Shown here: positions 1 to 64,000 of the stretch, piece after piece | Position numbering within the stretch: the first letter of the stretch is position 1 | How the letters are laid out: every line of letters starts with the position of its first letter | Source of the DNA: Candidatus Omnitrophota bacterium | GTDB lineage: Bacteria; Omnitrophota; Gorgyraeia; Gygaellales; Profunditerraquicolaceae | Direction: 5' to 3' | Length of the DNA: 64,000 nt | Assembly: GCA_026387355.1 (NCBI GenBank) | Contig: JAPLLW010000008.1 | Location: 1,016 to 65,015 of the forward strand | Translations under genes and position numbers: made by a program | Notes under the pieces: generated by a model | What the model saw: only the letters and a program-made list of their open reading frames with translations | What the model was told of the DNA's origin: nothing | Database searches by the model: none

Positions 1-274
1 ATATATAGTTTTAATCTATCCAATAGGTTCATTCCTTTCATACGTCTATGCCCATTGTTCATTTAATCCCTCATATAAAATAGTTTTAGTAAATAACCTT
101 GTTTAATCTGAGCTTAAGCCGCTTAAGTCCACATTATAGGCCTTAACGCAAAGGATTAAATTTAGTCATAAAGTTCAAAAAAATATTCATTTTTTGATAT
201 TTTAAGGTATAATTAAATATAGCTCTTGCGTTGGCCTACTCAAGAATGATACTTAATCAAAAGAGGATATAAAG

Positions 275-2419
275 TTGCCAGCCGAAATAATAGAAAACCT
301 TGAACAGCAGATAGATATAGCTCTTTATCTGCGAATATTAAATAAAAGAAAAAACCAAATACTCTTAATTGCCGCACTTTTTACTTCCCTCGCAGTTTTA
401 CACTCATTTATCGCCAAGCCGATATACAGAGCTGAGACCAAAATTCTAATTCAGAAGAAGACGCCTAGGGCTAGTACTCTTCAAGACGCTGTAAGTGGGC
501 AGCCCTCTTCTTACGGCGCAGATTCCCAGTATGATTTCGAGTTTCTCCTAACCCAAATATCTATATTAAAAAGCAGTATTTTGGCCAAAAGGGTTGTTGA
601 TGTTATGGATTTTGCTAATCGGGCTAAATTACCCAGTAATTGTAATTCCACGGAAGTGCTTCAGAAGATGATGAATGCGGAAAACCCCAGAAAGACTTAT
701 GTAGTTAAATTATCAATAGAATCAACAGACCCCATTCTTGCTGCAGATGTAGCCAATAATTATACCAATGAGTATATTAAATTTGTTTTAAAAGAAAAAT
801 CCGCTGTTTCGGACAAGGCCTTAGGTATGCTTCAACAGCGTAGAGATGAACTTAGGAAGAAACTAGAAGAATCAGAATTGGAGCTTCAGAAATATGGGGC
901 AGAAAACAAGATAACCTCTTTTGAGGAAGAAAAACAAGATCAGATAAAAAGGATCTCTAATTTAAATGCGGATTTGACAGAGGCAAGGTCTAAAAGGCTA
1001 GAGTTGGAAGCGCTTTATAACAAATATCAGCGTTTGATTAATGATGGGGTGAGCCTGGAAGAATTGCCTTTAGTTAAAGATAACCCGGGTATCCAAGAAC
1101 TCAAATCAGATTATTTTAAGAAAGAAGCAATTTATACAGAAAATCTTCAGAAATTTACTGAAGATCATCCGATAATGGTTCAGCTTAAAACGGAACTCAG
1201 TAATTTAAGGGGAAGAATCAGGCAGCAGATTATTAAGGCTATAGAAGGGATTAAATCTGAATATGAAACATCTGCCTCGCGCGAAGAGGGATTAAGTAAG
1301 GCCTTAGAGGAAGAAAAAAAACTTAGTTGGGAGATTAACGATAAGACGGTAAAGTTGGAAGATTTACAAAGAGAAGTAAATGCAGATCGCGAGCTTTATA
1401 CTGATTTGGTGCAAAAGATGAAGGAGGTAGATTTAGGCAGCGAGTTTCTCATAAGCAGTATAACTGTATTAGATAAGGCAGAAGTTCCTTCTAGGCCGAT
1501 AAAACCTAAGAAATTAAGAGATATAATTTTGGCTTTATTCTTTGGTATTTCCGGGGGCATCGCGCTGGCATTTTCTCTAGAAAGAATTGACCTTTCTGTG
1601 AGAACCAGCGAAGATATAGATAATTATCTGGGATTACCATTCCTGGGATTCATCCCCGCATTAAATTTTAACAATAATATTGCTGAGAACCGGCTGATTA
1701 TTTATTCGGATTCCCAGTCAAGCGCCTCGGAAGCCCTGCGTAGCATCCGTGCGAATATTAACTTTATCTTCTCCGGCCAACCTAAGCCGCTTGCCTTTTT
1801 AATTTCATCAAGCTTTCCTCAAGAAGGAAAGAGCTTTAGCGCCGTGAATATAGCTATTGCTATGGCCAGTGCTAATGAAAAAGTTTTATTAGTTGATTGT
1901 GATTTACGCAGGCCGACCCTACATAAAATTTTAGAAGTCGATAATGGAGTCGGACTCACCGATTATTTATCTAAATCAGCTAAGTTGGAGCAGGTTATTC
2001 AAAATACAATTGTGGATAATTTATCAGTAGTTACCTGCGGTAAGCTTCCGAATAATCCCGTTGAGCTTCTTGAGTCGGAGGTGATGAAAAGGTTTATTGA
2101 AGAAGCAAAAAATAGTTATTTCCGTGTTATTATTGATTCGGCTCCGATTCTTTCGGTCACCGATTCGCTTATTTTATCCCACTTGGTCGATGGTGTCATT
2201 TTTGTGATCCGAAGCGGTAAGACTCCGTGCGGGATAGTCGTGGATGTAAAGAAGAAACTGTTGAACGCAAGTGCGAAAATTACAGGAGTAGTATTAAACA
2301 GGATCAATATGGAAAAAGAAAGCTACTACTATAATTATTATCAATATGAATCTGAAAAAAAAGATGGCCAGCATACTCATAAGCATAAAAAAAGTAGAAA
2401 TAGGCTTTCTGAGGACTAA
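275..2419 (+). CDS. Wzc-like polysaccharide co-polymerase / bacterial tyrosine autokinase (BY-kinase, PCP-2a type)
   Basis: TTG start at 275 with RBS aagagga at 261-267. N-terminal Wzz-like TM plus long coiled-coil periplasmic region, second TM, then C-terminal P-loop ATPase with Walker A 'PQEGKS', 'VLLVDCDLRRP', Walker B-like 'VIIDSAP', and Tyr-rich tail 'YYYNYYQY'. Confidence 0.85.
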   Translation: MPAEIIENLEQQIDIALYLRILNKRKNQILLIAALFTSLAVLHSFIAKPIYRAETKILIQKKTPRASTLQDAVSGQPSSYGADSQYDFEFLLTQISILKSSILAKRVVDVMDFANRAKLPSNCNSTEVLQKMMNAENPRKTYVVKLSIESTDPILAADVANNYTNEYIKFVLKEKSAVSDKALGMLQQRRDELRKKLEESELELQKYGAENKITSFEEEKQDQIKRISNLNADLTEARSKRLELEALYNKYQRLINDGVSLEELPLVKDNPGIQELKSDYFKKEAIYTENLQKFTEDHPIMVQLKTELSNLRGRIRQQIIKAIEGIKSEYETSASREEGLSKALEEEKKLSWEINDKTVKLEDLQREVNADRELYTDLVQKMKEVDLGSEFLISSITVLDKAEVPSRPIKPKKLRDIILALFFGISGGIALAFSLERIDLSVRTSEDIDNYLGLPFLGFIPALNFNNNIAENRLIIYSDSQSSASEALRSIRANINFIFSGQPKPLAFLISSSFPQEGKSFSAVNIAIAMASANEKVLLVDCDLRRPTLHKILEVDNGVGLTDYLSKSAKLEQVIQNTIVDNLSVVTCGKLPNNPVELLESEVMKRFIEEAKNSYFRVIIDSAPILSVTDSLILSHLVDGVIFVIRSGKTPCGIVVDVKKKLLNASAKITGVVLNRINMEKESYYYNYYQYESEKKDGQHTHKHKKSRNRLSED

Positions 2420-2557
2420 GGCCTTTTTTAATCCGGGATTCCGATTTGTTAAAAGATAATGAATTTCTAGATTTTGGTCAATTAGCTGCGTATCTTTTAC
2501 CGTTAAAAACCTTCCACGCCTTGCAAATAAGATTTATATACCCTAGAAGGAGGAAAA

Positions 2558-2938
2558 ATGTTCTTTAAAAAGTCTGATCCTACAGATAAAAGGGTACACA
2601 AAAGGTTAAAGGCTCGCCTTCTGGTTAAGTATCACCTCAAAGATGGTATGTCTGAGAATGTGGTAACCAATTTAAAGAATATTAGCGTTGGGGGCGTATC
2701 TTTTGCTACCGGAATTTCAGTAACAAAGAACAGTTTCTTAGAATTAGAGATATTATTTTTGCCCGAGGGATATCTTTTGAAAACTAAGGGAAAGGTTGTT
2801 TGGGTAAACTTGATAGCTAGGAGTAAGCAGTATCTGTTAGGAATCGAATTTGAGGGATTATCCGAGCAGGATAAAGAATTATTGAATCGGTACATTAACG
2901 AGGCCCTAAAATTTAATAGCAAAAAGAACTTTAAATAA
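2558..2938 (+). CDS. PilZ-domain (c-di-GMP receptor) protein
   Basis: 'KRVHKRLKAR' (RxxxR-type) followed by 'NISVGGVSF' (D/NxSxGG) PilZ signature; about 125 aa; immediately downstream of the Wzc-like gene. Confidence 0.7.
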   Translation: MFFKKSDPTDKRVHKRLKARLLVKYHLKDGMSENVVTNLKNISVGGVSFATGISVTKNSFLELEILFLPEGYLLKTKGKVVWVNLIARSKQYLLGIEFEGLSEQDKELLNRYINEALKFNSKKNFK

Positions 2939-2953
2939 GCTCTTATGTAAAGA

Positions 2954-4327
2954 ATGAACACTATAAAGTTATTAATTTTTATCATTTTTTTAGTTGTTAT
3001 GGTTTTAATGGCTTTAAACTCCCCTCTGCCACCTGCTTTAAGCTTGCTTACCATTTCGCTGTTACTTGCGGCTTTGATCTTAGTAATGATGATAAGCGTA
3101 GAACTTCCCATTGCTATCTTGATTCTTGCTATGCTTTTTTCTCCGGAAATAAGCGTTGGGGCAACCGTCTCAAGAGGGATAATTATACGTTTTGATGATA
3201 TCTTCATAATCCTTATTTTTATTATTTGGTTATTCAAAATGGCGGTTAATAAGCAATTAGGCCTCTTGAGACATACCTCGATTAATCTTCCCATTTGGAC
3301 ATATATTTTTATCTGTATTCTTTCTTCGATTAGTGCTTTTTACAACGGTATTGCGCAAAATCGCATTCTTTCAGGGGCATTTTTCATCTTAAAGTACTTG
3401 GAATATTTCTGTGTTTATTTTTTCGTACTCAACAACATAAAGACAGAGAAGCAGCTTAAACTCTTCTACAGTTTTCTTATGTTTACGTATCTGGCAGTAT
3501 GCGTTTATGGCTATATGCAGATTTTTACTTTTTTGCCTTCGGCAGAATCAGGCGCATTTAGGATAACCGCGCCTTTTGAGGGCAAGCCAGGAGAGCCAAA
3601 CACATTATCAGCATATTTAATGCTCTTAATGTCGCTTGCCCTGGGGGGTTTTCTTTATGAGAATAAGTATAGACTTAAGTTAACCTATCTAGCATTATTC
3701 CTATTGGGTATTTATCCGCTTTGCTATACGTTATCGCGTTCCGGGTATATGGGTTTCTTGACAATGTGCGTGGCTACGTTATTAATCGCTAGAAAAAAGA
3801 TTGTTTTTCTACTACCGGTCATCGTTATTCTTACGATGCTATTGTCGTATAATTTACCGGTCCAGGTAAAAAATAGAATTTCAGCTACTTTTGTTGGTAA
3901 GAAATATTCAGTTGGAGATGTTTCTATTGAGATTGATGGTTCGGCTAGGGAAAGAGTCACCAGCTACAAAGATGTGTTGGAGAAGAGGTATCCTTTGCAC
4001 CCGTTTTTAGGGACCGGCACCGCTTCGACCTTTATAGATGGACAATATTTTTCGGTATTAGCAGAGAATGGTTTATTCGGTTTGTTGGCTTTTTTTTGGA
4101 TTATCTTGGCTATTTTTGGTATTTGCAGAAAAAACTTAATTTTATTAAAAAAGGATAATTTCTCTCAGGGGTTAATCAGGGGTTTTTTGGCCGGCTTTAT
4201 TGGGTTATTAGTACATGCTTTGAGCGCAAATACTTTTATTTTGATACGGATTATGGAGCCATTCTGGTTTATAGTAGCTCTAATTGCTGCTTTACCTTTA
4301 GCTTTAGAGAAGAAAGTTAGTGTATAA
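2954..4327 (+). CDS. Wzy-like polysaccharide polymerase / O-antigen ligase family membrane protein
   Basis: About 11 predicted TM helices with a large periplasmic loop near the C-terminus; lies between Wzc and Wzx homologues. Confidence 0.55.
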   Translation: MNTIKLLIFIIFLVVMVLMALNSPLPPALSLLTISLLLAALILVMMISVELPIAILILAMLFSPEISVGATVSRGIIIRFDDIFIILIFIIWLFKMAVNKQLGLLRHTSINLPIWTYIFICILSSISAFYNGIAQNRILSGAFFILKYLEYFCVYFFVLNNIKTEKQLKLFYSFLMFTYLAVCVYGYMQIFTFLPSAESGAFRITAPFEGKPGEPNTLSAYLMLLMSLALGGFLYENKYRLKLTYLALFLLGIYPLCYTLSRSGYMGFLTMCVATLLIARKKIVFLLPVIVILTMLLSYNLPVQVKNRISATFVGKKYSVGDVSIEIDGSARERVTSYKDVLEKRYPLHPFLGTGTASTFIDGQYFSVLAENGLFGLLAFFWIILAIFGICRKNLILLKKDNFSQGLIRGFLAGFIGLLVHALSANTFILIRIMEPFWFIVALIAALPLALEKKVSV

Positions 4328-4333
4328 TAATCA

Positions 4334-5893
4334 ATGTCAGAAGAAAAAGAAAAATTAAGCTTTTCCCATGCAATGATTAGAAATACTACCTGGAATTTGT
4401 TCGGGCAGGGGTGTTTATTTCTTGTCGTTTTCTTTTCCACGCCATTTATCATTCGTACCTTGGGGGTAAATCTATACGGCATTTATGCTTTTGTCAGCGT
4501 AATTATAGGATATTTTTCCTTTCTCCAGCTGGGTCTGGGAGCGGCTTCAATAAAATACATATCTCAATATCTCGCGGCTAAAGAAGAAGAAAAAATAAGG
4601 AGTATATTCTGGGTATGCCTATTCACCAATATCTTTTTGGGGCTGGTAGGGATGGGAATAATCTTTTTGTCTGCTCCGTTCTTAGTGGGGAGGTTTTTAA
4701 AAATGCCCCAGGAGTTAAAAGAAACTTGTATCTTTGTTTTAAAAGCGGGATCGTTTGGATTCCTGATTGCTTTGATCCAAAGTGCGGTAGCTGGGGCAAT
4801 TCAGGCAGCGGGAAGATTCGATACACTAAATCGCGTAAGTGTTCTATTCGGCACGCTTCAGGCCCTCACGGCAGTCGCTATCTTAAAAATGGGTTTTTCA
4901 ATAAAAGGAATGATTATCTCAAACCTAGTAGTTAGTGCCGTAGCTGTGTATGTCTATTGGCTAAATACAAAAAAGATCTATCCGTTTCTAAGGAATCCGT
5001 TTTGGGATGGGAAAGCGTTAATTAAGCTATTCAAGTTTGGAAGCTTTGTTACCGTCTCTTCCGTGGTCAACCCGATATTACTCAATATCGAGAAAATTAT
5101 TTTGACCTCAATGCGCTCCGTAGCCAGCCTTGCTTATTATTCCGTACCATTTTCGCTGGTAGATAGGTTGACTATGATAAGGTCATCTTTTTCAGCTGTA
5201 TTATTTCCTGCTTTCAGCTCTTTGCAGGATTCTTATGAAGCCAAAAAAAGCGAAGTAAATAAAGACCTGCATTTTAGAAGTACCCTGTATATAATTTTTT
5301 TATACTCATTCTTCGCGTTGTTCTTTTTATACTTCGGTAAGGATTTTCTTAAGGTATGGTTAGGCAGTGATTTTGCAAATAATTCTACTAAGGCCCTAGT
5401 TATTTTAGCTTTCGCCGGACTAATTAACGCTTGCGCCGCTCCTTCGATGAATGCGCTTCAGGGGATGGACAGGCCGCATTTACCAGCTATATTCCACGTT
5501 TTTGAAACCGTATTGTATATACCTTTAGCTCTTATTTTAATTTATAAATTTGGCACAACTGGAGCAGCTCTGGCTTGGTTTCTACGTGTTTTATTAGACA
5601 TGCTACTTTTACATAAAGCTTCCTGTGATTTATTAGGAGAAAATATCTTTGTTTGGTATGCGAATATTCTTCGCCGAGCCCTGTCGCCAATACTATTTTC
5701 CGGCCTGTTGTTTTGGTGGCTTGAGAGCCTTAGACTACCTTTATTAAGTCCGTTAACCATCAGTCTTATCATTTGTGTTTTTATCCTTTATGTTTTTATG
5801 GTATGGAGGTGGGGGATGGATAATTTTGACAGAGTAAAAATATCGGATTTTTTAAACATTTATTTAAATAAGTTAATCCTGCGGAGGTCTTAA
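4334..5893 (+). CDS. Wzx-like polysaccharide flippase (MOP/MATE superfamily)
   Basis: About 14 TM helices with a Polysacc_synt-type N-terminus ('TTWNLFGQGCLFLVVFFSTPFIIRTLG'). Confidence 0.6.
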   Translation: MSEEKEKLSFSHAMIRNTTWNLFGQGCLFLVVFFSTPFIIRTLGVNLYGIYAFVSVIIGYFSFLQLGLGAASIKYISQYLAAKEEEKIRSIFWVCLFTNIFLGLVGMGIIFLSAPFLVGRFLKMPQELKETCIFVLKAGSFGFLIALIQSAVAGAIQAAGRFDTLNRVSVLFGTLQALTAVAILKMGFSIKGMIISNLVVSAVAVYVYWLNTKKIYPFLRNPFWDGKALIKLFKFGSFVTVSSVVNPILLNIEKIILTSMRSVASLAYYSVPFSLVDRLTMIRSSFSAVLFPAFSSLQDSYEAKKSEVNKDLHFRSTLYIIFLYSFFALFFLYFGKDFLKVWLGSDFANNSTKALVILAFAGLINACAAPSMNALQGMDRPHLPAIFHVFETVLYIPLALILIYKFGTTGAALAWFLRVLLDMLLLHKASCDLLGENIFVWYANILRRALSPILFSGLLFWWLESLRLPLLSPLTISLIICVFILYVFMVWRWGMDNFDRVKISDFLNIYLNKLILRRS

Positions 5894-6498
5894 TGAAGAG
5901 CGGAGGTTTGAGAAAATATATTAAATTAAAGATAAAAAAATGTTTTTGTATGTTTAAGGGGATTGGTAGTTCTAGGGATGGCGCGTATGTGTCTATATCG
6001 ACGGATTTGAAGAATCCTAGGTGTATCGTATTGGGCGAAGGAGCTGTTTTAGAAAAGCGTGCAAGGCTTTATGCAAACGGAAAGAATTCCCGGGTAGAGA
6101 TTGGAGACTATACTACGATTCTCCCTTTTGCGCTTCTTAAGGCAAATGGCGGAACAATCAAGCTGGGTAAGAGGTGTACTGTTAATGATTATGTCGTACT
6201 TAATGGTCTCGGAGGGATAAATATAGGAGACGATGTTCATATTGCTTCCCATGTAGCTATAGTGGCATCGGAGCACAGGATTGAGAAATTGGGAACCCCA
6301 TATTTTAGCAAGGATATGCAGGGTCAGGGGATTAAGATAGAAAATAGTGTTTGGATTGGAGCAAATGCCGTTATTTTAGACGGAGTTACAATTGGCGCGA
6401 TGTCTGTAATTGGGGCGGGGGCGGTTGTTACTAAAGATATACCTCCTCATTCACTGGCGGTAGGTGTTCCGGCAAGAGTAATTAAGCAATTAGGTTGA
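5893..6498 (+). CDS. Hexapeptide-repeat (left-handed beta-helix) sugar O-acetyltransferase
   Basis: Repeated [LIV]G-x4 hexapeptides: 'IGANAVILDGVTIGAMSVIGAGAVVTKDIPPHSLAVGVPARVI'. Confidence 0.75.
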   Translation: MKSGGLRKYIKLKIKKCFCMFKGIGSSRDGAYVSISTDLKNPRCIVLGEGAVLEKRARLYANGKNSRVEIGDYTTILPFALLKANGGTIKLGKRCTVNDYVVLNGLGGINIGDDVHIASHVAIVASEHRIEKLGTPYFSKDMQGQGIKIENSVWIGANAVILDGVTIGAMSVIGAGAVVTKDIPPHSLAVGVPARVIKQLG

Positions 6499-6504
6499 TT
6501 TAAC

Positions 6505-7587
6505 ATGAGAATCATTTTAGCTACACCTCAGGATAAAACAGTATTGGGCGTAATCGGTTCTTATTGTAAGGCGGCACTCCAGGCTCAAGGAAATGAAGTA
6601 TCGGTTTTTGATTTCCGGAAAGAGTTTTATGCAAAGAGCACATTAATGCAGCGCTTAAAATCGGCAGTCAGATCTGCTCTTCCTTTCCTGCCTTCTTTGC
6701 GCGAATTACCAGCGGTAAAATTGGTAATAGATGATAAGGTCAACCGAATGCTGCTGGATCGTTCTGTAAAATTCAAGCCGGATATATTACTGGTACTTTG
6801 CGGTGAGAACATATCTCTTGATACCCTGATTAAGATAAAGAATGTATCAGGCACATTTACAGTTAACTGGTTTTACGATACCTTAATCTCTCCGCATAGA
6901 GAAAGTTTAGTGAGATCAGTGCTGCCTTGTTACGATTATTTGTTTATAGTGGATTCTCTCGGTGTGTTAAAGCGAATAAAAGCAGACTTTAATAAAGTCG
7001 CTACCCTGCCTTTGGCCTGTGAACCCTTGGTGCACAAGCGCGTAGTTTTATCGGATAAAGAAGCTAGGATATACGGCAGTGATGTTGCTTTCGTTGGGAC
7101 AGTAACCCCGGAACGCGAAAAGATATTAGAAGAATTAAGCGGGTTTAACCTCAAGATTTGGGGGCGCTGGAGCCGTAAATCTGCTTGCTTAAATAGTTGT
7201 TACCAAAAGAAAGATGTATATGCAGAGGAAGCAGTTAAGATCTATAACTCTTCTAAAATAATACTTGATGTTCATTCGCTTTTCGGAAGAGAGAAAGAAA
7301 TCTATAATGTTACCCCGCGATTATTTGAGGTCCCTGCATCAGGAGCATTTTTATTAACAAACTATGTTTCTCAAGTGAGCGATTTTTATAAGATTGGTGA
7401 AGAAATTATCACCTATGGAGATGTAAATGAGTTAAAGAACCAGGTTTCTTATTATCTAAAGCATCCCGATGAACGGATAAACATAGCCGAAAGAGGCTAT
7501 CAGAGGGCGCATAAAGAGCATACTTACGCAAATCGCGTGACAAAGCTTCTGGAGACCGTAAAAAATATGTACACGAGTATTAACTAA
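6505..7587 (+). CDS. CgeB-like / GT1-like glycosyltransferase-family protein
   Basis: C-terminal region 'LFEVPASGAFLLTNY...GDVNELKNQVSYYLKHPDERINIAERGYQRAHKEHTY' resembles the C-terminal domain of CgeB/DUF3880 GT1-like proteins. Confidence 0.4.
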   Translation: MRIILATPQDKTVLGVIGSYCKAALQAQGNEVSVFDFRKEFYAKSTLMQRLKSAVRSALPFLPSLRELPAVKLVIDDKVNRMLLDRSVKFKPDILLVLCGENISLDTLIKIKNVSGTFTVNWFYDTLISPHRESLVRSVLPCYDYLFIVDSLGVLKRIKADFNKVATLPLACEPLVHKRVVLSDKEARIYGSDVAFVGTVTPEREKILEELSGFNLKIWGRWSRKSACLNSCYQKKDVYAEEAVKIYNSSKIILDVHSLFGREKEIYNVTPRLFEVPASGAFLLTNYVSQVSDFYKIGEEIITYGDVNELKNQVSYYLKHPDERINIAERGYQRAHKEHTYANRVTKLLETVKNMYTSIN

Positions 7588-8738
7588 TGAGTAAAATTAA
7601 TATTTTGTACTTGCATGAAGCATCTGAAGTAGCAGGGGCGGAGAATAGCCTGATTAACTTAACAGCTAAGCTGAGCCGCTTGGAGTTTAATCCGATATTT
7701 ATCTTACCCAAAGATGGACCACTATGCACAGAACTAAAGAAATTAGGCGTAGAGGTTAATTTTATTTCATTTCCTAAGATAAGAGAATTACGTGGTGTCT
7801 TAAAGAGCATTAAGCACATTTTTCAGCTGATCAATAAAAAAGGAATTGATATTATTCATTCAAATAGCATTCGTACTCATATTTATGGAGCCATAGCCGC
7901 GAAGCTTAAGAAAATACCTATTATCTGGCATCAGAGGAACTTAATTACTGATGAAAAGATCGATCTGGATAGGTTGCTATCTTTTATGCCGGATAAGATT
8001 ATTTGTAATTCTTTCGCTATAGCCAGGCGTTTTCTAAGAAGAAAAAGCCTTCCATGTAAGGTAGCGGTAATCCATAACGGGGTTGATACAGATAAATTTA
8101 ATTCCGTCATAGATGGTAAAAGTATACGTAATGAGTTTGGCATTAAGGATGATGAATTTGTTATCGGGATTGCCTCTAGGTTTAACTTTATGAAAGGCCA
8201 TGAAACTTTCTTCCAAGCCGCAAAAATCATACTTAATAAGAAAAACGTTTTTAGGGAGAATTTACGATTCTTGGTAGTTGGGAGTTCAGTTTTTAATGAA
8301 GATAAACCAAGAGAAGATTACCTTAAAAGGCTGATAAAAGAGCTAGGTATTGAAGACAGAGTAATCTTCACCGGGCTTAGGAGCGATATGCCTAAGGCTT
8401 ATGCGTCAATGGACATCTTTGTGTTGGCTACCGAAGCAGAGGCATGCGGCAGGGTAATTCTTGAGGCTATGGCATCAGGTAAGCCTGTGATAGCCACTGA
8501 TTCCGGGGGTAGCCCGGAGATGGTTAAAGACGGCGTTTCGGGGATTTTGTTTAAGCCGCATGATTCTAATGAGTTGGCAGAAAAGCTTTTATTTTTAATT
8601 GAAAATAAGGATCTGGCAAAGAAAATGGGGAGTAATGGGGTAAGGATAATTCAGGAGAGCTTTAGAATTGAAGATAATGTCAAGAAGACTGAAGTAATTT
8701 ACCATGAATTAATGCAAAAATATGATAGATCAAAATAA
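7587..8738 (+). CDS. Glycosyltransferase family 1 (GT4-type, retaining)
   Basis: 'EACGRVILEAMASGKPVIATDSGGSPEMV' E-x7-E-type GT1 C-terminal motif. Confidence 0.8.
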   Translation: MSKINILYLHEASEVAGAENSLINLTAKLSRLEFNPIFILPKDGPLCTELKKLGVEVNFISFPKIRELRGVLKSIKHIFQLINKKGIDIIHSNSIRTHIYGAIAAKLKKIPIIWHQRNLITDEKIDLDRLLSFMPDKIICNSFAIARRFLRRKSLPCKVAVIHNGVDTDKFNSVIDGKSIRNEFGIKDDEFVIGIASRFNFMKGHETFFQAAKIILNKKNVFRENLRFLVVGSSVFNEDKPREDYLKRLIKELGIEDRVIFTGLRSDMPKAYASMDIFVLATEAEACGRVILEAMASGKPVIATDSGGSPEMVKDGVSGILFKPHDSNELAEKLLFLIENKDLAKKMGSNGVRIIQESFRIEDNVKKTEVIYHELMQKYDRSK

Positions 8739-9906
8739 GACGTCTAGAGAAAGATCATTTTATTCGACCAAGTCGTCATGGTTTAAGAGCGCTCTTAAAA
8801 ACTTATATTTTTCCCTAAGAAGCTTGACTCTAACGCTTGTATTCCGAACCAGAAAGGCAGCAATTATCAGACAGGAGGATGTTCTTTCAATTGTAGTTAT
8901 TAGAATCGACAGGATAGGGGATCTGGTGGTTTCTTTTCCGGCGATCAAGGCCTTAAAAGAGATCTTTCCGCGCAGCCGCCTTGCGGTTATGGTTAGGCCT
9001 CAGCTAATGCCTCTCTTAAAGAATACACCCTGGATTGATGAGCGTATATCCTATAACGGTTTCTTGAATTCGATTGCAATTTTGCGTAGGAAGCATTTTT
9101 ACCTCGCAGTAGATTTGTTAATCGACTATCCGCTTAAGACTGCCTGGCTTTGTTTTTTTAGTGGGGCAAGATTAAGATTAGGTTTTGATATAGCCGGTAG
9201 GGGGAGATTGTTTAATCTCAGTCTGCGTCCAAGCCGCAAGGAGCAGAGACTTGGTGAACATACCCTAGAATTAGTTAAGTTCTTGGGAAGTGTTTTAGGT
9301 GTGTCTCAAGAGAAAATTCCTACTTCGGATTCGTGTATCTTGTTTTCTCGGGAAGATAAAGAATTTGCCGAAGAGTTTTTACGTGTTCGGGGGATAAAAA
9401 GTGATGACTTGATAATTGGCATACATCCGGGTGGGCAATTTCCTAGCCAGCATTGGATATTAGGCCGGTTTGCTGCATTAGCCGATGAAATTTACCAAAA
9501 ACATAGGGCAAAGATATTAATCTTGGGAAATTCCAACGAAAAAGAGCTGGTTGACAAGCTCAGTTCATTAATGAAGATAAAGCCAATTTTAACTGTAGGT
9601 CTTTCTTTGAATAAACTCGCCGCAATTATCGCACATTTTGATATACTGGTTTGTAATAATTCAGGGTTGTTGCATATTGCAGCCGCCTTAGAAATACCGA
9701 CTGTATCGACGATGGGTCCGACGCACCCGCAACTCTGGTCACCTAAAGGAGATAACCATATCGTACTAAGAAAAGAATTAGCCTGTAGCCCTTGTAACAG
9801 GCCTGTATGCGCCAGGCATGATTGCATGAAGTTAATTACTGTAGATGAAGTTTTGAGTGGGGTTGAGAACCAGATAAGTAAAATAGAAAATGCTAAAGTC
9901 AGTTAA
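8722..9906 (+). CDS. Glycosyltransferase family 9 (heptosyltransferase-like)
   Basis: 'ILSIVVIRIDRIGDLVVSFPAIKALKEIFP' N-terminus and 'LVCNNSGLLHIAAALEIPTVSTMGPTHP' C-terminus are typical of the RfaF/RfaC/WaaQ family. Confidence 0.7.
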   Translation: MIDQNKTSRERSFYSTKSSWFKSALKNLYFSLRSLTLTLVFRTRKAAIIRQEDVLSIVVIRIDRIGDLVVSFPAIKALKEIFPRSRLAVMVRPQLMPLLKNTPWIDERISYNGFLNSIAILRRKHFYLAVDLLIDYPLKTAWLCFFSGARLRLGFDIAGRGRLFNLSLRPSRKEQRLGEHTLELVKFLGSVLGVSQEKIPTSDSCILFSREDKEFAEEFLRVRGIKSDDLIIGIHPGGQFPSQHWILGRFAALADEIYQKHRAKILILGNSNEKELVDKLSSLMKIKPILTVGLSLNKLAAIIAHFDILVCNNSGLLHIAAALEIPTVSTMGPTHPQLWSPKGDNHIVLRKELACSPCNRPVCARHDCMKLITVDEVLSGVENQISKIENAKVS

Positions 9907-9908
9907 GG

Positions 9909-10976
9909 ATGTATATGAGTAAACCATTTTTTTACTGTCCAGATTGTAGAGGAGACCTATCGCTTCAGGATAACGCATATTTTTGCCTGCGGTGCTCTTC
10001 TCGTTGGCCCGTTAAGCAGGGTATCCCTGTTTTTATAAAGAATGAATTGCCTTATTGGGCGGAAATACCTAAGGCCGAAGCAATTCGATTTAATATTTTG
10101 GCGCAAGATTTAGGTTGGCGGGAAGCAATGAGAAAATCCCTTCCTGCTGGTTTGCAGGAATTCATATCAGATAAAGATAGGGTTGGCTGGAAATATTTTA
10201 TTGAATCCGATATCTCCGGTAAAGTTCTCGATGTCGGAAGCGGTTGGGGGGCTCTCGCCTTTTCTTTTGCGAAAAACTGTGAAGCAGTCTATGCCTTAGA
10301 GCCGGTCTGGGAAAGGGTAAATTTCATACGCATCAGAGCAGAGCAGGATAGAGAAGGTAATCTATTTCCGGTTTGCGCAGACGCTCTCAATTTGCCATTT
10401 CCGGATAATTACTTTGACCTAGTTATTTTTAACGGGGTCTTAGAGTGGCTAGGTTGTTCCGACTTAAGGCTTAAGCCAGATATTGCGCAGGAAAAAGGAT
10501 TAAAAGAGGCGCAAAGGGTATTAAGGCCCGGAGGATCTCTTTACATAGGCATCGAAAACAAGCTCTCTTTTTTTTATTTTCTTGGGGTTAAAGACCCGCA
10601 TAGCAGGTTGCGTTTCGCTACTTTAATGCCAAAGAAAATAGCAAATCTTTATTCGAAATTATTAAAAAAGAAGGAATATAGAACCTATATTTATTCCATG
10701 CCTGGTTACAGGGAATTGCTATCTAAGTCAGGGTTTAAGAGTGTATCTTTTTTTCTGCCTGCCCCAGGCTATATAAAATTTAAACATATTGTTGCCTTGG
10801 ATAAAGATAGAATTAACGATATAGATTATTTCTTCAGATTGATTAATTTCAGAATAATATTCTCACCAGCTTTATTCCGGATATTTTTTGTTCTTGTTAA
10901 AATGTTATTTAGTCCTTTTCTTAGGAATATTTTTAAGCTTTTTGTGCCTGACTATCTTATAATTGCTAAGAAATAA
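9909..10976 (+). CDS. Class I SAM-dependent methyltransferase with N-terminal Trm112-like zinc ribbon
   Basis: N-terminal 'CPDC...CLRC' followed by 'QGIPVF'; SAM motif I 'VLDVGSGWG'; motif post-I 'ALEPVWERV'; 'LRPGGSLYIGIEN'. Confidence 0.65.
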   Translation: MYMSKPFFYCPDCRGDLSLQDNAYFCLRCSSRWPVKQGIPVFIKNELPYWAEIPKAEAIRFNILAQDLGWREAMRKSLPAGLQEFISDKDRVGWKYFIESDISGKVLDVGSGWGALAFSFAKNCEAVYALEPVWERVNFIRIRAEQDREGNLFPVCADALNLPFPDNYFDLVIFNGVLEWLGCSDLRLKPDIAQEKGLKEAQRVLRPGGSLYIGIENKLSFFYFLGVKDPHSRLRFATLMPKKIANLYSKLLKKKEYRTYIYSMPGYRELLSKSGFKSVSFFLPAPGYIKFKHIVALDKDRINDIDYFFRLINFRIIFSPALFRIFFVLVKMLFSPFLRNIFKLFVPDYLIIAKK

Positions 10977-10996
10977 ATGCTAGGGTAAGAATTAAG

Positions 10997-12025
10997 ATGA
11001 AGAATGAATTAGCCAAGATTATTGTTGATCTCTATCGTAAAGACTGCGAAGTAGATATTGATATCCAAGATGTAAGTTTCTTATTTTTCTCAAGCAGAAT
11101 GAGCGATATACTGTTTGTATTCATTAAGGGGAATAAGCAACCGAAGTATGTATTAAAAGTCAGTCAAGACGAGATAAAAATTGAGCATATAAAAAAAGAG
11201 TGGGACATTTTAACTGGTATTAGCAGATTCAATGCCGGGATTTTACATAAAACTTTTCCTCTCCCGCTTTATAGCGGCGTGGTTAATGGGCATTATTTAT
11301 TCGTTGAAGAAGCTTGTAAAGGGATTCCTTTGGTTAATTTTATGTATTCTAAAAGAAATAAACGCAAAGAGATCTGCAATGTTTTACGTAGCACAACCGA
11401 ATGGATTTCGGAGCTACATCGCGTCTCATTCTTAGAAAATGTTTCAATCGATAATTTCTTATCAGCGGGATGGGTTATGAAAATAATAGAGTCATTCGGT
11501 AGTTTACATAATTTAACAGATCAGGAAAACCAGTTTATTAGGGAATTAATGCAGTTAAATAATTTGAAGGTCCCATTAGTAACGCAGCACAGTGATTTCT
11601 CGCCTTATAATATGTTTTGCGATAAAACTGGCAAAGCTTTATTTGTTTTAGATTGGCAATATTCAGTTTTAAGAGGTTCGCCGCTTGTAGATCTGTTAAA
11701 TTTTTTAGTGTTTTCTCAATCCCTACTTTCAAACCCAGGAAGATCAGCCAGGAAAAGAATTAACCTAAAATCATTTTTTGCCAACATTTATAATATACTT
11801 CCGGATCAGGACGACTTTATAAATACTTTCTACGGAAATGGCTGGTTCTCTAGGTTTGCCAGCGACTGCATTAAAGAATACTGCAACAAGATATCTCTGG
11901 ATAGAGGAGTATTGAGACTTATTTTTATTCTGTTTATCTTCCGGCACTTATATAATAAAAAAGATTTTTTTGCAACTTTTGTAGGAAAAGGTGATCCGGT
12001 TTTTATTAAAGCTATGAATACTTAA
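10997..12025 (+). CDS. Kinase-like protein (aminoglycoside phosphotransferase / choline-kinase fold)
   Basis: Brenner-type catalytic motif 'HSDFSPYNMF' and 'FVLDWQYS' (the DFG/IDxE equivalent). Confidence 0.5.
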   Translation: MKNELAKIIVDLYRKDCEVDIDIQDVSFLFFSSRMSDILFVFIKGNKQPKYVLKVSQDEIKIEHIKKEWDILTGISRFNAGILHKTFPLPLYSGVVNGHYLFVEEACKGIPLVNFMYSKRNKRKEICNVLRSTTEWISELHRVSFLENVSIDNFLSAGWVMKIIESFGSLHNLTDQENQFIRELMQLNNLKVPLVTQHSDFSPYNMFCDKTGKALFVLDWQYSVLRGSPLVDLLNFLVFSQSLLSNPGRSARKRINLKSFFANIYNILPDQDDFINTFYGNGWFSRFASDCIKEYCNKISLDRGVLRLIFILFIFRHLYNKKDFFATFVGKGDPVFIKAMNT

Positions 12026-12051
12026 GACAGTTTATATGTAAATTTAATACT

Positions 12052-13072
12052 ATGAAAGATGTATACAAGAAGATTCTGATAATTAATCTCGGCAGTATCG
12101 GCGATATACTTTTATCTACTCCGGCTTTAGGAGGAATGAAAACATGTTTTTCCGGATCTCAAATCTCCATGTTGGCTATAAAGAGAGCCCATTTTTTGAC
12201 AAGGGGCTTGCTTTATATAGAAAAATGCTCATTTTTTTGTACGGGGGGTTAGAAATTTCTTAAAAGATTTAAAGACGCTGCTAGGATTAAGAAAATAATC
12301 TTATGATTTAGCAGTGAATATGCGCACTCTTGTTTCATGATGGGGAGCTCAGAAGATTAGGCTGTTTTTAGCTATAATTAATCCGTACCTTAAGGCAAAA
12401 AGTAATGCTAGCGCAAGAGGTAGTTTCTTTGATATAAACATAAAATAGAGTGATATGGGTGATAAATACGAGATGGAGTATGGTATAGAAATTGTAGAAG
12501 CAATCGGAGCGGAGGTTAGAGATAAGAAAATAGATTTGTTTGTAAATAGCCTTGAAGCCCGTAAGATCGATCAAATTCTTGAGCAAGAAGGCTTAGCTAA
12601 AAGCGATACGCTTGTCGGTATACATCCGGGGGGGGCAATTTCCAAGCCAGCGTTGGATATTAGAGAGGGTTGCTGAATTAGCCGGTAAGATTGCTCAAAA
12701 ACATAAGGTAAAAATATTGATTTTGGGGCATTCTAGCATAAAGACCTGGCTGATAAGATTGTTGCATTAATGAAGATAAAGCCAATTTTAGCCTTAGGTA
12801 TTTCTTAAAATAGGCTTGTTGCGATTATCGCACATTTTGATATACTGGTTTGTAATAATTCAGGGCCTTTGCATATTGCTGCGAGCTTTAGGATGCCTAT
12901 AGTATCGACGATGGGGCCGACGCATCCTTATCTCTGGCTGCCTATGGAGGATAACTATATTGTGCTTAGGAAAGGACTTTCTTGCAGCTCTTGCAGCAGG
13001 CCTGTTTGTCACAGACATAAATGTATGGAGTTAATTTCGACAGATGAAGTCTTACAGGTGGTTGAAATTTAA
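12052..13072 (+). pseudogene. Degenerate duplicate of the GT9 heptosyltransferase gene at 8722..9906 (frameshifts and stops)
   Basis: Three short ORFs (12052-12252, 12455-12676, 12869-13072) each align to successive parts of the 8722..9906 product, e.g. 'PIVSTMGPTHPYLWLPMEDNYIVLRKGLSCSSCSRPVCHRHKCMELISTDEVL' versus 'PTVSTMGPTHPQLWSPKGDNHIVLRKELACSPCNRPVCARHDCMKLITVDEVL'. Nucleotide stretch 12769-12890 closely matches 9570-9690. An in-frame TAA and indels interrupt the reading frame. Confidence 0.75.
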
Positions 13073-13098
13073 ATCAACAGATTGAAGAAAAGTTAGGT

Positions 13099-14247
13099 TT
13101 GATTAGAATGAACAAGAGAACGCTTTTGGTTACCTATGATTTTCCTCCGATTGTAAGCGGCATAGGTAGTTTTTTTTACAATACCTGGAGATTTTTGCCT
13201 AGTGCTGATAATTTTATTTTAGCACCGAGGGTTAAGGGGGCAGAGGCCATCGATAATAGTGGCAGAGTTAAGGTATTTCGTTATATCAATTGGTTTTCCT
13301 CACCCGCGATTAGATCATTGATTCTATTATTTTATTTACCTCTTTTGTTAACGCGCGAAAGAATAAATACGCTTATTTGCGCTGTCCCGGTAAGTATAGG
13401 AGTTATCGGATTGGGATTTAAAAAGTTTTTTCACCTACCCTATTGCGTATTTTATTACGGAGGAGAATTTGACAAGTATAAGCGCAATAAAATATTTATG
13501 GGTATAATTAAAATGGTTGTTAGAAATGCAAGCTACGTTATTACGAATAGCGGATATTCCAGTAAAGAAGTAGAAAAGTTTGGAATAGATACGAGCAAAA
13601 TCATTAAGATTACTCCTGGAGTTGATACGGAAAAGTTCAGGCCGGGGATAGATTGTTTTTTATTAAAGAAGAGGTACGGGCTCGAGGGTAAGAAGGTGTT
13701 ACTTACAGTTGCAAGGCTGGTGAAGAGAAAAGGCGTAGAGGTGGTTATTCAGTCGCTACCTAAAATATTGGATGCATGTCCTGAGGTTATTTATTTAATC
13801 GTTGGAACGGGTGAAGAGGAAGTTTATTTGAAAAGGTTAGTAAAAGAAAAAGGGCTGGAGGAGAAGGTAATTTTTGTTGGTTTTGTCAGCGATGAAGAAT
13901 TGCCTAAATACTATAATTTGTGTGATATCTACGTTATGCCTAATATAATAACCGAAGGAGATGAGACATTAGAGGGTTTCGGTATCTCATTCGTTGAGGC
14001 CAGCGCTTGTGCAAAACCCTGTATTGGTGGTTTATCAGGGGGTGTTGAGGAAGCCGTGGAAGAAGGAAAGACGGGGTTTTTAGTCAATCCCAGTAATACC
14101 GATATATTAATTGGTAGAATCATTTGGCTGCTTAATGATGAGAAGTTAAGGCGCAGTATTGGTGATAATGGTCGACAGAAGACAGCTAGTGATTTTAAGT
14201 GGCAAGATAGAGCGCAAAAGCTAAGGGATATTGTTGATGCTATATAG
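13099..14247 (+). CDS. Glycosyltransferase family 1 (GT4-type)
   Basis: 'EGFGISFVEASACAKPCIGGLSGGVEEAV'; 'VARLVKRKGVEVVI'. Confidence 0.8.
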   Translation: MIRMNKRTLLVTYDFPPIVSGIGSFFYNTWRFLPSADNFILAPRVKGAEAIDNSGRVKVFRYINWFSSPAIRSLILLFYLPLLLTRERINTLICAVPVSIGVIGLGFKKFFHLPYCVFYYGGEFDKYKRNKIFMGIIKMVVRNASYVITNSGYSSKEVEKFGIDTSKIIKITPGVDTEKFRPGIDCFLLKKRYGLEGKKVLLTVARLVKRKGVEVVIQSLPKILDACPEVIYLIVGTGEEEVYLKRLVKEKGLEEKVIFVGFVSDEELPKYYNLCDIYVMPNIITEGDETLEGFGISFVEASACAKPCIGGLSGGVEEAVEEGKTGFLVNPSNTDILIGRIIWLLNDEKLRRSIGDNGRQKTASDFKWQDRAQKLRDIVDAI

Positions 14248-14264
14248 TTAAAGGACAGAAGCAT

Positions 14265-15332
14265 ATGGAGAATTTAGAAGATAAATTCAGGGATCATAAA
14301 TTTGTTTGCCCAGGGTGCAAGGGTAAGCTGGATTATAGCAATGATTTGTTTTCATGTCCTCAATGTAAAAATAGCTGGCCGCTTGTAGAAGGCTTAGCGG
14401 ATTTTAGGGTTTCAAAAGATAAATACTGGGGTGAGCATCCGGAAGAGGAGATAGACAGGCTAATCCTACGTTGTAAACAGGTAGGGTGGTCTCAGGCGCT
14501 GAGGGATTTCTTTACCGTAAGTGATCCGGAATATTATGATTCAATTATAGATAAAATGAGGGCGAATTGGCATTTTCTTGTTCCTCTAGATAAAGATGCG
14601 CGAATTCTAGATGCGGGATGTGGTTGGGGCCCGCTCTCTTTTGAGTTAGCTTCTGTATATAAGGAAGTTATTGCTTTTGATATTACAATGCAAAGATTAA
14701 GATTTATCGATTTACGTAGAGTTAGCGAAGATTTAAATAATCTTACACCAGTATGTGGTCAGGTTAATCATCTCCCTTTTCCTGATGGACATTTCGATCT
14801 GGTGATTTTTAATGGGATCCTAGAGTGGATACCGGTGATGGAAAGCAAAATAAATCCATATCTTGCTCAGCTTCAGGCACTTAAGGAAGCAGCGCGCGTT
14901 TTGAAGAAAAGCGGCTATCTGTATTTAGCTATAGAGAATAGATGGTCAGTGATAAATTTCTTGGGTTTTAAAGATGCGCATTCCCATTTGCGTTTCGCGC
15001 CTTTATTGCCGCGATTCCTGGCAGATATTTATAGTAGAGTTGTTCGGAAAAAAGACTTTCGGGAATATACCCATACATATTGGCAGCAGGAAAAGATTTT
15101 AAAGGAAGCAGGTTTTTCTGAAACTAAATTTTATTCTCCATTACCTGCTTATCGTCGTTTTCAATTTATCCTACCGCTAAATAGAGTTTCAAGAACTAAG
15201 TTTTTTGTAAGACACCTGTTTCGGCCGCGGGATAACTTACAGGTATTTTTTTCTAGGATAATAAGGCTACCTTTTGTTCTTAATCTTACAAAATATTTCG
15301 TCCCAGATTTCAGTATTTTTGCCAAAAAGTGA
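14265..15332 (+). CDS. Class I SAM-dependent methyltransferase with N-terminal zinc ribbon (paralogue of 9909..10976)
   Basis: 'CPGC...CPQC' ribbon followed by 'EGLADF'; 'ILDAGCGWGPLS'; same domain order and length as 9909..10976. Confidence 0.65.
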   Translation: MENLEDKFRDHKFVCPGCKGKLDYSNDLFSCPQCKNSWPLVEGLADFRVSKDKYWGEHPEEEIDRLILRCKQVGWSQALRDFFTVSDPEYYDSIIDKMRANWHFLVPLDKDARILDAGCGWGPLSFELASVYKEVIAFDITMQRLRFIDLRRVSEDLNNLTPVCGQVNHLPFPDGHFDLVIFNGILEWIPVMESKINPYLAQLQALKEAARVLKKSGYLYLAIENRWSVINFLGFKDAHSHLRFAPLLPRFLADIYSRVVRKKDFREYTHTYWQQEKILKEAGFSETKFYSPLPAYRRFQFILPLNRVSRTKFFVRHLFRPRDNLQVFFSRIIRLPFVLNLTKYFVPDFSIFAKK

Positions 15333-15333
15333 A

Positions 15334-16233
15334 ATGCTAAAATATCTTATTGAAGACTATAATAATTATGACTATATTCTGCATAACGGGCAATACAGAG
15401 TCACTCTTTTTGTTTTCGAAAAGAATAATTATTACCCTCAGTATCTATTAAAGATATATTCCCAAGAGAATGCAGGTAATTTGAAGCAGTTACAGGGATT
15501 GTTGCAAAAAATAAACCTGTACAGTTTGGCGATACTTAAGGATTCTGTTCCAAAGCTGTTAAATTTACAGGAGTTCGGTAAATCGTGTGTAATTAAGGAA
15601 GAGTATGTTCAGGGGATACTTCTGGCAAGGTATGCCGAAGGAAGAGGGCTTGTATGGGAAAAGGATTTTTTTCTTAACTTGAGCCTAATTGCTGAATGGT
15701 TGGTTGCTTTGCATAAAAACTTTACTGTGGGAGAAATTTCGTTCAGCAAGGATAAAGTCGCGCTTTTATTGAAAGATACGCAGCAGTTTTTAGATACGGG
15801 ATTTTTAAATTTAAAAGATGGCTTGATAACTATTCCTACGGTAATTTCACATGGTGACCTTATGCCGATGAATGTTATAAGAGTTAAAAACAAAATCTCC
15901 GTTTTAGATTGGGATAAGATGAAAACTGAGGGCTTGCCTTTATGGGACTTGCTTACCTTCATACTTCACTATCTCCATTCGCGCTATCGATTTCAAATAG
16001 AAGGCGTGTATTTGAAGCCAGAAGTTTTCTTAAAGTATTTTAGTTTGATCTACCAGAAAGATAACGCTATATCTAGATTTGTAAAAGAGAGAGTAGGGTA
16101 TTATTGCTCGAGTTTAAAATTGAATGATTCCCAAAGAGATCTTTTAATATTGCTCTGGATTTATGATATGCTTTATCTGTGCGGTGGTAAAACAAACAAT
16201 CCTGTTTCTTTGCCCAGGCTATTAAAACTATAA
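15334..16233 (+). CDS. Kinase-like protein (APH/ChoK fold; paralogue of 10997..12025)
   Basis: 'HGDLMPMNV' catalytic loop and 'VLDWDK'. The ATG at 15334 lies just after the upstream stop at 15330-15332, so it is preferred over the ORF-track start at 15274, which overlaps the previous gene by 59 nt. Confidence 0.5.
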   Translation: MLKYLIEDYNNYDYILHNGQYRVTLFVFEKNNYYPQYLLKIYSQENAGNLKQLQGLLQKINLYSLAILKDSVPKLLNLQEFGKSCVIKEEYVQGILLARYAEGRGLVWEKDFFLNLSLIAEWLVALHKNFTVGEISFSKDKVALLLKDTQQFLDTGFLNLKDGLITIPTVISHGDLMPMNVIRVKNKISVLDWDKMKTEGLPLWDLLTFILHYLHSRYRFQIEGVYLKPEVFLKYFSLIYQKDNAISRFVKERVGYYCSSLKLNDSQRDLLILLWIYDMLYLCGGKTNNPVSLPRLLKL

Positions 16234-16246
16234 TATATTTTAGAAT

Positions 16247-16909
16247 ATGATTAAAAAGTTTTATCTCTGGTTACTTAAAGCTACCTCTAAACCTAAGGAG
16301 AAAAATGAGTATTCTAAGGGGCATTGGCAGAATGCAATTAGAGAAAAAGTTACTTCTTTATGCGGGGGTATTAATGGCAAGATTTTAGAGGTCGGCTGCG
16401 GAGAGGGTTTATTTTTAGAACATTTAGCTCAAGAGAAACCTAATCTTGAGCTTTGGGGTATCGATAATAGTCAGATAAGAATTAATGAGGCACAGAGTAA
16501 AAAAAAGGCGGGAGATCTAACTAATTTAAACTTTGCTGTGGAGGATGCCACCAAGCTTTCTTTCTCCGACGGAAGTTTTGAAGCGGTAGTCTGTATCAAT
16601 GTTCTTTTTAACCTTCCTTCAATTGAACTGCTCAAGCAGGTACTTAAGGAGATGAGGCGGGTGTGTAAAACATCCGGGAAGATTTATTTTGATTTCCGTA
16701 ACGCGCTGAACCCGCTACTTTTTTTGAAATACCGTTTAGCTCCTTTTTATGATGAAACTGTTAAGGATCTTCCACTTAAGACATATTCACAAAAACAGAT
16801 TTCAGATATACTCAAGGATTTGGATATCAAGATTATTAATAAATCGTATATTGGTTTGCCTTTTAAATTATTTGCACCTATTGTTATCATTGAGGCAGAG
16901 AGATGTTAG
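16247..16909 (+). CDS. Class I SAM-dependent methyltransferase
   Basis: 'ILEVGCGEGLFLEHL' motif I; 'AVVCINVLFNL'. Confidence 0.7.
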   Translation: MIKKFYLWLLKATSKPKEKNEYSKGHWQNAIREKVTSLCGGINGKILEVGCGEGLFLEHLAQEKPNLELWGIDNSQIRINEAQSKKKAGDLTNLNFAVEDATKLSFSDGSFEAVVCINVLFNLPSIELLKQVLKEMRRVCKTSGKIYFDFRNALNPLLFLKYRLAPFYDETVKDLPLKTYSQKQISDILKDLDIKIINKSYIGLPFKLFAPIVIIEAERC

Positions 16910-18084
16910 CCAAAATTCCTATTGCCGGAACCCCCATAGAATTTATGGATATATTTCGTGCCATTACGCGAAGTATAAATAAAGGCGCAACCCATGATTT
17001 TATTACAATCATGGAGCAGTTTTTGGGCACAAGATTTATTCATTTTACAGATTCCGGTTTAGCTTCATTTTATATAATCCTTGAGGCGCTCAAAAAGATT
17101 AGTGGTAAAAAAGAGGTGATTTTGCCGTCGTATACTGCCGGAAATTTGATAGTAGCGATACAAAAAGCTGGCCTAGTCCCGGTGTTATGCGATATAAGCA
17201 TGGAAGATTTCAACCCAGACAGGGACTCTTTGCTGAAGGCCGTTACTTCAGAAACACTCGCCGTAGTTCTTGTGCATATGTTTGGGATTCCGATTAAAGA
17301 TATAGAAGGGCTTAGGAATAAAATCCCCAGAGATGTTTTTATTATCGAAGATTGTGCTCAATCTTTTGGGGCTAGAGTGGGAGGTAAAAGCGTAGGGCGC
17401 TTCGGCGACATAAGTTTTTTTAGTTTTAATCGGGGTAAAAATTTGCCGACTTGCGGCGGAGGGTGTTTTGCCACTAGTTCCGGGAATTTATTTGAAGCGC
17501 TAATTCATGAAACAGAAAGATTTACTGCTAAGGAGAATTCACGGGAGATTTCTAAGACTATTTTAAAGACTTTAGCCATTTCATTGGCTGTTAGGCCTTT
17601 GGTTTATGGAATGGGGTATTTTTTTATCTCTCGCTTTAAGGATTTGAGTCTGATTAGTGATTTTGAGGTTAAAGATTATTCAAGTTTTCAAGCCTCCCTG
17701 GGGCTTGAGTTATATAAGAAAGCGGCTAGCCTTTACCATTCAAGGAATAAAAACGGGATGTTTCTTATTAATAGCCTTAAGGTTAATCAAAACCTGATTA
17801 TACCAAACATATCAAAAGATATCTTTCCTGTTTTTAATCGGTTTCCTCTTGTTTTTAAAAACCCGGAAAAAGTTACTCTGGCGCAAAAAAAGCTCTGGCA
17901 GGTTGGCATAGAAAGTTCTCAGATGTATTGCAGGCCGCTTTATCAGATGTTTAATTTGGGTTGTAAATTAGAATCTTTTCCTAACACCGAATATTTTTAT
18001 CCACGGCTTTTGACTCTGCCTGTACATCCAGGGGTAAAAGAAAAAGATCTAGCTAATATGACAAGGGTAATTAATAACTTATGA
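16903..18084 (+). CDS. DegT/DnrJ/EryC1/StrS-family PLP-dependent sugar aminotransferase or dehydratase
   Basis: 'IIEDCAQSFGA' and 'SFFSFNRGKNLPTCGGG' (PLP-lysine region). Confidence 0.75.
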   Translation: MLAKIPIAGTPIEFMDIFRAITRSINKGATHDFITIMEQFLGTRFIHFTDSGLASFYIILEALKKISGKKEVILPSYTAGNLIVAIQKAGLVPVLCDISMEDFNPDRDSLLKAVTSETLAVVLVHMFGIPIKDIEGLRNKIPRDVFIIEDCAQSFGARVGGKSVGRFGDISFFSFNRGKNLPTCGGGCFATSSGNLFEALIHETERFTAKENSREISKTILKTLAISLAVRPLVYGMGYFFISRFKDLSLISDFEVKDYSSFQASLGLELYKKAASLYHSRNKNGMFLINSLKVNQNLIIPNISKDIFPVFNRFPLVFKNPEKVTLAQKKLWQVGIESSQMYCRPLYQMFNLGCKLESFPNTEYFYPRLLTLPVHPGVKEKDLANMTRVINNL

Positions 18085-19235
18085 TACCAAAGAGAAACTT
18101 AAAAAGGTTTTTAGGTAAAGCCATAAAGCAGCCGGGATATGCGCTTAAGGTTTTAAAAAAGCGTGTTGAGGCAAGCTTAAACTACAAATTGGGTGTGCCG
18201 GCAAAGGTTTTCCCGGAGTCGATTACTTTATTTTTAACCCATCAGTGTAATCTACGCTGCCGCATGTGTGGACAGTGGGGGGATAAAGGGGTTACCAGAA
18301 AGTTCTCCGTAGAGACCGCTAAAGAGCACCTTCAACCGGAGGAGCTGCGGCGTTTTATAGACGAGATTGCTGATTTTAGGCCGAGTATAACACTCTTTGG
18401 TGGAGAGCCATTGATTTATCCAGACTGTACCGAACTTATTAGATATATTAAACAGAAGAAGCTGCACTGTCTTATGATTACCAATGGTTCTCTTCTTGAG
18501 GCTCGTGCAGAAGAGATTGTTAAAAGCGGTTTAGATGAGCTGAATGTTTCTTTAGATGGCGCTTTAAGTCTGCATGATGAAATACGGGGGATGCCGGGGT
18601 TATTTGATAAGATTATGCGTGGATTGAAGCAAGTAGAGCATTATAAAGAAAAAGAGAAAAAGAATAAGCCACTTGTAAATTTACAATGCACGATCTCTAA
18701 GTACAATTATTTACATTTGGAAGAATTGCTTGGCGTAGCAGAAGAAGCAAAGGTTGATTCTTTAACATTTCATAATTTAATCTTTCTTGGAAATGAGTTA
18801 ATCCAAAAGCAAAAGGTTTTTGACGAATTGTTAAGTTCTAAATCCTGTGAGTGGGAGGGTTTTGTCTTTAATCCCGAGATAGACTCGGATATTTTATTTG
18901 AGAAGATCGAAAAGATAAGAGCCGGTCGTTACCGTTTTAATTTAGATTTTTACCCTAATTTCTCGCGCAGTGCCTTAAAGGAATACTATAATAATCCTAA
19001 TTATCTTCCTTCTGAATACTCAGCTCATTGTCTCAGCCCATGGATAGTTGCTTATGTTTTTCCCGATGGAGAAGTACGGCCGTGTTTAAATTTTAGTTAT
19101 TCTTTCGGGAATATCCACAAGAGAAGTTTTCGGGAGATTTGGTTTAGCGATGAGGCAATAAAATTCCGGCGCACACTTAAGCAAAACGGGCTTTTCCCGG
19201 TGTGCGTGCGTTGTACCGAATTGTACCGTTATTAA
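18081..19235 (+). CDS. Radical SAM protein with C-terminal SPASM/twitch-like Cys cluster
   Basis: 'CNLRCRMC' CxxxCxxC; 'FGGEPLI'; C-terminal Cys residues in 'HCLSPW', 'RPCLNF', 'CVRC'. Confidence 0.75.
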   Translation: MIPKRNLKRFLGKAIKQPGYALKVLKKRVEASLNYKLGVPAKVFPESITLFLTHQCNLRCRMCGQWGDKGVTRKFSVETAKEHLQPEELRRFIDEIADFRPSITLFGGEPLIYPDCTELIRYIKQKKLHCLMITNGSLLEARAEEIVKSGLDELNVSLDGALSLHDEIRGMPGLFDKIMRGLKQVEHYKEKEKKNKPLVNLQCTISKYNYLHLEELLGVAEEAKVDSLTFHNLIFLGNELIQKQKVFDELLSSKSCEWEGFVFNPEIDSDILFEKIEKIRAGRYRFNLDFYPNFSRSALKEYYNNPNYLPSEYSAHCLSPWIVAYVFPDGEVRPCLNFSYSFGNIHKRSFREIWFSDEAIKFRRTLKQNGLFPVCVRCTELYRY

Positions 19236-19243
19236 TTGCAAAT

Positions 19244-20419
19244 ATGCCTTACCAGAGAGAGAAAATTAAAATTGCCGAGGTGATCACCAGATTAGATCAG
19301 GGTGGATCGCCGGAAGTTGTTTTAGCGCTCTTAAGAGGTCTGGACCATGAACGTTACGCAGTAACATTAATTAGCGGTTTAACTATGAATATGGCAGATA
19401 ATTTGTCCGAAAACATTAAGGACAAAAGAATTAAGTTTATTTATCTCCCGTCTTTGGTTCGTAATATCAATCCCGTTCTCGATGCAATTGCTTTCTTTAA
19501 ACTTTACGGTATATTCAAAAGAGAAAGATTCGGCATAGTGCATACCCATACTTCAAAGGCAGGTGCATTAGGAAGATTGGCAGCAAAGTTAGCAGGAACT
19601 CCGGTTGTAATATACAATACCCATGGACATGTGTTTTATGGCTATTTTAACCAGTTTTTTAATAAACTAATTATGTATATTGAGAAATTTTTAGCTAATT
19701 TTTCGGATGCGATTATAACACTTTCGAAGAAAGAAAAAGATGATTTTGTCAGCCTAAAGATTGCCAAGCCGGATAAACTTAGAGTAATTTATAATGGAAT
19801 CGATTTAGATAAATTCGCAAATACGCAAGTTGATATTGAAAAGAATAAAAAGGAATTGGATTTGCCATTAGATTGTCCAGTGGTGGGTTTGATCAGTCGC
19901 TTGGAACCGGTTAAAGACCCGCTTGGTTTTATTGAAGCGGCTAAAATTATTTGTAGCGCTATACCTAATAGCTGTTTTCTAATTGTTGGTGATGGTTCTT
20001 TGCGTAGTAAGGTCGAGGAAAGGGCTAGGCAGCTTGGGATTAAAGAGAAGGTTATTTTTACTGGTTTTCGCGAAGACATTCCGGAAATCCTAAAGACGCT
20101 TGATTTGGTAGTGCTCTGTTCTCTAAATGAAGGCCTAGGTATTTTGCTAATTGAGGCTCAGGCAGCAGGAATACCCGTAATTGCTACGCAGGTAGGGGGA
20201 ATCCCAGAGGTGGTTATCGACGGAGAAACAGGGATTCTTGTATTACCTGGTAAACCTGAGGCGCTAGCAAAGGCAGTTATTGGATTATTACAGGATAGGC
20301 CTCGTCTTTTACGCATGGGAAGATCTGCACAGGCTTGGGTAAGATCAAGATTTAGTATTGCTTCTATGTTACGGGAATATTCAGATCTTTATGAAAAACT
20401 TATCCTTAAGAATGCTTAA
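19244..20419 (+). CDS. Glycosyltransferase family 1 (GT4-type)
   Basis: 'KIAEVITRLDQGGSPEVV' N-terminus; 'EGLGILLIEAQAAGIPVIATQVGGIPEVV'. The start at 19244 is chosen over the ORF-track start at 19202, which overlaps the upstream gene. Confidence 0.8.
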   Translation: MPYQREKIKIAEVITRLDQGGSPEVVLALLRGLDHERYAVTLISGLTMNMADNLSENIKDKRIKFIYLPSLVRNINPVLDAIAFFKLYGIFKRERFGIVHTHTSKAGALGRLAAKLAGTPVVIYNTHGHVFYGYFNQFFNKLIMYIEKFLANFSDAIITLSKKEKDDFVSLKIAKPDKLRVIYNGIDLDKFANTQVDIEKNKKELDLPLDCPVVGLISRLEPVKDPLGFIEAAKIICSAIPNSCFLIVGDGSLRSKVEERARQLGIKEKVIFTGFREDIPEILKTLDLVVLCSLNEGLGILLIEAQAAGIPVIATQVGGIPEVVIDGETGILVLPGKPEALAKAVIGLLQDRPRLLRMGRSAQAWVRSRFSIASMLREYSDLYEKLILKNA

Positions 20420-21845
20420 AAAAATCATTTTTATTATTCTTTTTGTTTTAGTTTTAACTCAAAGTGCATCTTTAGCCGAAGATTATTATAATCTAGCCGG
20501 ATGCATTCACGTAAATTCAAACGTCGGAAAAGGAAGATATTCGCTAGAAGAGATTATTGGTTTGGCTAGGTCTAATGGTATTCAGATAGTTATATTAGGA
20601 GATATACTTACTTCTAGGGTGGAGTACGGTATTTGGCCTTTGCGTAATATCTTAAAAGTCTTTGATGATAGCAGCTCTTTGTTAAATTACGGAGTAAGCA
20701 AATATTTAAATAAAATTAAAAGTTTTACTAATGATATATCGGATATTATTATAATGCCGGGAATAGAAGTGGCTCCTTTTTATTACTGGGCCGGTACTCT
20801 CCTTAAGAGGGATTTAGTTCTTCATGATCCTAGCAAGCATATGTTTATCGCTGGCTTAGATAAACCATCTGATTTATTGGGGATGCCTGTTATAGGTAAT
20901 CATAACGCAGGCAAATATGGTCTAATATCGATAATTCTAGCTTGGCCATTATTGGTTATGGGAATTGGCGTATATTTGTTTTTTAAAATACCCGTTAAAA
21001 AGGAAAGGAGAACGGTCGGCATTATCTTTTTATCTCTAGGGGTTATTTTCTTCATAAATAATTTTCCGTTTAAAAAGGCTATGTTCGATGCATATAGCAT
21101 AAAGAACCGGATTTTTTATTACCAGCAGCTGATAGATTATGTAAATAAAAAGGGGGGAGTTGTTTTTTGGCTCCAGCCTTGTGGGGAGTCAGGCGGTGTT
21201 TATAAGGGGGTTAAGTATGAGACATTGCCCTTTACGGAAGACCTGTTTTACACCCAAGGATATACCGGATTTTCCGTGTTTTACGAAGGAGAAGAAATGG
21301 TTAAGCCGATGGGCCCGTGGGATAAGCTATTACTTGAGTATTGTCTGGGCAAAAGAAATAGGCCTGTGTGGGCAATAGGCGATATGGATTACAGTTACGA
21401 GGAAGAAAACCATAAGAACTTCGGCGAGGTGCAGACGGTTTTTCTGGTAAAAGATAAAACCAAGGAAGCGGTAGTCAGGGCCCTTAAAAACGGGAATATG
21501 TATGCTTATTATTCCCGCGACCTGAAGAATCAATTGAGGCTGGATAAGTTTGAGGTCCGCGATAGGCTTACGGGGTCTTCTGCCATAATGGGCCAAGAGG
21601 TTTCTTGTTTTTCGCCTGCTGAAATAGCTATTAATATCTCAGGTCCTGAGGCTATTAGGGGGGGGTCTTCTTTAAGGCTTATTCGTAATGGTATGGTTAT
21701 CCAGGTCTTCCAGATAAAGAATTTACCCTTTAACACGGTTTTTATTGATGATTATTTCGTAAGCAGAGAGAAGTGTTATTACCGGTTGGAGGTAGAGGGG
21801 ATTGTGGCTAATCCTGTATTTGTTACTTTTAAAGACCTAAAATAA
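20391..21845 (+). CDS. Membrane-anchored hypothetical protein with a possible degenerate PHP-like region
   Basis: N-terminal signal/TM 'MKNLSLRMLKKIIFIILFVLVLTQSASLA' and a central TM pair. 'CIHVNSNVGKGRYSLEEIIGLARSNGIQIV' faintly resembles the start of a PHP phosphoesterase domain, but no full HxH motif is present. Confidence 0.35.
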   Translation: MKNLSLRMLKKIIFIILFVLVLTQSASLAEDYYNLAGCIHVNSNVGKGRYSLEEIIGLARSNGIQIVILGDILTSRVEYGIWPLRNILKVFDDSSSLLNYGVSKYLNKIKSFTNDISDIIIMPGIEVAPFYYWAGTLLKRDLVLHDPSKHMFIAGLDKPSDLLGMPVIGNHNAGKYGLISIILAWPLLVMGIGVYLFFKIPVKKERRTVGIIFLSLGVIFFINNFPFKKAMFDAYSIKNRIFYYQQLIDYVNKKGGVVFWLQPCGESGGVYKGVKYETLPFTEDLFYTQGYTGFSVFYEGEEMVKPMGPWDKLLLEYCLGKRNRPVWAIGDMDYSYEEENHKNFGEVQTVFLVKDKTKEAVVRALKNGNMYAYYSRDLKNQLRLDKFEVRDRLTGSSAIMGQEVSCFSPAEIAINISGPEAIRGGSSLRLIRNGMVIQVFQIKNLPFNTVFIDDYFVSREKCYYRLEVEGIVANPVFVTFKDLK

Positions 21846-21884
21846 ACCTGTTGATTAAAAGAGGCGTTAATATATAATAGTAAC

Positions 21885-22571
21885 ATGGTAGTTGCTGTCC
21901 ATCAGCCGAATTATTTGCCATGGCTAGGCTTTTTTCATAAAATAGATAAATGTGACACTTTTGTCTTTCTGGATAATGTCCAGTATGAGAAAAGAGAGTT
22001 TCAGAATAGAAATAAGATAAGAACCAAGGAAGATTTTCATTGGCTGACCGTGCCTGTGATTACAAAAGGCCTTTATACGCAAACTATAAGAGAGGTCTTG
22101 GTTGATAACACCCAGGAGTGGCAAAAGACGCATTGGGGGCTAATTTCAACGAATTACGGTAATTCCCCTTATTTTTCTGAGCATCGTAAATTCTTCTCAG
22201 AAGTCTATGCGCAAACATGGGTTAGATTGGTAGATTTAAACGTTTCGTGTATAAACTATATTTTAGATTACTTGGGTATTAAAAAGCCTGTGTGTTTTGA
22301 GTCCTCTATTGGTATTCAGTCTTTTCACACGCAGCGGATTATTGATATATGTAGAAAATTGAACGCGGATACATATTTATCCGGTCTCGGAGCTAAGGAG
22401 TATCTGGAAGAAGATAAGTTTAAAGAGGCAAGCATTAAGCTTGCCTATCAGGATTTTGTTCATCCCGAGTATAAGCAGGTCTATAGTCCGTTTATTCCGC
22501 AGATGTCTATAATTGACCTGATATTTAACTGCGGGAAGGAAGGCATAAATATCTTAAGGGGGCAAAAATGA
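21885..22571 (+). CDS. WbqC-like family protein
   Basis: 'VAVHQPNYLPWLGFFHKI' is the WbqC family signature. Confidence 0.75.
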   Translation: MVVAVHQPNYLPWLGFFHKIDKCDTFVFLDNVQYEKREFQNRNKIRTKEDFHWLTVPVITKGLYTQTIREVLVDNTQEWQKTHWGLISTNYGNSPYFSEHRKFFSEVYAQTWVRLVDLNVSCINYILDYLGIKKPVCFESSIGIQSFHTQRIIDICRKLNADTYLSGLGAKEYLEEDKFKEASIKLAYQDFVHPEYKQVYSPFIPQMSIIDLIFNCGKEGINILRGQK

Positions 22572-23182
22572 ATATTTTAGCTATCGGCGCGCATCCCGAT
22601 GATATCGAATTCGGTTGTGGTGGCACTTTGATTAAATGTAAGAAGGCTGGGCATAAAATATATACTTTAGTGCTTAGCAAGGGCTCAATGGGTGGCAGTG
22701 CATTTATACGCCAGAGAGAGCAGAAGGCAGCTGCCCGTTTTTTGAACGTAGCAAAGATTTATTGGGGGAATTTTTCCGATACCAACATTATATTGAACCA
22801 AAAGTTAATCCGGGTAATAGAGGATGTAGTTAAGGAGACTAAGCCGGATATAGTATTTTTTAATTATTTTTCGGATACTCACCAGGATCATCGTGCTCTC
22901 GCCGAAGGAGCGATATCTGCCACTAGATACGTAAAAAAAGTCTTATTTTATGAGACTCCTACTGCGCAATGTTTTGATCCGGATGTGTTTATGGATATCA
23001 CGGATTGCCTGACTGAGAAATTGAAATTGCTTATGTTGCACTCATCGCAGACCCATAAAACTCGCGTGCCTAAGCTAACCATACTTGAATCCGCCACCTC
23101 TTGCGCTAATTTCCGGGGATTCCAGGCACGGGTTAAATATGCCGAAGGCTTTAAATCTTTAAGGATGATGTTAGAAATATGA
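22568..23182 (+). CDS. PIG-L/LmbE-family N-acetylglucosaminyl deacetylase
   Basis: 'ILAIGAHPDDIEFGCGG' (AHPDDE motif) and 'HQDH'. Confidence 0.8.
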   Translation: MNILAIGAHPDDIEFGCGGTLIKCKKAGHKIYTLVLSKGSMGGSAFIRQREQKAAARFLNVAKIYWGNFSDTNIILNQKLIRVIEDVVKETKPDIVFFNYFSDTHQDHRALAEGAISATRYVKKVLFYETPTAQCFDPDVFMDITDCLTEKLKLLMLHSSQTHKTRVPKLTILESATSCANFRGFQARVKYAEGFKSLRMMLEI

Positions 23183-24216
23183 ACCTGATAATCGTTTTGC
23201 TAGCTGCCTTACTTATTACCATTTTATTAACTCCGCTTTGTCGAGGTGTTGCGATATCCTTGCGTATCGTAGATTATCCCAATGAAAGAAAAGTGCATCG
23301 TGTACCTACCCCATTATTGGGCGGTGTCTCTATTTTTATATCATTTGTTTTAATTCTTGCTTTTACGGGCCTTTTGAAAAATAAGGCAGTTCTCAGTATT
23401 ATTGCAGGGGCTACAATTATATCGGTTTTTGCTGTTTATGATGACGCCAAAAGAATAACCGCCGCCTCAAGGCTTCTTTCCCAGATTGTTGCCTCTTTCG
23501 TAATTATCAGATCAGGTATCGTTTTTACTTTTATGCCAAATACCGCATGGGGAAAGATTATCGAGATTATTCTCACCGTGATTTGGATCTTAGGGATTAC
23601 CAATGGTTTAAATTATCTGGATGGTTTGGATTGTTTGGCTGGAGGCCTGGTGGTTGTGAGCAGTTTTGGGTTTTTAGGCGTCGCCCTGCTTACCAATCAG
23701 TCTGTATTACAAATCTGTGCCGTAGCATTGGCGGGTGCGACCATAGGGTTCCTGCCGTTTAATTGCAAAAAAAGGATATTCCTAGGTGATATGAGCAGCA
23801 CTTTGGGCTTTATCCTTGCTGCCGTTGCTATTATGGGAACTTGGGCAGAGTATAGCCTAATCGATTTGACTATTCCTATACTTATCTTAGGTATTCCCGT
23901 ATTCGATATGATTTTTACTACTATCAGCCGTATTTATACCGGTAAGATTAAGTCCGCAGTACAATGGATGGAGTATGCCGGATTGGATCACTTCCACCAT
24001 CGTTTACTGAACTTAGGACTCAGCCCTGATTCAGTGGTTGTTTTTATCTGGGCAACGAACGTTGTATTATGCGCAAGCGCCCTGGTTCTTTGGGGGACGA
24101 GGAACTATCATTCAGTATTAATGCCGCTTTTGCTCGTTTTCCAGGCGGTGATAGTTTTTATTTTGATTAGCGTTTTGATGGTTTTCGGTAAACATAAGAA
24201 AATTAAGATTAAATAA
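23179..24216 (+). CDS. Polyprenyl-phosphate sugar-1-phosphate transferase (MraY/WecA, GT4 family); candidate initiating transferase
   Basis: 'VHRVPTPLLGGVSIF' and 'NGLNYLDGLDCLAGG'; multi-TM protein. Confidence 0.8.
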   Translation: MNLIIVLLAALLITILLTPLCRGVAISLRIVDYPNERKVHRVPTPLLGGVSIFISFVLILAFTGLLKNKAVLSIIAGATIISVFAVYDDAKRITAASRLLSQIVASFVIIRSGIVFTFMPNTAWGKIIEIILTVIWILGITNGLNYLDGLDCLAGGLVVVSSFGFLGVALLTNQSVLQICAVALAGATIGFLPFNCKKRIFLGDMSSTLGFILAAVAIMGTWAEYSLIDLTIPILILGIPVFDMIFTTISRIYTGKIKSAVQWMEYAGLDHFHHRLLNLGLSPDSVVVFIWATNVVLCASALVLWGTRNYHSVLMPLLLVFQAVIVFILISVLMVFGKHKKIKIK

Positions 24217-24224
24217 AGACAGAT

Positions 24225-25046
24225 ATGTATGAACGATATTGGCAGTTAAAAGAAAAGCCTTTTGAAAATACCCCTAACCCGCACTTCGCATATTATTCTC
24301 CAAAACACGAAGAGGCTTTAATGCGCATGCTCTATGCTATAAATGAGCATAAAGGTTTTGCCGTGCTTACCGGAGACTACGGTAGCGGGAAAACCTTATT
24401 GAGTAGGCTATTGCTTCAGGAGCTAAGTAAAGATGAGAAGAGGTGTAATGTTGCTTTGATAGTTAATCCACTGCTTTCAGCCATAGAGTTCTTAAGAGAG
24501 ATTATTTATCAGCTTGACGGTAGCGACCACAAAGAAGATAAGCTTACTCTTTTACATATGCTTAATGACTACCTCTACCAGGGCCTGAAAAATAAGAAGG
24601 AGACAGTAGTTATCGTTGACGAAGCGCAGCTAATCCCTGAGAGCTTGTTTGACGAATTAAGGTTACTGCTCAATTTTCAGTTAGATGACAGGTATCTTTT
24701 GAGCCTTATCTTTATAGGACAGCCAGAACTTATCAATATTATAAAAAAAGTAAAACAATTAGAACAGCGTATTGCTGTTAGATATCATTTAACCGGGCTT
24801 GAAGAGGCAGAGGTTAAGAGCTATATAGCGCATCGTTTGCAGGTCGCAGGATGTGAAAAACAGATTTTTGAGGATGACGTTTGTAAAACTATCTATAACC
24901 GTACTGCGGGTATACCTAGAAAAATAAATATGATTTGCGATATGAGCTTAATGATTGGCATGATTAAGAAGAGTGCTATAATTAATAATGAGATAGTTTT
25001 GGAAGTGATCGCGGATTATAATGATCAATTTAGAAACGATATTTAG
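24225..25046 (+). CDS. ExeA/GspA-like AAA ATPase (resembles the ATPases associated with exosortase/PEP-CTERM EPS loci)
   Basis: Walker A 'GDYGSGKT'; Walker B 'VVIVDEAQ'. Confidence 0.6.
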   Translation: MYERYWQLKEKPFENTPNPHFAYYSPKHEEALMRMLYAINEHKGFAVLTGDYGSGKTLLSRLLLQELSKDEKRCNVALIVNPLLSAIEFLREIIYQLDGSDHKEDKLTLLHMLNDYLYQGLKNKKETVVIVDEAQLIPESLFDELRLLLNFQLDDRYLLSLIFIGQPELINIIKKVKQLEQRIAVRYHLTGLEEAEVKSYIAHRLQVAGCEKQIFEDDVCKTIYNRTAGIPRKINMICDMSLMIGMIKKSAIINNEIVLEVIADYNDQFRNDI

Positions 25047-25055
25047 GGGTAATAT

Positions 25056-26123
25056 ATGGTAAGACTTGCTGATTTAATAAAGCAAAAGATGGAGGAGGCT
25101 CGTAAGGCTGGCGAGTATCCGGATAAGCCACAGGAGAAGCTTAAAAATAAGGCCGAGTTAGCTAAGGCAATCTGCGAAATAAATAAAGCTAAGTCGGAGG
25201 AGTCCTGCGCTTATTATGAGGATGTACGCAAGCTAATTAAGGAAGCATTTTTTCAGCTTAGTAAAGATAGCAATTTTGAGCTTGCGTCTATCAAGGATAT
25301 TGTTAGCAAGGTAGTCGACCAGCTGGTTATCGATGGATCAAAATTATTGAAATTAGCTATCTCTAAGCCTGCGCCCGAAGATTATATCATATGCCATTCT
25401 GTCAATGTTTGTATTTTCTCCATAGAAATTGGTTTGTCGATGAAATACAATAAATCAGACCTCAACACAATAGGATTGGGCGCTTTATTGCATGATATAG
25501 GCCTGGCTAAGATGACCAGTATTTTTCTAACCGACCCCACAAAATTATCTTCAACCGATGTGAATCTGTTGAAGTCTCATCCTCTGGTCGGGTTTGAGAT
25601 AGCGGGCAAATATGTGGATATCGCAGAGGACGCAAAGAAAATAATTGCTCAGCATCATGAAAGATATAATGGCTCAGGTTATCCGCAAGCTCTTAAAGGA
25701 GACGCTATAAGCAAATTTAGCCAGATCGTGGGGTTAGCTAATTTATTTGAGTCGAAGACCCATCCGCGTCCAGGAAGAAAGAAGATGGTCCCCTATGAAT
25801 TTATGAAGGAGCTATTCACTCACGAAGAGAATCTGTTTGCTACGGATATTATTAAGGCTATGGTTAAAAGGTTTGGTATTTATCCTATCAGCAGCTGGGT
25901 TATGTTAAACAGTAACCAGATCTGCCAGGTTTGCGACGTTAATGAGAACTTCCCCTTAAGGCCTATAGTAAATGTGCTATTTGACGCTGAAGGCAAAAGG
26001 TTGTCGCAGCCTAAGATATTAAACCTGGCTGAGCAGAAGAGTGGTGTCCATATAAAAGAGGCTTTTGGCGAAACAGATCTTATTATCGGCGAAAAAGACA
26101 TAAAAAAGAGGGAGGTGAGGTAG
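25056..26123 (+). CDS. HD-GYP domain c-di-GMP phosphodiesterase
   Basis: 'HDIGL' and 'HHERYNGSGYP' (HD and GYP motifs). Confidence 0.8.
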   Translation: MVRLADLIKQKMEEARKAGEYPDKPQEKLKNKAELAKAICEINKAKSEESCAYYEDVRKLIKEAFFQLSKDSNFELASIKDIVSKVVDQLVIDGSKLLKLAISKPAPEDYIICHSVNVCIFSIEIGLSMKYNKSDLNTIGLGALLHDIGLAKMTSIFLTDPTKLSSTDVNLLKSHPLVGFEIAGKYVDIAEDAKKIIAQHHERYNGSGYPQALKGDAISKFSQIVGLANLFESKTHPRPGRKKMVPYEFMKELFTHEENLFATDIIKAMVKRFGIYPISSWVMLNSNQICQVCDVNENFPLRPIVNVLFDAEGKRLSQPKILNLAEQKSGVHIKEAFGETDLIIGEKDIKKREVR

Positions 26124-26125
26124 AT

Positions 26126-26308
26126 ATGAAGATTCTTATGAAAGGGCTTTTATTTTTAGCGACCATATCCGTGTTTGTTGGTATGGTTTCCCGGGTTACT
26201 TTGAAACCGATTTTTTCTATCGAAGCGAATGCTTTTTTGCGTTTCGCCGCTCTTTGCATTCTTTTTGTTATTGGTTTGGCGGCATTAAAATTAGCTGAGA
26301 AACAATAA
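26126..26308 (+). CDS. Small membrane protein (hypothetical)
   Basis: 60-aa ORF with two hydrophobic helices, directly after the HD-GYP gene; RBS 'agggaggtgagg' upstream. Confidence 0.3.
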   Translation: MKILMKGLLFLATISVFVGMVSRVTLKPIFSIEANAFLRFAALCILFVIGLAALKLAEKQ

Positions 26309-26370
26309 CAGTTAATAAAACTTTAGAAATCCAGGACATCGTTTTTTTTGCTATAAAGGAACCTAAGAAT

Positions 26371-26715
26371 ATGATAAAGGATAGATTCGAAGAAAAAAGA
26401 AAATATCCGCGCGTTAACAAGGATGCTTACATTGATTATTCTTTTAAGACTCCTAAGGGTCAGGTTAACGAAGGGTTACGTTTAAGCGTAAATATAAGCG
26501 CCGGCGGACTGATGTTTGTGACTTCTAGATGCTTAAAGAAAGGAATAAAATTAAAGTTAAATATTAATATCGGGAGCGTTTCAAAGCCGATTAAGGCTTT
26601 TGCTAAGGTGGCTTGGGTTAAAAGGCGTGAAGACGGGGAATATGCCGTCGGAGTTGTTTTTTATCGTATCAGTGAGGCAGGCAGAAAGAAAATACTTCTT
26701 TATTCTTTATTCTAA
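26371..26715 (+). CDS. PilZ-domain protein
   Basis: 'RKYPRV' (RxxxR) followed by 'NISAGGLMF' (DxSxGG); 114 aa. Confidence 0.7.
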   Translation: MIKDRFEEKRKYPRVNKDAYIDYSFKTPKGQVNEGLRLSVNISAGGLMFVTSRCLKKGIKLKLNINIGSVSKPIKAFAKVAWVKRREDGEYAVGVVFYRISEAGRKKILLYSLF

Positions 26716-26729
26716 AGTTCTCGCCGTTA

Positions 26730-28820
26730 TTATCTGGGATTTTCTTCTTCGGAATAGTATTGTTTATACTGGTAATATTTGTAATAATAGTCGGAATCCG
26801 TTCGGAATAGGCTGGAGATATCATTTAGAACAATTCCCGTAACATTTGCCTTCAAGGTCACAAACTCTTCCTTTGTGCGTATTAAGACCTGGCGGGATAT
26901 TTTTCCGAGCTTATGCACTAATAATACCGAGTCTACTTTAGGAGCTAAAACTAAAGCGTCTGCTAGAGGCAAAGCAGGAGGGGTGTCTAGGATTATAACC
27001 TCAAAATTGGCGCTTAAATCTTTCAATAAATTATCCATTTCCTCAGAACTTAATAATTCGGTAGAGTTCGGTGTTCTTGACCCGGAAGTGATGATGCTTA
27101 AGTTGTCTAGCCCTGTAGTTTTTAAGGCTTGATCCCAATCAGCCTCCATCAGGATGTCGACTAGATTTCTGGCTGTTTCTTCCCATGGCGCAGAAGCGGT
27201 TAAAATTTCCGTAAGCCCAGGGTAACTTTTCTTGAAACCAAAGGCTTTATGTATAGAAGGTTTTCTTAGGTCTGCATCAATAAGCATAACTTTATGCCCC
27301 ATTTGAGCAATAATGATGGCAAGATTTATGCTGGTCATGCTTTTACCTTCCATGGGGCTGGAGCTAGAAACAAGAATTTTTTTACCCAGTTCTTTATCGA
27401 TCCCGAGTTTCTGAAATAAATTTGCTTGAAGCATGCGGAAGGCTTCTTTTACTATAGATTTCTCTTCATAATTAATAAGCAATCTCTTGGTGGCCTGCAC
27501 AGGGTTCGCTGTTCTTTCTTTTCTGAGTATGTAATGCCGCAGGTTTTCTAATAAAGTTTCCTTAAAAGATTTCTTTTTTTCATCGGGCAATTCGAAATAC
27601 GGTATGAGCCCGATTACCTGTATCCCGGTAACTTTTTCCACCTCTTCTATGGTTCTTACCGAAAAGTCAAGTTGTTCGAAGATGAAGGCAGCAATAATAC
27701 CGGCAAGTGCTCCTGTGAGAAGGCCAAAGATTATTATCAAGGGTAAGTTAATGTTGATAGGGGTGCGAGATTCTACCGCCCGGTCCACGATAGTGACCGA
27801 TTGCGCCTTTTTGCTCTCCTCATTAATCCGGGCATCATCAAGTTTGCTTTTTAGAAGGGTGTAGAGTTTCTCATCGTTAGTAATTTCTCTTTTTAGGCGC
27901 ATCTCCTCTAGTTGTAGATTAGGAGGAATCTCGATAGTAGAAATGACCTCGGAATCCTGAATATCGTCTTTTTTCTGGAAGGTCTCCAACTGCTTCTTTA
28001 AAGACTCGTTTTCGCTTTTTATTGCGATTACATTTGGGTGGGATTCTGTATAAACTGTCAGCAGTTCCCGTAATTTATCTTCATTGCTTGTGAGTTTATT
28101 TTTTAAGGATAGATAGGGAAGGTTCGCCTGTTGTCTTTTTTTGATTTCGATAAGCTGTTCCCGCTTATATTTGTCAATCCCCTCGTTATGTTTCTTTAAT
28201 GCCTCCTCTGAAGCGGCTAGCCTTTTTGAGATCTCTGCCAGGCGTCCTTCTATGAAATTTACTACCATAGCCGCCTGTCTGGATATTTCATTTTTTGCCT
28301 CTGTAACATAGACTTCGGCGATTTTATTAGCAATATCCTTTGCTTTCTTGGGATCAGTATTTTTTACAGTGATCTTAACCACGTTGCTTTCCGGTAAGGC
28401 CTCTGCGGAAATATTGCTCACTAAAGAGCCGACGATTGCGTTAATGCTGTTTTGATCGGAATCTTGAGGTATAAGATTTAATTCTCTGGCTACTTTTTCA
28501 ATAAGTTGTCTGCTTGTGATAATCGTTGCTTGAGAATTAAGTAAATCTGCGGCCGGCTGTTTAGAAAGGCCCGGCATATTGATGTCAGCATTGGAAAACT
28601 CGATGACTATTTTTACGGTTGTGCTTGCTTGGAAGATGGGGGTGCGGGTATTGCCGTAGATGATATTTATCAGAAAGACAACCAGAAAGACGGAGAGGAT
28701 TACCGTTTTTCTTTTACGAAAGATCCGGATATAATCTCTGAGGTTTAATTCGTATTCAGGCATAGTTTTCTTGCTTTTTACTATATCATAGTATAAAATT
28801 AATGTCAAGGAGCCCCACAT
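26730..28820 (-). CDS. Wzc-like polysaccharide co-polymerase / BY-kinase (second paralogue)
   Basis: Two TMs plus coiled-coil periplasmic domain; Walker A 'SPMEGKS'; 'VMLIDADLRKP'; 'VIILDTPP'; C-terminal 'DYYYKYYQYKQYY'. Confidence 0.85.
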   Translation of the reverse strand: MWGSLTLILYYDIVKSKKTMPEYELNLRDYIRIFRKRKTVILSVFLVVFLINIIYGNTRTPIFQASTTVKIVIEFSNADINMPGLSKQPAADLLNSQATIITSRQLIEKVARELNLIPQDSDQNSINAIVGSLVSNISAEALPESNVVKITVKNTDPKKAKDIANKIAEVYVTEAKNEISRQAAMVVNFIEGRLAEISKRLAASEEALKKHNEGIDKYKREQLIEIKKRQQANLPYLSLKNKLTSNEDKLRELLTVYTESHPNVIAIKSENESLKKQLETFQKKDDIQDSEVISTIEIPPNLQLEEMRLKREITNDEKLYTLLKSKLDDARINEESKKAQSVTIVDRAVESRTPININLPLIIIFGLLTGALAGIIAAFIFEQLDFSVRTIEEVEKVTGIQVIGLIPYFELPDEKKKSFKETLLENLRHYILRKERTANPVQATKRLLINYEEKSIVKEAFRMLQANLFQKLGIDKELGKKILVSSSSPMEGKSMTSINLAIIIAQMGHKVMLIDADLRKPSIHKAFGFKKSYPGLTEILTASAPWEETARNLVDILMEADWDQALKTTGLDNLSIITSGSRTPNSTELLSSEEMDNLLKDLSANFEVIILDTPPALPLADALVLAPKVDSVLLVHKLGKISRQVLIRTKEEFVTLKANVTGIVLNDISSLFRTDSDYYYKYYQYKQYYSEEENPR

Positions 28821-28821
28821 T

Positions 28822-29418
28822 ATGAGAATAATGAGTTTATTTTTGGTTTTTCTTCTGGTTTTCTTTTGCTACGGGGCAAGTTTTGCTCAGGATCCAGTTG
28901 CTAAACAATATTTTGACGAAGGTCAGATGCATCTTGAAGCGGGTAACTATAATCAGGCGATTGAAAGTTTCCGGATGGCAGTATCCCTGGAAGATGATTA
29001 TACTGATGCTTATATTGAAATGGGTGTTGCCTATAAAGAAAAGGGTGATTTTGATAAGGCAATAATATATTTGGAGAAAGCTATTTCTATAGTAGGTAAT
29101 GTTTTTGAACCAGCCTATCTTTCTGATGCCTTCACTAATCTAGGCGTAATTTATTTAAAGAAAGGCAATTTTGACCGGGCTTTTAAGTATTTAAAGCAGG
29201 CGGTTTTCATAAATCCAAGTTCAAGTCTTACCTATAATAATTTGGGCCTGTTTTATCTAGCAAAAGGATCTTTTGATGAGGCTATAGATAATTTTTATAA
29301 AGCCATTTCTTTGAATCCGGATCCTTCCAATGAGGCAAATCGTAATTTAGCTATCGCTTACGAAGAAAAGAAGAATGCCTTAGAAGGTAAGCCAGCGCAG
29401 GCACATTTAAACAAATAG
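28822..29418 (+). CDS. Secreted TPR-repeat protein
   Basis: Signal peptide followed by 4-5 TPR-like 34-aa repeats (AxxxLxxAxxxxP pattern with conserved G/Y/N positions). Confidence 0.7.
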   Translation: MRIMSLFLVFLLVFFCYGASFAQDPVAKQYFDEGQMHLEAGNYNQAIESFRMAVSLEDDYTDAYIEMGVAYKEKGDFDKAIIYLEKAISIVGNVFEPAYLSDAFTNLGVIYLKKGNFDRAFKYLKQAVFINPSSSLTYNNLGLFYLAKGSFDEAIDNFYKAISLNPDPSNEANRNLAIAYEEKKNALEGKPAQAHLNK

Positions 29419-29450
29419 CCCGATTGCTATCTAAAAAAGTTGATTTTTAA

Positions 29451-30638
29451 ATGAGGTGTGCTATAATAAAAACAATGAAATTGCCGTTACCTATTGTTCT
29501 ATTAACCTGCGTTTTACTTTTAACTTTTTCTAGCGTAGTGTTAGGTGAAAGTAACCCCGTCATTAAGGATTCATCAGTAGCTATTCCTATTGGGCAGGAA
29601 GTCATTGCCCCAGCAGATAAAATATTAATTACTATTTGGAGAAAGCCGGATCATTCTGAAATAGAGCTCGACGGTAATTTCGCAGTAGATAAAGATGGAT
29701 TTGTAAATCTCTCTACCATTGGCCAGATTAAGGCCGCAGGCCTGTCTATCCCGCAATTAAAAGAAGAGCTTATTAAGCAGGCAGGTCGGTTTCTAAAGTC
29801 TCCTGAGGTTGCTGTAAGCCCGGCGAAAATCCAGGATAGCGAACCAGGTGTGTTTTCTAAAAAGGAAGAGATAGATAAGCTAGTTGCAGAACAATCAAGA
29901 GATAGAAGGAAGCAGATGGCCAGGGATAGGGATGATATAGTAGAGGCGCAAGAGGGTTATGATATTGGTATTAAAAAGAATAAGTCCCGCACGGCTAAGG
30001 TTAAGCCAAATGTTGTAAGATATACCTCTATCTTAGAAGAAAGAAAGCCTGCAGAGTACACTATTAATATAGATGATGTTTTGGATGTTACGGTTTGGCA
30101 AAACCCGGAACTTTCCAAAGAAGTCACCGTGCGTTCTGACGGAAGGATTACCCTGCTTCTGGCCGGGGATGTTCAGGCAGCGGGGCTTACGACTACACAA
30201 TTAAAAGACGAGATAGCTAAGAAACTCGGCACTTATGTAATTAATCCGCAGGTAGCAGTAACATTAAAGAAATTCGGCGGTAAAAGGATAGTGGTTTTAG
30301 GTGAAGTCAGGCAGCCGGGTACCTATAAGCTTGATGCAAATGCGCGTTTAATGGAGGCTATCGGGATGGCTGAAGGGTTTACGGACAAATCTTTTACAGG
30401 AAGCGTTCTTTTGGCAAGAGCCGATTCTTATGGTAATCCGCGCATTTTTATTATTGATACTTATGATATCATGGGTAGGGGCAGGGTTGACAAAAATATA
30501 ATTCTTCAACAGTTTGATGTAGTCTATGTACCTCGTACAAAGATTTGGAATGTTGTAAACTTGCTAAAGCCTTTCGCTGATCTGATTGCCGAGGTTAAGA
30601 CAGCCTCTAACAACTCTCAGATGATGTTTGTTGAATAA
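29451..30638 (+). CDS. wza: Wza-like outer-membrane polysaccharide export protein (Poly_export plus SLBB domains)
   Basis: Two 'DxL...(I/V)...DGx(I/V)xLxxxGx(I/V)xAAGL(S/T)xxQL' export modules, e.g. 'DVLDVTVWQNPELSKEVTVRSDGRITLLLAGDVQAAGLTTTQLK'; signal peptide present. Confidence 0.8.
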   Translation: MRCAIIKTMKLPLPIVLLTCVLLLTFSSVVLGESNPVIKDSSVAIPIGQEVIAPADKILITIWRKPDHSEIELDGNFAVDKDGFVNLSTIGQIKAAGLSIPQLKEELIKQAGRFLKSPEVAVSPAKIQDSEPGVFSKKEEIDKLVAEQSRDRRKQMARDRDDIVEAQEGYDIGIKKNKSRTAKVKPNVVRYTSILEERKPAEYTINIDDVLDVTVWQNPELSKEVTVRSDGRITLLLAGDVQAAGLTTTQLKDEIAKKLGTYVINPQVAVTLKKFGGKRIVVLGEVRQPGTYKLDANARLMEAIGMAEGFTDKSFTGSVLLARADSYGNPRIFIIDTYDIMGRGRVDKNIILQQFDVVYVPRTKIWNVVNLLKPFADLIAEVKTASNNSQMMFVE

Positions 30639-30670
30639 ATTACAGGTGTAGTTCTATATCTAACTATTTT

Positions 30671-30765
30671 GGTCCAGGTTCCAGTATTGTATTTTCTGCG
30701 ATATATGTCGGTAAGAATTGTTTTAATCCCCGCTAGATCTTTAATCGCCATAGATATTTTTAATA
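30671..30765. repeat. Degenerate about 95-nt copy of the comM 3' coding end (direct repeat of 32127..32221)
   Basis: About 70% nucleotide identity to 32127-32221 in the same orientation, with the shared blocks 'taagaattg' and 'atatttttaata'. The minus-strand translation still shows remnants ('I.KI', 'IQY', 'LD') of the ComM C-terminus but is interrupted by stops. Confidence 0.6.
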
Positions 30766-30903
30766 AATAAAGTAATTAACGTTTAATATAGGCAGTATAG
30801 TATCCGCAAGGGGCGAATTACCTTAAGTTACGATTAGAATCAATCTCCGTACCACTTGTTTGTGTTATAATTATAAACAAAAATTGTATAAACTTAAAGC
30901 AAT

Positions 30904-32118
30904 ATGAATATCGATAAAGCAAGAAGAATTGACTATTGGATTGGGGTGCCTTTGTGTTTTTTGCTAAGTTGCCTAAATTTTGTTCAAAGATTAGTTTGTT
31001 TTAAGCAAAAAAATGCGGGCCCACCCAAGAGAATTCTCTTGATAAAACTTTCAGAGTTGGGCACCATCATTCTGGCATATCCGCTTTTAAATCGGATAAA
31101 AAAAGAATATCCCTGTGCAGAGTTATTTTTTGTAACGTTCAGCAGAAACCGGGGTATTTTTAAATTATTAGGAGGGATAGTTCCCGACAAGAATATCTTG
31201 GGGATACGGGAAGAGAGGCGCTTTCTTATATTAGATACATTAAGTGCGATTAAGAGATTACGTCAAGAAGGGATAGATGTTACTTTTGATTTGGAGTTTT
31301 TCTCGCGATTTTCGGCAGCATTAGCTTATCTTGTTAAATCTAGCAAAAGAATAGGTTTTTATCACTATGCTTTTGAAGGGTTATATAGAGGAAATCTTTT
31401 AACCCATAAAATACAGTACAATCCTTTAAGTCACATAACTAAGAATTATTTATCTCTAGTTCAAGACATCGAGCAGTCAGGTAAGAACATGCCTCAATTG
31501 GCAGAAACAATAGAAGAAAGAGAAGTAGTATTTCCAAAATATGCTTCGCACAATGAAGTAAAAGATAAGGTATTGAAGAAAATCAGAGAGGCCGGGGTGG
31601 ATCCAGACAAAAATAAGCTGTTGCTTATTAATCCTGGTGAAGGTATGTTGCCGTTAAGAGAATGGCCTATAGAGAACTTCATTCTTTTGTCAAAGCTAAT
31701 CCTAGAAAATAACAATAATTCTGTAATCTTAATTGGTACAGAAGGAGTATCTGGGAAAGCTTGCGCAATTTTAAGGGCGATAAATAACCCAAGGTGCATA
31801 AGCTTGGTTAAACAGACACAACTCGACGAACTCTTAGAACTTTTTAATATTTCACAAGCTTTAATCTCCAATGATTGCGGTCTAGCGCATTTAGCGATGC
31901 TCTCCCCTATTAGGAAATTCATTATTTTTGGTCCGGAAAGTCCGCAAATATTTGGTCCGCTAGGAATTAATAACCGGATAATATATGCGAATTGGCCTTG
32001 CTCTCCGTGTTTATCAGTGCTTAACCATAGGGGCTCTTTATGCAAGGATAATTGGTGCTTAAGGAATATAAAAACTGAAGATGTTTATGGATTGATTAAG
32101 AATGAAGTGAAATTTTAA
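30904..32118 (+). CDS. Glycosyltransferase family 9 (heptosyltransferase-like), distinct from the 8722 copy
   Basis: 'ILLIKLSELGTIILAYPLLNRIKKEYP' and 'ISNDCGLAHLAMLSPIRKFIIFGPESPQIFGP'. Confidence 0.7.
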   Translation: MNIDKARRIDYWIGVPLCFLLSCLNFVQRLVCFKQKNAGPPKRILLIKLSELGTIILAYPLLNRIKKEYPCAELFFVTFSRNRGIFKLLGGIVPDKNILGIREERRFLILDTLSAIKRLRQEGIDVTFDLEFFSRFSAALAYLVKSSKRIGFYHYAFEGLYRGNLLTHKIQYNPLSHITKNYLSLVQDIEQSGKNMPQLAETIEEREVVFPKYASHNEVKDKVLKKIREAGVDPDKNKLLLINPGEGMLPLREWPIENFILLSKLILENNNNSVILIGTEGVSGKACAILRAINNPRCISLVKQTQLDELLELFNISQALISNDCGLAHLAMLSPIRKFIIFGPESPQIFGPLGINNRIIYANWPCSPCLSVLNHRGSLCKDNWCLRNIKTEDVYGLIKNEVKF

Positions 32119-33671
32119 ATTCGGTGGTCTAGGCTTCTGTACTGTATTGCCTCAGAAATATGCTCGATAAGAATTGCTTCAGCTCCCGTTAAATCCGCAA
32201 TCGTTCTGGATATTTTTAATATCTTATCATAGGCTCGCGCAGATAATCCTAACTCATGCATAGCCTGTTTTAGTAATTCTTTAGCCGGCGTATCCAGGAT
32301 ACAGTATTTTCGGATCAACTTCGCGTTCATTGCCGCATTACAAAATATTCCATCAGTTTTTAATCTCTCCCTTTGAACCTCACGGGATTTCTCAACGCGG
32401 TTTTTGATTGCTACGGAAGGTTCCGCATCTTTTGTATCAGTTAAATCTCGGTACTTTATGGAAGATAATTCAATGTGTATATCAATTCTATCTAAGAGAG
32501 GTCCGGATATTTTAGCCATGTAATTTGCAATCTTATTTGGATTGCAATGGCAGGTTTTACGAGGGTCACTGTAATAACCGCAGGGGCAGGGGTTCATTGC
32601 GGCCACTAAAGTAAATGTTGCCGGAAAGGTAAGTGATTTGAATATCCGCGATACGCGTATTGAACCGTCTTCCAAGGGTTGTCTTAGGCTCTCTAAACAG
32701 TCGCGCCGGAATTCTGGCAATTCGTCCAGGAAAAGTACTCCTTGATGCGCCAGGCTTATTTCTCCCGGCATAGGTACCGAGCCTCCGCCAATCAGCGCTA
32801 CGCTGGATATACTGTGGTGTAGAGAACGAAACGGCCGGGTAGCTATAATACCATCTTTATTTGGCAAGATTCCCATAACCGAGTGGATCTTGCTTATTTC
32901 TAGCGCTTCTTCTAATGTTAGGTCCGGCATAATGGTGGGTACTCTTTTTGCAAGCATGGTCTTGCCGCTTCCTGGAGGGCCAATCATCAGAATATTATGT
33001 CCTCCGGCAACAGCTACCTCCATCGCCCTTTTTGCAAGGTATTGGCCTTTTACTTCCGAGAAATCAATATTATAACGGTTGTTTTCTTTGAATAAATCTT
33101 CTAAGTCTAGCTTAAATGGCTTAAGCATACTCGGATTGCTAAGAAACTCCACGCTTTCTTTAAGCGATTTAAGCGAGAATACAGATGTTCTCGAGACTAT
33201 AGATGCTTCTTTGGCGTTTAGTTCGGGAATGATTATATTATTGGTTGATGGGTTGTTTAATCTTGCTATAGCCATAGCTATGGGCAAGGCGCCTTTAATT
33301 GATTTGAGTGAGCCGTCCAAGGAAAGCTCTCCTAAAACAAAATAGTTTTTAAGTCCTTCTTTATTTAGCTGTTCAGTTGCTGCAAGAATGCCTAAAGCGA
33401 TGGGTAAGTCAAAGCAAGCGCCCTCTTTTTTAACCCCCGAAGGTGCTAAGCTTACGGTAATTCTCTCCGGTGGCCAGTAGAATCCGGAATTCTTAATTGC
33501 TGACCGGACTCGCTCCTTGCTTTCTTTGACTGCTGAATCAGGAAGCCCGACCAGGTTTAGGGCTGGTAGTCCACCTGAAACATCAACCTCAATCTCTACC
33601 GGGTAGCCTTCTATCCCTTGTAAGCCAAAACTCAATACTTTAGCAAGCATCAGCTCCTCCATGTTTACCAT
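32115..33671 (-). CDS. comM: ComM/YifB-family Mg-chelatase-like AAA+ ATPase
   Basis: N-terminal Lon-like domain; Walker A 'GPPGSGKT'; 'VLFLDELPEF'; C-terminal 'HHSISSVALIGGG'-type ChlI region. Confidence 0.85.
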   Translation of the reverse strand: MVNMEELMLAKVLSFGLQGIEGYPVEIEVDVSGGLPALNLVGLPDSAVKESKERVRSAIKNSGFYWPPERITVSLAPSGVKKEGACFDLPIALGILAATEQLNKEGLKNYFVLGELSLDGSLKSIKGALPIAMAIARLNNPSTNNIIIPELNAKEASIVSRTSVFSLKSLKESVEFLSNPSMLKPFKLDLEDLFKENNRYNIDFSEVKGQYLAKRAMEVAVAGGHNILMIGPPGSGKTMLAKRVPTIMPDLTLEEALEISKIHSVMGILPNKDGIIATRPFRSLHHSISSVALIGGGSVPMPGEISLAHQGVLFLDELPEFRRDCLESLRQPLEDGSIRVSRIFKSLTFPATFTLVAAMNPCPCGYYSDPRKTCHCNPNKIANYMAKISGPLLDRIDIHIELSSIKYRDLTDTKDAEPSVAIKNRVEKSREVQRERLKTDGIFCNAAMNAKLIRKYCILDTPAKELLKQAMHELGLSARAYDKILKISRTIADLTGAEAILIEHISEAIQYRSLDHRI

Positions 33672-33818
33672 TTATCAGCAAGCTTCCAATCTAATAGACG
33701 CAAAAAACAATGAAATCTAACCAAAATTTCATAAATAATGCTGAATTTGGGATAAATTAGCAGGAGGCGAGAGAAGAAATTACTTGCAATTTAATGCCGA
33801 GATTATATAATAACTCTC

Positions 33819-34376
33819 ATGCATAAGAATGTATTGCGCAATATTATTATACTGCTTTTGGCAAGCAGCTTGGTTTTTTTGGTAGTCAGGTATATTTCTT
33901 CTCTTAAGGGTCAGGTTAGAACGCTTGAAAATCAGAAGCAAAACTTATTGCAGGAACTAGAGAAAGAAAAAATTGTTGTGCAGGACTTGAATATAAAAAA
34001 TACGGGTTTAAAGAAGAATCTAAAAGCTACATATAAAAGATTAAACAAATCATTCCAGGAGCTAGATGTGCAGGAGACTAAATTTGAGCAGTTAAGCTCA
34101 AAGTTCTCTTTATTAAAAGCAGAGAATAGCGCGCTTTTAACGGAAAAAGATGGGCTGGTTAAAGAAAACGAAGGTTTGAAAGTAAAATTAAGTTCAGTTA
34201 AAGAGCTTAAGAAGGCTATCCAAGAGCTTAAGCATGGCAAGGTGCTGATGGATGGGAATCGCGGATTTCTAGTAAAAGATGGCCAGTCAACCGCTGTTTC
34301 AAGGGTTAAGATAGAAGTGATCCCCGCCACAGAGAGCAATAATGAAAGAAATACTCTTCCAGTTATCTCAAAATAA
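33819..34376 (+). CDS. Membrane-anchored coiled-coil protein (hypothetical)
   Basis: N-terminal TM followed by heptad-rich sequence (LQELEKEK..., LKAENSALLTEKDGLVKENEGLKVKL). Confidence 0.4.
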   Translation: MHKNVLRNIIILLLASSLVFLVVRYISSLKGQVRTLENQKQNLLQELEKEKIVVQDLNIKNTGLKKNLKATYKRLNKSFQELDVQETKFEQLSSKFSLLKAENSALLTEKDGLVKENEGLKVKLSSVKELKKAIQELKHGKVLMDGNRGFLVKDGQSTAVSRVKIEVIPATESNNERNTLPVISK

Positions 34377-34788
34377 GATTTTTCTTACCACTCTCTCTGC
34401 CTGGTTTATTGCTCAGGCGATTAAGGTGTTTTTGGGGGTGTTGCGAAATAAAAGGTTTGATTTTCGTTTGTTTGTAGGAACCGGCGGCATGCCCTCAAGC
34501 CATGCGGCAGGCGCATCCTGTTTGGCTACCGCAGTAGGTCTCGAATATGGATTTAACAGCGCTTACTTTGCTTTAGCTGCTTCATTCGCAATTGTGGTTA
34601 TGTTTGATGCTCAAGGGGTTCGCAGGGCGACAGGAAGGCAGGCGCGTATTCTAAATAAAATAACAGATGATATTTATTGGCAAGGTAAAATTCACGATGG
34701 TCGGCTGCGTGAACTTATTGGGCATACGCCAATTGAGGTTATCGCCGGGTTTTTGCTCGGTATTTTAATAGCAATATTAGCACAATAG
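34342..34788 (+). CDS. Divergent PAP2 / DUF212 family membrane protein
   Basis: 'GGMPSSHAA' phosphatase-like motif; about 4 TM helices. Confidence 0.6.
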   Translation: MKEILFQLSQNKIFLTTLSAWFIAQAIKVFLGVLRNKRFDFRLFVGTGGMPSSHAAGASCLATAVGLEYGFNSAYFALAASFAIVVMFDAQGVRRATGRQARILNKITDDIYWQGKIHDGRLRELIGHTPIEVIAGFLLGILIAILAQ

Positions 34789-34801
34789 GAGGGGGAGTAG
34801 A

Positions 34802-35617
34802 GTGAATAAGAAAATCTTAATAATTGTTGGCGTAGTAGTAATCGGGTTAATTTTATTCTTATTTTTTGCCGCGAATAAGAATAGTTCTGGGTTATCTTTA
34901 CAGAAGTCCATCACCCCTTCTGCGCAAGTTTTATTAAATCAGGCAAAGGACTTACAGAATAAAGGAGATCTTTTAGGAGCAAAAGATGTTTACCAGAGAT
35001 TAGTAAATGATTTCTCGAATTCTTCGGAGGCGATGAATTGGCAGAAGAAGTCGGAAGAGATTAATGTGAAGCTCTTATTCTCTGCGAATATAACTCCTAA
35101 AAGCGTACTTTATGAAATTAAACCCGGAGATACTCTTAATAAAATCGCCAGAGAATTTAAGACTACCTCGGATTTGATAAAAAAGAGTAATGATCTAGCC
35201 GGCGATCGGATTATCCCGGGTAGAAAGATTAAGGTTTGGAATGCGCCATTTAGTATCCTGGTTGATAAATCACAAAATATCCTGATTCTCAAGAGCGACG
35301 AAGAGATAATTAAGACTTATATTGTTTCTACCGGTAAGAATAATTCAACTCCCGTTGGTAATTTTAAAATTAACTCTAAGTTAATTAATCCTACCTGGTT
35401 TAAGGCTGGTGCAGTTGTTCCGGCTGGCACCCCTGAAAATATCCTTGGTACCCGCTGGTTGGGTATAGATGTACCTAGCTACGGGATACATGGGACAACC
35501 GAACCGCAGAGCTTAGGTAGGCAGGTAACCCAGGGTTGCGTGCGCATGAGCAACCCGGAAGTTGAAGAACTGTATACCATTGTCCCCATCGGAACAGAAG
35601 TAACTATTGTCGATTAA
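34802..35617 (+). CDS. LysM-domain L,D-transpeptidase (YkuD family)
   Basis: LysM 'YEIKPGDTLNKIAREFKTTSDLIKKSNDL'; catalytic 'HGT...SLGRQVTQGCVRM'. Confidence 0.8.
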   Translation: MNKKILIIVGVVVIGLILFLFFAANKNSSGLSLQKSITPSAQVLLNQAKDLQNKGDLLGAKDVYQRLVNDFSNSSEAMNWQKKSEEINVKLLFSANITPKSVLYEIKPGDTLNKIAREFKTTSDLIKKSNDLAGDRIIPGRKIKVWNAPFSILVDKSQNILILKSDEEIIKTYIVSTGKNNSTPVGNFKINSKLINPTWFKAGAVVPAGTPENILGTRWLGIDVPSYGIHGTTEPQSLGRQVTQGCVRMSNPEVEELYTIVPIGTEVTIVD

Positions 35618-35624
35618 ATAACTT

Positions 35625-36572
35625 ATGGCCGGATTAGACTTCGAAAAACCTATTGTTGAGTTAGAAAAGAAGATCCAAGAGCTAAAGAATTTTATCTCGG
35701 AAAAGAAGATAGATCTTTCATCTGAGGTTAAGCGCCTTGAAGATAAGCTGGAGCATCTTAAAAAAGATACCTATAGCAATATTTCTGCTTGGCAAAGAGT
35801 TCAGCTTTCTCGTCATCCGCAGAGGCCCTATACGCTGGATTATATCGGATTACTTATGTCTGATTTTATAGAGCTGCACGGCGATAGATTATTTTCGGAT
35901 GATTTAGCAATCATCTCAGGATTTGCTAAGCTCGACAAACAAAAAATAGCGGTTATTGGTCATCAGAAGGGCAGGGATACTAAGGAAAATCTAAAGCGCA
36001 ATTTTGGTTGCGCCCATCCCGAAGGTTACCGTAAGGCCTTACGTGTAATGCATATGGCTGAAAGATTTGATTTACCGGTTGTGATTTTTATTGATACCCC
36101 CGGAGCATATCCTGGGATAGGAGCTGAAGAACGCGGTCAATCGCAGGCAATAGCTGAAAATTTAAGAGAGATGATTTTGATAGCTACGCCAATTGTCTCT
36201 GTAGTTATAGGAGAAGGTGGTTCCGGAGGCGCCCTGGGTGTTGGGGTGGCTGACCGGGTATGTGTTTTAGAGAATTCTTATTATTCAGTTATCTCTCCTG
36301 AAGGTTGCGCGGCAATTCTCTGGAAGGACGGATCAAAAGCGCCTCATGCAGCAGAGGTGCTTAAGCTTACTGGAGAAGACCTGCTTAAGCTCGGCGTTAT
36401 TGATGAAATTATACCTGAGCCTTTGGGTGGCGCGCATCGCAATCCTAAAGAAACATCCGAGAATCTAAAGAATACGCTTCTTAAGAATCTTAAAGAGCTT
36501 AAGTCTTTTTCTAAGGAAGAACTTTTAAAATTGCGGTATAGTAAATTCCGCGATATGGGTATAGTAGCATGA
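35625..36572 (+). CDS. accA: Acetyl-CoA carboxylase carboxyltransferase alpha subunit
   Basis: 'ARHPQRPYTLDYI', 'FIDTPGAYPGIGAEERGQSQAIAENL', 'VIGEGGSGGALG'. Confidence 0.9.
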   Translation: MAGLDFEKPIVELEKKIQELKNFISEKKIDLSSEVKRLEDKLEHLKKDTYSNISAWQRVQLSRHPQRPYTLDYIGLLMSDFIELHGDRLFSDDLAIISGFAKLDKQKIAVIGHQKGRDTKENLKRNFGCAHPEGYRKALRVMHMAERFDLPVVIFIDTPGAYPGIGAEERGQSQAIAENLREMILIATPIVSVVIGEGGSGGALGVGVADRVCVLENSYYSVISPEGCAAILWKDGSKAPHAAEVLKLTGEDLLKLGVIDEIIPEPLGGAHRNPKETSENLKNTLLKNLKELKSFSKEELLKLRYSKFRDMGIVA

Positions 36573-37084
36573 TTGAGCAGGAGCTATTACTATTAGGTTT
36601 GCTTCGCGAAAGCCCTAAGCACGGCTATAACATTAAGATTGAAATTAAGAGAATCTTGTCACTGTTTGCCGGAGTGGAGTTAAAATCTATTTATTATCCA
36701 TTGCGTATACTTGAAAATAAGGGATTAGTGGTTAAGCGGGTATTAAAACCTGGAAAAAGGCCCAAGCGTATTGTCTATGCCTTGACCAAGAAGGGTCTTG
36801 AGCGCTTTGACGAACTTTTAAGTAAAAGCCTGCTTAATTTCAAAAGGCCGCAGTTTAGTTTAGACTTAAGTTTATATTTTCTGCATTATTTGAAGCCGAC
36901 AGTTGCCCGGCGTAGACTGCGGGCACGGTTGCATATATTAAATAAGATCTCGCTTGAACTGGAGAAGATGTTTCATACCCAAGAGAGGAGAAAGAATCTT
37001 TCCTTACGCAGAATATTAGAGCATAATTTTAAGGCCCTTGAAGCGGAGGAGATTTTTCTCTCTAATTTGATTAAAACGATTTAA
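36569..37084 (+). CDS. PadR-like transcriptional regulator
   Basis: Winged-helix N-terminus 'LLLGLLRESPKHGYNIKIEIKRIL...YYPLRILENKGLV'. Confidence 0.5.
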   Translation: MIEQELLLLGLLRESPKHGYNIKIEIKRILSLFAGVELKSIYYPLRILENKGLVVKRVLKPGKRPKRIVYALTKKGLERFDELLSKSLLNFKRPQFSLDLSLYFLHYLKPTVARRRLRARLHILNKISLELEKMFHTQERRKNLSLRRILEHNFKALEAEEIFLSNLIKTI

Positions 37085-37096
37085 CCCTCATTTAGC

Positions 37097-37150
37097 TTGA
37101 CAGAGGGTAATTTTTGTGGCATATTATTAATGGCATTAATATTTAATGCC
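37097..37150 (+). promoter_or_regulatory. Putative sigma70-type promoter (TTGACA-17 nt-CATATT) with an overlapping perfect palindrome GGCATTAA-TAT-TTAATGCC; likely MarR operator
   Basis: TTGACA at 37097-37102, 17-nt spacer, CATATT at 37120-37125; 8-bp inverted repeat with 3-nt spacer at 37132-37150, directly upstream of RBS GGGGG and the ATG at 37173. Confidence 0.4.
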
Positions 37151-37172
37151 TTTAATAATAAAGGGGGTTAAT

Positions 37173-37625
37173 ATGAAACTTTCTGCTCATGATTTTGCAG
37201 ACCAAATGAACGAAGTTATGCCTGTGATCTTAAAAAGATTTGTGCGCATGCAAGCTGAGGAATTGAATAAAGGCCAGATTACCCCGCCTCAAATATTGAT
37301 ATTAGAATTTCTAAACAGAAAAGGACCCTCAAAGATGACGGATATCGCCCGTTTTATGGGTACAAGTACAGCTGCTTCAACCGGGATTGTGAATAGACTG
37401 GTTAAGTCTGGTTATGTAATCAGGTCTTTTGACGAAAATGACCGTAGAATTGTTAAGATAAAGATAAATCCTAAGGGGTTGGATTTAGCAAAAAAGATAT
37501 CTTTTAACCGGCGGAATATGTTAATTAATATTTTCGGTAGGATTTCAGAGCAAGACCGTTTTGATTATTTGCGCATACTTAAAAAGATTAAAGATAATTT
37601 AATTGAGGAAGGCGATCAAGGATAA
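37173..37625 (+). CDS. MarR-family transcriptional regulator
   Basis: 'ITPPQILILEFLNRKGPSKMTDIARFMGTSTAASTGIVNRLVKSGYV...DRR' winged HTH. The start is moved to the ATG at 37173 (RBS aaggggg at 37161-37167) because the ORF-track start at 37146 falls inside the operator palindrome. Confidence 0.75.
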   Translation: MKLSAHDFADQMNEVMPVILKRFVRMQAEELNKGQITPPQILILEFLNRKGPSKMTDIARFMGTSTAASTGIVNRLVKSGYVIRSFDENDRRIVKIKINPKGLDLAKKISFNRRNMLINIFGRISEQDRFDYLRILKKIKDNLIEEGDQG

Positions 37626-38923
37626 TGCAAAGAAGAATTATTTATATAATGATTATTTTATTATTAAGTTTTGGGCTAAAATCCGCATTTTCATTTGATA
37701 TTGGTCAGCCTGCTCCAAATACTTCTCCTTTGACGCTTGTTGAGTGTTACAACCTTACGCTTAAGCAGAGTGAGAAAATCGGTATTAATACTGAACTTAT
37801 CAAAGAAGCACAGGCGCGTTTTTCTCAGGCAATGGGAACGCTTATGCCGCATGTTACTTTTTACTCGGAAAATAGCTGGAAAGATGCTTTAGATAGCGGG
37901 GGTACTTCTGTGAGTTCGGGAGGGGGACTTGAGCAAAGATTCAATTTTCAGCAGACGCTCTTTAAGGGATTTAGAGAATTTGCAGCAATGAAAGGTGCCA
38001 AGTTTGAGCAGGCACAGCGGATAAATGAGAAGCTACGCGCAGAACAATTACTCTTATTGGATGTAACGAACTCATTTTATCTGTTACTTGAAGAGAAAGA
38101 TGATTTAAACTCTCTCTTATCAATCAAGAAGGCATTAATCAATAGGATTCACGATCTTATGGATAGGGAAAAACTTGGTCGATCCAGACGTAGTGAAGTG
38201 GTTAGTACAGAATCAGAGTTATATAGTGTGAATGCTGATATTGAGTTGGCTAAGAGTCGGGTAATACTTGCGCGTCAGATGCTAGAGTTTTTGACTGGGG
38301 TTACCATTACAGAAGTCATAGATTCAGATAAGGATTTTCCTATTTTAGATTCCGAAGAGAGTTATCTTGCTAATTCAGGGGTACGACCGGATGTTTTAGC
38401 CACCGAAAATGCTTGGGAGGTTTCCAAGCAGAATAAGAAAATTGCAGTTAGTGGTTTATTGCCCGAAATAACCGTAGAAGGTAATATTTATACTCATCGT
38501 ATTCAAGCTTTGGAAGGAAGCACTTGGGATGCTGCATTAAATGTAAGTATCCCGATTTTTGAAGGTACTGAAGTCTATGGACTGATTCAAGAAGCGGCTA
38601 TTAAGGCTACTGAAGCAGAGCTTGAGTATAGGCATACAAGACGCAAGACCTATGCGGATATCCGCGATGCCTATGTTAAAATACAAACAGGCATTCCACG
38701 CACCTTGGCTTTCAAAAAGGCTTTAATGGCCAGCGAAATGAATTATACTTTACAGAAATCTGATTACAAGTTAAACTTAGTTAATAATTTAGATGTTTTA
38801 GCTGCGATAAGGACGCTGGAGAATACGCGACGTAATTTTATAAATTCTTATTACACAACCAAGCGTTCTTATTGGCAGTTGCAGGTAGCTGTAGGTCAAC
38901 TGAAGGCTGGAGAAATTAAATGA
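37625..38923 (+). CDS. TolC-like outer-membrane efflux protein (OMF family)
   Basis: Signal peptide; 'LTLVECYNLTLKQSEKIGINTELIKEAQARF' OMF N-terminal repeat; two-repeat alpha-helical architecture; about 430 aa. Confidence 0.7.
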   Translation: MQRRIIYIMIILLLSFGLKSAFSFDIGQPAPNTSPLTLVECYNLTLKQSEKIGINTELIKEAQARFSQAMGTLMPHVTFYSENSWKDALDSGGTSVSSGGGLEQRFNFQQTLFKGFREFAAMKGAKFEQAQRINEKLRAEQLLLLDVTNSFYLLLEEKDDLNSLLSIKKALINRIHDLMDREKLGRSRRSEVVSTESELYSVNADIELAKSRVILARQMLEFLTGVTITEVIDSDKDFPILDSEESYLANSGVRPDVLATENAWEVSKQNKKIAVSGLLPEITVEGNIYTHRIQALEGSTWDAALNVSIPIFEGTEVYGLIQEAAIKATEAELEYRHTRRKTYADIRDAYVKIQTGIPRTLAFKKALMASEMNYTLQKSDYKLNLVNNLDVLAAIRTLENTRRNFINSYYTTKRSYWQLQVAVGQLKAGEIK

Positions 38924-41900
38924 GTCTCTCTGATATATCTATAAAAAATCCAGTATTCGCCTGGATGCTTATGGCGGCACTTATGATTTTTGGTATCATA
39001 AGTTATAGTCGTCTTGGCGTAAGCCAGCTTCCTGATATAGACTTTCCTGTCGTTTCAGTTAGCCTTACCTGGGAGGGTGCGGCCCCTGAAGTTATGGAAT
39101 CAGATGTTGTGGATATTGTTGAGGATTCCATAATGAGCATACAAGGAGTGCGCGATGTCTCCTCATCTATCCGCCAGGGGTCAGCCAACATAACTATTGA
39201 ATTTGATTTGGGCCGGGATATAGACGTAGCAGTCCAGGATGTGCAGAATAAAATCCAACAGGTTCAAAAACGTCTCCCCAATGATATAGACCCAGCGACA
39301 ATAAGCAAGGTAAATCCCGAAGACCAGCCAATTGTTATGATTACGTTCTCTTCCGCGACCATGCCCTTACGCGATCTAATGACTTATGTTCAGGATCATC
39401 TAAAAGATCAGTTTGCAACCATCAGTGGAGTAGGAGAGATTTATTTGGGAGGTTATGTAGACAGGAATTTAAGAATTTGGGTTGATTCCTCTAAGCTAGA
39501 GGCTTATCAACTTACGGTGCAGGATGTGATTGATGCGGTTGAAAAACAGCATGAAGAGATACCCGCTGGTCGTCTGGAGACAAGTAAAGATGAGCGAAAT
39601 ATCCGCGTTATGGGAGAGGCAGGGACTCCTGAAGAGTTTGGAAATATTATTATACCCAAGCGTAATGGTCTGCCTGTTTTTAGGCCCATTTATATAAAGA
39701 ATGTGGCGACTATAGAAGATGGTTTAGCCGATATAAGAAGGATTGCGCGCACTAATGGTAAACAAACGGTGGCTCTTGGTATCCGTAAACAGCGCGGGGC
39801 AAACGAGGTTGAAGCAGCTCATGGTGTATTAAAAAGATTGGAAGAGGTGAATAAGTCGCTCCCCAAGGAGATCGAAGCAAATGTGCGTTATAACCGGACA
39901 AAATTCAGCGAGGATTCAATCCACGAGTTAGTTTTTACGTTGTTACTGTCAGCCTTGGTTACTTCTCTTGTGTGCTGGGCATTTTTAGGTTCCTGGAGCG
40001 CTACGTTAAATATACTGCTTGCCATTCCTACTTCTATTCTGGGTACTTTTATTATTATTTATTTTATGGGTTTTACATTAAATACCTTTACAGTTTTAGG
40101 ATTATCCTTGGCAATAGGTATAGTTGTAGATGATGCAATTATGGTTTTAGAGAATATTGTGCGTCGCAAAGAAGAAGGAGAGGAACAGATTATCGCTGCC
40201 AGAGAGGGGGCGCGCCAGATCTCTTTTGCTGCAGGAGCTGCAACCGCTGCCCTTATCGCCATATTCTTGCCGGTTGCTTTTATGATTGGAATCATCGGGA
40301 AATTCTTTTATCAATACGGAGTAACTATTTCAGTGGCTGTAGCGCTCTCTTTACTGGAAGCGCTTACGCTTACCCCTATGCGTTGTTCGCAATTTCTGCA
40401 AGTGGGAGAGCGTAGCACTGTATTCGGCCGTTTCATAGAGAAGAGTTTTCGTTGGTCGGCAGAAAAATACAAAAAATTGCTTACCCATGCACTTCATTTT
40501 CGAGTATGGGTTTTAATAATAACTACTCTTTTATTCTTCGGTTCCCTTTATTTAGTTAAGATATTACGTAAAGAATTCCTGCCTTCTCAAGACCAGAGTA
40601 TGTTTATATGCCGTATGCAGACACCGGTTGGTTCATCTATTGATTTTACCGCAGAGCATTTCAAGCTTGCAGAAGATTTTATCTCTAAGCGCCCGGAGGT
40701 TCAAGGTTACACTTCTTTAATCGGAGGTTTTTCTGGAGGAGAGGTCAATTCAGGGATAATTTTTGTTACTTTTAAGGACCCCAAAGAAAGACCGGTTGTG
40801 CCTCCTAATAAACGTCCGCTTTCTCAAAACCAATTAATGATAATTTTTCGTCAAGAGTTGAATAAGATTCCGGATGTTCGGGCGACTATTCAAGATCTTT
40901 CTTTATCCGGTTTTTCAGCGCAACGAGGTTTTCCTATTGAAATTTCCCTAAGAGGTCCTGATTGGGACAAGTTAGCGATTTATTCCGAAAAAATGCGTAA
41001 ACTTATGAGTGAAAGTCCACTTATGGTAGACGTGGATACAGATTATTTGGAGAGGGTTCCCGAGATAGAGATTATTCCTTTTCGTGAAAGGGCTTCCAGC
41101 CGCGGTGTAAGTATTACGACTATTGGTAATGCTATTGATGCCCTTATTGGAGGAAAACGCATTGGGAAATACACCAAAGATGGTCGTCGCTATGACGTTA
41201 GGATTCGTGTTGTGCCTAATCAGCGTAACGATCTTGAGGATATAGAAAATATCTGGGTCTGGAATAATCTGGGAGAATTGGTGCAATTAAAAGAAGTGGT
41301 AACTATAATTCAGAAACCAAAACCCATAACCATAACTCGGCGTAACCGTGAAAGGGCGATATCTCTTTTTTCTAATGTAGCCCAAGGTAAATCCCAGACA
41401 GATGCGCTTAAAGAAGTTGAGCGTATTGCCAAAGAGGTTCTTCCGGAAGGTTACCGTATAGTTCTTACCGGTAGCACGCAGACTTTTAAAGAGTCATTCT
41501 CTAGCCTTATTTTTGCCTTACTCTTGGGAATTCTTATAGCATATATGGTTTTAGCTTCGCAGTTTAATAGTTATATACACCCAATAGTCGTTCTTTTGGC
41601 GCTACCTTTTAGTATCTCCGGGGCCTTAGTTACTTTGTGGATAGGTAATCAATCCTTGAATATCTTTAGTCTTATCGGCTTAATTCTGCTTATGGGTATT
41701 GTCAAAAAGAATTCTATTCTCTTGGTAGATTTTACAAATCAGATGCGTAATGATAACTTAGATTTGCACTCGGCCTTACTCAAAGCCTGCCCCATAAGAC
41801 TAAGGCCCATACTAATGACTTCAATAGCGACTATTGCAGCAGCTATTCCTCCTGCTTTGGCCCTTGGTCCGGGCGCAGAAACGCGCATTCCTATGGCTAT

Positions 41901-42042
41901 TACCATAATTGGAGGAGTAACTCTTTCGACGGTGCTAACACTTTTTGTCGTTCCTTGCGCCTATTCTCTTTTCAGTAAAATTGAGCGTAAGAAATTCGGT
42001 ATTTCCAGAAAAGATTCTAAAAGAGTAGGTGAGTTAAAATGA
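38920..42042 (+). CDS. RND efflux transporter (AcrB/HAE1-like)
   Basis: 1040 aa with 12-TM pseudo-symmetric architecture; 'FAWMLMAALMIFGIISY', 'GLSLAIGIVVDDAIMVLENI', 'LGLILLMGIVKKNSILLVDF'. Confidence 0.9.
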   Translation: MSLSDISIKNPVFAWMLMAALMIFGIISYSRLGVSQLPDIDFPVVSVSLTWEGAAPEVMESDVVDIVEDSIMSIQGVRDVSSSIRQGSANITIEFDLGRDIDVAVQDVQNKIQQVQKRLPNDIDPATISKVNPEDQPIVMITFSSATMPLRDLMTYVQDHLKDQFATISGVGEIYLGGYVDRNLRIWVDSSKLEAYQLTVQDVIDAVEKQHEEIPAGRLETSKDERNIRVMGEAGTPEEFGNIIIPKRNGLPVFRPIYIKNVATIEDGLADIRRIARTNGKQTVALGIRKQRGANEVEAAHGVLKRLEEVNKSLPKEIEANVRYNRTKFSEDSIHELVFTLLLSALVTSLVCWAFLGSWSATLNILLAIPTSILGTFIIIYFMGFTLNTFTVLGLSLAIGIVVDDAIMVLENIVRRKEEGEEQIIAAREGARQISFAAGAATAALIAIFLPVAFMIGIIGKFFYQYGVTISVAVALSLLEALTLTPMRCSQFLQVGERSTVFGRFIEKSFRWSAEKYKKLLTHALHFRVWVLIITTLLFFGSLYLVKILRKEFLPSQDQSMFICRMQTPVGSSIDFTAEHFKLAEDFISKRPEVQGYTSLIGGFSGGEVNSGIIFVTFKDPKERPVVPPNKRPLSQNQLMIIFRQELNKIPDVRATIQDLSLSGFSAQRGFPIEISLRGPDWDKLAIYSEKMRKLMSESPLMVDVDTDYLERVPEIEIIPFRERASSRGVSITTIGNAIDALIGGKRIGKYTKDGRRYDVRIRVVPNQRNDLEDIENIWVWNNLGELVQLKEVVTIIQKPKPITITRRNRERAISLFSNVAQGKSQTDALKEVERIAKEVLPEGYRIVLTGSTQTFKESFSSLIFALLLGILIAYMVLASQFNSYIHPIVVLLALPFSISGALVTLWIGNQSLNIFSLIGLILLMGIVKKNSILLVDFTNQMRNDNLDLHSALLKACPIRLRPILMTSIATIAAAIPPALALGPGAETRIPMAITIIGGVTLSTVLTLFVVPCAYSLFSKIERKKFGISRKDSKRVGELK

Positions 42043-42533
42043 AGAGCGTCTTAGTTTATTATTCACATTACGGTAATACTGCGAATGTTGCAAGCGAGGT
42101 ACAAGACTATTTGAGAAAACTGGGAACAGTGGATAAGCTAGAGATAGAATATTTTTCTAAGAATAAGGGGTTGCTTGAGAGGGTATTCTATAGGTTATTA
42201 CCTAACTTAGTTAACATAGCTTCGATAAAAACAGATTTAAAGGAATACGACCTTATATGTTTTGGAATACCGGTTTGGGGCGGCAGACCTTCTGCTCCAA
42301 TAATAAGATACCTGAAGCTTTGCAAAAATATTCAAAATAAGAAGATAATATGTTTTTACATCTTTGGTGTTGATGCGAGCGCTAAGATTTGCGCTGAGTA
42401 CGTCGGTAAGGCTTTAGGCAAAAAAACCCATAGGACAATAGTAAATGTCTTTATCCCGTGGGCAAATGTGCACGATGATAATTTTATAAAGGATTCATTT
42501 AGAGAAGTCTTTAAGGACGAAAAAACTACCTAA
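42039..42533 (+). CDS. Flavodoxin-like fold protein
   Basis: 'MKSVLVYYSHYGNTANVA' N-terminal flavodoxin-type phosphate-binding loop; 'ICFGIPVWGG'. Confidence 0.5.
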   Translation: MKSVLVYYSHYGNTANVASEVQDYLRKLGTVDKLEIEYFSKNKGLLERVFYRLLPNLVNIASIKTDLKEYDLICFGIPVWGGRPSAPIIRYLKLCKNIQNKKIICFYIFGVDASAKICAEYVGKALGKKTHRTIVNVFIPWANVHDDNFIKDSFREVFKDEKTT

Positions 42534-42654
42534 CTATAGGCCTTTCTTATATTTTTAATCCAAAAATAATTTGCTTGACAGGTATGAATTTATTTAATAA
42601 AATGGTTTCAGGTTAGATTAGTAAAATTTTACTATATTTTAAGGAGCGTTTAGA

Positions 42655-42927
42655 ATGGATTGGGATAATCTTGTTAAAGATAAATTTCAGAAAATGATTA
42701 TTAAGATTCCTTTATTTCATCGCCGGATTACCGAAGAAGCGGTAAATAAAAGGGCGCAAGAGAATGCTTTGGCTAGAAAATCGACAAAGATTGAAGAAGT
42801 TGATGTAATTACTGCTTTCTTTTCGGATGTGCCGTCTCCTTTTTATAGTATGATGATTCGATTGCTTGAGCAGGCTGGATTTGATTATAGGAGATATGGT
42901 TTTCCTAAGGGAGAAAAAACAAGATGA
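42655..42927 (+). CDS. Hypothetical small protein
   Basis: 90-aa ORF with RBS 'aaggag' upstream; no recognisable motif. Confidence 0.3.
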   Translation: MDWDNLVKDKFQKMIIKIPLFHRRITEEAVNKRAQENALARKSTKIEEVDVITAFFSDVPSPFYSMMIRLLEQAGFDYRRYGFPKGEKTR

Positions 42928-43931
42928 AAATAGCAGTAATAGGCGCAGGGGCAATAGGAAGTCTTGTCGCCGGTTATTTAAAACTAAAAGGCGAAGATGT
43001 CTATTTGGTAGGCCGCCCAGCTACTGTTAAGGCAATAAAGGAGAATGGCTTAAAGATTAGCGGTTGCCGCGGAGAATTTAAGGCGTCGGTGGATATTTAC
43101 GAAATGCTTGTTTCTAGTCCCAAGCTGCTTATTCTGGCAACAAAAACTCAAGATATTAATCAGTTTTTAAGGGATAACTTAAGTTTAATTAAAGATTCAA
43201 TAATCTTAACTACGCAGAATGGGGTCCAGGCGGATAATATCGTTGCTAAGGTTCTTCCTAAAAAGAATATAGTCTCTAGCATAATTATGTTTGGGGCCAC
43301 ATATTTGGATCCGGGTAAGGTTGTGCATAATTTTGAAGGGAGCTGGATTTTAGGTAATATATTTGGCCAGGGGACTAATACAAATACGATTTCCTTAAGT
43401 TTGTCTTTAAATAAATCATTTAACATTATGATAAGCGAAGATATATTAGGGATGAAATATCTAAAAATATTTGTTAATGCAAATAATTGTATCCCCGCCA
43501 TTCTGGGGGTGAGTATGCAGGAGGCTTTTTGCGACCCCGAGGTTAGCCGCATTAGTATTGCTATATGGAAAGAGGGATTTGACATAATTGATAAGCTAGG
43601 GATTAAATTAACTTCTTTGCCGGGTTTTCCGATAGAGAATATAACTAAGCTTATTGCGCTTGCTCCTCAAGAGGCAGCACAAGTTTTTTCAGGGATTATG
43701 ACTAAATTAAGCAAAGATCCTCTTTATGGATCTATATTGCAGAGCATTAAAAGGGGGAGATCTTCTGAGATTGATTATTTAAACGGTGAATTTGTAAGCC
43801 TGGCCAAGCAGAATAAGCTCGAGGCAGACTTAAATAAAAAGATGGTTGAGATGGTACATACAGTTGAACAGAATGGTAAATTCTTCAGCAAAGCTGAATT
43901 ATTAGCCGCGACAAAGGAATTCCTGAACTAA
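42924..43931 (+). CDS. 2-dehydropantoate 2-reductase family (PanE/ApbA-like) NAD(P)-dependent ketoreductase
   Basis: 'MKIAVIGAGAIGSLVAGYL' Rossmann N-terminus; family-typical length and 'QNG' region; C-terminal 'SILQSIKRGRSSEIDYLNG'. Confidence 0.75.
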   Translation: MKIAVIGAGAIGSLVAGYLKLKGEDVYLVGRPATVKAIKENGLKISGCRGEFKASVDIYEMLVSSPKLLILATKTQDINQFLRDNLSLIKDSIILTTQNGVQADNIVAKVLPKKNIVSSIIMFGATYLDPGKVVHNFEGSWILGNIFGQGTNTNTISLSLSLNKSFNIMISEDILGMKYLKIFVNANNCIPAILGVSMQEAFCDPEVSRISIAIWKEGFDIIDKLGIKLTSLPGFPIENITKLIALAPQEAAQVFSGIMTKLSKDPLYGSILQSIKRGRSSEIDYLNGEFVSLAKQNKLEADLNKKMVEMVHTVEQNGKFFSKAELLAATKEFLN

Positions 43932-43932
43932 A

Positions 43933-44532
43933 ATGTCTGAAGTGAATACCCCATTTCCAAAATTAAAACTAACTGTAACCGGTGTATTTGGCGTTTGTTA
44001 TCATGGTTACAAAAATGGTGATGAGATTATCTTAGAGGATTTTACTCATGCCCCTAAACATTTTTGTCTAGGATTAGCGCACGCTTTATTTCCGGTAATC
44101 TACGCTTTAAGTTTTGGCGCTAAATTCGGTTTTCGCGATAACCAGCGTTCACTTTTGGTTACCTGTCCTGATGGAGGAAAATTGGAGTTTCAGGCAGAGA
44201 TCCTGGATAAAAACGGTCAGGTAGAAACTCTAGCCCGCGATCCTAATCATAAGGGCCCTAACCCTAAGAAGATGGTCATTGAGGTAGTGCAGGCAAAGGG
44301 GAAATGTAGTTTTGGCTATAAAGTCGGAGACAAATGGGAGACTACGGGATTAAAATGTATCCCCGGTTTCTGCGGAGCGGCATTTCATACTGCCTTTCCG
44401 GCCTTGTTTGCTTTAAACTTTGGAGCAAAGTTTTTCTTTATGCAAGATCCAAATTCAATCGATACAGTTACCTGTCCCGATGGAGGAAATATAATTTTTA
44501 AAGTAACGCGAGTAGAAGAGGAGAGAAAATAA
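43933..44532 (+). CDS. Tandem-duplicated Cys/His-rich domain protein (two ~95-aa repeats each ending in CPDGG)
   Basis: Half 1 'GVCYHGYKNGDEI...HFCLGLAHALFPVIYALSFGAKFGF...VTCPDGGKLEF'; half 2 'GKCSFGYKVGDKW...GFCGAAFHTAFPALFALNFGAKFFF...VTCPDGGNIIF'. Confidence 0.5.
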   Translation: MSEVNTPFPKLKLTVTGVFGVCYHGYKNGDEIILEDFTHAPKHFCLGLAHALFPVIYALSFGAKFGFRDNQRSLLVTCPDGGKLEFQAEILDKNGQVETLARDPNHKGPNPKKMVIEVVQAKGKCSFGYKVGDKWETTGLKCIPGFCGAAFHTAFPALFALNFGAKFFFMQDPNSIDTVTCPDGGNIIFKVTRVEEERK

Positions 44533-45798
44533 TTGATGAACAAGCGTAGAGTTGTTATTACAGGTATCGGAGTAGTTTCTCCGAATGGCATTGGTAAGGA
44601 GAATTGTTTTAAGGGGATGATTTCTGGAAAGTCTGGGATTAAGCGTGTTGACGGATTTGATGTGGCAATCTTTAATACTAAAATTGCTGCTGAGGTGCGT
44701 GATTTCGATCCTTTTAAATTAGGGCTTAACCATGATGAAGCTATGCGTATGGATAGATATGTTCAGTTTGGCGTGGTCGCAGGAAACATGGCGATTAAAG
44801 ATAGTGGATTAGACCTTTCTAAAGAGGATCCAGAGCGTATCGGAGTATGTCTTGCCAATGCTATTTGCGGGACAAAATACATGGAAGAGGAGTTTGCCCT
44901 AGTTACTGATGATGGGAAGAAACCTATTGATCCAGCTTTAGTGCGGCCGGACCTATATGATGCTGCCATGTTTAATACTCCCTCAATTGAATTAAGCGCT
45001 AAGTATGGTTTCAAAGGCAATTGCAATACGCTTTCAACGGGTTGTACCGCCGGGACAGATTCACTTGGGTTTGGTTTAGAGACAATTCAGGATGGGGAGC
45101 AGGATATAATGATTTGTGGCGCAGCCGAAGCGCCGATTACGCCGATCACCTTTGGCGCGTTTGATGTGGTAAATGTCTTATCAGTAAGAAATGATGAGCC
45201 TGAAAAGGCCTCGCGGCCTTTTGATAATAAACGCGACGGATTTGTTTTATCGGAAGGGGCCGGGATTTTAGTTTTGGAAGAATTAAACCATGCGTTAAAA
45301 CGAAATGCCAGGATTTATTGCGAGGTTTTAGGATTTGGCACTAGCTGCAACGCCTTTCATATGACTGATCTTCCTTCAGATGGAGGGGCAATGGTTAGTT
45401 GTATTTCTCTAGCTTTAAAAGACTCAGGCGTAAGGCCTGAGGAAGTAGATTACATCAGCGCTCATGGATCATCTACGCGCATGAATGATATCTTTGAGAC
45501 AAGCGCTTATAAGACTATATTCGGAGAGTATGCATATAAATTACCGATAAGCTCCTTAAAGTCTATGATTGGCCACCCCTTAGCTGCGGCTAATGCAATA
45601 GAGATGACAGTCTGCTCTATGATTTTTGAAAGGAATATCTTGCCTCCTACCATTAATCAAGAAGAAAAAGATCCTCTTTGCGATTTGCATTATATACCGA
45701 ATAAGGCAATTGATAAAAAGGTAGATATGATTTTGAAAACAAGTAGTGGATTTTCAGGAATTCACTCTTCATTAGTCTTGAGGAGATATAATGGATAA
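44533..45798 (+). CDS. Beta-ketoacyl-ACP synthase (KAS I/II-like ketosynthase, catalytically complete)
   Basis: Cys-His-His triad present: 'LSTGCTAGTDS', 'YISAHGSSTRMND', 'KSMIGHPLAAANAIE'. Confidence 0.9.
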   Translation: MMNKRRVVITGIGVVSPNGIGKENCFKGMISGKSGIKRVDGFDVAIFNTKIAAEVRDFDPFKLGLNHDEAMRMDRYVQFGVVAGNMAIKDSGLDLSKEDPERIGVCLANAICGTKYMEEEFALVTDDGKKPIDPALVRPDLYDAAMFNTPSIELSAKYGFKGNCNTLSTGCTAGTDSLGFGLETIQDGEQDIMICGAAEAPITPITFGAFDVVNVLSVRNDEPEKASRPFDNKRDGFVLSEGAGILVLEELNHALKRNARIYCEVLGFGTSCNAFHMTDLPSDGGAMVSCISLALKDSGVRPEEVDYISAHGSSTRMNDIFETSAYKTIFGEYAYKLPISSLKSMIGHPLAAANAIEMTVCSMIFERNILPPTINQEEKDPLCDLHYIPNKAIDKKVDMILKTSSGFSGIHSSLVLRRYNG

Positions 45799-47032
45799 GA
45801 TAGCTGTAACTGGTATAGGGGTAGTTTCACCGTCCGGGATAGGTAAGCGCCAGCTTTGGGCAAATATCAAAAGCGGCCGTTCATTTATTAAAGAGATCAC
45901 TCGTTTCGATGCCTCTAAATACCCATCGCGCATTGCCGGGCAAATCGATGATTTGGAGAAATATAGCACTATCTCTGAGCGCTTGCTTAAGAAAATCGAC
46001 GCTTTCTCGCATATGGCCTTAATTGCTTCAGAGCTAGCTTTGCAGGATGCTGGAATAGATATTAAAAATGAAGATCCGAGTTTAGTAGGTATATTTCTGG
46101 GAAATGCTATCGGCGGATGGCTTTATGCCGAGACAGAACTGCGCGATATGTATATCGAAGGACGCGAAGGAGTTTCTCCTTATATGGCCTCAGCTTGGTT
46201 TCCGGCTGCGCCACAAGGCCAGGTCTCTATTTATTATGGTATAAAAGGATTCAGTAAGACAGTTGTCGCAGACAGGGCTAGTTCTTTAATGGCGCTAGGT
46301 TATGCCAGAAAAGTTTTAGCTAAAAATAAATTAAATATGATTTTAGGTGGAGGGATGGAAGCCCCAGTTACACCCTATGCGCTTTTATGCTGCAATACTT
46401 ACGGCGCATTATCAAAAGACAATTCTCATCCGCAAGAGGCATACCGGCCGCATGATAAAAAGAGGAATGGTTTTGTAATCGGCGAGGGTTCAGGTATTGT
46501 AGTTATGGAGAGTATTGAACGTGCAAAAAAGCGTCAGGCAAATATTTTAGCTTTAATCTCCGGATATGGCACAACCTGCGATGGGGTAGACCGGATTAAT
46601 TCTGCTAAAGACGGAAAAGAGCTTGCCCGGGCAATAAATATTGCACTTGTTGATGCAAAGGCAAATATCAATGAAATCAATTATATCAGTTTAGATGGAT
46701 TAGCAGTAGATATTTGGGATAATTCTGAAGTGTTGGCTTTAAAAGAAGTCTTTGGTAGCCGCATAAAAGAGATCCCGGTAAGCTGTCCTAAGTCCATGTT
46801 TGGTAATCTGCTCGGTGCTTCCGGGGCATTGGATATGATTATTGCTATACAGGCAATGGAGCACGCTTTAGTTCCTCCGACATTAAATTTAGATGAGCCG
46901 GCATCAAACGGGCTTAATTATATAGGTAAGCAGGCAAAAGAACATACAATCAGAAAAGCTCTGATTATATCACGCGGCAGAGGAGGGATTAATTCTGCGC
47001 TGGTAGTTGAGAAAGGGAGTAACAATGCTTAA
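45791..47032 (+). CDS. Ketosynthase-like partner lacking catalytic residues (chain-length-factor-like)
   Basis: Thiolase-fold homologue of the upstream KS, with the active-site Cys replaced ('TVVADRASS'), the first His absent ('YISLDGLAVD') and the second His replaced by Asn ('KSMFGNLLGASGA'). Its start overlaps the upstream stop (ATGGATAA). Confidence 0.75.
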   Translation: MDKIAVTGIGVVSPSGIGKRQLWANIKSGRSFIKEITRFDASKYPSRIAGQIDDLEKYSTISERLLKKIDAFSHMALIASELALQDAGIDIKNEDPSLVGIFLGNAIGGWLYAETELRDMYIEGREGVSPYMASAWFPAAPQGQVSIYYGIKGFSKTVVADRASSLMALGYARKVLAKNKLNMILGGGMEAPVTPYALLCCNTYGALSKDNSHPQEAYRPHDKKRNGFVIGEGSGIVVMESIERAKKRQANILALISGYGTTCDGVDRINSAKDGKELARAINIALVDAKANINEINYISLDGLAVDIWDNSEVLALKEVFGSRIKEIPVSCPKSMFGNLLGASGALDMIIAIQAMEHALVPPTLNLDEPASNGLNYIGKQAKEHTIRKALIISRGRGGINSALVVEKGSNNA

Positions 47033-47219
47033 GAAAATAGTATGTGCAGCTTCGTTTGTAGTTTTCGTATTGTGCGTTTATTCTTTTTTGGGTGGTAACA
47101 AAGTATTTGAAGGTAAATTTGAGAACGATTATGTTGCTTGGTATTTTCTGGCCAAAGGAATCTTTTGTTCTTTAGCGCTTTATTTATTAGTTTTAATTCT
47201 AGAGAAATTAAAAAAATAA
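47007..47219 (+). CDS. Small two-TM membrane protein (hypothetical)
   Basis: 70-aa hydrophobic ORF between the KS-like gene and the radical SAM gene. Confidence 0.3.
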   Translation: MRKGVTMLKKIVCAASFVVFVLCVYSFLGGNKVFEGKFENDYVAWYFLAKGIFCSLALYLLVLILEKLKK

Positions 47220-47229
47220 GGGAGGGGTA

Positions 47230-48693
47230 ATGAAGATTTTATTTGTTATGCCGAAAGTCGGAGCTTGGGCAACACACGGGATACATAGGTCTCCTAACCA
47301 GCTTTATGCACATTGGGCCTCATACGTTAGGGAGACACGCGGTTACGCAGATGTCGCAGTTATTGACGGTAAAGCTGACCAGCTTTCTATGGATGAGCTG
47401 ATTGAACAGGTAAAAAGCAAAAATCCTGATGTTGTGGTTATGGGAGAGCAGTTGCATGGTTACGGCGGATACGGTGTTTTGCGTCATTTTAAAGACGCAG
47501 CTGTTAGGATTAAGACAGTTTTACCTAAGACAAAGATAGTTTTGGGCGGGCTATGGTATTCTGCAATGCCCGTTCCTACACTCGAAGAGAATCCTGCGGT
47601 TGATTTTGTAGTTATGGGAGAAGAGGAATCATTTGGAGATTTGATTGAGGCGCTCGATAAGAATAAGCCCTTGAAAGACGTGGGTGGAGTTACTTCGCGC
47701 ATTGACGGCCAAATTGTTATGGGGCCACATAAGCCGCTTATGATGGATTTGGATAAGTTACCTCTTCCAGCGTACGATTTATTCCCTATGGATAAATATG
47801 TGGGGCATACTTACTGGAAACCGTTTGTAGATATGGTTACCTCGAGGGGTTGTCCATCTGCTTGCACATTTTGCTATGAATGGGATCAGTTTGATCCACG
47901 CTCACCGTCTGATTTTCTGAAATGGCGCGCGAAGTCTCCGGAGAGAGTTATGGAGGAGTTAAATCTCTTACATAAAAAATACGGGGTAAAGGTTGTGGTT
48001 ATTCAGGATGATAATTTTAATGTTGACCCTAAAAGAGTGCAGAAGTTCTGCGAACTTAAAAAAGCAGCAAATAATCCGATTAAGTGGGTATCTTTAGGTC
48101 GTGCCATTGATTGGGTTAACTGCGAATCAATCCTGCCGCTTATGAAAGAGAATGGTTTGTTTATGGGCGTATTCGGTATTGAGGTCACGACACAGTCGGA
48201 ACTCAAAAAAATCGCTAAAGGTATTACTCTAGACCAGATTAAAAAGACGATTGAGATCCTGCGCAGAAATGATATCGCGATTGTCGCAGATATTATGATG
48301 GGTTTTGATTATGATACCGAAGAGATCATTAAGCAGCGTTTTGAGTTTACTGATCAAGTGGACCCGGATATTTTGTGGGTGGGATACGTTACCCCTGCTC
48401 CGAATTCACCGATGTGGAGAATTGCTTTAAAGAAAAACTGGATTGATCCTAAGAAGGTAGATTTTAGCACATGGGATTTTCTACATCCGGTAATTCCCAC
48501 GGATCATTTAACTACTGAAGATTTAGGTAGGCTTGGTTCATGGTGTATGCGTGAGTTTTTCTCAAAACCCGGAAGAATCAACCGGATTATGGAGAGTGAT
48601 TTTGACCCGCTTGCAAAACTTTGTTTCCAGGATGTTATGAACGGTATTAATAAGTGGGAAGCAGCCGCGACTAAGGGAGAAGTGCAGATATAG
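47230..48693 (+). CDS. B12-binding-domain radical SAM protein (class B rSAM)
   Basis: N-terminal B12-binding-like region 'KILFVMPKV...VVVMGEQLHG', then the radical SAM cluster 'VTSRGCPSACTFC' (CxxxCxxC). Confidence 0.75.
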   Translation: MKILFVMPKVGAWATHGIHRSPNQLYAHWASYVRETRGYADVAVIDGKADQLSMDELIEQVKSKNPDVVVMGEQLHGYGGYGVLRHFKDAAVRIKTVLPKTKIVLGGLWYSAMPVPTLEENPAVDFVVMGEEESFGDLIEALDKNKPLKDVGGVTSRIDGQIVMGPHKPLMMDLDKLPLPAYDLFPMDKYVGHTYWKPFVDMVTSRGCPSACTFCYEWDQFDPRSPSDFLKWRAKSPERVMEELNLLHKKYGVKVVVIQDDNFNVDPKRVQKFCELKKAANNPIKWVSLGRAIDWVNCESILPLMKENGLFMGVFGIEVTTQSELKKIAKGITLDQIKKTIEILRRNDIAIVADIMMGFDYDTEEIIKQRFEFTDQVDPDILWVGYVTPAPNSPMWRIALKKNWIDPKKVDFSTWDFLHPVIPTDHLTTEDLGRLGSWCMREFFSKPGRINRIMESDFDPLAKLCFQDVMNGINKWEAAATKGEVQI

Positions 48694-48771
48694 ATTTTGC
48701 GGGTCCTGGCACGGGAGGCGCTTCTCGCGCTAAAACGCGCTTCGAAACATCCCCGTGCCACCCGTAAAATT
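48692..48771. repeat. Structured intergenic element (about 80 nt, nested hairpins); shares a 30-nt core with 49846..49895
   Basis: 'ttttgcgggtcc tggcacggg agg cgcttctcgcgc ... cccgtgcca cccgtaaaa': a 9-bp outer stem (ttttgcggg / cccgtaaaa with one G-U), a 9-bp inner stem (tggcacggg / cccgtgcca), and the GC hairpin ggcgc-ttctc-gcgc. Confidence 0.55.
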
Positions 48772-48812
48772 ATTTATTATTAATTGTTATTTATATTGCA
48801 GCAGGAGGGTTT

Positions 48813-49049
48813 ATGGATACAAAATCAAAAGTAAGAGACGTATTAGTAAATTTATTAAAAGTAAAGCCAGATGAATTAAAGGATGATTTGACTCTGCAGG
48901 AGAGTATTGGGGTTGATTCTACTGAGATGGTAGAGTCAGTGATTGCTTTAGAAAAATCGTTCGGGGTAAAGCTTAGCCCGAAGGAGATTACCAAGAATTC
49001 AACAGTTAATGATATTGCTAACAATATCCAATCAAAATTAGCCAAATGA
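48813..49049 (+). CDS. Acyl carrier protein
   Basis: 78 aa; 'LTLQESIGVDSTEMVESVIALEKSFGV' carries the DSxE phosphopantetheine-attachment motif; RBS 'ggaggg'. Confidence 0.8.
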   Translation: MDTKSKVRDVLVNLLKVKPDELKDDLTLQESIGVDSTEMVESVIALEKSFGVKLSPKEITKNSTVNDIANNIQSKLAK

Positions 49050-49843
49050 AGATAGTTGATTTAAGTCTACCGATTGACGAAAAAGCCTTTGAAGTGCATA
49101 AGGTTGATATCGAGCGGGTAACTCATAAAGCCGGTGTTGAGAAATTTAACCGCGTAATTATGGGTAAGACTTTAATCGGTAAAATCAAATACCTTTTGGG
49201 TCAGCGCATAATTAAGCCTCAAGATTTACCGGATGAGGAATTCCTCTCGCTTGAAATCGTGCATTCTCCGGTACATATCGGTACCCACCTGGATTATTCA
49301 TTCCATTACGGTTCAAAATCAGAAGGCCGCGCCTCTAAGACTGCAGATGAGATTCCTTTAGATTGGTGCTATTCTGACGGAGTAAAACTGGATTTATCTC
49401 ATAAGAAACCTAATGAAACGATAAAGGCGCTTGATTTAGCAGAAGCGCTTAAGAAGATAAATTATTTGCTTAAAGCAAATGATATTGTGTTGATCCGTAC
49501 TGGTGCAGATGAATTATACGGCGGACCAAAATATTTTATGGATTACCCCGGGATTGATACATCGTCTATAGATTTTCTTCTGGATAAAGGAATTAAAATA
49601 TTTGGCGTGGATACCATGGGAATTGACCGACCATACCGTTTTATGCTTAAAGAATTTATGGATACAAAAGATATAAAATGTTTTTACCCTGCGCATTTCT
49701 ACGGCAGGAAGCGTGAATTTATTCATATTGAGCGTTTAGCCAATTTAGAGAAATTGCCGGATTATGGATTTAAGGTAATCTGTTTCCCGATTAGAATAAA
49801 GAATACAGGTGCTGCCTGGGCAAGGGTTGTAGCATTATTATAG
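49046..49843 (+). CDS. Cyclase-family protein (kynurenine-formamidase-like metal-dependent hydrolase/cyclase fold)
   Basis: 'HSPVHIGTHLDYSFHYG' HxGTHxDxPxH signature. Confidence 0.7.
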   Translation: MKIVDLSLPIDEKAFEVHKVDIERVTHKAGVEKFNRVIMGKTLIGKIKYLLGQRIIKPQDLPDEEFLSLEIVHSPVHIGTHLDYSFHYGSKSEGRASKTADEIPLDWCYSDGVKLDLSHKKPNETIKALDLAEALKKINYLLKANDIVLIRTGADELYGGPKYFMDYPGIDTSSIDFLLDKGIKIFGVDTMGIDRPYRFMLKEFMDTKDIKCFYPAHFYGRKREFIHIERLANLEKLPDYGFKVICFPIRIKNTGAAWARVVALL

Positions 49844-49845
49844 AA

Positions 49846-49895
49846 TTTTTACTGGTCCTGGCACGGGCGCTTCTCGCGCCAAGCCCCGCAAAGTT
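49846..49895. repeat. Second copy (partial, rearranged) of the structured intergenic element
   Basis: 'ggtcctggcacggg-cgcttctcgcgcc' core is identical to 48702-48730 apart from a 3-nt indel. Its 3' flank 'ccccgcaaag' is the reverse complement of the other copy's 5' flank 'ttttgcgggt'. A GC hairpin ggcgc-ttctc-gcgcc is present. Confidence 0.5.
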
Positions 49896-49913
49896 AGATA
49901 AAAGGAGAATGTT

Positions 49914-50357
49914 ATGGCTGGACATACTTGTAATTCGATTGTTATCAATGCGCCTTATGAGAAGATCTTTGATATTTCAAATGATATTACTCGTTGGACA
50001 GAATTATTCGGCACGGAGTATAAGAAGGCAGAAGTAGTAAAAAAAGAGGCAAACAAAATCACTTTCCGTCTTACGGATGAGGATGACAAGAGCTGGCAGT
50101 CCTGGCGCCTGCTTTTTAAAGATAAATATTTTGCCTATGCCGAACGCGAAGAGCCGAAATTTCCTTTTAAGTATATGAAGATCGTCTGGCTTTATACCCC
50201 TAAGCCCGAAGGCATCGAAATGACCTGGATTCAGCACTTTGAAATGGAAAAAGATTTTAAGTTCAATGACCAGCAGATTGAAGGTTTTATTAATGAAGGC
50301 TCTAAAGAAAACCTTAAGATCTTTAAGCGGATTATTGAAAAAGAAGCTGCTAAGTGA
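49914..50357 (+). CDS. SRPBCC-superfamily protein (polyketide cyclase/dehydrase-like, Polyketide_cyc2 type)
   Basis: 147 aa; 'SIVINAPYEKIFDISNDITRWTELF' START/Bet v1-like N-terminus typical of the TcmN/SnoaL-adjacent cyclase family. Confidence 0.5.
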   Translation: MAGHTCNSIVINAPYEKIFDISNDITRWTELFGTEYKKAEVVKKEANKITFRLTDEDDKSWQSWRLLFKDKYFAYAEREEPKFPFKYMKIVWLYTPKPEGIEMTWIQHFEMEKDFKFNDQQIEGFINEGSKENLKIFKRIIEKEAAK

Positions 50358-51481
50358 AGAAGTCGACTTTTGTTATTTTATGTCTGGAAGGCGCGGTTTT
50401 ATCTTTTAACGTTGCCGCCGCAGCTGCTTTAATACCTTCAATCGCACAAGATTTTGCTCTTTCTCAATTTCTGGTTGGTAATATTGTATGGCTATATATG
50501 ATCCCTTATGGACTGGCTGCGTTTTTCTACGGTCCTCTGATTAGGGCTTTTGACGCAAGGCGCGTAGAATTAATCTGCATGTTTTTGTTTTCCGTAGCAA
50601 ATCTAGTTGCCGGTTTGTCACATAATATTACAACTTTATTTATTGCGCGATTTTTAATGGGGTTATTCGGGGCATCAGTTATACCGCTGGGGTTAATCTT
50701 AATCGGCCAGCGCATATCTCAGGATAGGCGTGGTCGTTTTATCGGAGTATTTTTTAGCACTACCTTTGTTGCGTCTTTGGCGGGACTATTCTTAAGTGGG
50801 ATAATCTCTTGGCGTTTGATTTTCTTGATCCCGGCGGCCCTAGGGTTTCTTCTTTGGGTAGGCATGTATTTTTATCTCCCAAGCTTTAAGGAAGAAAACA
50901 GGATCTTTCGCATGGATTATATTTTGGCTTTTAAGAATAAGAATGTCGTACGCATATTTACCTATATTCTTTTTATCAGCCTTATTTATCATGGTATACA
51001 GCAGTGGTTGGGGGTCTATTTCTCAACCCAGTTAAATTTAAGTCAGTTTATGATCAGTATGCTTATAACATTAACTAGCTTAAGCGGGATTGTGGGAGAG
51101 GTCTGGGGGGGAAGCCTTGCGGATTCGCTAGGTAGACAAAGAGTAGTTAATATAGGTATTATTGCCATGATTGTTTGTATCGGTATCTTAATATTAAAAT
51201 TACCTTTAGCCATTATAGCTTTAGCGATGATTATTTGGGGGTTGGGTTGGACCTTTAACCACGTGGGGTTAGCGACTATGCTTACTGATCTACCGAAAGA
51301 ATTATTAAATGAGGCAGCGAGCTTAAATAGCGGAGTGCGTTTTCTTGCGGGTGGCATAGGAGTTAGTCTGGGTGGTTTGATTATGCATAAGAGTTTTAGT
51401 CTCGGGTTTATTATTTTCGGAAGCGCGTTAACCATGCTTTTATTATCAGGTAAATTAATTAATATAAAAAATAGGGGGTAA
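50354..51481 (+). CDS. MFS transporter
   Basis: 12 TM helices; 'GPLIRAFDARR' MFS loop 2-3-like motif. Confidence 0.75.
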   Translation: MKKSTFVILCLEGAVLSFNVAAAAALIPSIAQDFALSQFLVGNIVWLYMIPYGLAAFFYGPLIRAFDARRVELICMFLFSVANLVAGLSHNITTLFIARFLMGLFGASVIPLGLILIGQRISQDRRGRFIGVFFSTTFVASLAGLFLSGIISWRLIFLIPAALGFLLWVGMYFYLPSFKEENRIFRMDYILAFKNKNVVRIFTYILFISLIYHGIQQWLGVYFSTQLNLSQFMISMLITLTSLSGIVGEVWGGSLADSLGRQRVVNIGIIAMIVCIGILILKLPLAIIALAMIIWGLGWTFNHVGLATMLTDLPKELLNEAASLNSGVRFLAGGIGVSLGGLIMHKSFSLGFIIFGSALTMLLLSGKLINIKNRG

Positions 51482-51483
51482 CT

Positions 51484-52260
51484 ATGAACCAGGACTTAAA
51501 AGGTAAAGTTGCGATTCTAACAGGAGCTAGTCGAGGTATTGGTAAGGCACTTGCTTGCACAGCTGCAGGCTTAGGGATCAACTTAACTCTTGCTGCGCGC
51601 GGAGAGGGTCCCTTGAAGGAGACAGCTGATGAGATTGCCAAGAAATATAAAGTTCAGGTTTTACCTGTTTCTTGCGATGTTACAAAGTTAGAAGATTTGG
51701 AGAATCTGGTGAATAAGACAAAAGAAAAATACGGTAAAATTGATATTCTGATTAATTGCGCAGGTGTATCCAGTCAGTTTCCTTTTCAGTTGCAGCCGAT
51801 AGAGGATTTTGAGAGATTGGCGTATACCAATTATCTAGGTTATGTGCGGCTTATCCGTTTAGTGATCAATGATATGATCGAGCAGAAATACGGGGCAATT
51901 ATAAATATAGTCTCAGGTTCCACCCTGGTCGACCCTGTTCCGAGAAACTTTATTGTTTATAGCTCTTTAAAGGTAGGGTTACGTGCTTTTTCTAAGGGGC
52001 TCTTCTGGGAATTACGCGATCATGGGATTAAAGTAACTTCAATATTGCCGGGGGTAACAGATACTGATCTTACCGGGAAGTTGAAAGATATCACTAATGA
52101 TACATCGCGTTTAATGAGTACTCAGGCAATCGAAGATGCGGTTAAGTTTGCTTTGACCGTGCCGCAGAATGTCTGCCCGCTTGAGATTTCTGTAATCAAT
52201 CAGCAAACGCCATGGACTGCGCCGGTTATACCATTTAAACAAGCGCACCCGGGTAAATAA
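51484..52260 (+). CDS. Short-chain dehydrogenase/reductase (SDR; ketoreductase-like)
   Basis: 'TGASRGIGKALA' and 'NCAG' motifs; catalytic 'YSSLK'. Confidence 0.85.
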   Translation: MNQDLKGKVAILTGASRGIGKALACTAAGLGINLTLAARGEGPLKETADEIAKKYKVQVLPVSCDVTKLEDLENLVNKTKEKYGKIDILINCAGVSSQFPFQLQPIEDFERLAYTNYLGYVRLIRLVINDMIEQKYGAIINIVSGSTLVDPVPRNFIVYSSLKVGLRAFSKGLFWELRDHGIKVTSILPGVTDTDLTGKLKDITNDTSRLMSTQAIEDAVKFALTVPQNVCPLEISVINQQTPWTAPVIPFKQAHPGK

Positions 52261-52280
52261 AACAACGGGAAAGTTAAGAA

Positions 52281-52676
52281 ATGATGCAAGAAAATGATTT
52301 AAAGAACTTGAAAAAACGCTATCTTATCTGGTTTTACAAAGTCAGTAAAGAGGCTTTGGATAAAATTGAGCGTAAATTCTCGCAGGTTGATATCGACCGC
52401 TTTATCTTAAAAAAGCTGAAGAGATCAGATAAGCATGAAGCCATAGAATTTTTTATCGCGCAGTTTTCTGATTATATCGAGAAAAAAGAACAGGATGGCT
52501 TGAATCTCAAGTTCGAAAATAAAAAGTTAAAACCGGAGTATTTATTCTTGGTTTTGAAATTACAGGCGATTGAGAAGGCGATAGTAAAAGAGTTGGGAAA
52601 GAAAGCTCTTGTTGAGATTAAGCGGCTTTATGAGACAGAGATGACTGAGCGCATTTTAAGGAGCACAGAACACTAA
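52281..52676 (+). CDS. Hypothetical protein
   Basis: 131-aa Lys/Glu-rich ORF, co-directional within the cluster. Confidence 0.3.
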   Translation: MMQENDLKNLKKRYLIWFYKVSKEALDKIERKFSQVDIDRFILKKLKRSDKHEAIEFFIAQFSDYIEKKEQDGLNLKFENKKLKPEYLFLVLKLQAIEKAIVKELGKKALVEIKRLYETEMTERILRSTEH

Positions 52677-53582
52677 ATGTTAGTTGATAGCCACTCACAT
52701 TGGTTACCAGAGGCAATAATCAGCAATGCCCATTTTTATCATAAAGGTTGGGGGGATATTGAGGCTCAACTAAAGATGATGGATGAAGCGGGTATTGATA
52801 AGGCAGTCTTATCTTATCCGACTTCGGATGCGCATCTAAAATTAGGAAGTATCTCAGAAGTCGTACGTATTTTTAACGACCATGTGGCAAGGGTTTTAAA
52901 GAAATATCCGGAGAGATTTATCGGCGCAGCAATTCTACCGATTGATCATGAGCAGGATATGATTAAAGAATTTAAACGCGCAACCGAAGAGCTAGGTTTT
53001 AAGGCAATTTCATTAGCTACAAGTTATAACGGGGTTTACCTAGACGACGCTAGATTCCTTAATATTTATAAATTAGCCCAAGATGAGAATATTCCTATCT
53101 TTGTGCATTCGCAAATTGTAAAACCTATTGGTATTGAACGAGTGGAAGATCCGTTACTTACCCCAGTGATCGAGTATGTTTTTGATACGACTATATGCAT
53201 CGGTAAGCTTTTAATGTCGGATATTCTGCGCGATTATCAGGCGAAGTTTATCTTTGGTTATTTTGGAGGTGTGACTCCGTTTTTAGCAAATCGCTTTGAC
53301 ACAACCTATGCAATGTTGCGGGGGGTGAATTTTGTTAAGGATTTAAAAGGTAATCCTACAGATTTCTTAAAGAATATTTATGTTGATACTAGCGGAGATA
53401 AAACTAAGGCCAATTTTGCTGCGGCTTTAGAGCTGGTTGGGCCAAAACATATTCTATGGGGGAGCGACTATCCGGCAAAGAAAGATACCTCCTCAGGCAT
53501 TCAGGCAATTAAAGAATTAGGTATATCAGTAGATGATAAGAATAATATTTTGGGAGGCAATTTAGAAAGGATGCTAAAATGA
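52677..53582 (+). CDS. Amidohydrolase-2 family (TIM-barrel metal-dependent hydrolase/decarboxylase)
   Basis: 'MLVDSHSHWLP' N-terminal HxH; 'FVHS'; 'WGSDYP' C-terminal Asp motif. Confidence 0.65.
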   Translation: MLVDSHSHWLPEAIISNAHFYHKGWGDIEAQLKMMDEAGIDKAVLSYPTSDAHLKLGSISEVVRIFNDHVARVLKKYPERFIGAAILPIDHEQDMIKEFKRATEELGFKAISLATSYNGVYLDDARFLNIYKLAQDENIPIFVHSQIVKPIGIERVEDPLLTPVIEYVFDTTICIGKLLMSDILRDYQAKFIFGYFGGVTPFLANRFDTTYAMLRGVNFVKDLKGNPTDFLKNIYVDTSGDKTKANFAAALELVGPKHILWGSDYPAKKDTSSGIQAIKELGISVDDKNNILGGNLERMLK

Positions 53583-54046
53583 AGCTGGAAATTACGGTTT
53601 TAACTTTATTTTTAGCGGTATTTTATATGAATCTATTAACTGCTGAGCCAATGCCCGAGGCAATTGCAGTAAATGATCAGACAAAGGAGTGCGCAGTATT
53701 TTTTCTAGGTGATGAATGCACGGATTGTAGTGTACCAGAGGGGTGGAGGCAGACAGGCTATTCTAATCAGTCTGATTGCCCGGATGGATATAAGAAGATT
53801 GATACTGTTGAATCAGTATGCACCCCGAGAAAAACAGCTTTTTGTTGTTCAGAAAATCATTCCGGGACTAATGGTAATTGCCGGGATTTAGTTATTAATG
53901 AAACAAGTAAAGAATGCGCTTTTTTAGAAGATGTAAATAGTTGTTTAAGTTTGTCGCAAGGATGGAAAACAGGAGACTTGTGTCCGGGTAATTTTCAGTG
54001 GCAACAGGATCCCCTTGATTGTGGAACAAGAAGTAAACAAAATTAA
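53579..54046 (+). CDS. Secreted Cys-rich protein with an internal repeat
   Basis: Signal peptide; 12 Cys residues; two repeats '[ST]KECA...C...GW(R/K)(Q)TG...CP(D)G(Y/N)(K/F)'. Confidence 0.45.
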   Translation: MKLEITVLTLFLAVFYMNLLTAEPMPEAIAVNDQTKECAVFFLGDECTDCSVPEGWRQTGYSNQSDCPDGYKKIDTVESVCTPRKTAFCCSENHSGTNGNCRDLVINETSKECAFLEDVNSCLSLSQGWKTGDLCPGNFQWQQDPLDCGTRSKQN

Positions 54047-54134
54047 TGTATTTATAGCGGGTGGCTGCTGATATGGGATGGATCAGCAGACAGGACCCGC
54101 TAAGAAAAGAATAAAAATAAAAAGGAGAAATAAG

Positions 54135-54884
54135 ATGCAGATGGTTAAAGATGTACATTTAACGGGTAAAGATTTAACTGATATGGTGCAACTCAGGCCG
54201 CAGGATGTGGGCAAATATGCGATTGTCCCGGGCCCTCGCGATAGGCTGGACGTCTTATTGAAGAAATTCGATAATCCGGTGAAGAATTTTACTTTTATGG
54301 AATATTCCATGTATACAGGTATGGTCGAAGGAGTAAGAATAAGCGCGATTAACGGCGGAAGGTTTTCGACGGATACCTCAATTACGACAGAAGTTATCTG
54401 TAATGCGCAAATCCAGAATATTATCCGCGTAGGTACTTGCGGTTCACTCGATGAAAATATCAAAATTGGAGATATATTCGTGGTTGATGAGATAATCCGC
54501 GGAGACGGGGTTACTCCATATTATGTGGATAAGGATTTCAAGACCGTAGCGGATAAAAAGATCTCCGATACCTTATATGAAATAGGTAAAGGTATGGGTT
54601 TAAATATCCATCGCGGTAAAGCCTGGACTACTGATGCTCTTTTGCGAGAGACTCGAGAAATAGTTGAAGCCAAACGCAAGGAAGGAGCCAAGGTAGTAGA
54701 TATGGTTTCATCAACCCTGCTTACCATTGCCCAGACTTATAAAATTAAAGCCGGATCAATCCTTGCGGTAAGCGATAATGTAGTAACAGGCGAGATGGGC
54801 TTTATGAACCCTTTGTATTATATGGCAGAAGCAAATATTTTAAAGATTGCTTTGGAAGCTGTCAATAAGCTAGAATTAAAATAA
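54135..54884 (+). CDS. Nucleoside phosphorylase (PNP/UDP family 1; purine/uridine/MTA phosphorylase-like)
   Basis: 'HLTGKDL...YAIVPGPRDRLDVL' and 'IRVGTCGSL' are family signatures. The start is set at the ATG at 54135 with RBS aaaggag at 54121-54127. Confidence 0.75.
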   Translation: MQMVKDVHLTGKDLTDMVQLRPQDVGKYAIVPGPRDRLDVLLKKFDNPVKNFTFMEYSMYTGMVEGVRISAINGGRFSTDTSITTEVICNAQIQNIIRVGTCGSLDENIKIGDIFVVDEIIRGDGVTPYYVDKDFKTVADKKISDTLYEIGKGMGLNIHRGKAWTTDALLRETREIVEAKRKEGAKVVDMVSSTLLTIAQTYKIKAGSILAVSDNVVTGEMGFMNPLYYMAEANILKIALEAVNKLELK

Positions 54885-55207
54885 TGCATACACTTTCGAG
54901 AGTTATAGGAATCTGGTTTATTTTACTGGGGTTAGGATTGACTATGGGGTATGGTCTTAACAATCCAGAGGAAAGCAGGAAAGGGATTCTCTTTTTTATA
55001 TTTATGACTTTCATTATTTTGGGGATTGGGGTTACTGGTTTAAGGAACTGGGCAAGAATCGCCTTAACTTTTGCTACAGCTTTTGCAGTAGTTGTTTCTC
55101 TTATGTATAATCTTCGCGAAGGTTTAGTAATGCTGATACTTTTTTCACCGGTTATCGTTTTGCAGCTAAAGAGTGCTAAGAAGCAGTTTACTCTTTGGAA
55201 ACCATGA
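54884..55207 (+). CDS. Small membrane protein (hypothetical)
   Basis: 107 aa with 3-4 hydrophobic helices. Confidence 0.3.
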   Translation: MHTLSRVIGIWFILLGLGLTMGYGLNNPEESRKGILFFIFMTFIILGIGVTGLRNWARIALTFATAFAVVVSLMYNLREGLVMLILFSPVIVLQLKSAKKQFTLWKP

Positions 55208-56130
55208 AATTTTCACCACTATTCTGGCCAATTCAATTAAAGGGCAACACAATCTACATACTTGATGAGACTTTGTTGCCCCAGAAGCTTAGCTACATAA
55301 AAGCTAAGGATTATAAGCAGGCATGCCGCGCAATAAGAGAGATGAAGACGCGCGCTGTGGGTCAAGTTTTATTGGTAATGTATATTTTTCTGCAGTTAAT
55401 TAAGCAGGGCAGACAGAATGAGATAGCAAAAGTAGCCAATGCGATCAACGCTACGCGGCCGACACTTTCGTTTAAATCTTTAACCGACATGGTCTTAGGT
55501 TGGTCAAAAAGCAAAGCGCCTTTAGAAAAATGTATACTTGGTTTCTTGGAAGGCTTAAAATATAGCCGCATAAAGCAGGCAGAAGAGGCCAGCAAGTTAA
55601 TTAAAGACAAAGATGTAATTCTTACTCATTGTAATGTCAGTGGGCTCCTACCTTTAATCGGAGAAATTTGCCTTAAACAAAATAAGAAAATAAGCTTCTT
55701 TGCTACAGAGACTCGTCCTTACCTGCAGGGTTCACGTCTTACCGCGTGGGAATTAAAGAGGGCAGGTTTTGATGTAACCATTATTACTGATGGAATGACC
55801 GCTTCAGTAATCTCGCAGGGTAAAGTAAATAAGGTAATAGTAGGAGCAGATCATTTAGCGCTTAATGGCGATATTGCTAATAAAGTAGGAACTTATGCCA
55901 TTGCGGTCATCGCAAAATACTTCGGCATTCCTTTTTATGTACTCTGCCCTCCCGCATCGGGGTTAAAGTCCGGAAAAGATATTAAGATTGAAATAAGGCC
56001 GGATATTGAGATGTTGGAATATCAGGGATTACGCCTTGCGCCCAAAGGTGTAAAGGGATATTATCCTGCGTTTGATGTTACCCCAGCGGAATTAATTACT
56101 AAACATATACATTTGGAGATAAAAAGATGA
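55195..56130 (+). CDS. eIF-2B alpha/beta/delta-family sugar-phosphate isomerase (MtnA-like)
   Basis: 'ATETRPYLQGSRLTAWEL', 'VIVGADHLALNGDIANKVGTY', 'GIPFYVLCP'. Confidence 0.8.
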   Translation: METMKFSPLFWPIQLKGNTIYILDETLLPQKLSYIKAKDYKQACRAIREMKTRAVGQVLLVMYIFLQLIKQGRQNEIAKVANAINATRPTLSFKSLTDMVLGWSKSKAPLEKCILGFLEGLKYSRIKQAEEASKLIKDKDVILTHCNVSGLLPLIGEICLKQNKKISFFATETRPYLQGSRLTAWELKRAGFDVTIITDGMTASVISQGKVNKVIVGADHLALNGDIANKVGTYAIAVIAKYFGIPFYVLCPPASGLKSGKDIKIEIRPDIEMLEYQGLRLAPKGVKGYYPAFDVTPAELITKHIHLEIKR

Positions 56131-57128
56131 TTTTCTGTAAAGAGAGAGCTCTAAAGAAGGAAATTATAAATGTCGGCAAGCGGCTTTATCAAACAGGCCT
56201 GGCTGTTGCTAAATCCGGCAACATTAGCGCCCGGTTAGACGATGAGCATATTTTGATTACGGCAACTGGAACTTCTTTAGGTAATTTGAAATATCAGGAT
56301 ATAGTTAAAGTAGATTTAGAAACAGGCAGGGTTTGTGGAAATATTAATCCTAGTTCTGAGTTACTGCTGCATTCTTTGGTCTATAAGAATTTTAAAGCAA
56401 AAACCGCGATTCATTGTCACCCTCCGTTAATTAACGGATATTTTGCGGTGACTGATGACTTAAAGGCGTTGACTTTTGAAACTAAATTCTATTTAGGCAA
56501 CGTTCCTGTAGTTGCGCAGGAGACACCTACTGTAACTAAGCCCGAAGCAGTAATCGCGGCTCTTAAAACAAATAACCTGGTTGTACTTAAGAATCACGGT
56601 ACAGTTGCTATTGCTGATAAGTTTTCAGATGGCCTTAGTCTTACTGAAGCCTTAGAAGAGGCAGTGCGTACAACCGCGCTAGCCAGGATCTTTAAGAAAG
56701 ATATTCTTGATGACTTGGATAAAGCTACGAAAGATGACCTAAGTAAGTCTATTGCTTTCCCGATGTTTTCCCGTGAGCATATTCAGGCGATTGTTGATCT
56801 GGTGAATAAGGATGAGTTTATCGCCCAGAAGGGGAGAGAGTTGGATTTAACCTTAAAGCTAGCTATAAAGTTAGATGGAAGCGATAAAGCTTACAAATTT
56901 AACTTTGAAAAAGGAAAGATTGTTAAGTTGGATTTTAATGCTGATGCGCCATTTGTTATCTCTGCGCCAGCAGCTGTCTGGGAGCAGGTTTTCCTGGGTA
57001 AGCTAGATTCATTTGTAGCAGTTACGCAGGGTAAGATGAAATTAACAGGCCAGTTAGGGCAGCTATCTAAATGGTATGTTCCGTTTTCGCGGCTTTTTGG
57101 GATATTTAAGGAAGTAAGGATAAAGTAA
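56127..57128 (+). CDS. Class II aldolase/adducin-domain protein fused to a C-terminal SCP2 sterol-carrier-like domain
   Basis: 'AKSGNISARLDDEHILITATGTSLG' and 'HSLVYKNFKAKTAIHCHP' (class II aldolase metal site). C-terminal 'KFNFEKGKIVKLDFNADAPFVISAPAAVWEQVFLGKLDSFVAVTQGKMKLTGQLGQL' is SCP2-like. Confidence 0.75.
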   Translation: MIFCKERALKKEIINVGKRLYQTGLAVAKSGNISARLDDEHILITATGTSLGNLKYQDIVKVDLETGRVCGNINPSSELLLHSLVYKNFKAKTAIHCHPPLINGYFAVTDDLKALTFETKFYLGNVPVVAQETPTVTKPEAVIAALKTNNLVVLKNHGTVAIADKFSDGLSLTEALEEAVRTTALARIFKKDILDDLDKATKDDLSKSIAFPMFSREHIQAIVDLVNKDEFIAQKGRELDLTLKLAIKLDGSDKAYKFNFEKGKIVKLDFNADAPFVISAPAAVWEQVFLGKLDSFVAVTQGKMKLTGQLGQLSKWYVPFSRLFGIFKEVRIK

Positions 57129-57130
57129 AT

Positions 57131-58615
57131 ATGAATAAATACCAACTATTTATTAACGGAAAGTTTGTTGAGACTAAAGAGAAACAGAATATTCTTAATC
57201 CTTCAACGGGCAAAGTTATTGCTGATACAGGGATTGCTTCTCTTAGTGAAGTTGATTTAGCTATTACCAGCGCGCGTAAGGCTTTTGATGAAGGAGAGTG
57301 GCCTAAGCTTTCCCTGGAAGAACGCAAGGGTTTTCTCATAAAGATTAAACAGGGAATCTTAGATTGCGCGGCAGAGCTTGCCAGCATCGAGAGTGCAAAT
57401 TCCGGTAAGCCGATCAAAGAAACAACTTTTATGGACATCCCATCAAGTGCCAAGGCATTTGAAGATATTGCCAATAAATTCGAAAGTTATCTGCATGATG
57501 AGAATATAAATGTTTCAGAAGCTGCAAAAGCGAATTTAAGGCGTGAGCCGGCCGGTGTAGTAGTTTTAATTGTCCCCTGGAACTATCCTTTATTGATTGC
57601 CTCTTGGAAATTGGCGCAGGCACTTGCCGCGGGTAACACAGTGGTAATAAAACCTTCCAGCCTTACTCCTTTAAGTCTGCTTATCTTAGCCAGGATTATA
57701 AAAGAAGCAGGTCTACCCGAAGGGGTAGTAAATATTATTAACGGTAGCGGAAGTGTTATAGGAGAAGCATTGTGTTCGGATAAGAGGGTGGATATGGTTT
57801 CGTTTACCGGGAGTAATGAAGTGGGAAGGCAGATTCTTAATTATTCCTCCAAGAATATCAAGAAATTAACTATGGAGTTAGGAGGAAAATCTGCAAGTTT
57901 AGTATTCTCAGATATGGATATTGATACTGCAGTGAATGCCTCGCTCTGCTCTATATTTTTGAACCAGGGGCAGATGTGTACTGCTATGTCGCGCATATTT
58001 GTTGAGGAAGGTATTTTTGATAAATTCACCAAAGATTTTGTGGCTAAGGCTATGCGTATTAAATTGGGCCTTGCCGATGATTACGAAACGCAGATGGGTC
58101 CGTTAATTAGCGATGCTCAGCGTAAAAGAGTTATCGCATTCTTAGAGAAGGCCAAGGCTGAGGGTGCAAAACTTTTATGCGGCGGGAAGATTCCTAAGGC
58201 ACAAGATTTAATAAACGGGTATTTTTTTGAACCCACAGTTGTCGTTAATGTTAACACGCACTCACATATATTCAAAGAAGAGGTTTTTGGGCCGGTAGTT
58301 ATAATTAATGAATTTTCCAGCACTGAGGAAGCTGTGCGTCTGGCGAATGATTCTGATTTTGGCTTAGCCAGCTGTATATGGACTAAAGACTTAAGTTTAG
58401 CAGAAGATTTAGCTAAGAGGATAAATGCCGGGACCATCTGGATTAATACTTACGGTATGTTTTATAATGAGCTTCCATACGGTGGATTTAAGCAGAGCGG
58501 TTTCGGTAAAGAATTAGGCAGGGAGGGATTCCTAGAATATACCAGGCTTAAGAATATAGTTATTGATCAGACGCCCGATGCTAAACCTCTTGTAAATTAT
58601 TGGTATGGATTCTAG
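57131..58615 (+). CDS. NAD(P)-dependent aldehyde dehydrogenase
   Basis: 'ELGGKSASLVF' and catalytic 'FLNQGQMCTAMSRIFV'; 494 aa. Confidence 0.9.
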   Translation: MNKYQLFINGKFVETKEKQNILNPSTGKVIADTGIASLSEVDLAITSARKAFDEGEWPKLSLEERKGFLIKIKQGILDCAAELASIESANSGKPIKETTFMDIPSSAKAFEDIANKFESYLHDENINVSEAAKANLRREPAGVVVLIVPWNYPLLIASWKLAQALAAGNTVVIKPSSLTPLSLLILARIIKEAGLPEGVVNIINGSGSVIGEALCSDKRVDMVSFTGSNEVGRQILNYSSKNIKKLTMELGGKSASLVFSDMDIDTAVNASLCSIFLNQGQMCTAMSRIFVEEGIFDKFTKDFVAKAMRIKLGLADDYETQMGPLISDAQRKRVIAFLEKAKAEGAKLLCGGKIPKAQDLINGYFFEPTVVVNVNTHSHIFKEEVFGPVVIINEFSSTEEAVRLANDSDFGLASCIWTKDLSLAEDLAKRINAGTIWINTYGMFYNELPYGGFKQSGFGKELGREGFLEYTRLKNIVIDQTPDAKPLVNYWYGF

Positions 58616-58628
58616 CGGATAAGATAAA

Positions 58629-59342
58629 ATGAAGGCGCTTATATCTTTATGGGTTTGGGTAGCTACAGCCGTATTAACAATTACGTTATATTTTGTCGTT
58701 TTTTTTGTCGTAATTATATCCTGGCCTTTTGACAAAAGTAGAAAGCTTGCCCACGCGCAATGTTTTTGGTGGTCAAATTGCATATTGCGTATGAATCCTT
58801 TCTGGAAGCTAGAAGTTAATGGGCTTGAAAATATTGACCATAAAAAGACGTATGTGATTATCTCTAATCACCAGAGTATGGCAGATATCGTCGTGCTTTA
58901 TAAGATCCATACGCAATTTAAGTGGGTATCCAAGGAAAGTCTTTTTCGGGTTCCTTTTATAGGATGGTGTTTATCACTTACTAAACATATAAAGCTTGCG
59001 CGCGGAGAATTCTCAAGTATAAAAAAGATTTATCGCGAAGCCGCAGAATGGCTTAGGAAAGATATGTCGGTATTATTTTTCCCTGAAGGAACTCGCAGCG
59101 AAACCGATGAGATGAATGTTTTTCAGAACGGAGCCTTCAAATTAGCCATAAAAGAAAAGAAACCCATTCTCCCGATTTGTTTAAAAGGCACCCGGGAAAC
59201 TATTCCTAAGGGTAGTTGGGTCTTCAGAGCAACAGTTAAAGCCAGCCTCACAGTATTACCTGCCATTGAAACCAGCCAGTTGTCGCCAGGTGATTTCGTT
59301 TTATTAAGGGATGAAGTTTTTGCCAAGATTAATAGCGCCTAA
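58629..59342 (+). CDS. 1-acyl-sn-glycerol-3-phosphate acyltransferase-like (PlsC family)
   Basis: 'NHQSMADIVV' (HX4D) and 'FPEGTRS' motifs; N-terminal TM. Confidence 0.8.
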   Translation: MKALISLWVWVATAVLTITLYFVVFFVVIISWPFDKSRKLAHAQCFWWSNCILRMNPFWKLEVNGLENIDHKKTYVIISNHQSMADIVVLYKIHTQFKWVSKESLFRVPFIGWCLSLTKHIKLARGEFSSIKKIYREAAEWLRKDMSVLFFPEGTRSETDEMNVFQNGAFKLAIKEKKPILPICLKGTRETIPKGSWVFRATVKASLTVLPAIETSQLSPGDFVLLRDEVFAKINSA

Positions 59343-59389
59343 GCTAATTTTTATTGACCGCTAGTCACTCTGGAAGTAAAATATAGACG

Positions 59390-60460
59390 ATGAAAAGCAA
59401 GGTTTACTTTATAGGCGTAAGCGAATCGGATTATTCGTTAACCATTCAAAGTAAGCTCAAGCATCTTCTTGATAAAGCCGGGTTGTTTGACCATATCAAG
59501 GCAAATGACAGAGTTTGCGTGAAATTACATTTTGGTGAGGAAGGCAATACCGGATTTGTTAAACCTGAATACCTGCGTATTATCTGTGATAAGTTAAAAG
59601 GAAAGCTCGCCCGCCCGATATTGAGCGATACGAATACCCTTTATAAGGGCTTGCGTACTAATTCCAAGGATCATCTTAAGCTTGCACATGAACATGGTTT
59701 TACTCCTGAAAATACTGGCGTAGAAGTGATTATCCCTGATGACAAAATAAAAGATAATTGTAAAGAGATAGAGATCAATCAGAAGTTTATAAAGTTTGCA
59801 AAAGTCTCCAGCCTTTTTATAGATGCAGATGCTTTAGTGGGCGTCGCCCATTTTAAAGGCCATATTATGACTGGTTTTGGCGGTGCGCTTAAGAATATCG
59901 GAATGGGTTGCGCTATTCGCGAAGGAAAACTTCAGCAGCATTCAAATATTGCGCCGATTATTTATTTGGATGCTTGTGTTGCTTGCGGCGCCTGCGTGGA
60001 GGCCTGTCCGGTAAAGGCGATAACTCTAAAAGACAAAAAAGCGTATATTGATAGCGCTACGTGTATTGGTTGCGCTAGTTGTCTCGCCGCATGTAATTAT
60101 CATGCAATTGATGTGCATTGGGCATCAGGAGGAGATACGATTCAGGAAAAAATGATTGAATATGCCTCTGCTGTCTTGGGAAAACAAAAAAATAAACCCG
60201 TTTTCATTAATTTCTGCATTAAGATTACCAAAGAATGCGACTGTTTGGCTAAGGATGATCCCAGGGTTGTTTCGGATATCGGGATATTAGCTTCACTAGA
60301 TCCGGTGAGTCTTGATAAGGCCTGTTTGGATATGATTGAGAAAAGAGCAGGCAGGGATATATTCAAAGAATTACATCCTGACCGGGATGGTTATAAGCAG
60401 CTTAAATATGCCGCTGCTTTAGGATTAGGTAATCTCGACTATGATTTATTATCGGTTTAG
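59390..60460 (+). CDS. DUF362-domain protein with 2x[4Fe-4S] ferredoxin insert
   Basis: 'CVACGACVEACP' and 'CIGCASCLAACNYH'. Confidence 0.7.
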   Translation: MKSKVYFIGVSESDYSLTIQSKLKHLLDKAGLFDHIKANDRVCVKLHFGEEGNTGFVKPEYLRIICDKLKGKLARPILSDTNTLYKGLRTNSKDHLKLAHEHGFTPENTGVEVIIPDDKIKDNCKEIEINQKFIKFAKVSSLFIDADALVGVAHFKGHIMTGFGGALKNIGMGCAIREGKLQQHSNIAPIIYLDACVACGACVEACPVKAITLKDKKAYIDSATCIGCASCLAACNYHAIDVHWASGGDTIQEKMIEYASAVLGKQKNKPVFINFCIKITKECDCLAKDDPRVVSDIGILASLDPVSLDKACLDMIEKRAGRDIFKELHPDRDGYKQLKYAAALGLGNLDYDLLSV

Positions 60461-60486
60461 TATTCTTTGGATTAGGGGAGGTTGAT

Positions 60487-61074
60487 ATGAAGAAAAAGAT
60501 TTTGATTGGCGTCTTGGCTATTTTCTGCGCCGCGTTAATATTTGAAACCGGTTATTTAATAGGCTTAAACAGCAAAATAAAGATCAGGCGAGGTTGGTAC
60601 AGCCAGCGTCGACCTGTAGTGCCGATGAGAAACTTATCTATCCCGGAGTGGGAAGATTCTCGCGATATTGCATTTCTGCAAAGAAGCCTTGAGCGCGGGC
60701 AGCCGATTAGGCCGCCAATTCAAAAGAGTGGGTACTTCTTTGTTACCGCAATGACTTCTAAAGATATCGGGAATGAGCGTATAATTAGCATTAATCTTCC
60801 TGGTTTGAATAAGGATGCGATTAAGGTTGAGGTTAAGGGCAAGCAGTTAACCATTCAGGCGCTGCAAAAACAAGCCGAAAGAATTGATAAAAAGGGTTTT
60901 CACCAGGAATCTTCCAGCGCAACTAATTTTTTGCAGGTAATCCCTTTACCCGAGAATGCTATAGCGCATAAAATTCGCGCAGAGTATATGCAGGAAGTGC
61001 TTACCATTACCATCCCTATGGCCAAAGAGGTGAGAAAGCCGAAAGCAGCCGTAGTTAAAATCGACGTAAAGTAG
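60487..61074 (+). CDS. Hsp20/alpha-crystallin-domain protein with N-terminal signal/TM segment
   Basis: 'ISINLPGLNKDAIKVEVKGKQLTIQA...FLQVIPLPENAIAHKIRAEYMQEVLTITIP' alpha-crystallin domain; N-terminal 'MKKKILIGVLAIFCAALIF'. Confidence 0.6.
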   Translation: MKKKILIGVLAIFCAALIFETGYLIGLNSKIKIRRGWYSQRRPVVPMRNLSIPEWEDSRDIAFLQRSLERGQPIRPPIQKSGYFFVTAMTSKDIGNERIISINLPGLNKDAIKVEVKGKQLTIQALQKQAERIDKKGFHQESSSATNFLQVIPLPENAIAHKIRAEYMQEVLTITIPMAKEVRKPKAAVVKIDVK

Positions 61075-61155
61075 ATACAATATAATTAGACAGTTTTAAG
61101 ATTTATTTATTAATCTTTAATTGATTAGTTTTTCATTAGCGGTAAAATAGTATCA

Positions 61156-62511
61156 ATGGAGAGAATGGCAATAGCAAAACATCCGCGCCCACCTTATAAA
61201 ACTGTTTTCTTCCTTTGTTGTATCCTTTTAAGCCTTGTCTTTATCCAATCTTTGATTGCTGACGATGTAATTGATAAGCCGGTCTGCCTAACTTCGGTTA
61301 AAGACGCTATCCTTTTAGCTTTCAAGAATAACCTCGCTATCCAGATTCAAGAGAAAGAAGTTGACGCTACCCGTGCCGGAATAATGCAGGCGCGTAGCGC
61401 TATTTTGCCCCAGGTAGATTTTCAAGCCGCTTATACACATAATGAAAAAGTTCCTGCGCAGGATATTTTCTTTGGTTATGAAAATAATAAAATGGTTGGA
61501 CTATCAGCTTCCCAGGTTATCTATGACGGCGGCGCAAGTATTGCCGCGATTAAACAAGCTAAACTTAATTTAAATATCCAGGTTCAGACACTTACTGCGC
61601 AAAAGTTAGATGTTGAGTTTGAAGCCAAAAGGCTTTATTACGGTTTGCTTCTAGCCTATGAAACTGAGCGTATAACTAAAGAGCTCTTTGGTCAGGCTAA
61701 GGCTCATTATGAAGATGTAAAAAATAAATTTGAGCAGGGGACTTCTTCAAAGTTTGATCTTTTGCAGTCCAAGATTCAGGTTGCAAAAGTTGTTCCGGAA
61801 TTAATCAAGGCCAAGAACGCAATTGATTTAATCAAGGCAGAATTTAAGAAATTATTAAAGATTAAAATGGAAGATGAGCTTAAAGTAACTGATCAGTTAG
61901 CTTATTTACCAGTAGAAATTAATGAACCGGAATTTTTAAGAATTGCTTATTTAAGCCAACCCCAGATGAATATACGCGCTCTCGGTATTGATGTAAATAA
62001 ATGGGCGATCCAAGTAGCCAGGGCGAGCAACCGGCCGCAGATTAATGCATCAGGAAATTTAGCGTATAATACAAATAAATTAGACAAAATGTTTGATGCA
62101 TCCCAGCGCAATTGGAACGCCGGAATCAGCGTAAGTATACCTATCTTTGACGGGTTTTCTTCCAAGGCAAAGGTTGATGCCGCCAAGTCGCGTTACGAAG
62201 AATCTCGCCTGCAGAAAGAAGATACAGGAGATCAGATTGCCGTGGATATCCGCCAGGGTTGTCTGGACCTAAGGCAGTCACAAGCGATTATTGATTACAC
62301 AAAAGATAATATTGATGAGGCGAAGGAAGCCTTAAAGATCTCTGAAGTTAGTTACGATATCGGAGAAGGGACAAATCTTGATGTATTGGATTCACAGGTA
62401 TCTTTAAGTCAAGTAGAAGAGAATTTAGCCAGTGCTGTTTATGATTATCTTATGGCAGATGCATTTTTAAATAAAACTATGGGCAGGCTTTTAGAAGGAG
62501 ATAAAAAATGA
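61156..62511 (+). CDS. TolC-like outer-membrane efflux protein (OMF)
   Basis: Signal peptide; duplicated alpha-helical-barrel repeats; 'LTSVKDAILLAFKNNLAIQIQEKEVDA'. Confidence 0.75.
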   Translation: MERMAIAKHPRPPYKTVFFLCCILLSLVFIQSLIADDVIDKPVCLTSVKDAILLAFKNNLAIQIQEKEVDATRAGIMQARSAILPQVDFQAAYTHNEKVPAQDIFFGYENNKMVGLSASQVIYDGGASIAAIKQAKLNLNIQVQTLTAQKLDVEFEAKRLYYGLLLAYETERITKELFGQAKAHYEDVKNKFEQGTSSKFDLLQSKIQVAKVVPELIKAKNAIDLIKAEFKKLLKIKMEDELKVTDQLAYLPVEINEPEFLRIAYLSQPQMNIRALGIDVNKWAIQVARASNRPQINASGNLAYNTNKLDKMFDASQRNWNAGISVSIPIFDGFSSKAKVDAAKSRYEESRLQKEDTGDQIAVDIRQGCLDLRQSQAIIDYTKDNIDEAKEALKISEVSYDIGEGTNLDVLDSQVSLSQVEENLASAVYDYLMADAFLNKTMGRLLEGDKK

Positions 62512-63344
62512 AGAATAAGAAGAATGTTATTATATTTATTACGTTGATCGCAGTAATTATCCTAGGGGTATTATTATATATTCACATAAAGCAAGGCGAG
62601 AATCGTCATGCGGTTAAGGTTTCCGGGAACATTGAAGGCGATGACGTGCGCATATCTTTTCGAGTGGAAGGCCAGATTGAAGAGTTGCTTGTTGACGAAG
62701 GTTACGTAGTCAAAAAAGGTGACACGGTTGCAAAATTAAAGACTGATGAGTTATCAAAGACCCGGGATAATGCCGCAGGGGCATTGAAAGCGGCAGAATA
62801 TGAGTATGTCCTTGCCAAGATTGATTATGAGCGTGCTGAAAATCTGCTTGCCGCAGGAGGAACCACTACTCAAAAAAGGGACTCAGCTAAGACCAATCGA
62901 GATTCTCTAATGGCGGATGTAGAAAAACTTAAAGCATCTTTGGATTTGGCGCAGACGCGACTGGATTTTACAACCCTAACTTCTCCTCTTAACGGTTATA
63001 TATTAGTTAAAAGCGCTTTAGGCGGCGAGGTTGTTCAAATAGGCGCTCCTGTTTTTACCGCAGTTGATTTGAATAATATCTGGGTAACTGCGTATATCAA
63101 TGAATCAGATTTAGGCAAGGTTAAGCTGGGGCAGAAGGCATACGTAGAAACAGATAGTTACCCCGGTAAGAAATATAACGGCACCGTTTCATTCATATCT
63201 TCCCAAGCAGAATTTACACCTAAATACATCCAGACTACTGAAGAAAGAGTAAAGTATGTTTACAGGATAAAGGTAAGGGTTGATAATTCTAGCCTAGACC
63301 TTAAGCCCGGGATGCCCGCAGACGCCTACATAACGTTTGAATAG
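62508..63344 (+). CDS. HlyD-family periplasmic adaptor (membrane fusion protein)
   Basis: N-terminal TM, coiled-coil hairpin, beta-barrel 'LTSPLNGYILVKSALGGEVVQIGAPVFT', C-terminal 'LKPGMPADAYI'. Confidence 0.8.
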   Translation: MKNKKNVIIFITLIAVIILGVLLYIHIKQGENRHAVKVSGNIEGDDVRISFRVEGQIEELLVDEGYVVKKGDTVAKLKTDELSKTRDNAAGALKAAEYEYVLAKIDYERAENLLAAGGTTTQKRDSAKTNRDSLMADVEKLKASLDLAQTRLDFTTLTSPLNGYILVKSALGGEVVQIGAPVFTAVDLNNIWVTAYINESDLGKVKLGQKAYVETDSYPGKKYNGTVSFISSQAEFTPKYIQTTEERVKYVYRIKVRVDNSSLDLKPGMPADAYITFE

Positions 63345-63347
63345 ATA

Positions 63348-64000
63348 ATGATTACAATTAAGACCGAGAATCTCACTCGTAAATTCGGGACTTTAACAGC
63401 TTTGGATTCTTTGAATCTCGAGGTTAATGAGGGTGAGATTTTTGGTTTAGTCGGCCCGGATGGCGCAGGAAAGACTACAACCATGCGTCTTTTAACTGGG
63501 ATAATGGATCCTACTTCGGGGAATGCCTGGGTTTATAATAAACACACCGTTAAGGAAGCTGAAAGCTTAAAAGAGCAAATTGCATATATGTCTCAGCGCT
63601 TCGGTCTTTATGAAGAATTAAGCGTAATGGAGAATATTAATTTTTACGCTGATGTATACGGGGTTACGAAAGAAAAACGCGAGGCGGATATTGAGCGCCT
63701 GCTTAAATTTTCCGGGCTCCTGCCTTTTAAAGAGCGTTTTGCCGGCAAGCTTTCCGGAGGGATGAAACAAAAGTTAGGGCTAGCCTGTGCTCTTATACAC
63801 ACGCCAAAGGTTTTATTCCTTGATGAGCCTACCAATGGAGTTGATCCTGTCTCGCGAAGAGACTTTTGGAGCATTCTTTACGAACTATTAAAAGAAAAGG
63901 TCACAATATTCTGTTCAACTTGTTATCTTGATGAGGCAGAGCGTTGTGGCAGGGTGGGGCTAATGCATAAAGGAAAGTTATTACGCTGCGAGACGCCGAA
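63348..64000 (+). CDS. ABC transporter ATP-binding protein (partial; runs off the window end)
   Basis: Walker A 'GPDGAGKTT', Q-loop, signature 'LSGGMKQKL', Walker B 'LFLDEPT'. Absent from the ORF track only because no stop codon lies within the window. Confidence 0.85.
   Translation, partial: MITIKTENLTRKFGTLTALDSLNLEVNEGEIFGLVGPDGAGKTTTMRLLTGIMDPTSGNAWVYNKHTVKEAESLKEQIAYMSQRFGLYEELSVMENINFYADVYGVTKEKREADIERLLKFSGLLPFKERFAGKLSGGMKQKLGLACALIHTPKVLFLDEPTNGVDPVSRRDFWSILYELLKEKVTIFCSTCYLDEAERCGRVGLMHKGKLLRCETP

Follow-up and report, generated by a model that had tools for sequence, protein, structure and literature searches.

PilZ genes accompany Wzc and Wza export genes in a polysaccharide cluster of a Candidatus Omnitrophica MAG, and this PilZ plus Wzc/Wza module recurs in two or more further loci that are not orthologous to it, where an ExeA-like ATPase and an HD protein may or may not be present. 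On sequence and structure models, our favored but tentative reading is that the Omnitrophica locus is a single Wzx/Wzy EPS cluster with an XrtA-like export module, to which c-di-GMP input may have been added via a PilZ pair and an HD-GYP-family protein, the PilZ proteins licensing or tuning polymer assembly/export.

The window, that is, the whole 64-kb stretch of DNA that was analyzed, carries one Wzx/Wzy-type EPS cluster at 275-30638 according to domain and motif annotation. The pathway was assigned as Wzx/Wzy-dependent because a Wzy-like polymerase and a Wzx/MOP flippase are both present. Intergenic gaps in the complete Wzx/Wzy/Wzc/Wza gene set range from -62 to +62 nt, except three larger ones. 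The features are as follows.

275-2419, + strand: Wzc1, PCP-2a co-polymerase / BY-kinase, 714 aa (Pfam Wzz, GNVR, and AAA_31; TIGR01007)
2558-2938, + strand: PilZ1, stand-alone PilZ protein, 126 aa (PF07238, 52.1 bits; cutoff 22.5)
2954-4327, + strand: Wzy-like polymerase (Pfam Wzy_C)
4334-5893, + strand: Wzx/MOP flippase (NCBIfam MOP flippase)
5893-23182, + strand: repeat-unit biosynthesis genes (NCBIfam and Pfam)
23179-24216, + strand: WecA/MraY-family initiating phosphoglycosyl transferase (Pfam Glycos_transf_4; TIGR02380-like)
24225-25046, + strand: ExeA-like AAA_22 ATPase (TIGR03015; Walker A at 24372-24395)
25056-26123, + strand: HD-GYP-family protein, 355 aa, without REC domain (Pfam HD_5 and HD)
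26126-26308, + strand: 60-aa ORF with two hydrophobic segments, family-less
26371-26715, + strand: PilZ2, stand-alone PilZ protein, 114 aa (PF07238, 49.7 bits)
26730-28820, - strand: Wzc2, second PCP-2a / BY-kinase (Wzc1-type architecture; TIGR01007)
28822-29418, + strand: TPR protein (Pfam TPR)
29451-30638, + strand: Wza-type OPX outer-membrane exporter (TIGR03027-like, E 1.4e-43)

All six genes of the original prediction were found where it had placed them, and their domains were confirmed with Pfam and NCBIfam. When every ORF of the 64 kb was scanned locally with HMMs, only two PilZ ORFs and only two Wzc ORFs were detected, each PilZ ORF adjoining one of the Wzc ORFs. When gene order was shuffled, both PilZ genes fell beside different Wzc genes with p ~0.011 in the 28-gene cluster and p ~0.0025 over the whole window. 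Pfam/NCBIfam annotation revealed no diguanylate cyclase in the window. The repeat-unit block encodes an acetyltransferase, three GT4 proteins, a GT9 protein, three methyltransferases, an aminotransferase, a radical SAM protein, a WbqC-like protein, and a BshB-like deacetylase; a decayed GT9 paralogue (pseudogene) lies inside it at 12026-13098.

Profile, motifs, and modelled fold support the assignment of PilZ1 and PilZ2 as canonical c-di-GMP-type receptors. As predicted, both carry RxxxR and NxSxGG: RVHKR (aa 12-16, 2591-2605) and NISVGG (aa 41-46, 2678-2695) in PilZ1, RKYPR (aa 10-14, 26398-26412) and NISAGG (aa 41-46, 26491-26508) in PilZ2. The AF2 model of PilZ1 (pLDDT 89.5) is a beta-barrel with a long C-terminal helix (aa 103-123), and its top Foldseek matches were MotI/DgrA and Alg44-PilZ with c-di-GMP; MotI/DgrA and the Alg44 PilZ-c-di-GMP complex were also among the best matches of the PilZ2 model (pLDDT 91.2). 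The two proteins are old paralogues (28% identical). The PilZ1 gene, which has a good RBS, does follow Wzc1 directly, as had been claimed, but 138 nt separate it from Wzc1 and only 15 nt from Wzy, so that it is coupled more tightly to Wzy. PilZ2 is the final gene of a + strand operon (WecA, ExeA, HD-GYP, 60-aa ORF, PilZ2). Its convergent orientation to Wzc2 was confirmed, with a gap of 14 nt instead of the predicted 15; being convergent, the two genes are not co-transcribed. Compared with an 86%-identical relative (P0047, locus L010), PilZ2 differs by 17 nonsynonymous and 25 synonymous codons, indicating fast, relaxed evolution, against 9 nonsynonymous and 49 synonymous differences for Wzc2. 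In this relative the second Arg of RxxxR is lost (R14P).

Wzc1 and Wzc2 are likewise old paralogues (26% identical) and scored 174.9 and 150.6 bits against TIGR01007 (cutoff 108). Walker boxes A, A', and B occur in each, together with a Tyr cluster at the C terminus (1817-1834, 1886-1915, 2126-2146, and 2324-2347 in Wzc1; 27339-27356, 27258-27287, 26976-26999, and 26754-26789 in Wzc2). The true start of Wzc2 is probably Met20 at 28763, giving 677 aa; a promoter-like site for this gene lies at 28808-28780. With its Wzz and GNVR periplasmic domain, C-terminal Walker A/A'/B kinase, Tyr cluster, Wza OPX partner, Wzx, and Wzy, the system resembles the E. coli-type Wzc/Wzb/Wza systems (group 1 capsule, colanic acid). 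It differs from them in scoring far under the Wzc equivalog cutoffs (189 vs 1068 bits) and in having PilZ, an HD-GYP-family protein, and an ExeA-like ATPase, while no Wzb or CpsB was recognized.

By sequence, the polymerization/export module, with its two PCP-2a BY-kinases, Wza exporter, and ExeA-like AAA ATPase, resembles XrtA/PEP-CTERM-type loci (e.g. Nitratidesulfovibrio vulgaris plasmid pDV) and shares with them a core that runs OPX, chain-length determinant, Tyr kinase, ATPase. XrtA families were the best NCBIfam matches of Wzc2 (TIGR03007 and TIGR03018), the ATPase, Wza, and several glycosyltransferases, all under family cutoffs. The ATPase, the best-conserved module member, is related to the XrtA/PEP-CTERM-associated ATPase (TIGR03015, E 4e-71, 239.5 bits; below the cutoff of 324.5). 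Unlike those loci, the window has its chain-length determinant and kinase fused, and neither an exosortase nor a PEP-CTERM protein was detected there. The canonical XrtA loci inspected have the OPX-PCP-kinase-ATPase core without PilZ or an HD protein, and for this reason these two look like an added layer.

The HD-GYP-family protein contains LHDIG and HHERYNGSGYP, with H at 25392-25409, HD at 25488-25505, HHERYNGSGYP at 25653-25685, and LANLFES at 25734-25754. In the MSA it retains H, HD, H, HH, GYP, and R314, with the HD and HHE motifs intact. The MSA and PDB alignments also revealed the substitutions K225L, D305N, and D308E, and alanine mutants of PmGH at these three positions lost activity or were strongly reduced (PMC4159591). 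The active site is thus partly degenerate, and the GYP loop is lost in the orthologue at another locus described below (L065). The substitutions together with the GYP-less orthologue make the predicted local degradation of c-di-GMP doubtful. As a phosphodiesterase the protein is probably weak or inactive, and a role as a sensor, scaffold, or other-substrate hydrolase is more likely than one as a dedicated local c-di-GMP sink. Among degenerate HD-GYP proteins that serve as regulators, Pectobacterium ECA3548, in which PilZN and PilZ are joined to an inactive HD-GYP, similarly combines altered catalytic residues with PilZ association; in the window PilZ and HD-GYP are separate genes, and K225, D305, and D308 are the altered positions, with HD and HHE intact.

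Elsewhere, PilZ and Wzc were found together at two loci, and the wider surveys showed no such pairing. No PilZ gene was found at any of 13 other Wzc-homologue loci, which included the three nearest Wzc1 relatives, and no Wzc at any of 41 motif-selected PilZ loci, mostly on short contigs. No PilZ-Wzc fusion occurred among the best 150 of 4604 representative PilZ matches or among 43 Wzc homologues. Four close PilZ relatives were looked up, and two were informative. P0060, the closest single-domain PilZ relative, was picked for PilZ similarity alone, blind to context, and a gap of only 5 nt separates it from the Wzc1-like gene that follows. Its locus (L065-L067), found on 15 contigs, is a tight operon, MerR-PilZ-(5 nt)-WzcA-Wza-WzcB-ExeA-HD, in which WzcA is Wzc1-like (27% identical to Wzc1) and WzcB is Wzc2-like (28% to Wzc2). 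ExeA and Wza are 53% and 38% identical to those of the window, and HD, 29% identical over its full length, is an orthologue of the window's; in the PilZ of this locus, Gly replaces the motif Ser. In the second locus (P0141, L063), a fusion of PilZ (RAFPR, NISGGG), a hydrophobic segment, and BBP2_2 heads an operon continuing with Wza, Wzc (33% identical to Wzc1), and Wzy. The two loci come from one sample series and may not be independent at the organism level. A PilZ1-like gene at L024 adjoins an ExeA-like ATPase. Among the PilZ proteins associated with the module, pairwise identity is 30-39%, and all keep RxxxR. Neither Wzb nor CpsB phosphatase was recognized in the window, L063, or L065; the homologue loci L007, L018, and L019, which lack PilZ, do have CpsB. 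Elsewhere in the family, the best overall PilZ match (P0048) adjoins pilin-like and HAMP genes, PilZ and HD-GYP domains are found fused in either order (P0089, P0181), and at L051 an HD-GYP gene lies 2.7 kb from PilZ.

In the favored scheme, the export module would have acquired a c-di-GMP input layer in which a single HD-GYP-family protein joins the two stand-alone PilZ receptors. When c-di-GMP is high, these receptors would bind the nucleotide through RxxxR and NxSxGG and, as small adaptors like MotI, MapZ, and YcgR, could dock on the cytoplasmic part of the polymerization/export machine, thereby licensing or tuning polymer assembly and export post-translationally. The Wzc kinase ring is the leading candidate target, because it is the sole cytoplasm-exposed component common to all three complete PilZ-bearing loci. 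The receptors would not be matched one-to-one with the kinases: PilZ2 would belong to the WecA-ExeA-HD-GYP operon and PilZ1 to the Wzy-Wzx operon.

We consider it rather unlikely that the PilZ proteins act instead on components other than Wzc, namely PilZ1 on Wzy/Wzx and PilZ2 on the ExeA-like ATPase, the HD-GYP-family protein, or the WecA-type transferase. Operon structure points this way, with PilZ1 co-transcribed with Wzy/Wzx, as do the PilZ-HD-GYP fusions, the literature on PilZ fused to degenerate HD-GYP, the L024 and L051 neighborhoods, and the activation of a transferase by a small regulator in Myxococcus (PMC12802240). However, PilZ at L063 accompanies Wza-Wzc-Wzy, and the 8 kb to each side contain neither an ExeA nor an HD homologue; PilZ at L065 abuts WzcA, is three genes away from ExeA/HD, and has no adjoining Wzy or WecA homologue. 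Dedicated pairs, as originally predicted, with each PilZ the receptor of its neighboring Wzc (PilZ1-Wzc1, PilZ2-Wzc2) and an active HD-GYP keeping local c-di-GMP low, appear very improbable. The two adjacent pairs, the long-standing parallel pairing that the age of both sets of paralogues would fit, the translational coupling of PilZ to WzcA at L065, and the retained HD-GYP residues all favor such pairs. Yet the 1:1 ratio is not conserved, with one PilZ for two Wzc-like genes at L065 and one PilZ domain for one Wzc at L063; PilZ2 converges on Wzc2 from within another operon, PilZ1 lies nearer to Wzy, the RxxxR of PilZ2 is lost in a close relative, and the HD-GYP substitutions and GYP-less orthologue speak against an active enzyme. 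The original interpretation as a whole is partly supported.

It also seems improbable that the adjacency is mechanistically meaningless, with general-purpose PilZ adaptors (e.g. for motility or pili) located by chance inside or close to EPS clusters, and with gene order a product of drift and common descent among related uncultured lineages. The absence of pairing from both surveys is consistent with this, as are the huge PilZ family, the pilin-like and HAMP neighbors of the best overall match, and the relaxed constraint on PilZ2. Against it, the double adjacency has p ~0.01 even inside the cluster, two PilZ relatives selected without regard to context head Wzc/Wza operons, and the five protein families that are also present in the window show identities of just 27-53%. 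The upper bound of ~7% from 0/41 puts two of two by chance at roughly <=0.005.

The stand-alone PilZ adaptors B. subtilis MotI/DgrA, P. aeruginosa MapZ, and E. coli YcgR act by docking on a partner, known to be either a protein of the flagellar stator or rotor or CheR1, a methyltransferase. The window's PilZ proteins are likewise small and c-di-GMP-type, with MotI/DgrA as their top sequence and fold match, and docking on a partner is proposed for them too, but their genomic partners are polysaccharide export genes. With the PilZ-gated synthase-dependent systems (BcsA cellulose synthase; Alg44/Alg8 alginate) they share the canonical barrel, RxxxR and (D/N)xSxxG, and a place inside a polysaccharide secretion locus; by analogy, the presumed logic, in which c-di-GMP licenses polymer production post-translationally, would also be shared. 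There, a processive GT2 synthase complex includes PilZ, either as a fusion or as a component, whereas in the window PilZ is free-standing and the pathway, which depends on Wzx/Wzy, exports through Wzc/Wza and lacks a processive synthase. Reviews tie PilZ only to the synthase-dependent class (PMC12220298); c-di-GMP/PilZ control is known for such systems, and how Wzx/Wzy pathways are controlled post-translationally is not well understood (PMC12220298; PMC12802240). We infer that c-di-GMP control of polysaccharide secretion may here take a previously undescribed form, and the recurrence of PilZ with Wzc in uncultured lineages hints at a little-studied on/off switch for a common export machine. 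In Myxococcus xanthus, EpsW, likewise a small signalling protein of one domain whose gene accompanies a Wzx/Wzy EPS pathway, post-translationally activates EpsZ, the initiating phosphoglycosyl transferase of that pathway (PMC12802240); EpsW differs in being a phosphorylated receiver domain rather than a receptor for c-di-GMP and in targeting a transferase, not an export module.

The 60-aa ORF between HD-GYP and PilZ2 had no match in Pfam or NCBIfam and is retained in L010 with 10 synonymous and 9 nonsynonymous, mostly conservative, codon differences.

Two predicted PilZ receptors, together with an HD-GYP-family protein that is partly degenerate, lie inside a Wzx/Wzy/Wzc/Wza cluster; elsewhere, related PilZ genes stand at the head of Wzc/Wza operons. 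Names carried by identical database proteins assign the window to a Candidatus Omnitrophica MAG. Positions 275-30638 of the window form one Wzx/Wzy-dependent EPS cluster. It begins with Wzc1, PilZ1, Wzy, and Wzx, in that order, continues with ~17 kb of genes for glycosyltransferases, methyltransferases, an aminotransferase, and a radical-SAM enzyme, and then carries a WecA-type initiating transferase, an ExeA-like AAA ATPase, the HD-GYP-family gene, a 60-aa gene, and PilZ2. Beyond PilZ2 lie the convergent Wzc2 and then, divergently, a TPR protein and a Wza-type exporter. Intergenic gaps in the cluster are mostly -62 to +62 nt. Here, Wzc1 and Wzc2 denote the two PCP-2a/BY-kinase genes, and PilZ1 and PilZ2 the two stand-alone PilZ genes; a local HMM scan of the 64 kb found these four ORFs and no other PilZ or Wzc. 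Every gene named in the original prediction was recovered at its coordinates by ORF listing and profile searches:

275-2419, + strand: Wzc1, with a Wzz and GNVR periplasmic region and a C-terminal P-loop kinase
2558-2938: PilZ1, PF07238 at 52.1 bits (Pfam gathering score cutoff, 22.5)
25056-26123: HD-GYP-family gene, HD_5 at 69.9 bits, with LHDIG and HHERYNGSGYP
26126-26308: 60-aa gene with two hydrophobic segments, as originally described
26371-26715, + strand: PilZ2, PF07238 at 49.7 bits (Pfam gathering score cutoff, 22.5)
26730-28820, - strand: Wzc2, with Wzz, GNVR, and a C-terminal P-loop kinase

The binding motifs ascribed to both PilZ proteins were borne out. PilZ1 has RVHKR and NISVGG and PilZ2 has RKYPR and NISAGG, in register with the family conservation; both Arg and both Gly columns of the motifs were at least 90% conserved in an alignment of 67 stand-alone PilZ sequences. 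AlphaFold2 models (pLDDT 89.5 for PilZ1 and 91.2 for PilZ2) matched MotI/DgrA, Alg44-PilZ with c-di-GMP, YcgR, and BcsA with a Foldseek probability of 1.00. PilZ1 and PilZ2 are thus predicted, by profile, motifs, and six-stranded beta-barrel fold, to be canonical c-di-GMP-type receptors. Among four genes compared with an 86% identical relative, PilZ2 was the least constrained, with 25 synonymous and 17 nonsynonymous codon differences, as against 49 and 9 in the C-terminus of Wzc2. In the PilZ2 orthologue of this relative (P0047, positions 380-724 of locus L010; 86% identical), RKFPP stands where PilZ2 of the window has RKYPR (26398-26412), a single CGC to CCC change by which the second Arg of RxxxR is lost; the change could reflect a true loss of binding or an error in the assembly of that single contig.

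The BY-kinase domain model TIGR01007 matched Wzc1 at 174.9 bits and Wzc2 at 150.6 bits (cutoff, 108). Wzc1 contains Walker A (PQEGKS), A' (LLVDCDLRRP), and B (VIIDSAP) motifs and the C-terminal Tyr cluster YYYNYYQY; the corresponding elements of Wzc2 are PMEGKS, MLIDADLRKP, VIILDTPP, and YYYKYYQYKQYY. Scores of 189-201 bits against the NCBIfam equivalog models of E. coli Wzc/Etk fell below the cutoffs of 1068-1248, and the two proteins are BY-kinase/PCP-2a family members, not Wzc/Etk orthologues. The longest Wzc2 ORF begins at 28820, 1 nt away from the start of the divergent TPR gene at 28822. Met20 at 28763 is probably the true start, as judged from how Wzc2 aligns with Wzc1 and from a strong promoter-like site on the minus strand (28808-28780; 11/12 with TG). 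Pfam and NCBIfam searches of the cluster ORFs found neither a Wzb LMW-PTP nor a CpsB PHP phosphatase near either Wzc. The ORF at 20358-21845 (495 aa) showed a weak PHP-like NCBIfam match (CehA/McbA metallohydrolase) at aa 256-489 and no Pfam match; it is possibly a divergent PHP phosphatase and is the sole candidate Wzc phosphatase of the cluster besides the HD protein.

PilZ1 lies 138 nt downstream of Wzc1 and just 15 nt upstream of Wzy. The gap between PilZ2 and Wzc2 is 14 nt, not 15 nt as first reported. Because the gaps are mostly tight and the two genes are convergent, PilZ2 closes a long + strand operon and is not co-transcribable with Wzc2. When gene orders were shuffled, both PilZ genes came to lie beside different Wzc genes with p ~0.011 in the 28-gene cluster and 0.0025 in the window. 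Identity is 28% between the two PilZ proteins and 26% between the two Wzc proteins, too low for the pairs to have arisen by a recent tandem duplication, an origin that was rejected.

Whether the PilZ-Wzc adjacency is conserved in related genomes received a divided answer. In a word-indexed homologue search, orthologues of either PilZ were restricted to the same strain (L001-L006) or to relatives of ~86-90% identity, so that the comparison at the orthologue level covers up to about the genus. Synteny of L001-L006 and L010 with the window is trivial; L010 retains the order HD-GYP, 60-aa gene, PilZ2, convergent Wzc2. An exhaustive profile search returned 4604 PilZ proteins, with none between the self matches and a generic tandem PilZ at 4e-31. 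From the Wzc side, the closest homologues of Wzc1 were at most 35% identical, and no PilZ gene was present within 6-8 kb of Wzc in 13 independent loci (three among the nearest homologues, three further removed, and seven in species-representative genomes). These seven distant loci were all that a genome scan with the Wzc2 kinase domain yielded from the GTDB representatives, a set without the species of the window. Likewise, none of 41 metagenome loci seeded on NIS[VA]GG, mostly short contigs or di-PilZ proteins, had Wzc beside PilZ. No PilZ-Wzc fusion that could serve as Rosetta-stone evidence was found among the best 150 PilZ matches or 43 Wzc homologues.

Two loci, however, stand on the other side. 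The best single-domain PilZ match (P0060; E 6e-18) was found on 15 contigs, in loci (L065 type) with the order MerR, PilZ, (5 nt), WzcA, Wza, WzcB, ExeA-like ATPase, and HD protein, all genes overlapping or nearly abutting. In detail, WzcA of L065 is Wzc1-like and canonical; WzcB (11282-13060) is Wzc2-like (28% identical) with a degenerate kinase (SKT P-loop, DANFINP, no Tyr tail); the ExeA-like ATPase is 53% identical to that of the window; and the HD protein (13854-14876) aligns over its full length with the window's HD-GYP protein (29% identity, E 3e-45), including an unassigned C-terminal domain. The second protein, P0141 (L063, 8001-9539), joins in one ORF a canonical PilZ domain (RAFPR, NISGGG), a long helix, a hydrophobic segment (…AFLILVFITLSVLYAGNTCAA) that is signal-peptide-like or anchor-like, and a BBP2_2 beta-barrel. 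The genes directly downstream encode Wza, a Wzc (33% identity with Wzc1), and a Wzy-TPR protein. The topology of P0141 is odd for a cytoplasmic sensor, and an internal start at Met113 could give a separate barrel protein. In a further locus, L024, an ExeA-like ATPase gene and a PilZ1-like gene that includes the C-terminal helix are divergently oriented. Identities among the module-associated PilZ proteins are 30-39%.

Of the blind look-ups of close PilZ relatives, two were informative and the other two fell on contigs too short to judge. Both informative ones lay in Wzc/Wza operons, against 0 of 41 in the background, which makes chance an unlikely explanation (roughly p at most 0.005, with L063 and L065 coming from one sample series). 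Judged by comparative genomics alone, a link between PilZ and Wzc/Wza export at the level of the module is a real possibility that we would place slightly short of probable; direct action of PilZ on Wzc is less likely than that. The proposal that each Wzc has its own dedicated receptor is unsupported.

The HD-GYP gene had been proposed to encode a local c-di-GMP-degrading enzyme. The HD and GYP motifs are present, but the label is doubtful because of substitutions at K225, D305, and D308 and a relative without the GYP loop. We aligned the protein with PmGH (4mcw), V-cGAP3 (5z7c), and three further HD-GYPs. In PmGH numbering, H189, H221, D222, H250, H276, H277, GYP, and R314 are retained. The metal-ligand set (E185, H189, H221, D222, H250, H276, H277, D305) is incomplete: six His/Asp residues are kept, D305 is replaced by Asn, and the E185 equivalent is ambiguous owing to a 2-residue indel in the alignment. 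Within 25488-25754, K225 is replaced by Leu (HDIGL for HDIGK) and D308 by Glu; LANLFES stands for ADxFDA (D305N, D308E) and NGSGYP for DGxGYP. In PmGH, K225A and D308A act like metal-ligand mutants, and D305A is strongly impaired (PMC4159591). In the L065 orthologue, the metal ligands are retained, K225 is replaced by Met, and the GYP loop is absent. From these sequences, the protein of the window may have weak activity or be a pseudo-enzyme. Regulatory roles of degenerate HD-GYP domains are documented, one such domain being fused to PilZ, and PilZ-HD-GYP fusions are present among our PilZ profile matches. The HD-GYP-derived protein is conserved, but its catalytic site is decaying in a different manner in each of the two lineages; it is possibly a pseudo-enzyme or a hydrolase put to another use. 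No GGDEF/EAL gene is present in the annotated part of the window (up to 50.4 kb), and Rfam found no riboswitch, including the c-di-GMP type, in the whole window.

We propose that PilZ with c-di-GMP would act as a small adaptor at the cytoplasmic face of the polymerisation/export machine. The Wzc kinase ring would be its leading target, because, of the components exposed to the cytoplasm, no other is shared by all three complete PilZ-bearing loci: L063 is without an ExeA or HD homologue, and in L065 no Wzy adjoins PilZ. Action on Wzy/Wzx, the ExeA-like ATPase, the HD protein, or the WecA transferase instead is plausible. A phosphatase gene offers a further comparison. CpsB/PHP phosphatase genes follow Wzc in the PilZ-less loci L007 (10262-11035), L018 (12969-13775), and L019 (10184-10954); the CpsB HMM matched L007, L018, and L019/20 only, and nothing in the PilZ-bearing window, L063, or L065, whose modules lack Wzb as well. 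This very small sample suggests that PilZ/HD and CpsB may be alternative regulators. A c-di-GMP-gated Wzc/Wza variant not described before, in which a stand-alone PilZ·c-di-GMP adaptor would bind the cytoplasmic BY-kinase ring and replace or override the phosphatase-driven phosphorylation cycle, and in which the GYP-degenerate HD protein would be a phosphotyrosine phosphatase or a second c-di-GMP sensor and not a phosphodiesterase, is a reading that we regard as improbable.

Most capsules and many biofilm polysaccharides come from Wzx/Wzy pathways with Wzc/Wza export. Recent literature describes the post-translational control of these pathways as poorly understood (PMC12802240), and direct gating by c-di-GMP via PilZ is established textbook knowledge for synthase-dependent systems only (PMC12220298). 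In function, the arrangement resembles the PilZ gating of BcsA and Alg44/Alg8, and the PilZ proteins of the window resemble the stand-alone adaptors MotI, MapZ, and YcgR. The cluster is nevertheless not a member of the Bcs/Alg synthase-dependent class, in which PilZ is fused to or complexed with a processive GT2 synthase without Wzx/Wzy, whereas the window has Wzx and Wzy, glycosyltransferases of GT4/GT9 types, and free-standing PilZ. XrtA/PEP-CTERM models were the best NCBIfam families for Wzc2, the ATPase, Wza, and several glycosyltransferases, all below cutoff (TIGR03015, 239.5 bits against 324.5; TIGR03007, 131.7 against 278.9; TIGR03018, 138.5 against 230.7; TIGR03027, 148.5 against 180), and no exosortase family matched the cluster ORFs scanned. 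Two canonical XrtA-type plasmid loci, of N. vulgaris pDV and Palleronia, combine OPX and a chain-length determinant with a Tyr kinase and an ATPase, and contain neither PilZ nor an HD protein; a tblastn search of plasmids with P0060 gave no match. Full-text literature searches retrieved no report of PilZ paired with Wzc, BY-kinase, co-polymerase, chain length determinant, or PEP-CTERM. If true, a recurring module of PilZ and Wzc/Wza, whether or not accompanied by the ExeA-like ATPase and HD protein, would bring the other major secretion class under direct second-messenger gating. The sequences point to a recurring, testable association in uncultured organisms, with concrete proteins named for testing and a compact seven-gene L065-type operon that suits heterologous reconstitution.

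Several features of the DNA stand apart from this question. A seemingly empty 1 kb in the packed cluster (12026-13098) proved to be the remains of a GT9 (heptosyltransferase-like) paralogue, which shares 42% identity over 242 aa with the GT9 at 8722-9906 and is interrupted by at least six in-frame stops. There are signs of an old segmental duplication across 7587-16233: GT4_b, GT9, MT1, and unk1 (7587-12025) are mirrored by the GT9 pseudogene, GT4_c, MT2, and unk2 (12026-16233), with identities of 37% for MT1/MT2, 33% for GT4_b/GT4_c, and 24% for unk1/unk2. The paralogues unk1 (10997-12025, 342 aa) and unk2 (15274-16233, 319 aa) had no Pfam/NCBIfam match. The window contains no tRNAs. Downstream of the EPS cluster, 33819-50357 holds unrelated housekeeping, efflux, and lipid genes, among them a YkuD L,D-transpeptidase, AccA, PadR and MarR regulators, an OEP-AcrB efflux pair (37625-42042), two adjacent ketoacyl synthases, a B12-radical SAM enzyme, and cyclase/polyketide-cyclase-like genes.

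Follow-up and report, generated by a model that had tools for sequence, protein, structure and literature searches.

A polysaccharide operon of the Wzx/Wzy type in Candidatus Omnitrophica carries two pairs of genes encoding a zinc-ribbon methyltransferase (MTase) and an APH-fold kinase, and we propose with moderate confidence that in such a pair the kinase and the phosphate methyltransferase together attach methyl-phosphate to every repeat unit, beside the action of GT9-family transferases, without capping the chains. To our knowledge, methyl-phosphate on bacterial glycans is known only from a few enterobacterial O antigens, where it is a chain-length and export signal whose synthesis relies on two dissimilar MTase-kinase enzymes. 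One of them, ORF6-O7, has an MTase that belongs to a much larger family; this family is nearly always paired with a different, APH-type kinase, and the methyl-phosphate tag may be far more widespread than is known.

Gene content of the module

The operon lies in the stretch of DNA analysed here (64,000 nucleotides, hereafter the window), and the gene order across the module is GT9, MT1, K1, GT9 pseudogene, GT4, MT2, K2 and MT3. All ORF positions given in an earlier note on this DNA could be confirmed, with every ORF on the + strand, and the gene junctions, spaced by 1-30 nt or overlapping, indicate a single operon. A GT4-family glycosyltransferase (7587..8738; Pfam Glycos_transf_1, E = 1e-41, plus Glyco_transf_4) overlaps the start of the first GT9 gene by 17 nt. 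Downstream lies the remainder of the conserved type-2 cassette (16903..24216, assigned with Pfam), which encodes a DegT aminotransferase, a radical-SAM/SPASM protein, a GT4, a conserved 495-aa protein, WbqC, a PIG-L deacetylase and a WecA-like initiating transferase, all of them families found repeatedly around the MTase-kinase pair in other phyla.

The intact GT9-family glycosyltransferase, GT9-A (8722..9906), is confirmed as a GT9 domain protein by Pfam (Glyco_transf_9, 97 bits) and is the counterpart of the distal GT9 in the conserved type-2 cassette, with its best matches in loci L031 (4210-5325, 46%), L023 and L020. GT4 and GT9 domains also occur fused in 710-730 aa proteins of other genomes: Pfam resolves GT4, GT1 and GT9 domains in one chain in the 712-aa protein of L008, and the similar 710-730 aa proteins of L018, L021 and L022, identified by profile search only, match the GT9 profile over their full length. 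The remnant termed GT9-B (12052..13072; tblastn against the intact GT9, E = 3e-56) contains at least three frameshifts, at least four in-frame stops and a G8 tract at 12629-12636. Its 3′ half is 77% identical at the nucleotide level over 439 bp to GT9-A, its closest relative, and its 5′ half clusters with the MTase-proximal GT9 of type-2 cassettes. What the earlier note took for a decayed GT9 copy is therefore a genuine GT9 pseudogene but not a simple copy, the grouping of its halves indicating a chimera of two GT9 types. An assembly artefact was considered as its source and excluded, since the sequence is 100% identical in three independent assemblies from other sequencing runs. The pseudogene is followed by a second GT4-family glycosyltransferase (13099..14247; Pfam Glycos_transf_1/GT4, E = 1e-43).

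MT1 (9909..10976; Methyltransf_11, E = 1.4e-17) and MT2 (14265..15332; Pfam class I MTase, E = 2e-16) are zinc-ribbon class I MTases of the type-1 and type-2 subfamilies, respectively. MT1 combines an N-terminal four-cysteine, Trm112-like zinc ribbon, a class I SAM MTase domain and a C-terminal extension, which carries a hydrophobic helical insert consistent with action at the membrane; we propose it to be a phosphate O-methyltransferase. The N-terminal CxxC...CxxC ribbon that had been noted in both MTases is real, its cysteines (C10, C13, C26 and C29) being invariant throughout the family and the ribbon forming four short strands in the AF2 model. Trm112-dependent enzymes have tRNA, rRNA and proteins as substrates, whereas the family described here is located in glycan loci. 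A further difference from Trm112-activated class I MTases (Haloferax Hvo_0019-Trm112, PDB 6f5z) is that the ribbon is here fused in cis to the MTase. MT3 (16247..16909; Pfam class I MTase, E = 8e-21) is a small generic class I MTase that gives no match to an HMM of the ORF6-O7 MTase and is not related to that enzyme. Its counterparts (36-48% identity) directly follow the kinase in all type-2 cassettes, and in some Verrucomicrobia MT3 is fused to MTase::kinase (MTase::kinase::MTase fusions in L039, L085 and L055).

The kinases K1 (10997..12025, type-1 subfamily) and K2 (15334..16233, type-2 subfamily, 299 aa) show the features of APH/choline-kinase-like proteins (PF01636), namely a bilobal kinase fold, an HxDxxxxN catalytic loop and a second metal-binding Asp. 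Each matches Pfam APH at E = 1e-3 with 19.3 bits, below the gathering cut-off of 23.2 bits; among kinase family members, 36 of 37 match APH at E <= 0.01 (best E 6.5e-13). The key residues of K1 are K54, the hinge E104-E105...G109, H198-x-D200-xxPx-N205 and D219-W220, and K2 displays the motifs YLLKI, EE..G, HGDLMPMN and VLDW. Both proteins thus contain the HxD(L/F)xPxN loops reported from the letters (HSDFSPYN in K1, HGDLMPMN in K2), followed by VLDW, and the catalytic Asp and Mg-binding residues, whose loss the earlier note would have counted against a kinase, are intact; K1 is proposed to be a glycan hydroxyl kinase. The mechanically called ORF of K2 begins at a TTG codon (15274), but the ATG at 15334, directly after the MT2 stop and already used in the earlier note, is the likely start, since the resulting 299-aa product fits counterparts of 282-298 aa. 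In comparison with APH, choline-kinase and AmiN-type kinases (PF01636 clan), the family is without a close PDB sequence relative, has its own invariant D-W pair and 'G.PL.DL' motif, and is obligately paired with an MTase in glycan loci.

The pairwise comparison that the earlier note had proposed for dating the duplication yields 37% identity between MT1 and MT2 (355 aa, E = 3e-86) and 24% between K1 and K2 (E = 3e-14). Each pair is nearer to other genomes and phyla (MTase 51-58%, kinase 29-41%) than to the neighbouring pair; the nearest relatives of MT2 lie in L031, L023 and L020 (55-58%) and those of K2 in L051, L025, L027 and L023 (39-41%). Because each is closer to counterparts in other phyla than to its neighbour, the two pairs are old paralogues and not the product of a recent tandem duplication, so that describing the module as tandemly duplicated is misleading.

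Coupling of methyltransferase and kinase across genomes

Relatives of the family occur in at least 336 stretches of species-representative genomes from more than 15 phyla, spanning Omnitrophota, Planctomycetota, Desulfobacterota, Nitrospirota, Verrucomicrobiota, Chloroflexota, Acidobacteriota, CPR bacteria, Firmicutes and archaea, and are located mostly in Wzx/Wzy loci. For coupling, 80 species-genome loci were surveyed with the MTase as the only seed, so that it was measured from the MTase side only. A kinase-like domain accompanies the MTase, by fusion or adjacency, in at least 73 of these 80 loci: it is fused to the MTase in 25 (plus L084 by Pfam), and its gene lies immediately downstream in 45 and immediately upstream in two. 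Split genes, which had been regarded as a non-canonical arrangement, are hence the commoner state of the family (47 split versus at least 26 fused). Fusions of the zinc-ribbon MTase to the kinase are found in P0137, P0142, P0144, P0166, P0179 and P0258, and a natural GT9::MTase::kinase triple fusion (P0139, 983 aa) reproduces in its domain order the gene order of the window.

The most recurrent neighbours of the pair are all polysaccharide-assembly genes, which speaks against the possibility, raised in the earlier note, that the MTases group with enzymes lacking any association with glycan loci. These fusions and adjacencies support a functional coupling of the MTase gene with the kinase-like gene, the two together making up a unit associated with glycans.

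Relation to known methyl-phosphate enzymes

ORF6-N of K. pneumoniae O7 is a proven methyl-phosphate terminator in which an MTase precedes a kinase (PMC11231755), and the window genes follow the same order, with the kinase downstream of the MTase. The family MTase HMM scores 57-88 bits on ORF6-type proteins, a set composed of sequences recovered by OCR from SI Fig. 9 and two real plasmid-encoded ORF6-type proteins. Reciprocally, the ORF6-O7 MTase HMM matches 91 of 93 family MTases (MT1 50.8 bits, MT2 49.0 bits), whereas of 40 other MTases from these loci only four are hit, none above 22 bits. Alignment of the two profiles with hhalign (99.85%, E = 1.3e-30, 274 columns) and the shared signatures 'GVLE(W/Y)', 'IEN..G.KYF.G..(E)DH' and 'P.PDY' likewise indicate that MTases of the MT1/MT2 type are specific homologues of the ORF6-O7 MTase domain. 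Identity along the hhalign alignment is about 19%, and the acceptor atom could therefore differ, being a sugar hydroxyl or amine instead of phosphate.

Homology of the kinases is less secure. The ORF6-O7 kinase has been described as having a weak AmiN/APH likeness, and its catalytic Asp (D441) is part of 'FIDAVPQN' (PMC11231755), where K1 has 'HSDFSPYN'. The family kinase profile gives no hmmsearch match to full-length ORF6-type proteins, hhalign (20%, E = 1e-3) recovers only collinear hinge, xDxxPxN and (D/E)xEW motifs, and a ranking test for this likeness was not significant.

WbdD of E. coli O9a and K. pneumoniae O3, in which a kinase likewise follows an N-terminal class I MTase and which acts on polyprenol-linked glycan, performs the chemistry proposed here, phosphorylation and subsequent methylation of the phosphate (PMC3482155). 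The earlier note had named WbdD as its model. Its kinase domain is of the ePK/Src-like type, which K1 and K2 do not share, the family MTase is not specifically related to the WbdD MTase, and neither the C-terminal coiled coil nor the ABC-dependent pathway of WbdD is found in the window locus. The methyl-phosphate idea gains real support, drawn from MTase homology to ORF6-N of K. pneumoniae O7 and not from WbdD.

Proposed function and alternatives

In our model, the products of the module would be cytoplasmic enzymes working at the membrane, with the undecaprenyl-linked repeat unit of a polysaccharide of the Wzx/Wzy-dependent route as their substrate. A GT9-family transferase would add a sugar, K1 or K2 would phosphorylate a glycan hydroxyl with ATP, and the partner MT1 or MT2 would methylate that phosphate with SAM, leaving a methyl-phosphate substituent; we infer the acceptor, the order of reaction and the product, as well as the connection with what GT9 makes. 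The two pairs probably serve two different acceptor residues or positions, and MT3 may add a further, unrelated methyl group. Since Wzy polymerises in the periplasm and the enzymes are without a coiled-coil ruler, every repeat unit would be decorated and no chain terminated. Two observations count against this scheme: it gives no account of the second MTase of type-2 units, and, the GT9 beside MT2 being a pseudogene, a strict sequence of GT9, kinase and MTase cannot hold for the second module in this strain.

The kinase and the MTase might instead modify the same glycan independently, yielding a plain or linker phosphate and an O- or N-methyl group elsewhere, with no methyl-phosphate ester. 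We consider this unlikely. Consecutive action on one group best accounts for a coupling that is close to obligate and for how often this MTase is fused to the kinase, and the specific relative of the MTase is a phosphate-methylating enzyme, a relationship that does not extend to the generic MTases of the same loci.

APH-fold kinases mostly use free small molecules as substrates, a point against the model. Action of the pair on a soluble precursor, whether as an ethanolamine/choline-type kinase and a phospho-base N-methyltransferase generating a phosphocholine-like substituent or as an anomeric sugar kinase in salvage, is nonetheless improbable: the ten neighbour families that recur most often include no cytidylyl-/nucleotidyl-transferase and no transferase of the LicD type, matches to PMT are limited to the generic SAM-binding core, the specific relative of the MTase is a glycan-phosphate MTase, and fusions to GT9 and to coiled coil plus GT2 polymerase modules favour a growing glycan.

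Still less probable is that the pairs here terminate chains or regulate their length, capping the non-reducing end as ORF6-O7 and WbdD do. In Wzy pathways chains are extended in the periplasm, at their reducing end, where a cytoplasmic capping enzyme could not reach them. The window locus encodes Wzx, Wzy, Wzc, Wza and WecA-like genes, with no Wzm/Wzt (in ORF6-O7 an exporter with a cap-binding CBM) near the module, and K1 and K2 end with the kinase fold, lacking the coiled-coil ruler (with or without GT2 modules) of the ORF6-O7 terminator; by a crude heptad score K1 is free of coiled coil. Across the 80 seeded loci, Wzt-like genes lie within 8 kb in only two, against 18 with Wzx or Wzy. These findings weigh against the chain-terminating cap suggested for this locus, even though both characterised MTase-kinase enzymes, WbdD and ORF6-O7, are terminators (PMC3482155, PMC11231755) and members of the same family in Cohnella (L010) and Methanoperedens (L092) hold the ORF6-O7-like terminator position after Wzm and Wzt with its CBM (Wzt_C), the Methanoperedens kinase-like domain being fused, as in ORF6-O7, to a coiled coil and two GT2 modules.

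The WaaP/WaaY-like phosphorylation of an LPS inner-core heptose added by GT9 enzymes, also suggested earlier, is very improbable: these core heptose kinases likewise have a protein-kinase-like fold and genes beside GT9-family transferases, but in the kinase comparison K1 and K2 showed APH features and neither WbdD-type nor WaaP/WaaY-type ones, with no membership of the Pfam Kdo/WaaP kinase family and no waa core-locus context, while GT9-A falls below all NCBIfam heptosyltransferase I/II/III cut-offs (65-104 bits versus 135-185 bits) and no ADP-heptose pathway genes occur within the window.

Returning to per-unit decoration, we tentatively suggest that the zinc-ribbon MTase and APH-type kinase make up a third and by far the most widespread class of glycan methyl-phosphate machinery, mostly decorating each repeat unit in Wzx/Wzy-dependent pathways and often hard-wired to GT9, of which the ABC-pathway chain terminators would be a specialised offshoot with an acquired coiled-coil ruler. 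If the chemistry holds, uncultured lineages would commonly carry phospho-methyl groups on their surface polysaccharides, a function could be assigned to some 1,700 'hypothetical' kinase clusters and to many 'UbiE-like' MTases, and the family would be a source of regiospecific glycan kinases and phosphate methyltransferases. Cultured carriers of the family include Cohnella.

Organization of the polysaccharide locus

The methyltransferase and kinase genes lie in a polysaccharide locus of the Wzx/Wzy/Wza type, along which gene assignments were made with Pfam. The plus strand encodes in succession a Wzc-like protein (275-2419), Wzy (2954-4327), Wzx (4334-5893), an acetyltransferase (5893-6498), a glycosyltransferase (GT; 6505-7587), a GT4 (7587-8738), an intact GT9 (8722-9906), the zinc-ribbon methyltransferase MT1 (9909-10976) and its partner kinase K1 (10997-12025), a GT9 pseudogene (12052-13072), a GT4 (13099-14247), a second zinc-ribbon methyltransferase, MT2 (14265-15332), with its kinase K2 (15334-16233), the small methyltransferase MT3 (16247-16909), DegT and radical-SAM (rSAM)/SPASM proteins (16903-19235), a GT4 and a 495-aa protein (19202-21845), and WbqC, PIG-L and WecA-like proteins (21885-24216). 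Every gene of the module region is on the plus strand and junctions are of 1-30 nt or overlapping, which indicates a single operon. A second Wzc-like gene (26730-28820, minus strand) precedes Wza (29451-30638), and the two Wzc-like (Wzz/GNVR/P-loop) genes flank the locus. Single-sequence phmmer searches, adequate for the ABC ATPase and weak for Wzm, found no Wzm/Wzt at the locus, and elsewhere the window carries housekeeping genes unrelated to the locus, with no ADP-heptose genes among them. An additional distant GT9 lies just beyond Wza (30904-32118), and a row of PNP_UDP_1, IF-2B (MtnA-like) and class II aldolase genes (54078-57128) resembles a methionine-salvage segment unrelated to the module.

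The elements listed in the earlier note (ORFs, ribbon, kinase motifs and GT9 remnant) are all present. The two zinc-ribbon methyltransferases can be aligned over their full length (37% identity, E = 3e-86), and the two kinases are 24% identical (E = 3e-14). The CxxC...CxxC ribbon does not vary across a 22-member methyltransferase family alignment, and the AF2 model (pLDDT 89) shows it as a small unit of four strands; both kinases carry the β3 Lys, the 'EE..G' hinge, HxDxxPxN and 'VLDW'. The GenBank annotation of MT1 (P0002, 282 aa, 79% of the ORF) begins downstream and leaves out the zinc ribbon; conservation within the family favors the long ORF as the probable gene. No module protein reaches the cut-off of any curated NCBIfam family. 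The sequence of K1 is that of NCBI protein NTZ63_02365, which places the window in a Candidatus Omnitrophica MAG.

Kinase identity and coupling to the methyltransferases

The proposed APH fold of the kinases was upheld by Pfam APH matches in 36 of 37 family members and by a confident AF2 model (pLDDT 93), and 75-78 of 80 kinase domains retain the catalytic residues. The suggested WbdD-like and WaaP-like assignments were not borne out: the Kdo/WaaP Pfam family is matched by 0 of the 37 members, and a WaaP-like core kinase was rejected. Searching PDB sequences with either kinase returned nothing useful. Searches by word index, whether with K1 or with the 37-sequence kinase alignment, recovered only K1 itself and one other protein; the family is visible only by exhaustive profile search, which with K1 and K2 yielded 1,727 cluster representatives at E <= 1e-3.

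The methyltransferase-kinase couple is a conserved unit. The kinase alignment offered no stretch conserved enough to seed a related-locus search, and loci were seeded on the methyltransferase alone, making the test of coupling unbiased. Methyltransferase relatives are encoded in at least 336 stretches of the species-representative genome collection; in the best 80, a kinase-like domain is fused to the methyltransferase in 25 (26 including L084, by Pfam), directly downstream in 45 and directly upstream in 2. Several kinase-profile matches are likewise single zinc-ribbon methyltransferase::kinase polypeptides, one of them (P0139) a GT9::methyltransferase::kinase fusion, and methyltransferase::kinase::small-methyltransferase fusions in some Verrucomicrobia match the MT2-K2-MT3 triad. 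A GT9 lies within 5 kb in only 16 of the best 80 loci, which are the closest relatives. Neighbors were clustered by single linkage, in which fusions lumped the GT, methyltransferase and kinase families and left only the smaller clusters usable; recurrent neighbors are GT2, DegT, Wzx, rSAM/SPASM, sugar-nucleotide dehydratases, Wzy, WbqC and WecA-like proteins. Wzx or Wzy occurs in 18 of the best 80 loci and Wzt-like ATPases in 2.

Origin of the two pairs and of the GT9 pseudogene

The earlier note had read the locus as a tandemly duplicated GT9-methyltransferase-kinase module. Pairwise identities to other loci rule out a recent tandem duplication, each pair being nearer to counterparts in other genomes and phyla than to its neighbor. 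MT1 and K1 are nearest to L007, L013, L011 and L014 (51-53% and 29-31% identity, respectively), and MT2 and K2 to L031, L023, L020, L027, L025, L051 and L018-L022 (50-58% and 34-41%), with Nitrospirota, Deferribacterota, Desulfobacterota and Planctomycetia among these nearest relatives. The pairs therefore represent two old subfamilies, type 1 (MT1-K1) and type 2 (MT2-K2). The type-2 pair belongs to a cassette ordered GT9, GT9, methyltransferase, kinase, small methyltransferase, DegT, rSAM, GT4, unknown, WbqC, PIG-L and WecA, which is syntenic with the window (16903-23182) in L018-L027, L031 and L051. This synteny spans Omnitrophota, Planctomycetia, Desulfobacterota, Nitrospirota and Deferribacterota, implying that the glycan-building block has been transferred horizontally as a whole. 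On the simplest reading, the two GT9 genes of a type-2 cassette have come to be separated by the type-1 pair, and one of these GT9 genes has been lost.

The presence of a radical-SAM/SPASM enzyme within a sugar cassette is unusual in itself. A conserved protein of ~480-495 aa recurs in at least 8 GT9/methyltransferase/kinase cassettes (window 20358-21845, L007 15066-16493, L008 6536-7996); it is unannotated, has no Pfam match, is probably glycan-related and is possibly a membrane protein. A second Omnitrophota contig, L013, also bears two different methyltransferase-kinase modules. There, a third kind of methyltransferase::kinase fusion (2400-4439) adjoins a type-1 methyltransferase-kinase-GT9 set, its zinc ribbon detached as a separate 71-aa ORF by frameshift or assembly error.

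The decayed GT9 copy recognized in the earlier note is indeed a pseudogene: its reading frame is broken by at least 3 frameshifts and at least 4 in-frame stops. Its sequence recurs with 100% identity in three independent assemblies built from other sequencing runs, ruling out assembly error. One frameshift stems from an extra G in a G8 tract (12629-12636) lying exactly in the conserved 'IHPGGQFPSQ' motif. Phase variation of glycosyltransferase genes is classically switched by poly-G tracts, but the pseudogene looks dead rather than switchable, because tract length is identical in the five Logan contigs covering it (L001-L004 and L006) and other lesions are present. Its 5′ half is the counterpart of the proximal GT9 of the type-2 cassette and the intact GT9 that of the distal one; the 3′ half shares 77% nucleotide identity with the intact gene, by which it has been overwritten or with which it has recombined. 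In L004 (ERR15302223), an independent assembly compared over window positions 9418-10093 and 12026-13050, the final ~200 nt of the pseudogene region have given way to sequence with 93% identity to the 3′ end of the intact GT9 continuing into MT1. The junction may mark a strain variant or may instead come from assembly across the GT9 repeat; it hints that the two GT9 copies are still recombining.

Relation to methyl-phosphate terminators and proposed pathway

ORF6-N of Klebsiella pneumoniae O7 (ORF6-O7) is a second experimentally proven methyltransferase-kinase, placing methyl-phosphate on terminal rhamnose; its kinase differs from that of WbdD and shows weak similarity to AmiN (PMC11231755). 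Six ORF6-type sequences, rebuilt by OCR from SI Fig. 9 of that paper, score 57-85 bits against the family methyltransferase HMM. The reciprocal ORF6-type HMM matches 91 of 93 family methyltransferases (MT1 50.8 bits, MT2 49.0, Cohnella 100.9, Methanoperedens 75.1) and just 4 of 40 other methyltransferases of the same loci, at <=22 bits; MT3 is not matched. Alignment of the two methyltransferase profiles with hhalign covers 274 columns (99.85%, E = 1.3e-30). Two real ORF6-type proteins located on plasmids by tblastn, from P. asturiensis pCC1524 (1457 aa) and C. braakii pF217-3 (649 aa), reach 86-88 bits on the family HMM, and both follow Wzm and Wzt. For the kinase part, hmmsearch gave no match, and the link is not significant with either the OCR'd partial sequences or the plasmid-borne proteins; hhalign against the ORF6-O7 kinase (20%, E = 1e-3) reveals collinear motifs only, among them xDxxPxN at the proven D441.

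Given the established anatomy, coupling, fusions, intact motifs, fold, methyltransferase homology and context, the best-supported model comprises three steps, whose acceptor, product and order we infer. A GT9-linked sugar would be added, an APH-type kinase would phosphorylate the glycan, and the zinc-ribbon methyltransferase would methylate the kinase-made phosphate, all on each Und-PP-linked repeat unit ahead of flipping. The main rival holds that the glycan is phosphorylated and independently O- or N-methylated. The window methyltransferases are of the same lineage as the proven methyl-phosphate enzyme; unlike ORF6-O7, the window system has another partner kinase, a zinc ribbon, split and duplicated genes and GT9 linkage.

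Chain termination in the window locus is less likely. In Methanoperedens (L092), rmlABCD, Wzm and Wzt (Wzt_C) precede a zinc-ribbon methyltransferase and a 1094-aa protein, in which a kinase-like domain (E = 4e-23) is combined with two GT2 modules and, at residues ~363-480, a coiled coil. The order in Cohnella hashimotonis (L010) is Wzm, Wzt (Wzt_C), methyltransferase, kinase-like protein, multi-GT protein and rmlABCD, the kinase-like protein having a charged helical tail with a crude coiled-coil score of 0.48 vs a cut-off of 0.6. The family thus occupies the terminator position in loci with an ABC pathway. In contrast to these relatives, the window pairs have neither ruler nor exporter, and the chief difference from ORF6-O7 is a Wzx/Wzy context without a ruler. 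WaaP-like core phosphorylation, too, is less likely, as is a soluble phospho-base pathway; a phosphocholine pathway was rejected, no LicC/LicD-like neighbors occurring among the ten most recurrent families.

The plasmids pCC1524 (L093) and pF217-3 (L094), the latter conjugative, carry complete ORF6-O7-type ABC-dependent rhamnan O-antigen-like clusters, with Wzm, Wzt, the methyltransferase-kinase terminator, GTs and rmlABCD. To our knowledge, a plasmid is not a usual location for such a cluster.

Follow-up and report, generated by a model that had tools for sequence, protein, structure and literature searches.

How did the end of comM come to be present twice at a locus where comM itself is intact? 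In the 64 kb of a Candidatus Omnitrophota genome examined here (the window), a gene for a family 9 glycosyltransferase (GT9) is enclosed by comM on one side and, on the other, by a diverged second copy of the comM terminus, next to which lies a wza-like export gene. The comM/YifB open reading frame (32115–33671, minus strand) encodes 518 aa and carries the Pfam domains ChlI, Mg_chelatase and Mg_chelatase_C. The stop codons of GT9 (32116–32118) and of comM on the opposite strand (32115–32117) overlap, as had been described before. At the distal end the wza-like gene forms the flank adjoining the pseudo-comM stop, with 21 nt between the two stops. An exact-sequence look-up of the window ComM matched no record, and the corresponding look-up of GT9 returned near-identical strains only. 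When genome contigs were scanned for ComM, a single Omnitrophota relative was identified, on a contig of 3.8 kb; the remaining matches were from Bacteroidales. The layout of the locus is given in Table 1.

Table 1 Features between the wza-like gene and the start of comM, in window coordinates.
Feature	Coordinates	Strand	Remarks
wza-like export gene	29451–30638	+	Pfam: Poly_export, SLBB
Distal pseudo-comM piece	30660–30765	−	codons ~484–518 plus in-register stop at 30660–30662; one frameshift near 30707
Second pseudo-comM remnant, strongly decayed	30793–30815	−	codons ~361–367 (CGYYT); 5' junction of the original partial copy
GT9 upstream region	30816–30903	+	−35/−10-like TTGTTT...TATAAT; homologous to the junction–GT9 interval in L030 and L049
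GT9 gene, family 9 glycosyltransferase, 404 aa	30904–32118	+	Pfam Glyco_transf_9 (PF01075); between both comM 3' copies
Proximal repeat, functional comM 3' end	32115–32221	−	codons 484–518 plus stop
Remainder of comM	32222–33671	−	codons ~361–367 (roughly 32570–32591) are the counterpart of the pseudo-copy junction

A preliminary description of the locus had reported diverged direct repeats of about 95 nt of the comM terminus and had set a formal alignment against random segments as the check. Local alignment of 30670–30765 with 32125–32221 revealed a direct repeat of 97 columns with one 1-nt indel, ~73% identity and a score of 43, which is far above both null distributions, i.e., 830 further segments of 300 nt from both strands of the window (mean 11.1, sd 1.7, maximum 22) and 500 dinucleotide shuffles (maximum 18). 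The distal copy lies 1.46 kb from the comM end. Its minus-strand translation reads LLKISMAIKDLAGIKTILTDI / ISQKIQYWNLDQNS followed by a stop, and the C-terminus of ComM reads ILKISRTIADLTGAEAILIEHISEAIQYRSLDHRI followed by a stop; the two are separated by one frameshift, with their stops in register. The claim that the distal copy no longer encodes protein was confirmed; it reads as a frameshifted ComM C-terminus. With significant similarity to the parent gene, a broken frame and no codon bias in its substitutions, the piece has the properties of a gene-fragment pseudogene.

Differences of the 95-nt piece from comM of the window are distributed evenly among the three codon positions (9/6/8), as expected under neutrality, and third-position identity is 71–75% compared to 34–47% between orthologs. 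This even spread implies that hardly any divergence separated the two copies at their last homogenisation, either through insertion of DNA from the same population or through a later refreshing of the copy by gene conversion. The neutral pattern fits an intragenomic copy as well as a conspecific insertion.

Only one close relative, L045 (94% nucleotide identity), was found, and it shows the same arrangement as the window. Between the two strains the pseudo-copy diverges by ~19%, in comparison to 20–22% for the flanking intergenic DNA and 2–4% for the GT9 and comM coding sequences. The frameshift is absent from the L045 copy, which instead carries a deletion of 5 nt. Bearing a frameshift and an internal deletion and diverging like its intergenic neighbourhood, the displaced copy has no function now. 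Divergence from L045 is locally raised across 30549–31049, coding sequence included, which points to strain-level recombination. A rate-based date for the duplication (~3–4 times the age of the window/L045 split) was discarded as unreliable on account of this local increase.

We also considered that the distal copy persists because it serves as a wza terminator, as an antisense or regulatory RNA directed against comM, or as a substrate for RecA-mediated loss or amplification of GT9. In the window, L045 and L030, both the promoter region and the short patch CCGCAAGGGGCG are conserved, and direct repeats around a surface-glycan gene could mediate its deletion while leaving comM intact. However, the 95-nt piece differs from its L045 counterpart to the same degree as intergenic DNA, both the frameshift and the 5-nt deletion are strain-specific, no Rfam match and no terminator-like site overlaps the copy, and repeats at 73% identity are by now poor substrates for homologous recombination. 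Retention for any of these functions is thus highly unlikely.

A perfect 13-mer, GATATTTTTAATA, marks the comM-internal edge of both copies (30753–30765 and 32209–32221) and has only these two sites in the window. Together with the 95-nt direct repeats, which flank GT9 alone, it favours a recent 1.4-kb single-gene GT9 cassette, integrated at the extreme 3' end of comM, with the 95-nt repeats as att sites and the 13-mer as crossover core. Yet a run of 13 matches is not rare in a 97-nt alignment at 73% identity (by our own estimate ~0.4 such runs are expected), 15 of 100 shuffles gave at least two matches to the 13-mer, and the 5 nt deleted in L045 are part of it. Further evidence on the edge of the copy came from more distant relatives.

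After L045, the next relatives are 66–69% identical in GT9 or ComM. Two of their loci contain partial comM copies (L030, 6759–6925; L049, 2–139) that have the same start and orientation and lie upstream of an orthologous GT9, which shares 66–67% aa identity with the window protein. In L030, GT9 and a gene for a TPR membrane protein are located between the copy and comM; L049 carries the same gene pair, its contig ending before any comM. Similarity between the L030 copy and L030 comM continues ~14 nt past the comM stop; the two share a lineage-specific tail (DRQ) and ~14 nt of downstream spacer. The start of the copy (CCC/CTGCGG) is common to L030, L049, L045, one of the copies in L052 (psi2, see below) and a second remnant in the window, at 30793–30815. 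This remnant is identical to the L049 copy at 18 of 19 positions and is recognisable only via L030 and L049; from the window alone it had to be rejected, scoring 11 against window comM, where the null was 11.8. In a direct reading of the alignment, three of the four differences between this junction patch and the window's own comM are synonymous. The interval between the junction and GT9 is homologous as well, with scores of 22 for window versus L030 and 30 for L045 versus L030 (null 9.5 ± 1.5, maximum 17–20); a simple promoter scan did not flag the −35/−10-like hexamers in it.

The repeat therefore does not end at 30765, as first described, since a further comM-derived remnant follows after a gap, and in relatives the copy reaches beyond the terminal 95 nt. 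Given that L030 and L049 share the partial copy, its start codon, GT9 and the promoter region, the original repeat measured ~480 nt and the event is old. Judging by these comparisons, the 95-nt piece is the best-preserved part of a larger comM 3' copy running from codon ~361 to the stop (~480 nt). The placement of the real copy edge at codon ~361, the remnant that still marks it in the window, and a junction and GT9 upstream region common to lineages whose GT9 proteins are only 66–67% identical all contradict a recent cassette, as does the lack of an integrase. The shared junction argues that the structure either predates the divergence of these lineages or belongs to an old family of elements. 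The recent single-gene cassette of the preliminary description is hence largely refuted, and we regard it as very improbable.

Loci lacking the copy were found too. In L029 and L034/L035, GT9 and comM are convergent near neighbours and no pseudo-copy is detectable. A six-frame search of the Omnitrophota loci and the window with a ComM protein profile, which covers only aa ~392–518, found no further copies in L027–L029, L034, L046 and L047. An empty site, with wza directly abutting comM, was not found among the relatives, the closest of which, L045, is arranged like the window. This lack of a wza–comM empty site may count against an insertion. Two candidate signals were set aside. A sense-oriented comM-like stretch at the start of L050/L051 was not significant (score 13; null 10.7 ± 1.3, maximum 17), and a list of short ComM C-terminal proteins was not taken as a sign that pseudo-copies are common, as the search appears to favour short targets; most of these matches lie on contigs of ~1 kb.

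GT9 had initially been considered a foreign gene added to the EPS locus. Among its 656 homologs, the best 120 share 51–95% identity and are nearly all full length. More than 100 full-length orthologs occur across Omnitrophota, with identity declining smoothly. The protein retains its native C-terminus, as do those of L027 and L049, and GT9 forms a conserved pair with the TPR membrane-protein gene in eight loci. Its neighbourhood is likewise conserved, with HD/PilZ/TPR genes on one side and comM, p185, DUF212, YkuD and AccA on the other. GC content over GT9 (0.35–0.38) is at the low end of that of its neighbours (0.35–0.48), with no sharp break, an observation that also counts against an insertion. 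Neither composition nor a patchy distribution thus marks GT9 as foreign cargo, and it occurs convergent with comM in L029 and L034/L035 where the copy is lacking. GT9 has the appearance of a gene conserved in Omnitrophota and not of cargo, and the idea of a foreign acquisition was not supported; its resemblance to a resident gene, also at loci that lack the copy, is a further point against an insertion.

Locus L052 shows what insertions at comM can produce in this phylum. Its order is comM, HTH and radical-SAM genes, a first comM tail (psi1, aa 343–525), a lipase gene with AbiEii/AbiEi, a second tail (psi2, aa ~362–510) and the flank; the backbone beyond comM (p185, DUF212, YkuD, AccA) matches that of the window. 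The N part of L052 ComM is 73–76% identical to other ComMs and the C part only 58–60%, while psi2, the outermost copy, reaches 72–77%, which identifies psi2 as the native comM 3' part. On this sequence evidence, comM of L052 is chimeric. Differences between psi1 and the real gene fall mostly on the third codon position (35/22/91), indicating that psi1 and the present comM end were both once functional. The array and the chimeric gene together demonstrate that insertions replacing the 3' third of comM occur in this phylum. The start of psi2, a copy unconnected with GT9, falls on the same nucleotide as that of the GT9-associated copies. A similarity between the E1 arm of L052 and the arms of L030/L049 (scores 23–25) was tried as an att arm and rejected; it is an AT-rich promoter-like stretch before unrelated cargo. 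In the window, the N and C parts of ComM are equally distant from those of relatives, so that no chimerism is seen; this, too, may count against an insertion.

From these data, the distal repeat is on balance probably the decayed relic of an old insertion at comM, in the form of a displaced comM 3' copy. DNA would insert into comM at the conserved segment coding for MNPCPCGY and would bring its own comM 3' part, so that comM stays intact while the earlier 3' part ends up displaced to the outside, beside the former downstream flank (wza in the window). The intervening block may have comprised GT9 and the TPR membrane-protein gene, as in relatives, of which the window lineage would have kept only GT9, with no recombination gene left. 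The insertion relic is supported by the position of the displaced copy, whose stop end adjoins the native flank, by its lack of coding capacity, by the array of displaced comM 3' copies between cargo blocks and the chimeric comM in L052, by the start that psi2 shares with the GT9-associated copies, and by the frequent targeting of comM by large serine recombinases in viral contigs (see below). We infer an L052-type insertion process as the origin of the window structure, as well as the type of recombinase that would have been involved. From the preliminary description, the general reading as the scar of an integrative insertion, and its suggestion of a decayed island remnant, are retained.

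The chief alternative combines a local duplication with later gene conversion. A segment from ~95 nt upstream of GT9 to comM codon ~361 would have been duplicated in tandem in an ancestor common to the lineages of the window, L030 and L049. Later, the left copy of GT9 would have disappeared, and the comM fragment would have been refreshed by conversion from the functional comM 1.4–3 kb away and eroded by deletions. The conserved neighbourhood of GT9, the convergent GT9–comM pairs without a copy, the neutral pattern and high third-position identity of the 95-nt piece, and the window ComM free of chimerism are all in line with such a history, as is the DRQ tail that the L030 copy shares with L030 comM; the ~14 nt of similarity past the stop are what it predicts. 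However, at least three steps would be needed per lineage, and, both in the window and in L030, the deletion of the left GT9 would have had to stop within ~10–20 nt of the end of comM. The junction patch also fits poorly, being 18/19 identical to the L049 copy, with three of its four differences from its own comM synonymous. Moreover, a duplication leaves L052 unexplained, with its foreign-type copies, unrelated cargo blocks and chimeric comM, and likewise the identical start nucleotide of psi2 in another context. We therefore consider this history possible but rather doubtful.

The absence of an integrase, as originally stated, was corroborated within the 64 kb: a Pfam scan of 58 ORFs, which comprised nearly all those in the window with 120 aa or more, revealed neither integrases nor resolvases nor transposases. 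Neither a tRNA nor an Rfam match was found in the window, and no recombinase was seen in the L030, L049 and L052 blocks (for L030 and L052 in Pfam lists and translated searches). The lack of a recombinase, transposase or tRNA in the window, and of such genes in these blocks, counts against an insertion. That comM is a frequent integration target, in turn, is shown by viral contigs. In IMG/VR contigs, all 10 large ORFs that were tested beside partial comM pieces encode large serine recombinases, and contig L082 encodes an eleventh on the other side of its comM piece. Some of these junctions lie at aa 353–359 (MNPCPCGY), i.e., in the same segment as here. The comM pieces are 33–58% identical to window ComM, and the hosts are not Omnitrophota; a recombinase-bearing comM element was found only in such other hosts. 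Unlike in these prophages, no serine recombinase gene adjoins the comM junction in the window.

Known islands at the ends of conserved genes provide further comparisons. Dehalococcoides ssrA islands are arranged in tandem at the gene 3' end, and about half of them have no integration module (PMC3146451); ICESt1-type accretion at fda of Streptococcus thermophilus is known from Pavlovic et al. 2004, as cited in PMC3146451. As in both, the target gene is intact and is followed by blocks whose limits are direct repeats of its 3' part, an arrangement also seen in the window, and the L052 array forms by accretion, with all blocks here devoid of an integration module. In contrast to these islands, the repeat is ~480–550 nt of protein-coding sequence instead of 20–27 bp, the 3' end that is brought in can differ strongly and give a chimeric ComM, as in L052, which retains a displaced native copy, no recombinase-bearing member was seen in Omnitrophota, and the window gene otherwise looks vertically inherited. 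A recombinase gene inside the element is lacking in the window; its att-type flanking repeats and missing integrase correspond to two of the features of cis-mobilizable elements, while a cognate element with a recombinase at the same site was not found in Omnitrophota. The dusA-associated integrase islands, in the account of PMC4482086, likewise target a coding gene, supply a replacement gene end and carry very diverse cargo, and their integration may restore the gene. They resemble our case in inserting within a conserved coding segment of a housekeeping gene; as described there, they target the 5' end and universally carry a tyrosine integrase, whereas here the 3' third is affected and no integrase is present. 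The analogy to AbaR islands that had been drawn did not hold. AbaR/Tn6022 elements are Tn7-like transposons (TnsABC, TniQ, TnsF) that interrupt Acinetobacter comM at one position, with a 5-bp target-site duplication and no duplication of the 3' end (PMC11014353). Only the landing site is common to both; the window has no Tn7-like genes, an intact comM and a repeat of ~100 nt or more.

A variant of the insertion reading needs no dedicated recombinase. In it, comM would serve as a RecA-only landing pad in Omnitrophota, where blocks carrying ~0.5 kb of comM 3' sequence integrate by a Campbell-type single crossover. Blocks of surface-glycan or defence genes would enter and leave through comM homology; displaced comM tails in arrays, as well as chimeric comM genes, would stay behind, and the window would be one fixed and decayed member. 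The comM product is a helicase that acts in natural transformation, which would link the target to the probable route by which the blocks spread. We regard this variant as improbable.

For the window itself the finding carries little weight, the repeat being a dead gene fragment and GT9 an ordinary resident gene. Beyond it, insertions appear to recur in the 3' third of comM in the uncultured phylum Omnitrophota, where incoming blocks bring a replacement gene end. The outcome is displaced comM tails in arrays, comM genes of chimeric make-up, and cargo that includes AbiE toxin-antitoxin genes. Partial comM copies may contribute to assembly breaks inside comM, and they could mark flexible genome regions in Omnitrophota metagenome-assembled genomes.

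The GT9 and comM genes converge, with overlapping stop codons as the preliminary description had it. Local alignment paired 30670-30765 with 32125-32221 (score 43, about 73% identity over 97 columns, one indel), while none of 830 other window segments scored above 22 and none of 500 dinucleotide shuffles above 18. The distal copy, next to wza, translates on the minus strand to the ComM C-terminus with one frameshift and the stop codon in register. Distal and proximal copies share a perfect 13-mer at their inner edges. The score well above the null and the in-register, frameshifted ComM C-terminus thus confirm the previously described repeat of about 95 nt of the comM terminus, also in the formal alignment against random segments proposed as its check.

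Features of the window and partial comM copies in related loci
Feature	Position	Strand or locus	Remarks
GT9, family 9 glycosyltransferase	30904-32118	+	ORF with domain match
ComM/YifB, 518 aa, intact	32115-33671	-	ORF with domain match
Wza-like exporter	29451-30638	+	ORF; TPR protein and Wzc-like kinase precede
Wzc-like tyrosine kinase, pair 1	275-2419	+	PilZ partner 2558-2938
Wzc-like tyrosine kinase, pair 2	26730-28820	-	PilZ ORF around 26371-26715
Second GT9 gene, within polysaccharide cluster	8722-9906		
L030 piece 1	codons about 361-397	comM strand	
L030 piece 2	codons about 503 to stop plus ~14 nt downstream spacer	comM strand	
psi1	aa 343-525 of ComM	L052	intact ORF
psi2	aa about 362-510 of ComM	L052	tail frameshifted

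Strain L045 (94% identical) shares this arrangement; its distal copy carries no frameshift, and 5 nt of the 13-mer are missing from it. Between window and L045 the distal copy differs by 19%, flanking intergenic DNA by 20-22% and the GT9 and comM coding sequences by 2-4%, rates that are only indicative because the high local divergence over 30549-31049 points to strain-level recombination. Across that interval, which includes the wza end, L045 diverges by 10-20%, compared with 0-7% elsewhere. A further strain locus, L003, shows 28 substitutions against the window: 23 fall within the final 290 nt of wza, and the remainder of the region compared has none. These comparisons suggest recombination breakpoints between strains near the end of wza and the start of GT9, with a mosaic at 30349-31049. 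The distal copy is non-coding and diverging, in agreement with its earlier description as no longer protein-coding: it is frameshifted in the window and diverges like intergenic DNA.

The reconstructed ancestral distal copy differs from comM at 9/6/8 sites over codon positions 1/2/3, and third-position identity between distal copy and comM is 71-75%, compared with only 34-47% for true comM orthologs. The even spread and the high third-position identity mean that the 95-nt piece descends from sequence nearly identical to the present comM end of the window lineage.

The copy was originally longer than the 95-nt piece, and it is also older. In L030 (GT9 66-67% identical) two comM-derived pieces lie just upstream of GT9, the order being partial copy, GT9 and a TPR membrane-protein gene, then the real comM. 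In L049, whose GT9 is 67% identical to the window gene, the partial copy is cleaner, covers aa about 353/361-398 without a start codon and continues past the contig end; the real comM is cut off or missing in both contigs. The GT9 upstream region of the window aligned to that of L030 with a score of 22, and L045 to L030 with 30 (null 9.5 +/- 1.5), which is significant homology, and 30793-30815 aligns as a short remnant of the L030/L049-type copy junction. All GT9-associated copies start at CCC|CTGCGG, within the codons for PCG of MNPCPCGY, and from this common start the original copy extended over about 480 nt, from codon about 361 through the stop codon. The edge marked by the 13-mer at 30765 is an internal deletion or conversion boundary and no att core. 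The copy has been lost from L027, which is sister to L049 in the GT9 tree. The collections held no intermediate relatives, GT9 identity falling from 95% to 69%. A recent single-gene GT9 cassette between 95-nt att repeats, as first proposed, is not supported, given the length of the copy, the junction common to L030 and L049 and the internal position of the 13-mer edge.

An array of displaced comM tails was found in L052 (ENA ERZ27247709 k141_946208, 2587-10345) via a short frameshifted ComM C-terminal protein. Its order is AccA, YkuD, DUF212, p205, comM, an HTH gene, a radical-SAM gene, the partial copy psi1, GDSL lipase, AbiEii, AbiEi, the partial copy psi2 and the flank, with no GT9 at the comM locus and no recombinase in the array. 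L052 ComM is chimeric: its N part is 73-76% identical to window, L005 and L034, its C part only 58-60%, and psi2, the outermost copy, is 72-77% identical. Differences between psi1 and the real L052 comM end number 35/22/91 by codon position, mostly third. Despite unrelated neighbouring cargo, psi2 shares its starting nucleotide with the GT9-associated copies. Such an array would be the expected product of successive insertions, each supplying a replacement comM 3' part and displacing the earlier one outward. Many short Mg_chelatase_C-only proteins occur among P0121-P0240, with lengths clustering at 71, 128 and 131-133 aa, shared internal Met/Leu starts (MGKISGPLLD, MDRIDIH, MNTKLIKKYC) and in some cases frameshifted tails (e.g., P0192, P0208); the set may mix contig-end fragments and genuine displaced comM tails.

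For the window we lean slightly toward an old insertion at codon about 361, of which the distal copy would be the outer, now decayed comM 3' third. Such an insertion would leave the former 3' third outside the inserted block, and the block between outer copy and comM would now be reduced to GT9, as cargo or resident gene. The main alternative is that the segment from GT9 to comM was duplicated locally in tandem, one GT9 copy then being lost and gene conversion acting from time to time. This would agree with the neutral pattern in the 95-nt piece, the conserved GT9 neighbourhood and the L030 spacer similarity past the comM stop. It seems rather doubtful, however, in view of L052 and the common start point of the copies, and it needs deletions in two lineages stopping almost exactly at the comM stop.

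GT9 has many relatives: of its 656 homologs, the top 120 show 51-95% identity, nearly all of them being full-length, and several of these carry Omnitrophota names. HD, PilZ and TPR genes recur upstream across relatives' loci, the GT9/TPR-membrane-protein pair is present downstream in eight loci, and comM lies convergently a few kb downstream of GT9 in L029 and L034/L035; in L034 the next genes are p185 and DUF212, matching the window. The closest ComM relative in the genome collection, and the sole close one, is Candidatus Omnitrophota MAG L005 (69%). Window GT9 retains its native C-terminus, and its GC of 0.35-0.38 lies near the lower limit of the surrounding values, which it joins without an abrupt change. 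A scan of the whole 64 kb revealed a large polysaccharide cluster (275-24216), efflux, fatty-acid and other housekeeping genes, no integrase (as already stated for the insert in the preliminary description), resolvase or transposase, and no tRNA; 30400-32400 gave no Rfam matches. Therefore, GT9 does not appear to be a recent foreign acquisition, and the view that it was newly added to the locus was not upheld.

Several neighbouring arrangements were also recorded. In L047/L048, the GT9 ortholog P0010 has immediately upstream an island-like block (1-6700; AbiEi_2, RhuM, HTH, HipA) with no detectable comM fragment. In L005 (258-2796), comM is reversed relative to the p185 and DUF212 genes and has an excisionase-family HTH gene (PF12728, E 1e-15) ~0.8 kb upstream. 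In the window, two Wzc-like tyrosine-kinase/PilZ pairs bracket the ~24 kb polysaccharide biosynthesis cluster, inside which the ~1 kb at 12026-13098 lacks ORFs of 120 aa or more on both strands.

The comparison with AbaR islands drawn earlier is not supported, as AbaR/Tn6022 islands are Tn7-like, produce a 5-bp duplication and interrupt comM (PMC11014353), whereas the window comM is intact. At Dehalococcoides ssrA, tandem islands are bounded by repeats of the gene's 3' end; about half lack integration genes, and an interpretation as cis-mobilizable elements arising by accretion has been discussed (PMC3146451). Searching IMG/VR with ComM C-terminal queries gave 32 distinct loci, about two dozen with partial comM only. 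The pieces start between aa 225 and aa 359, with some junctions at aa 353-359, and all ten large ORFs tested adjoining them encode large serine recombinases; an eleventh such gene flanks the L082 piece on its opposite side. L082 and L083 hold an interior comM-like piece, aa 357-396, adjoining recombinase genes. The hosts of these elements are not Omnitrophota, and no large serine recombinase gene was seen in the Omnitrophota loci examined. In several bacterial groups, comM appears to be a frequent serine-integrase target.
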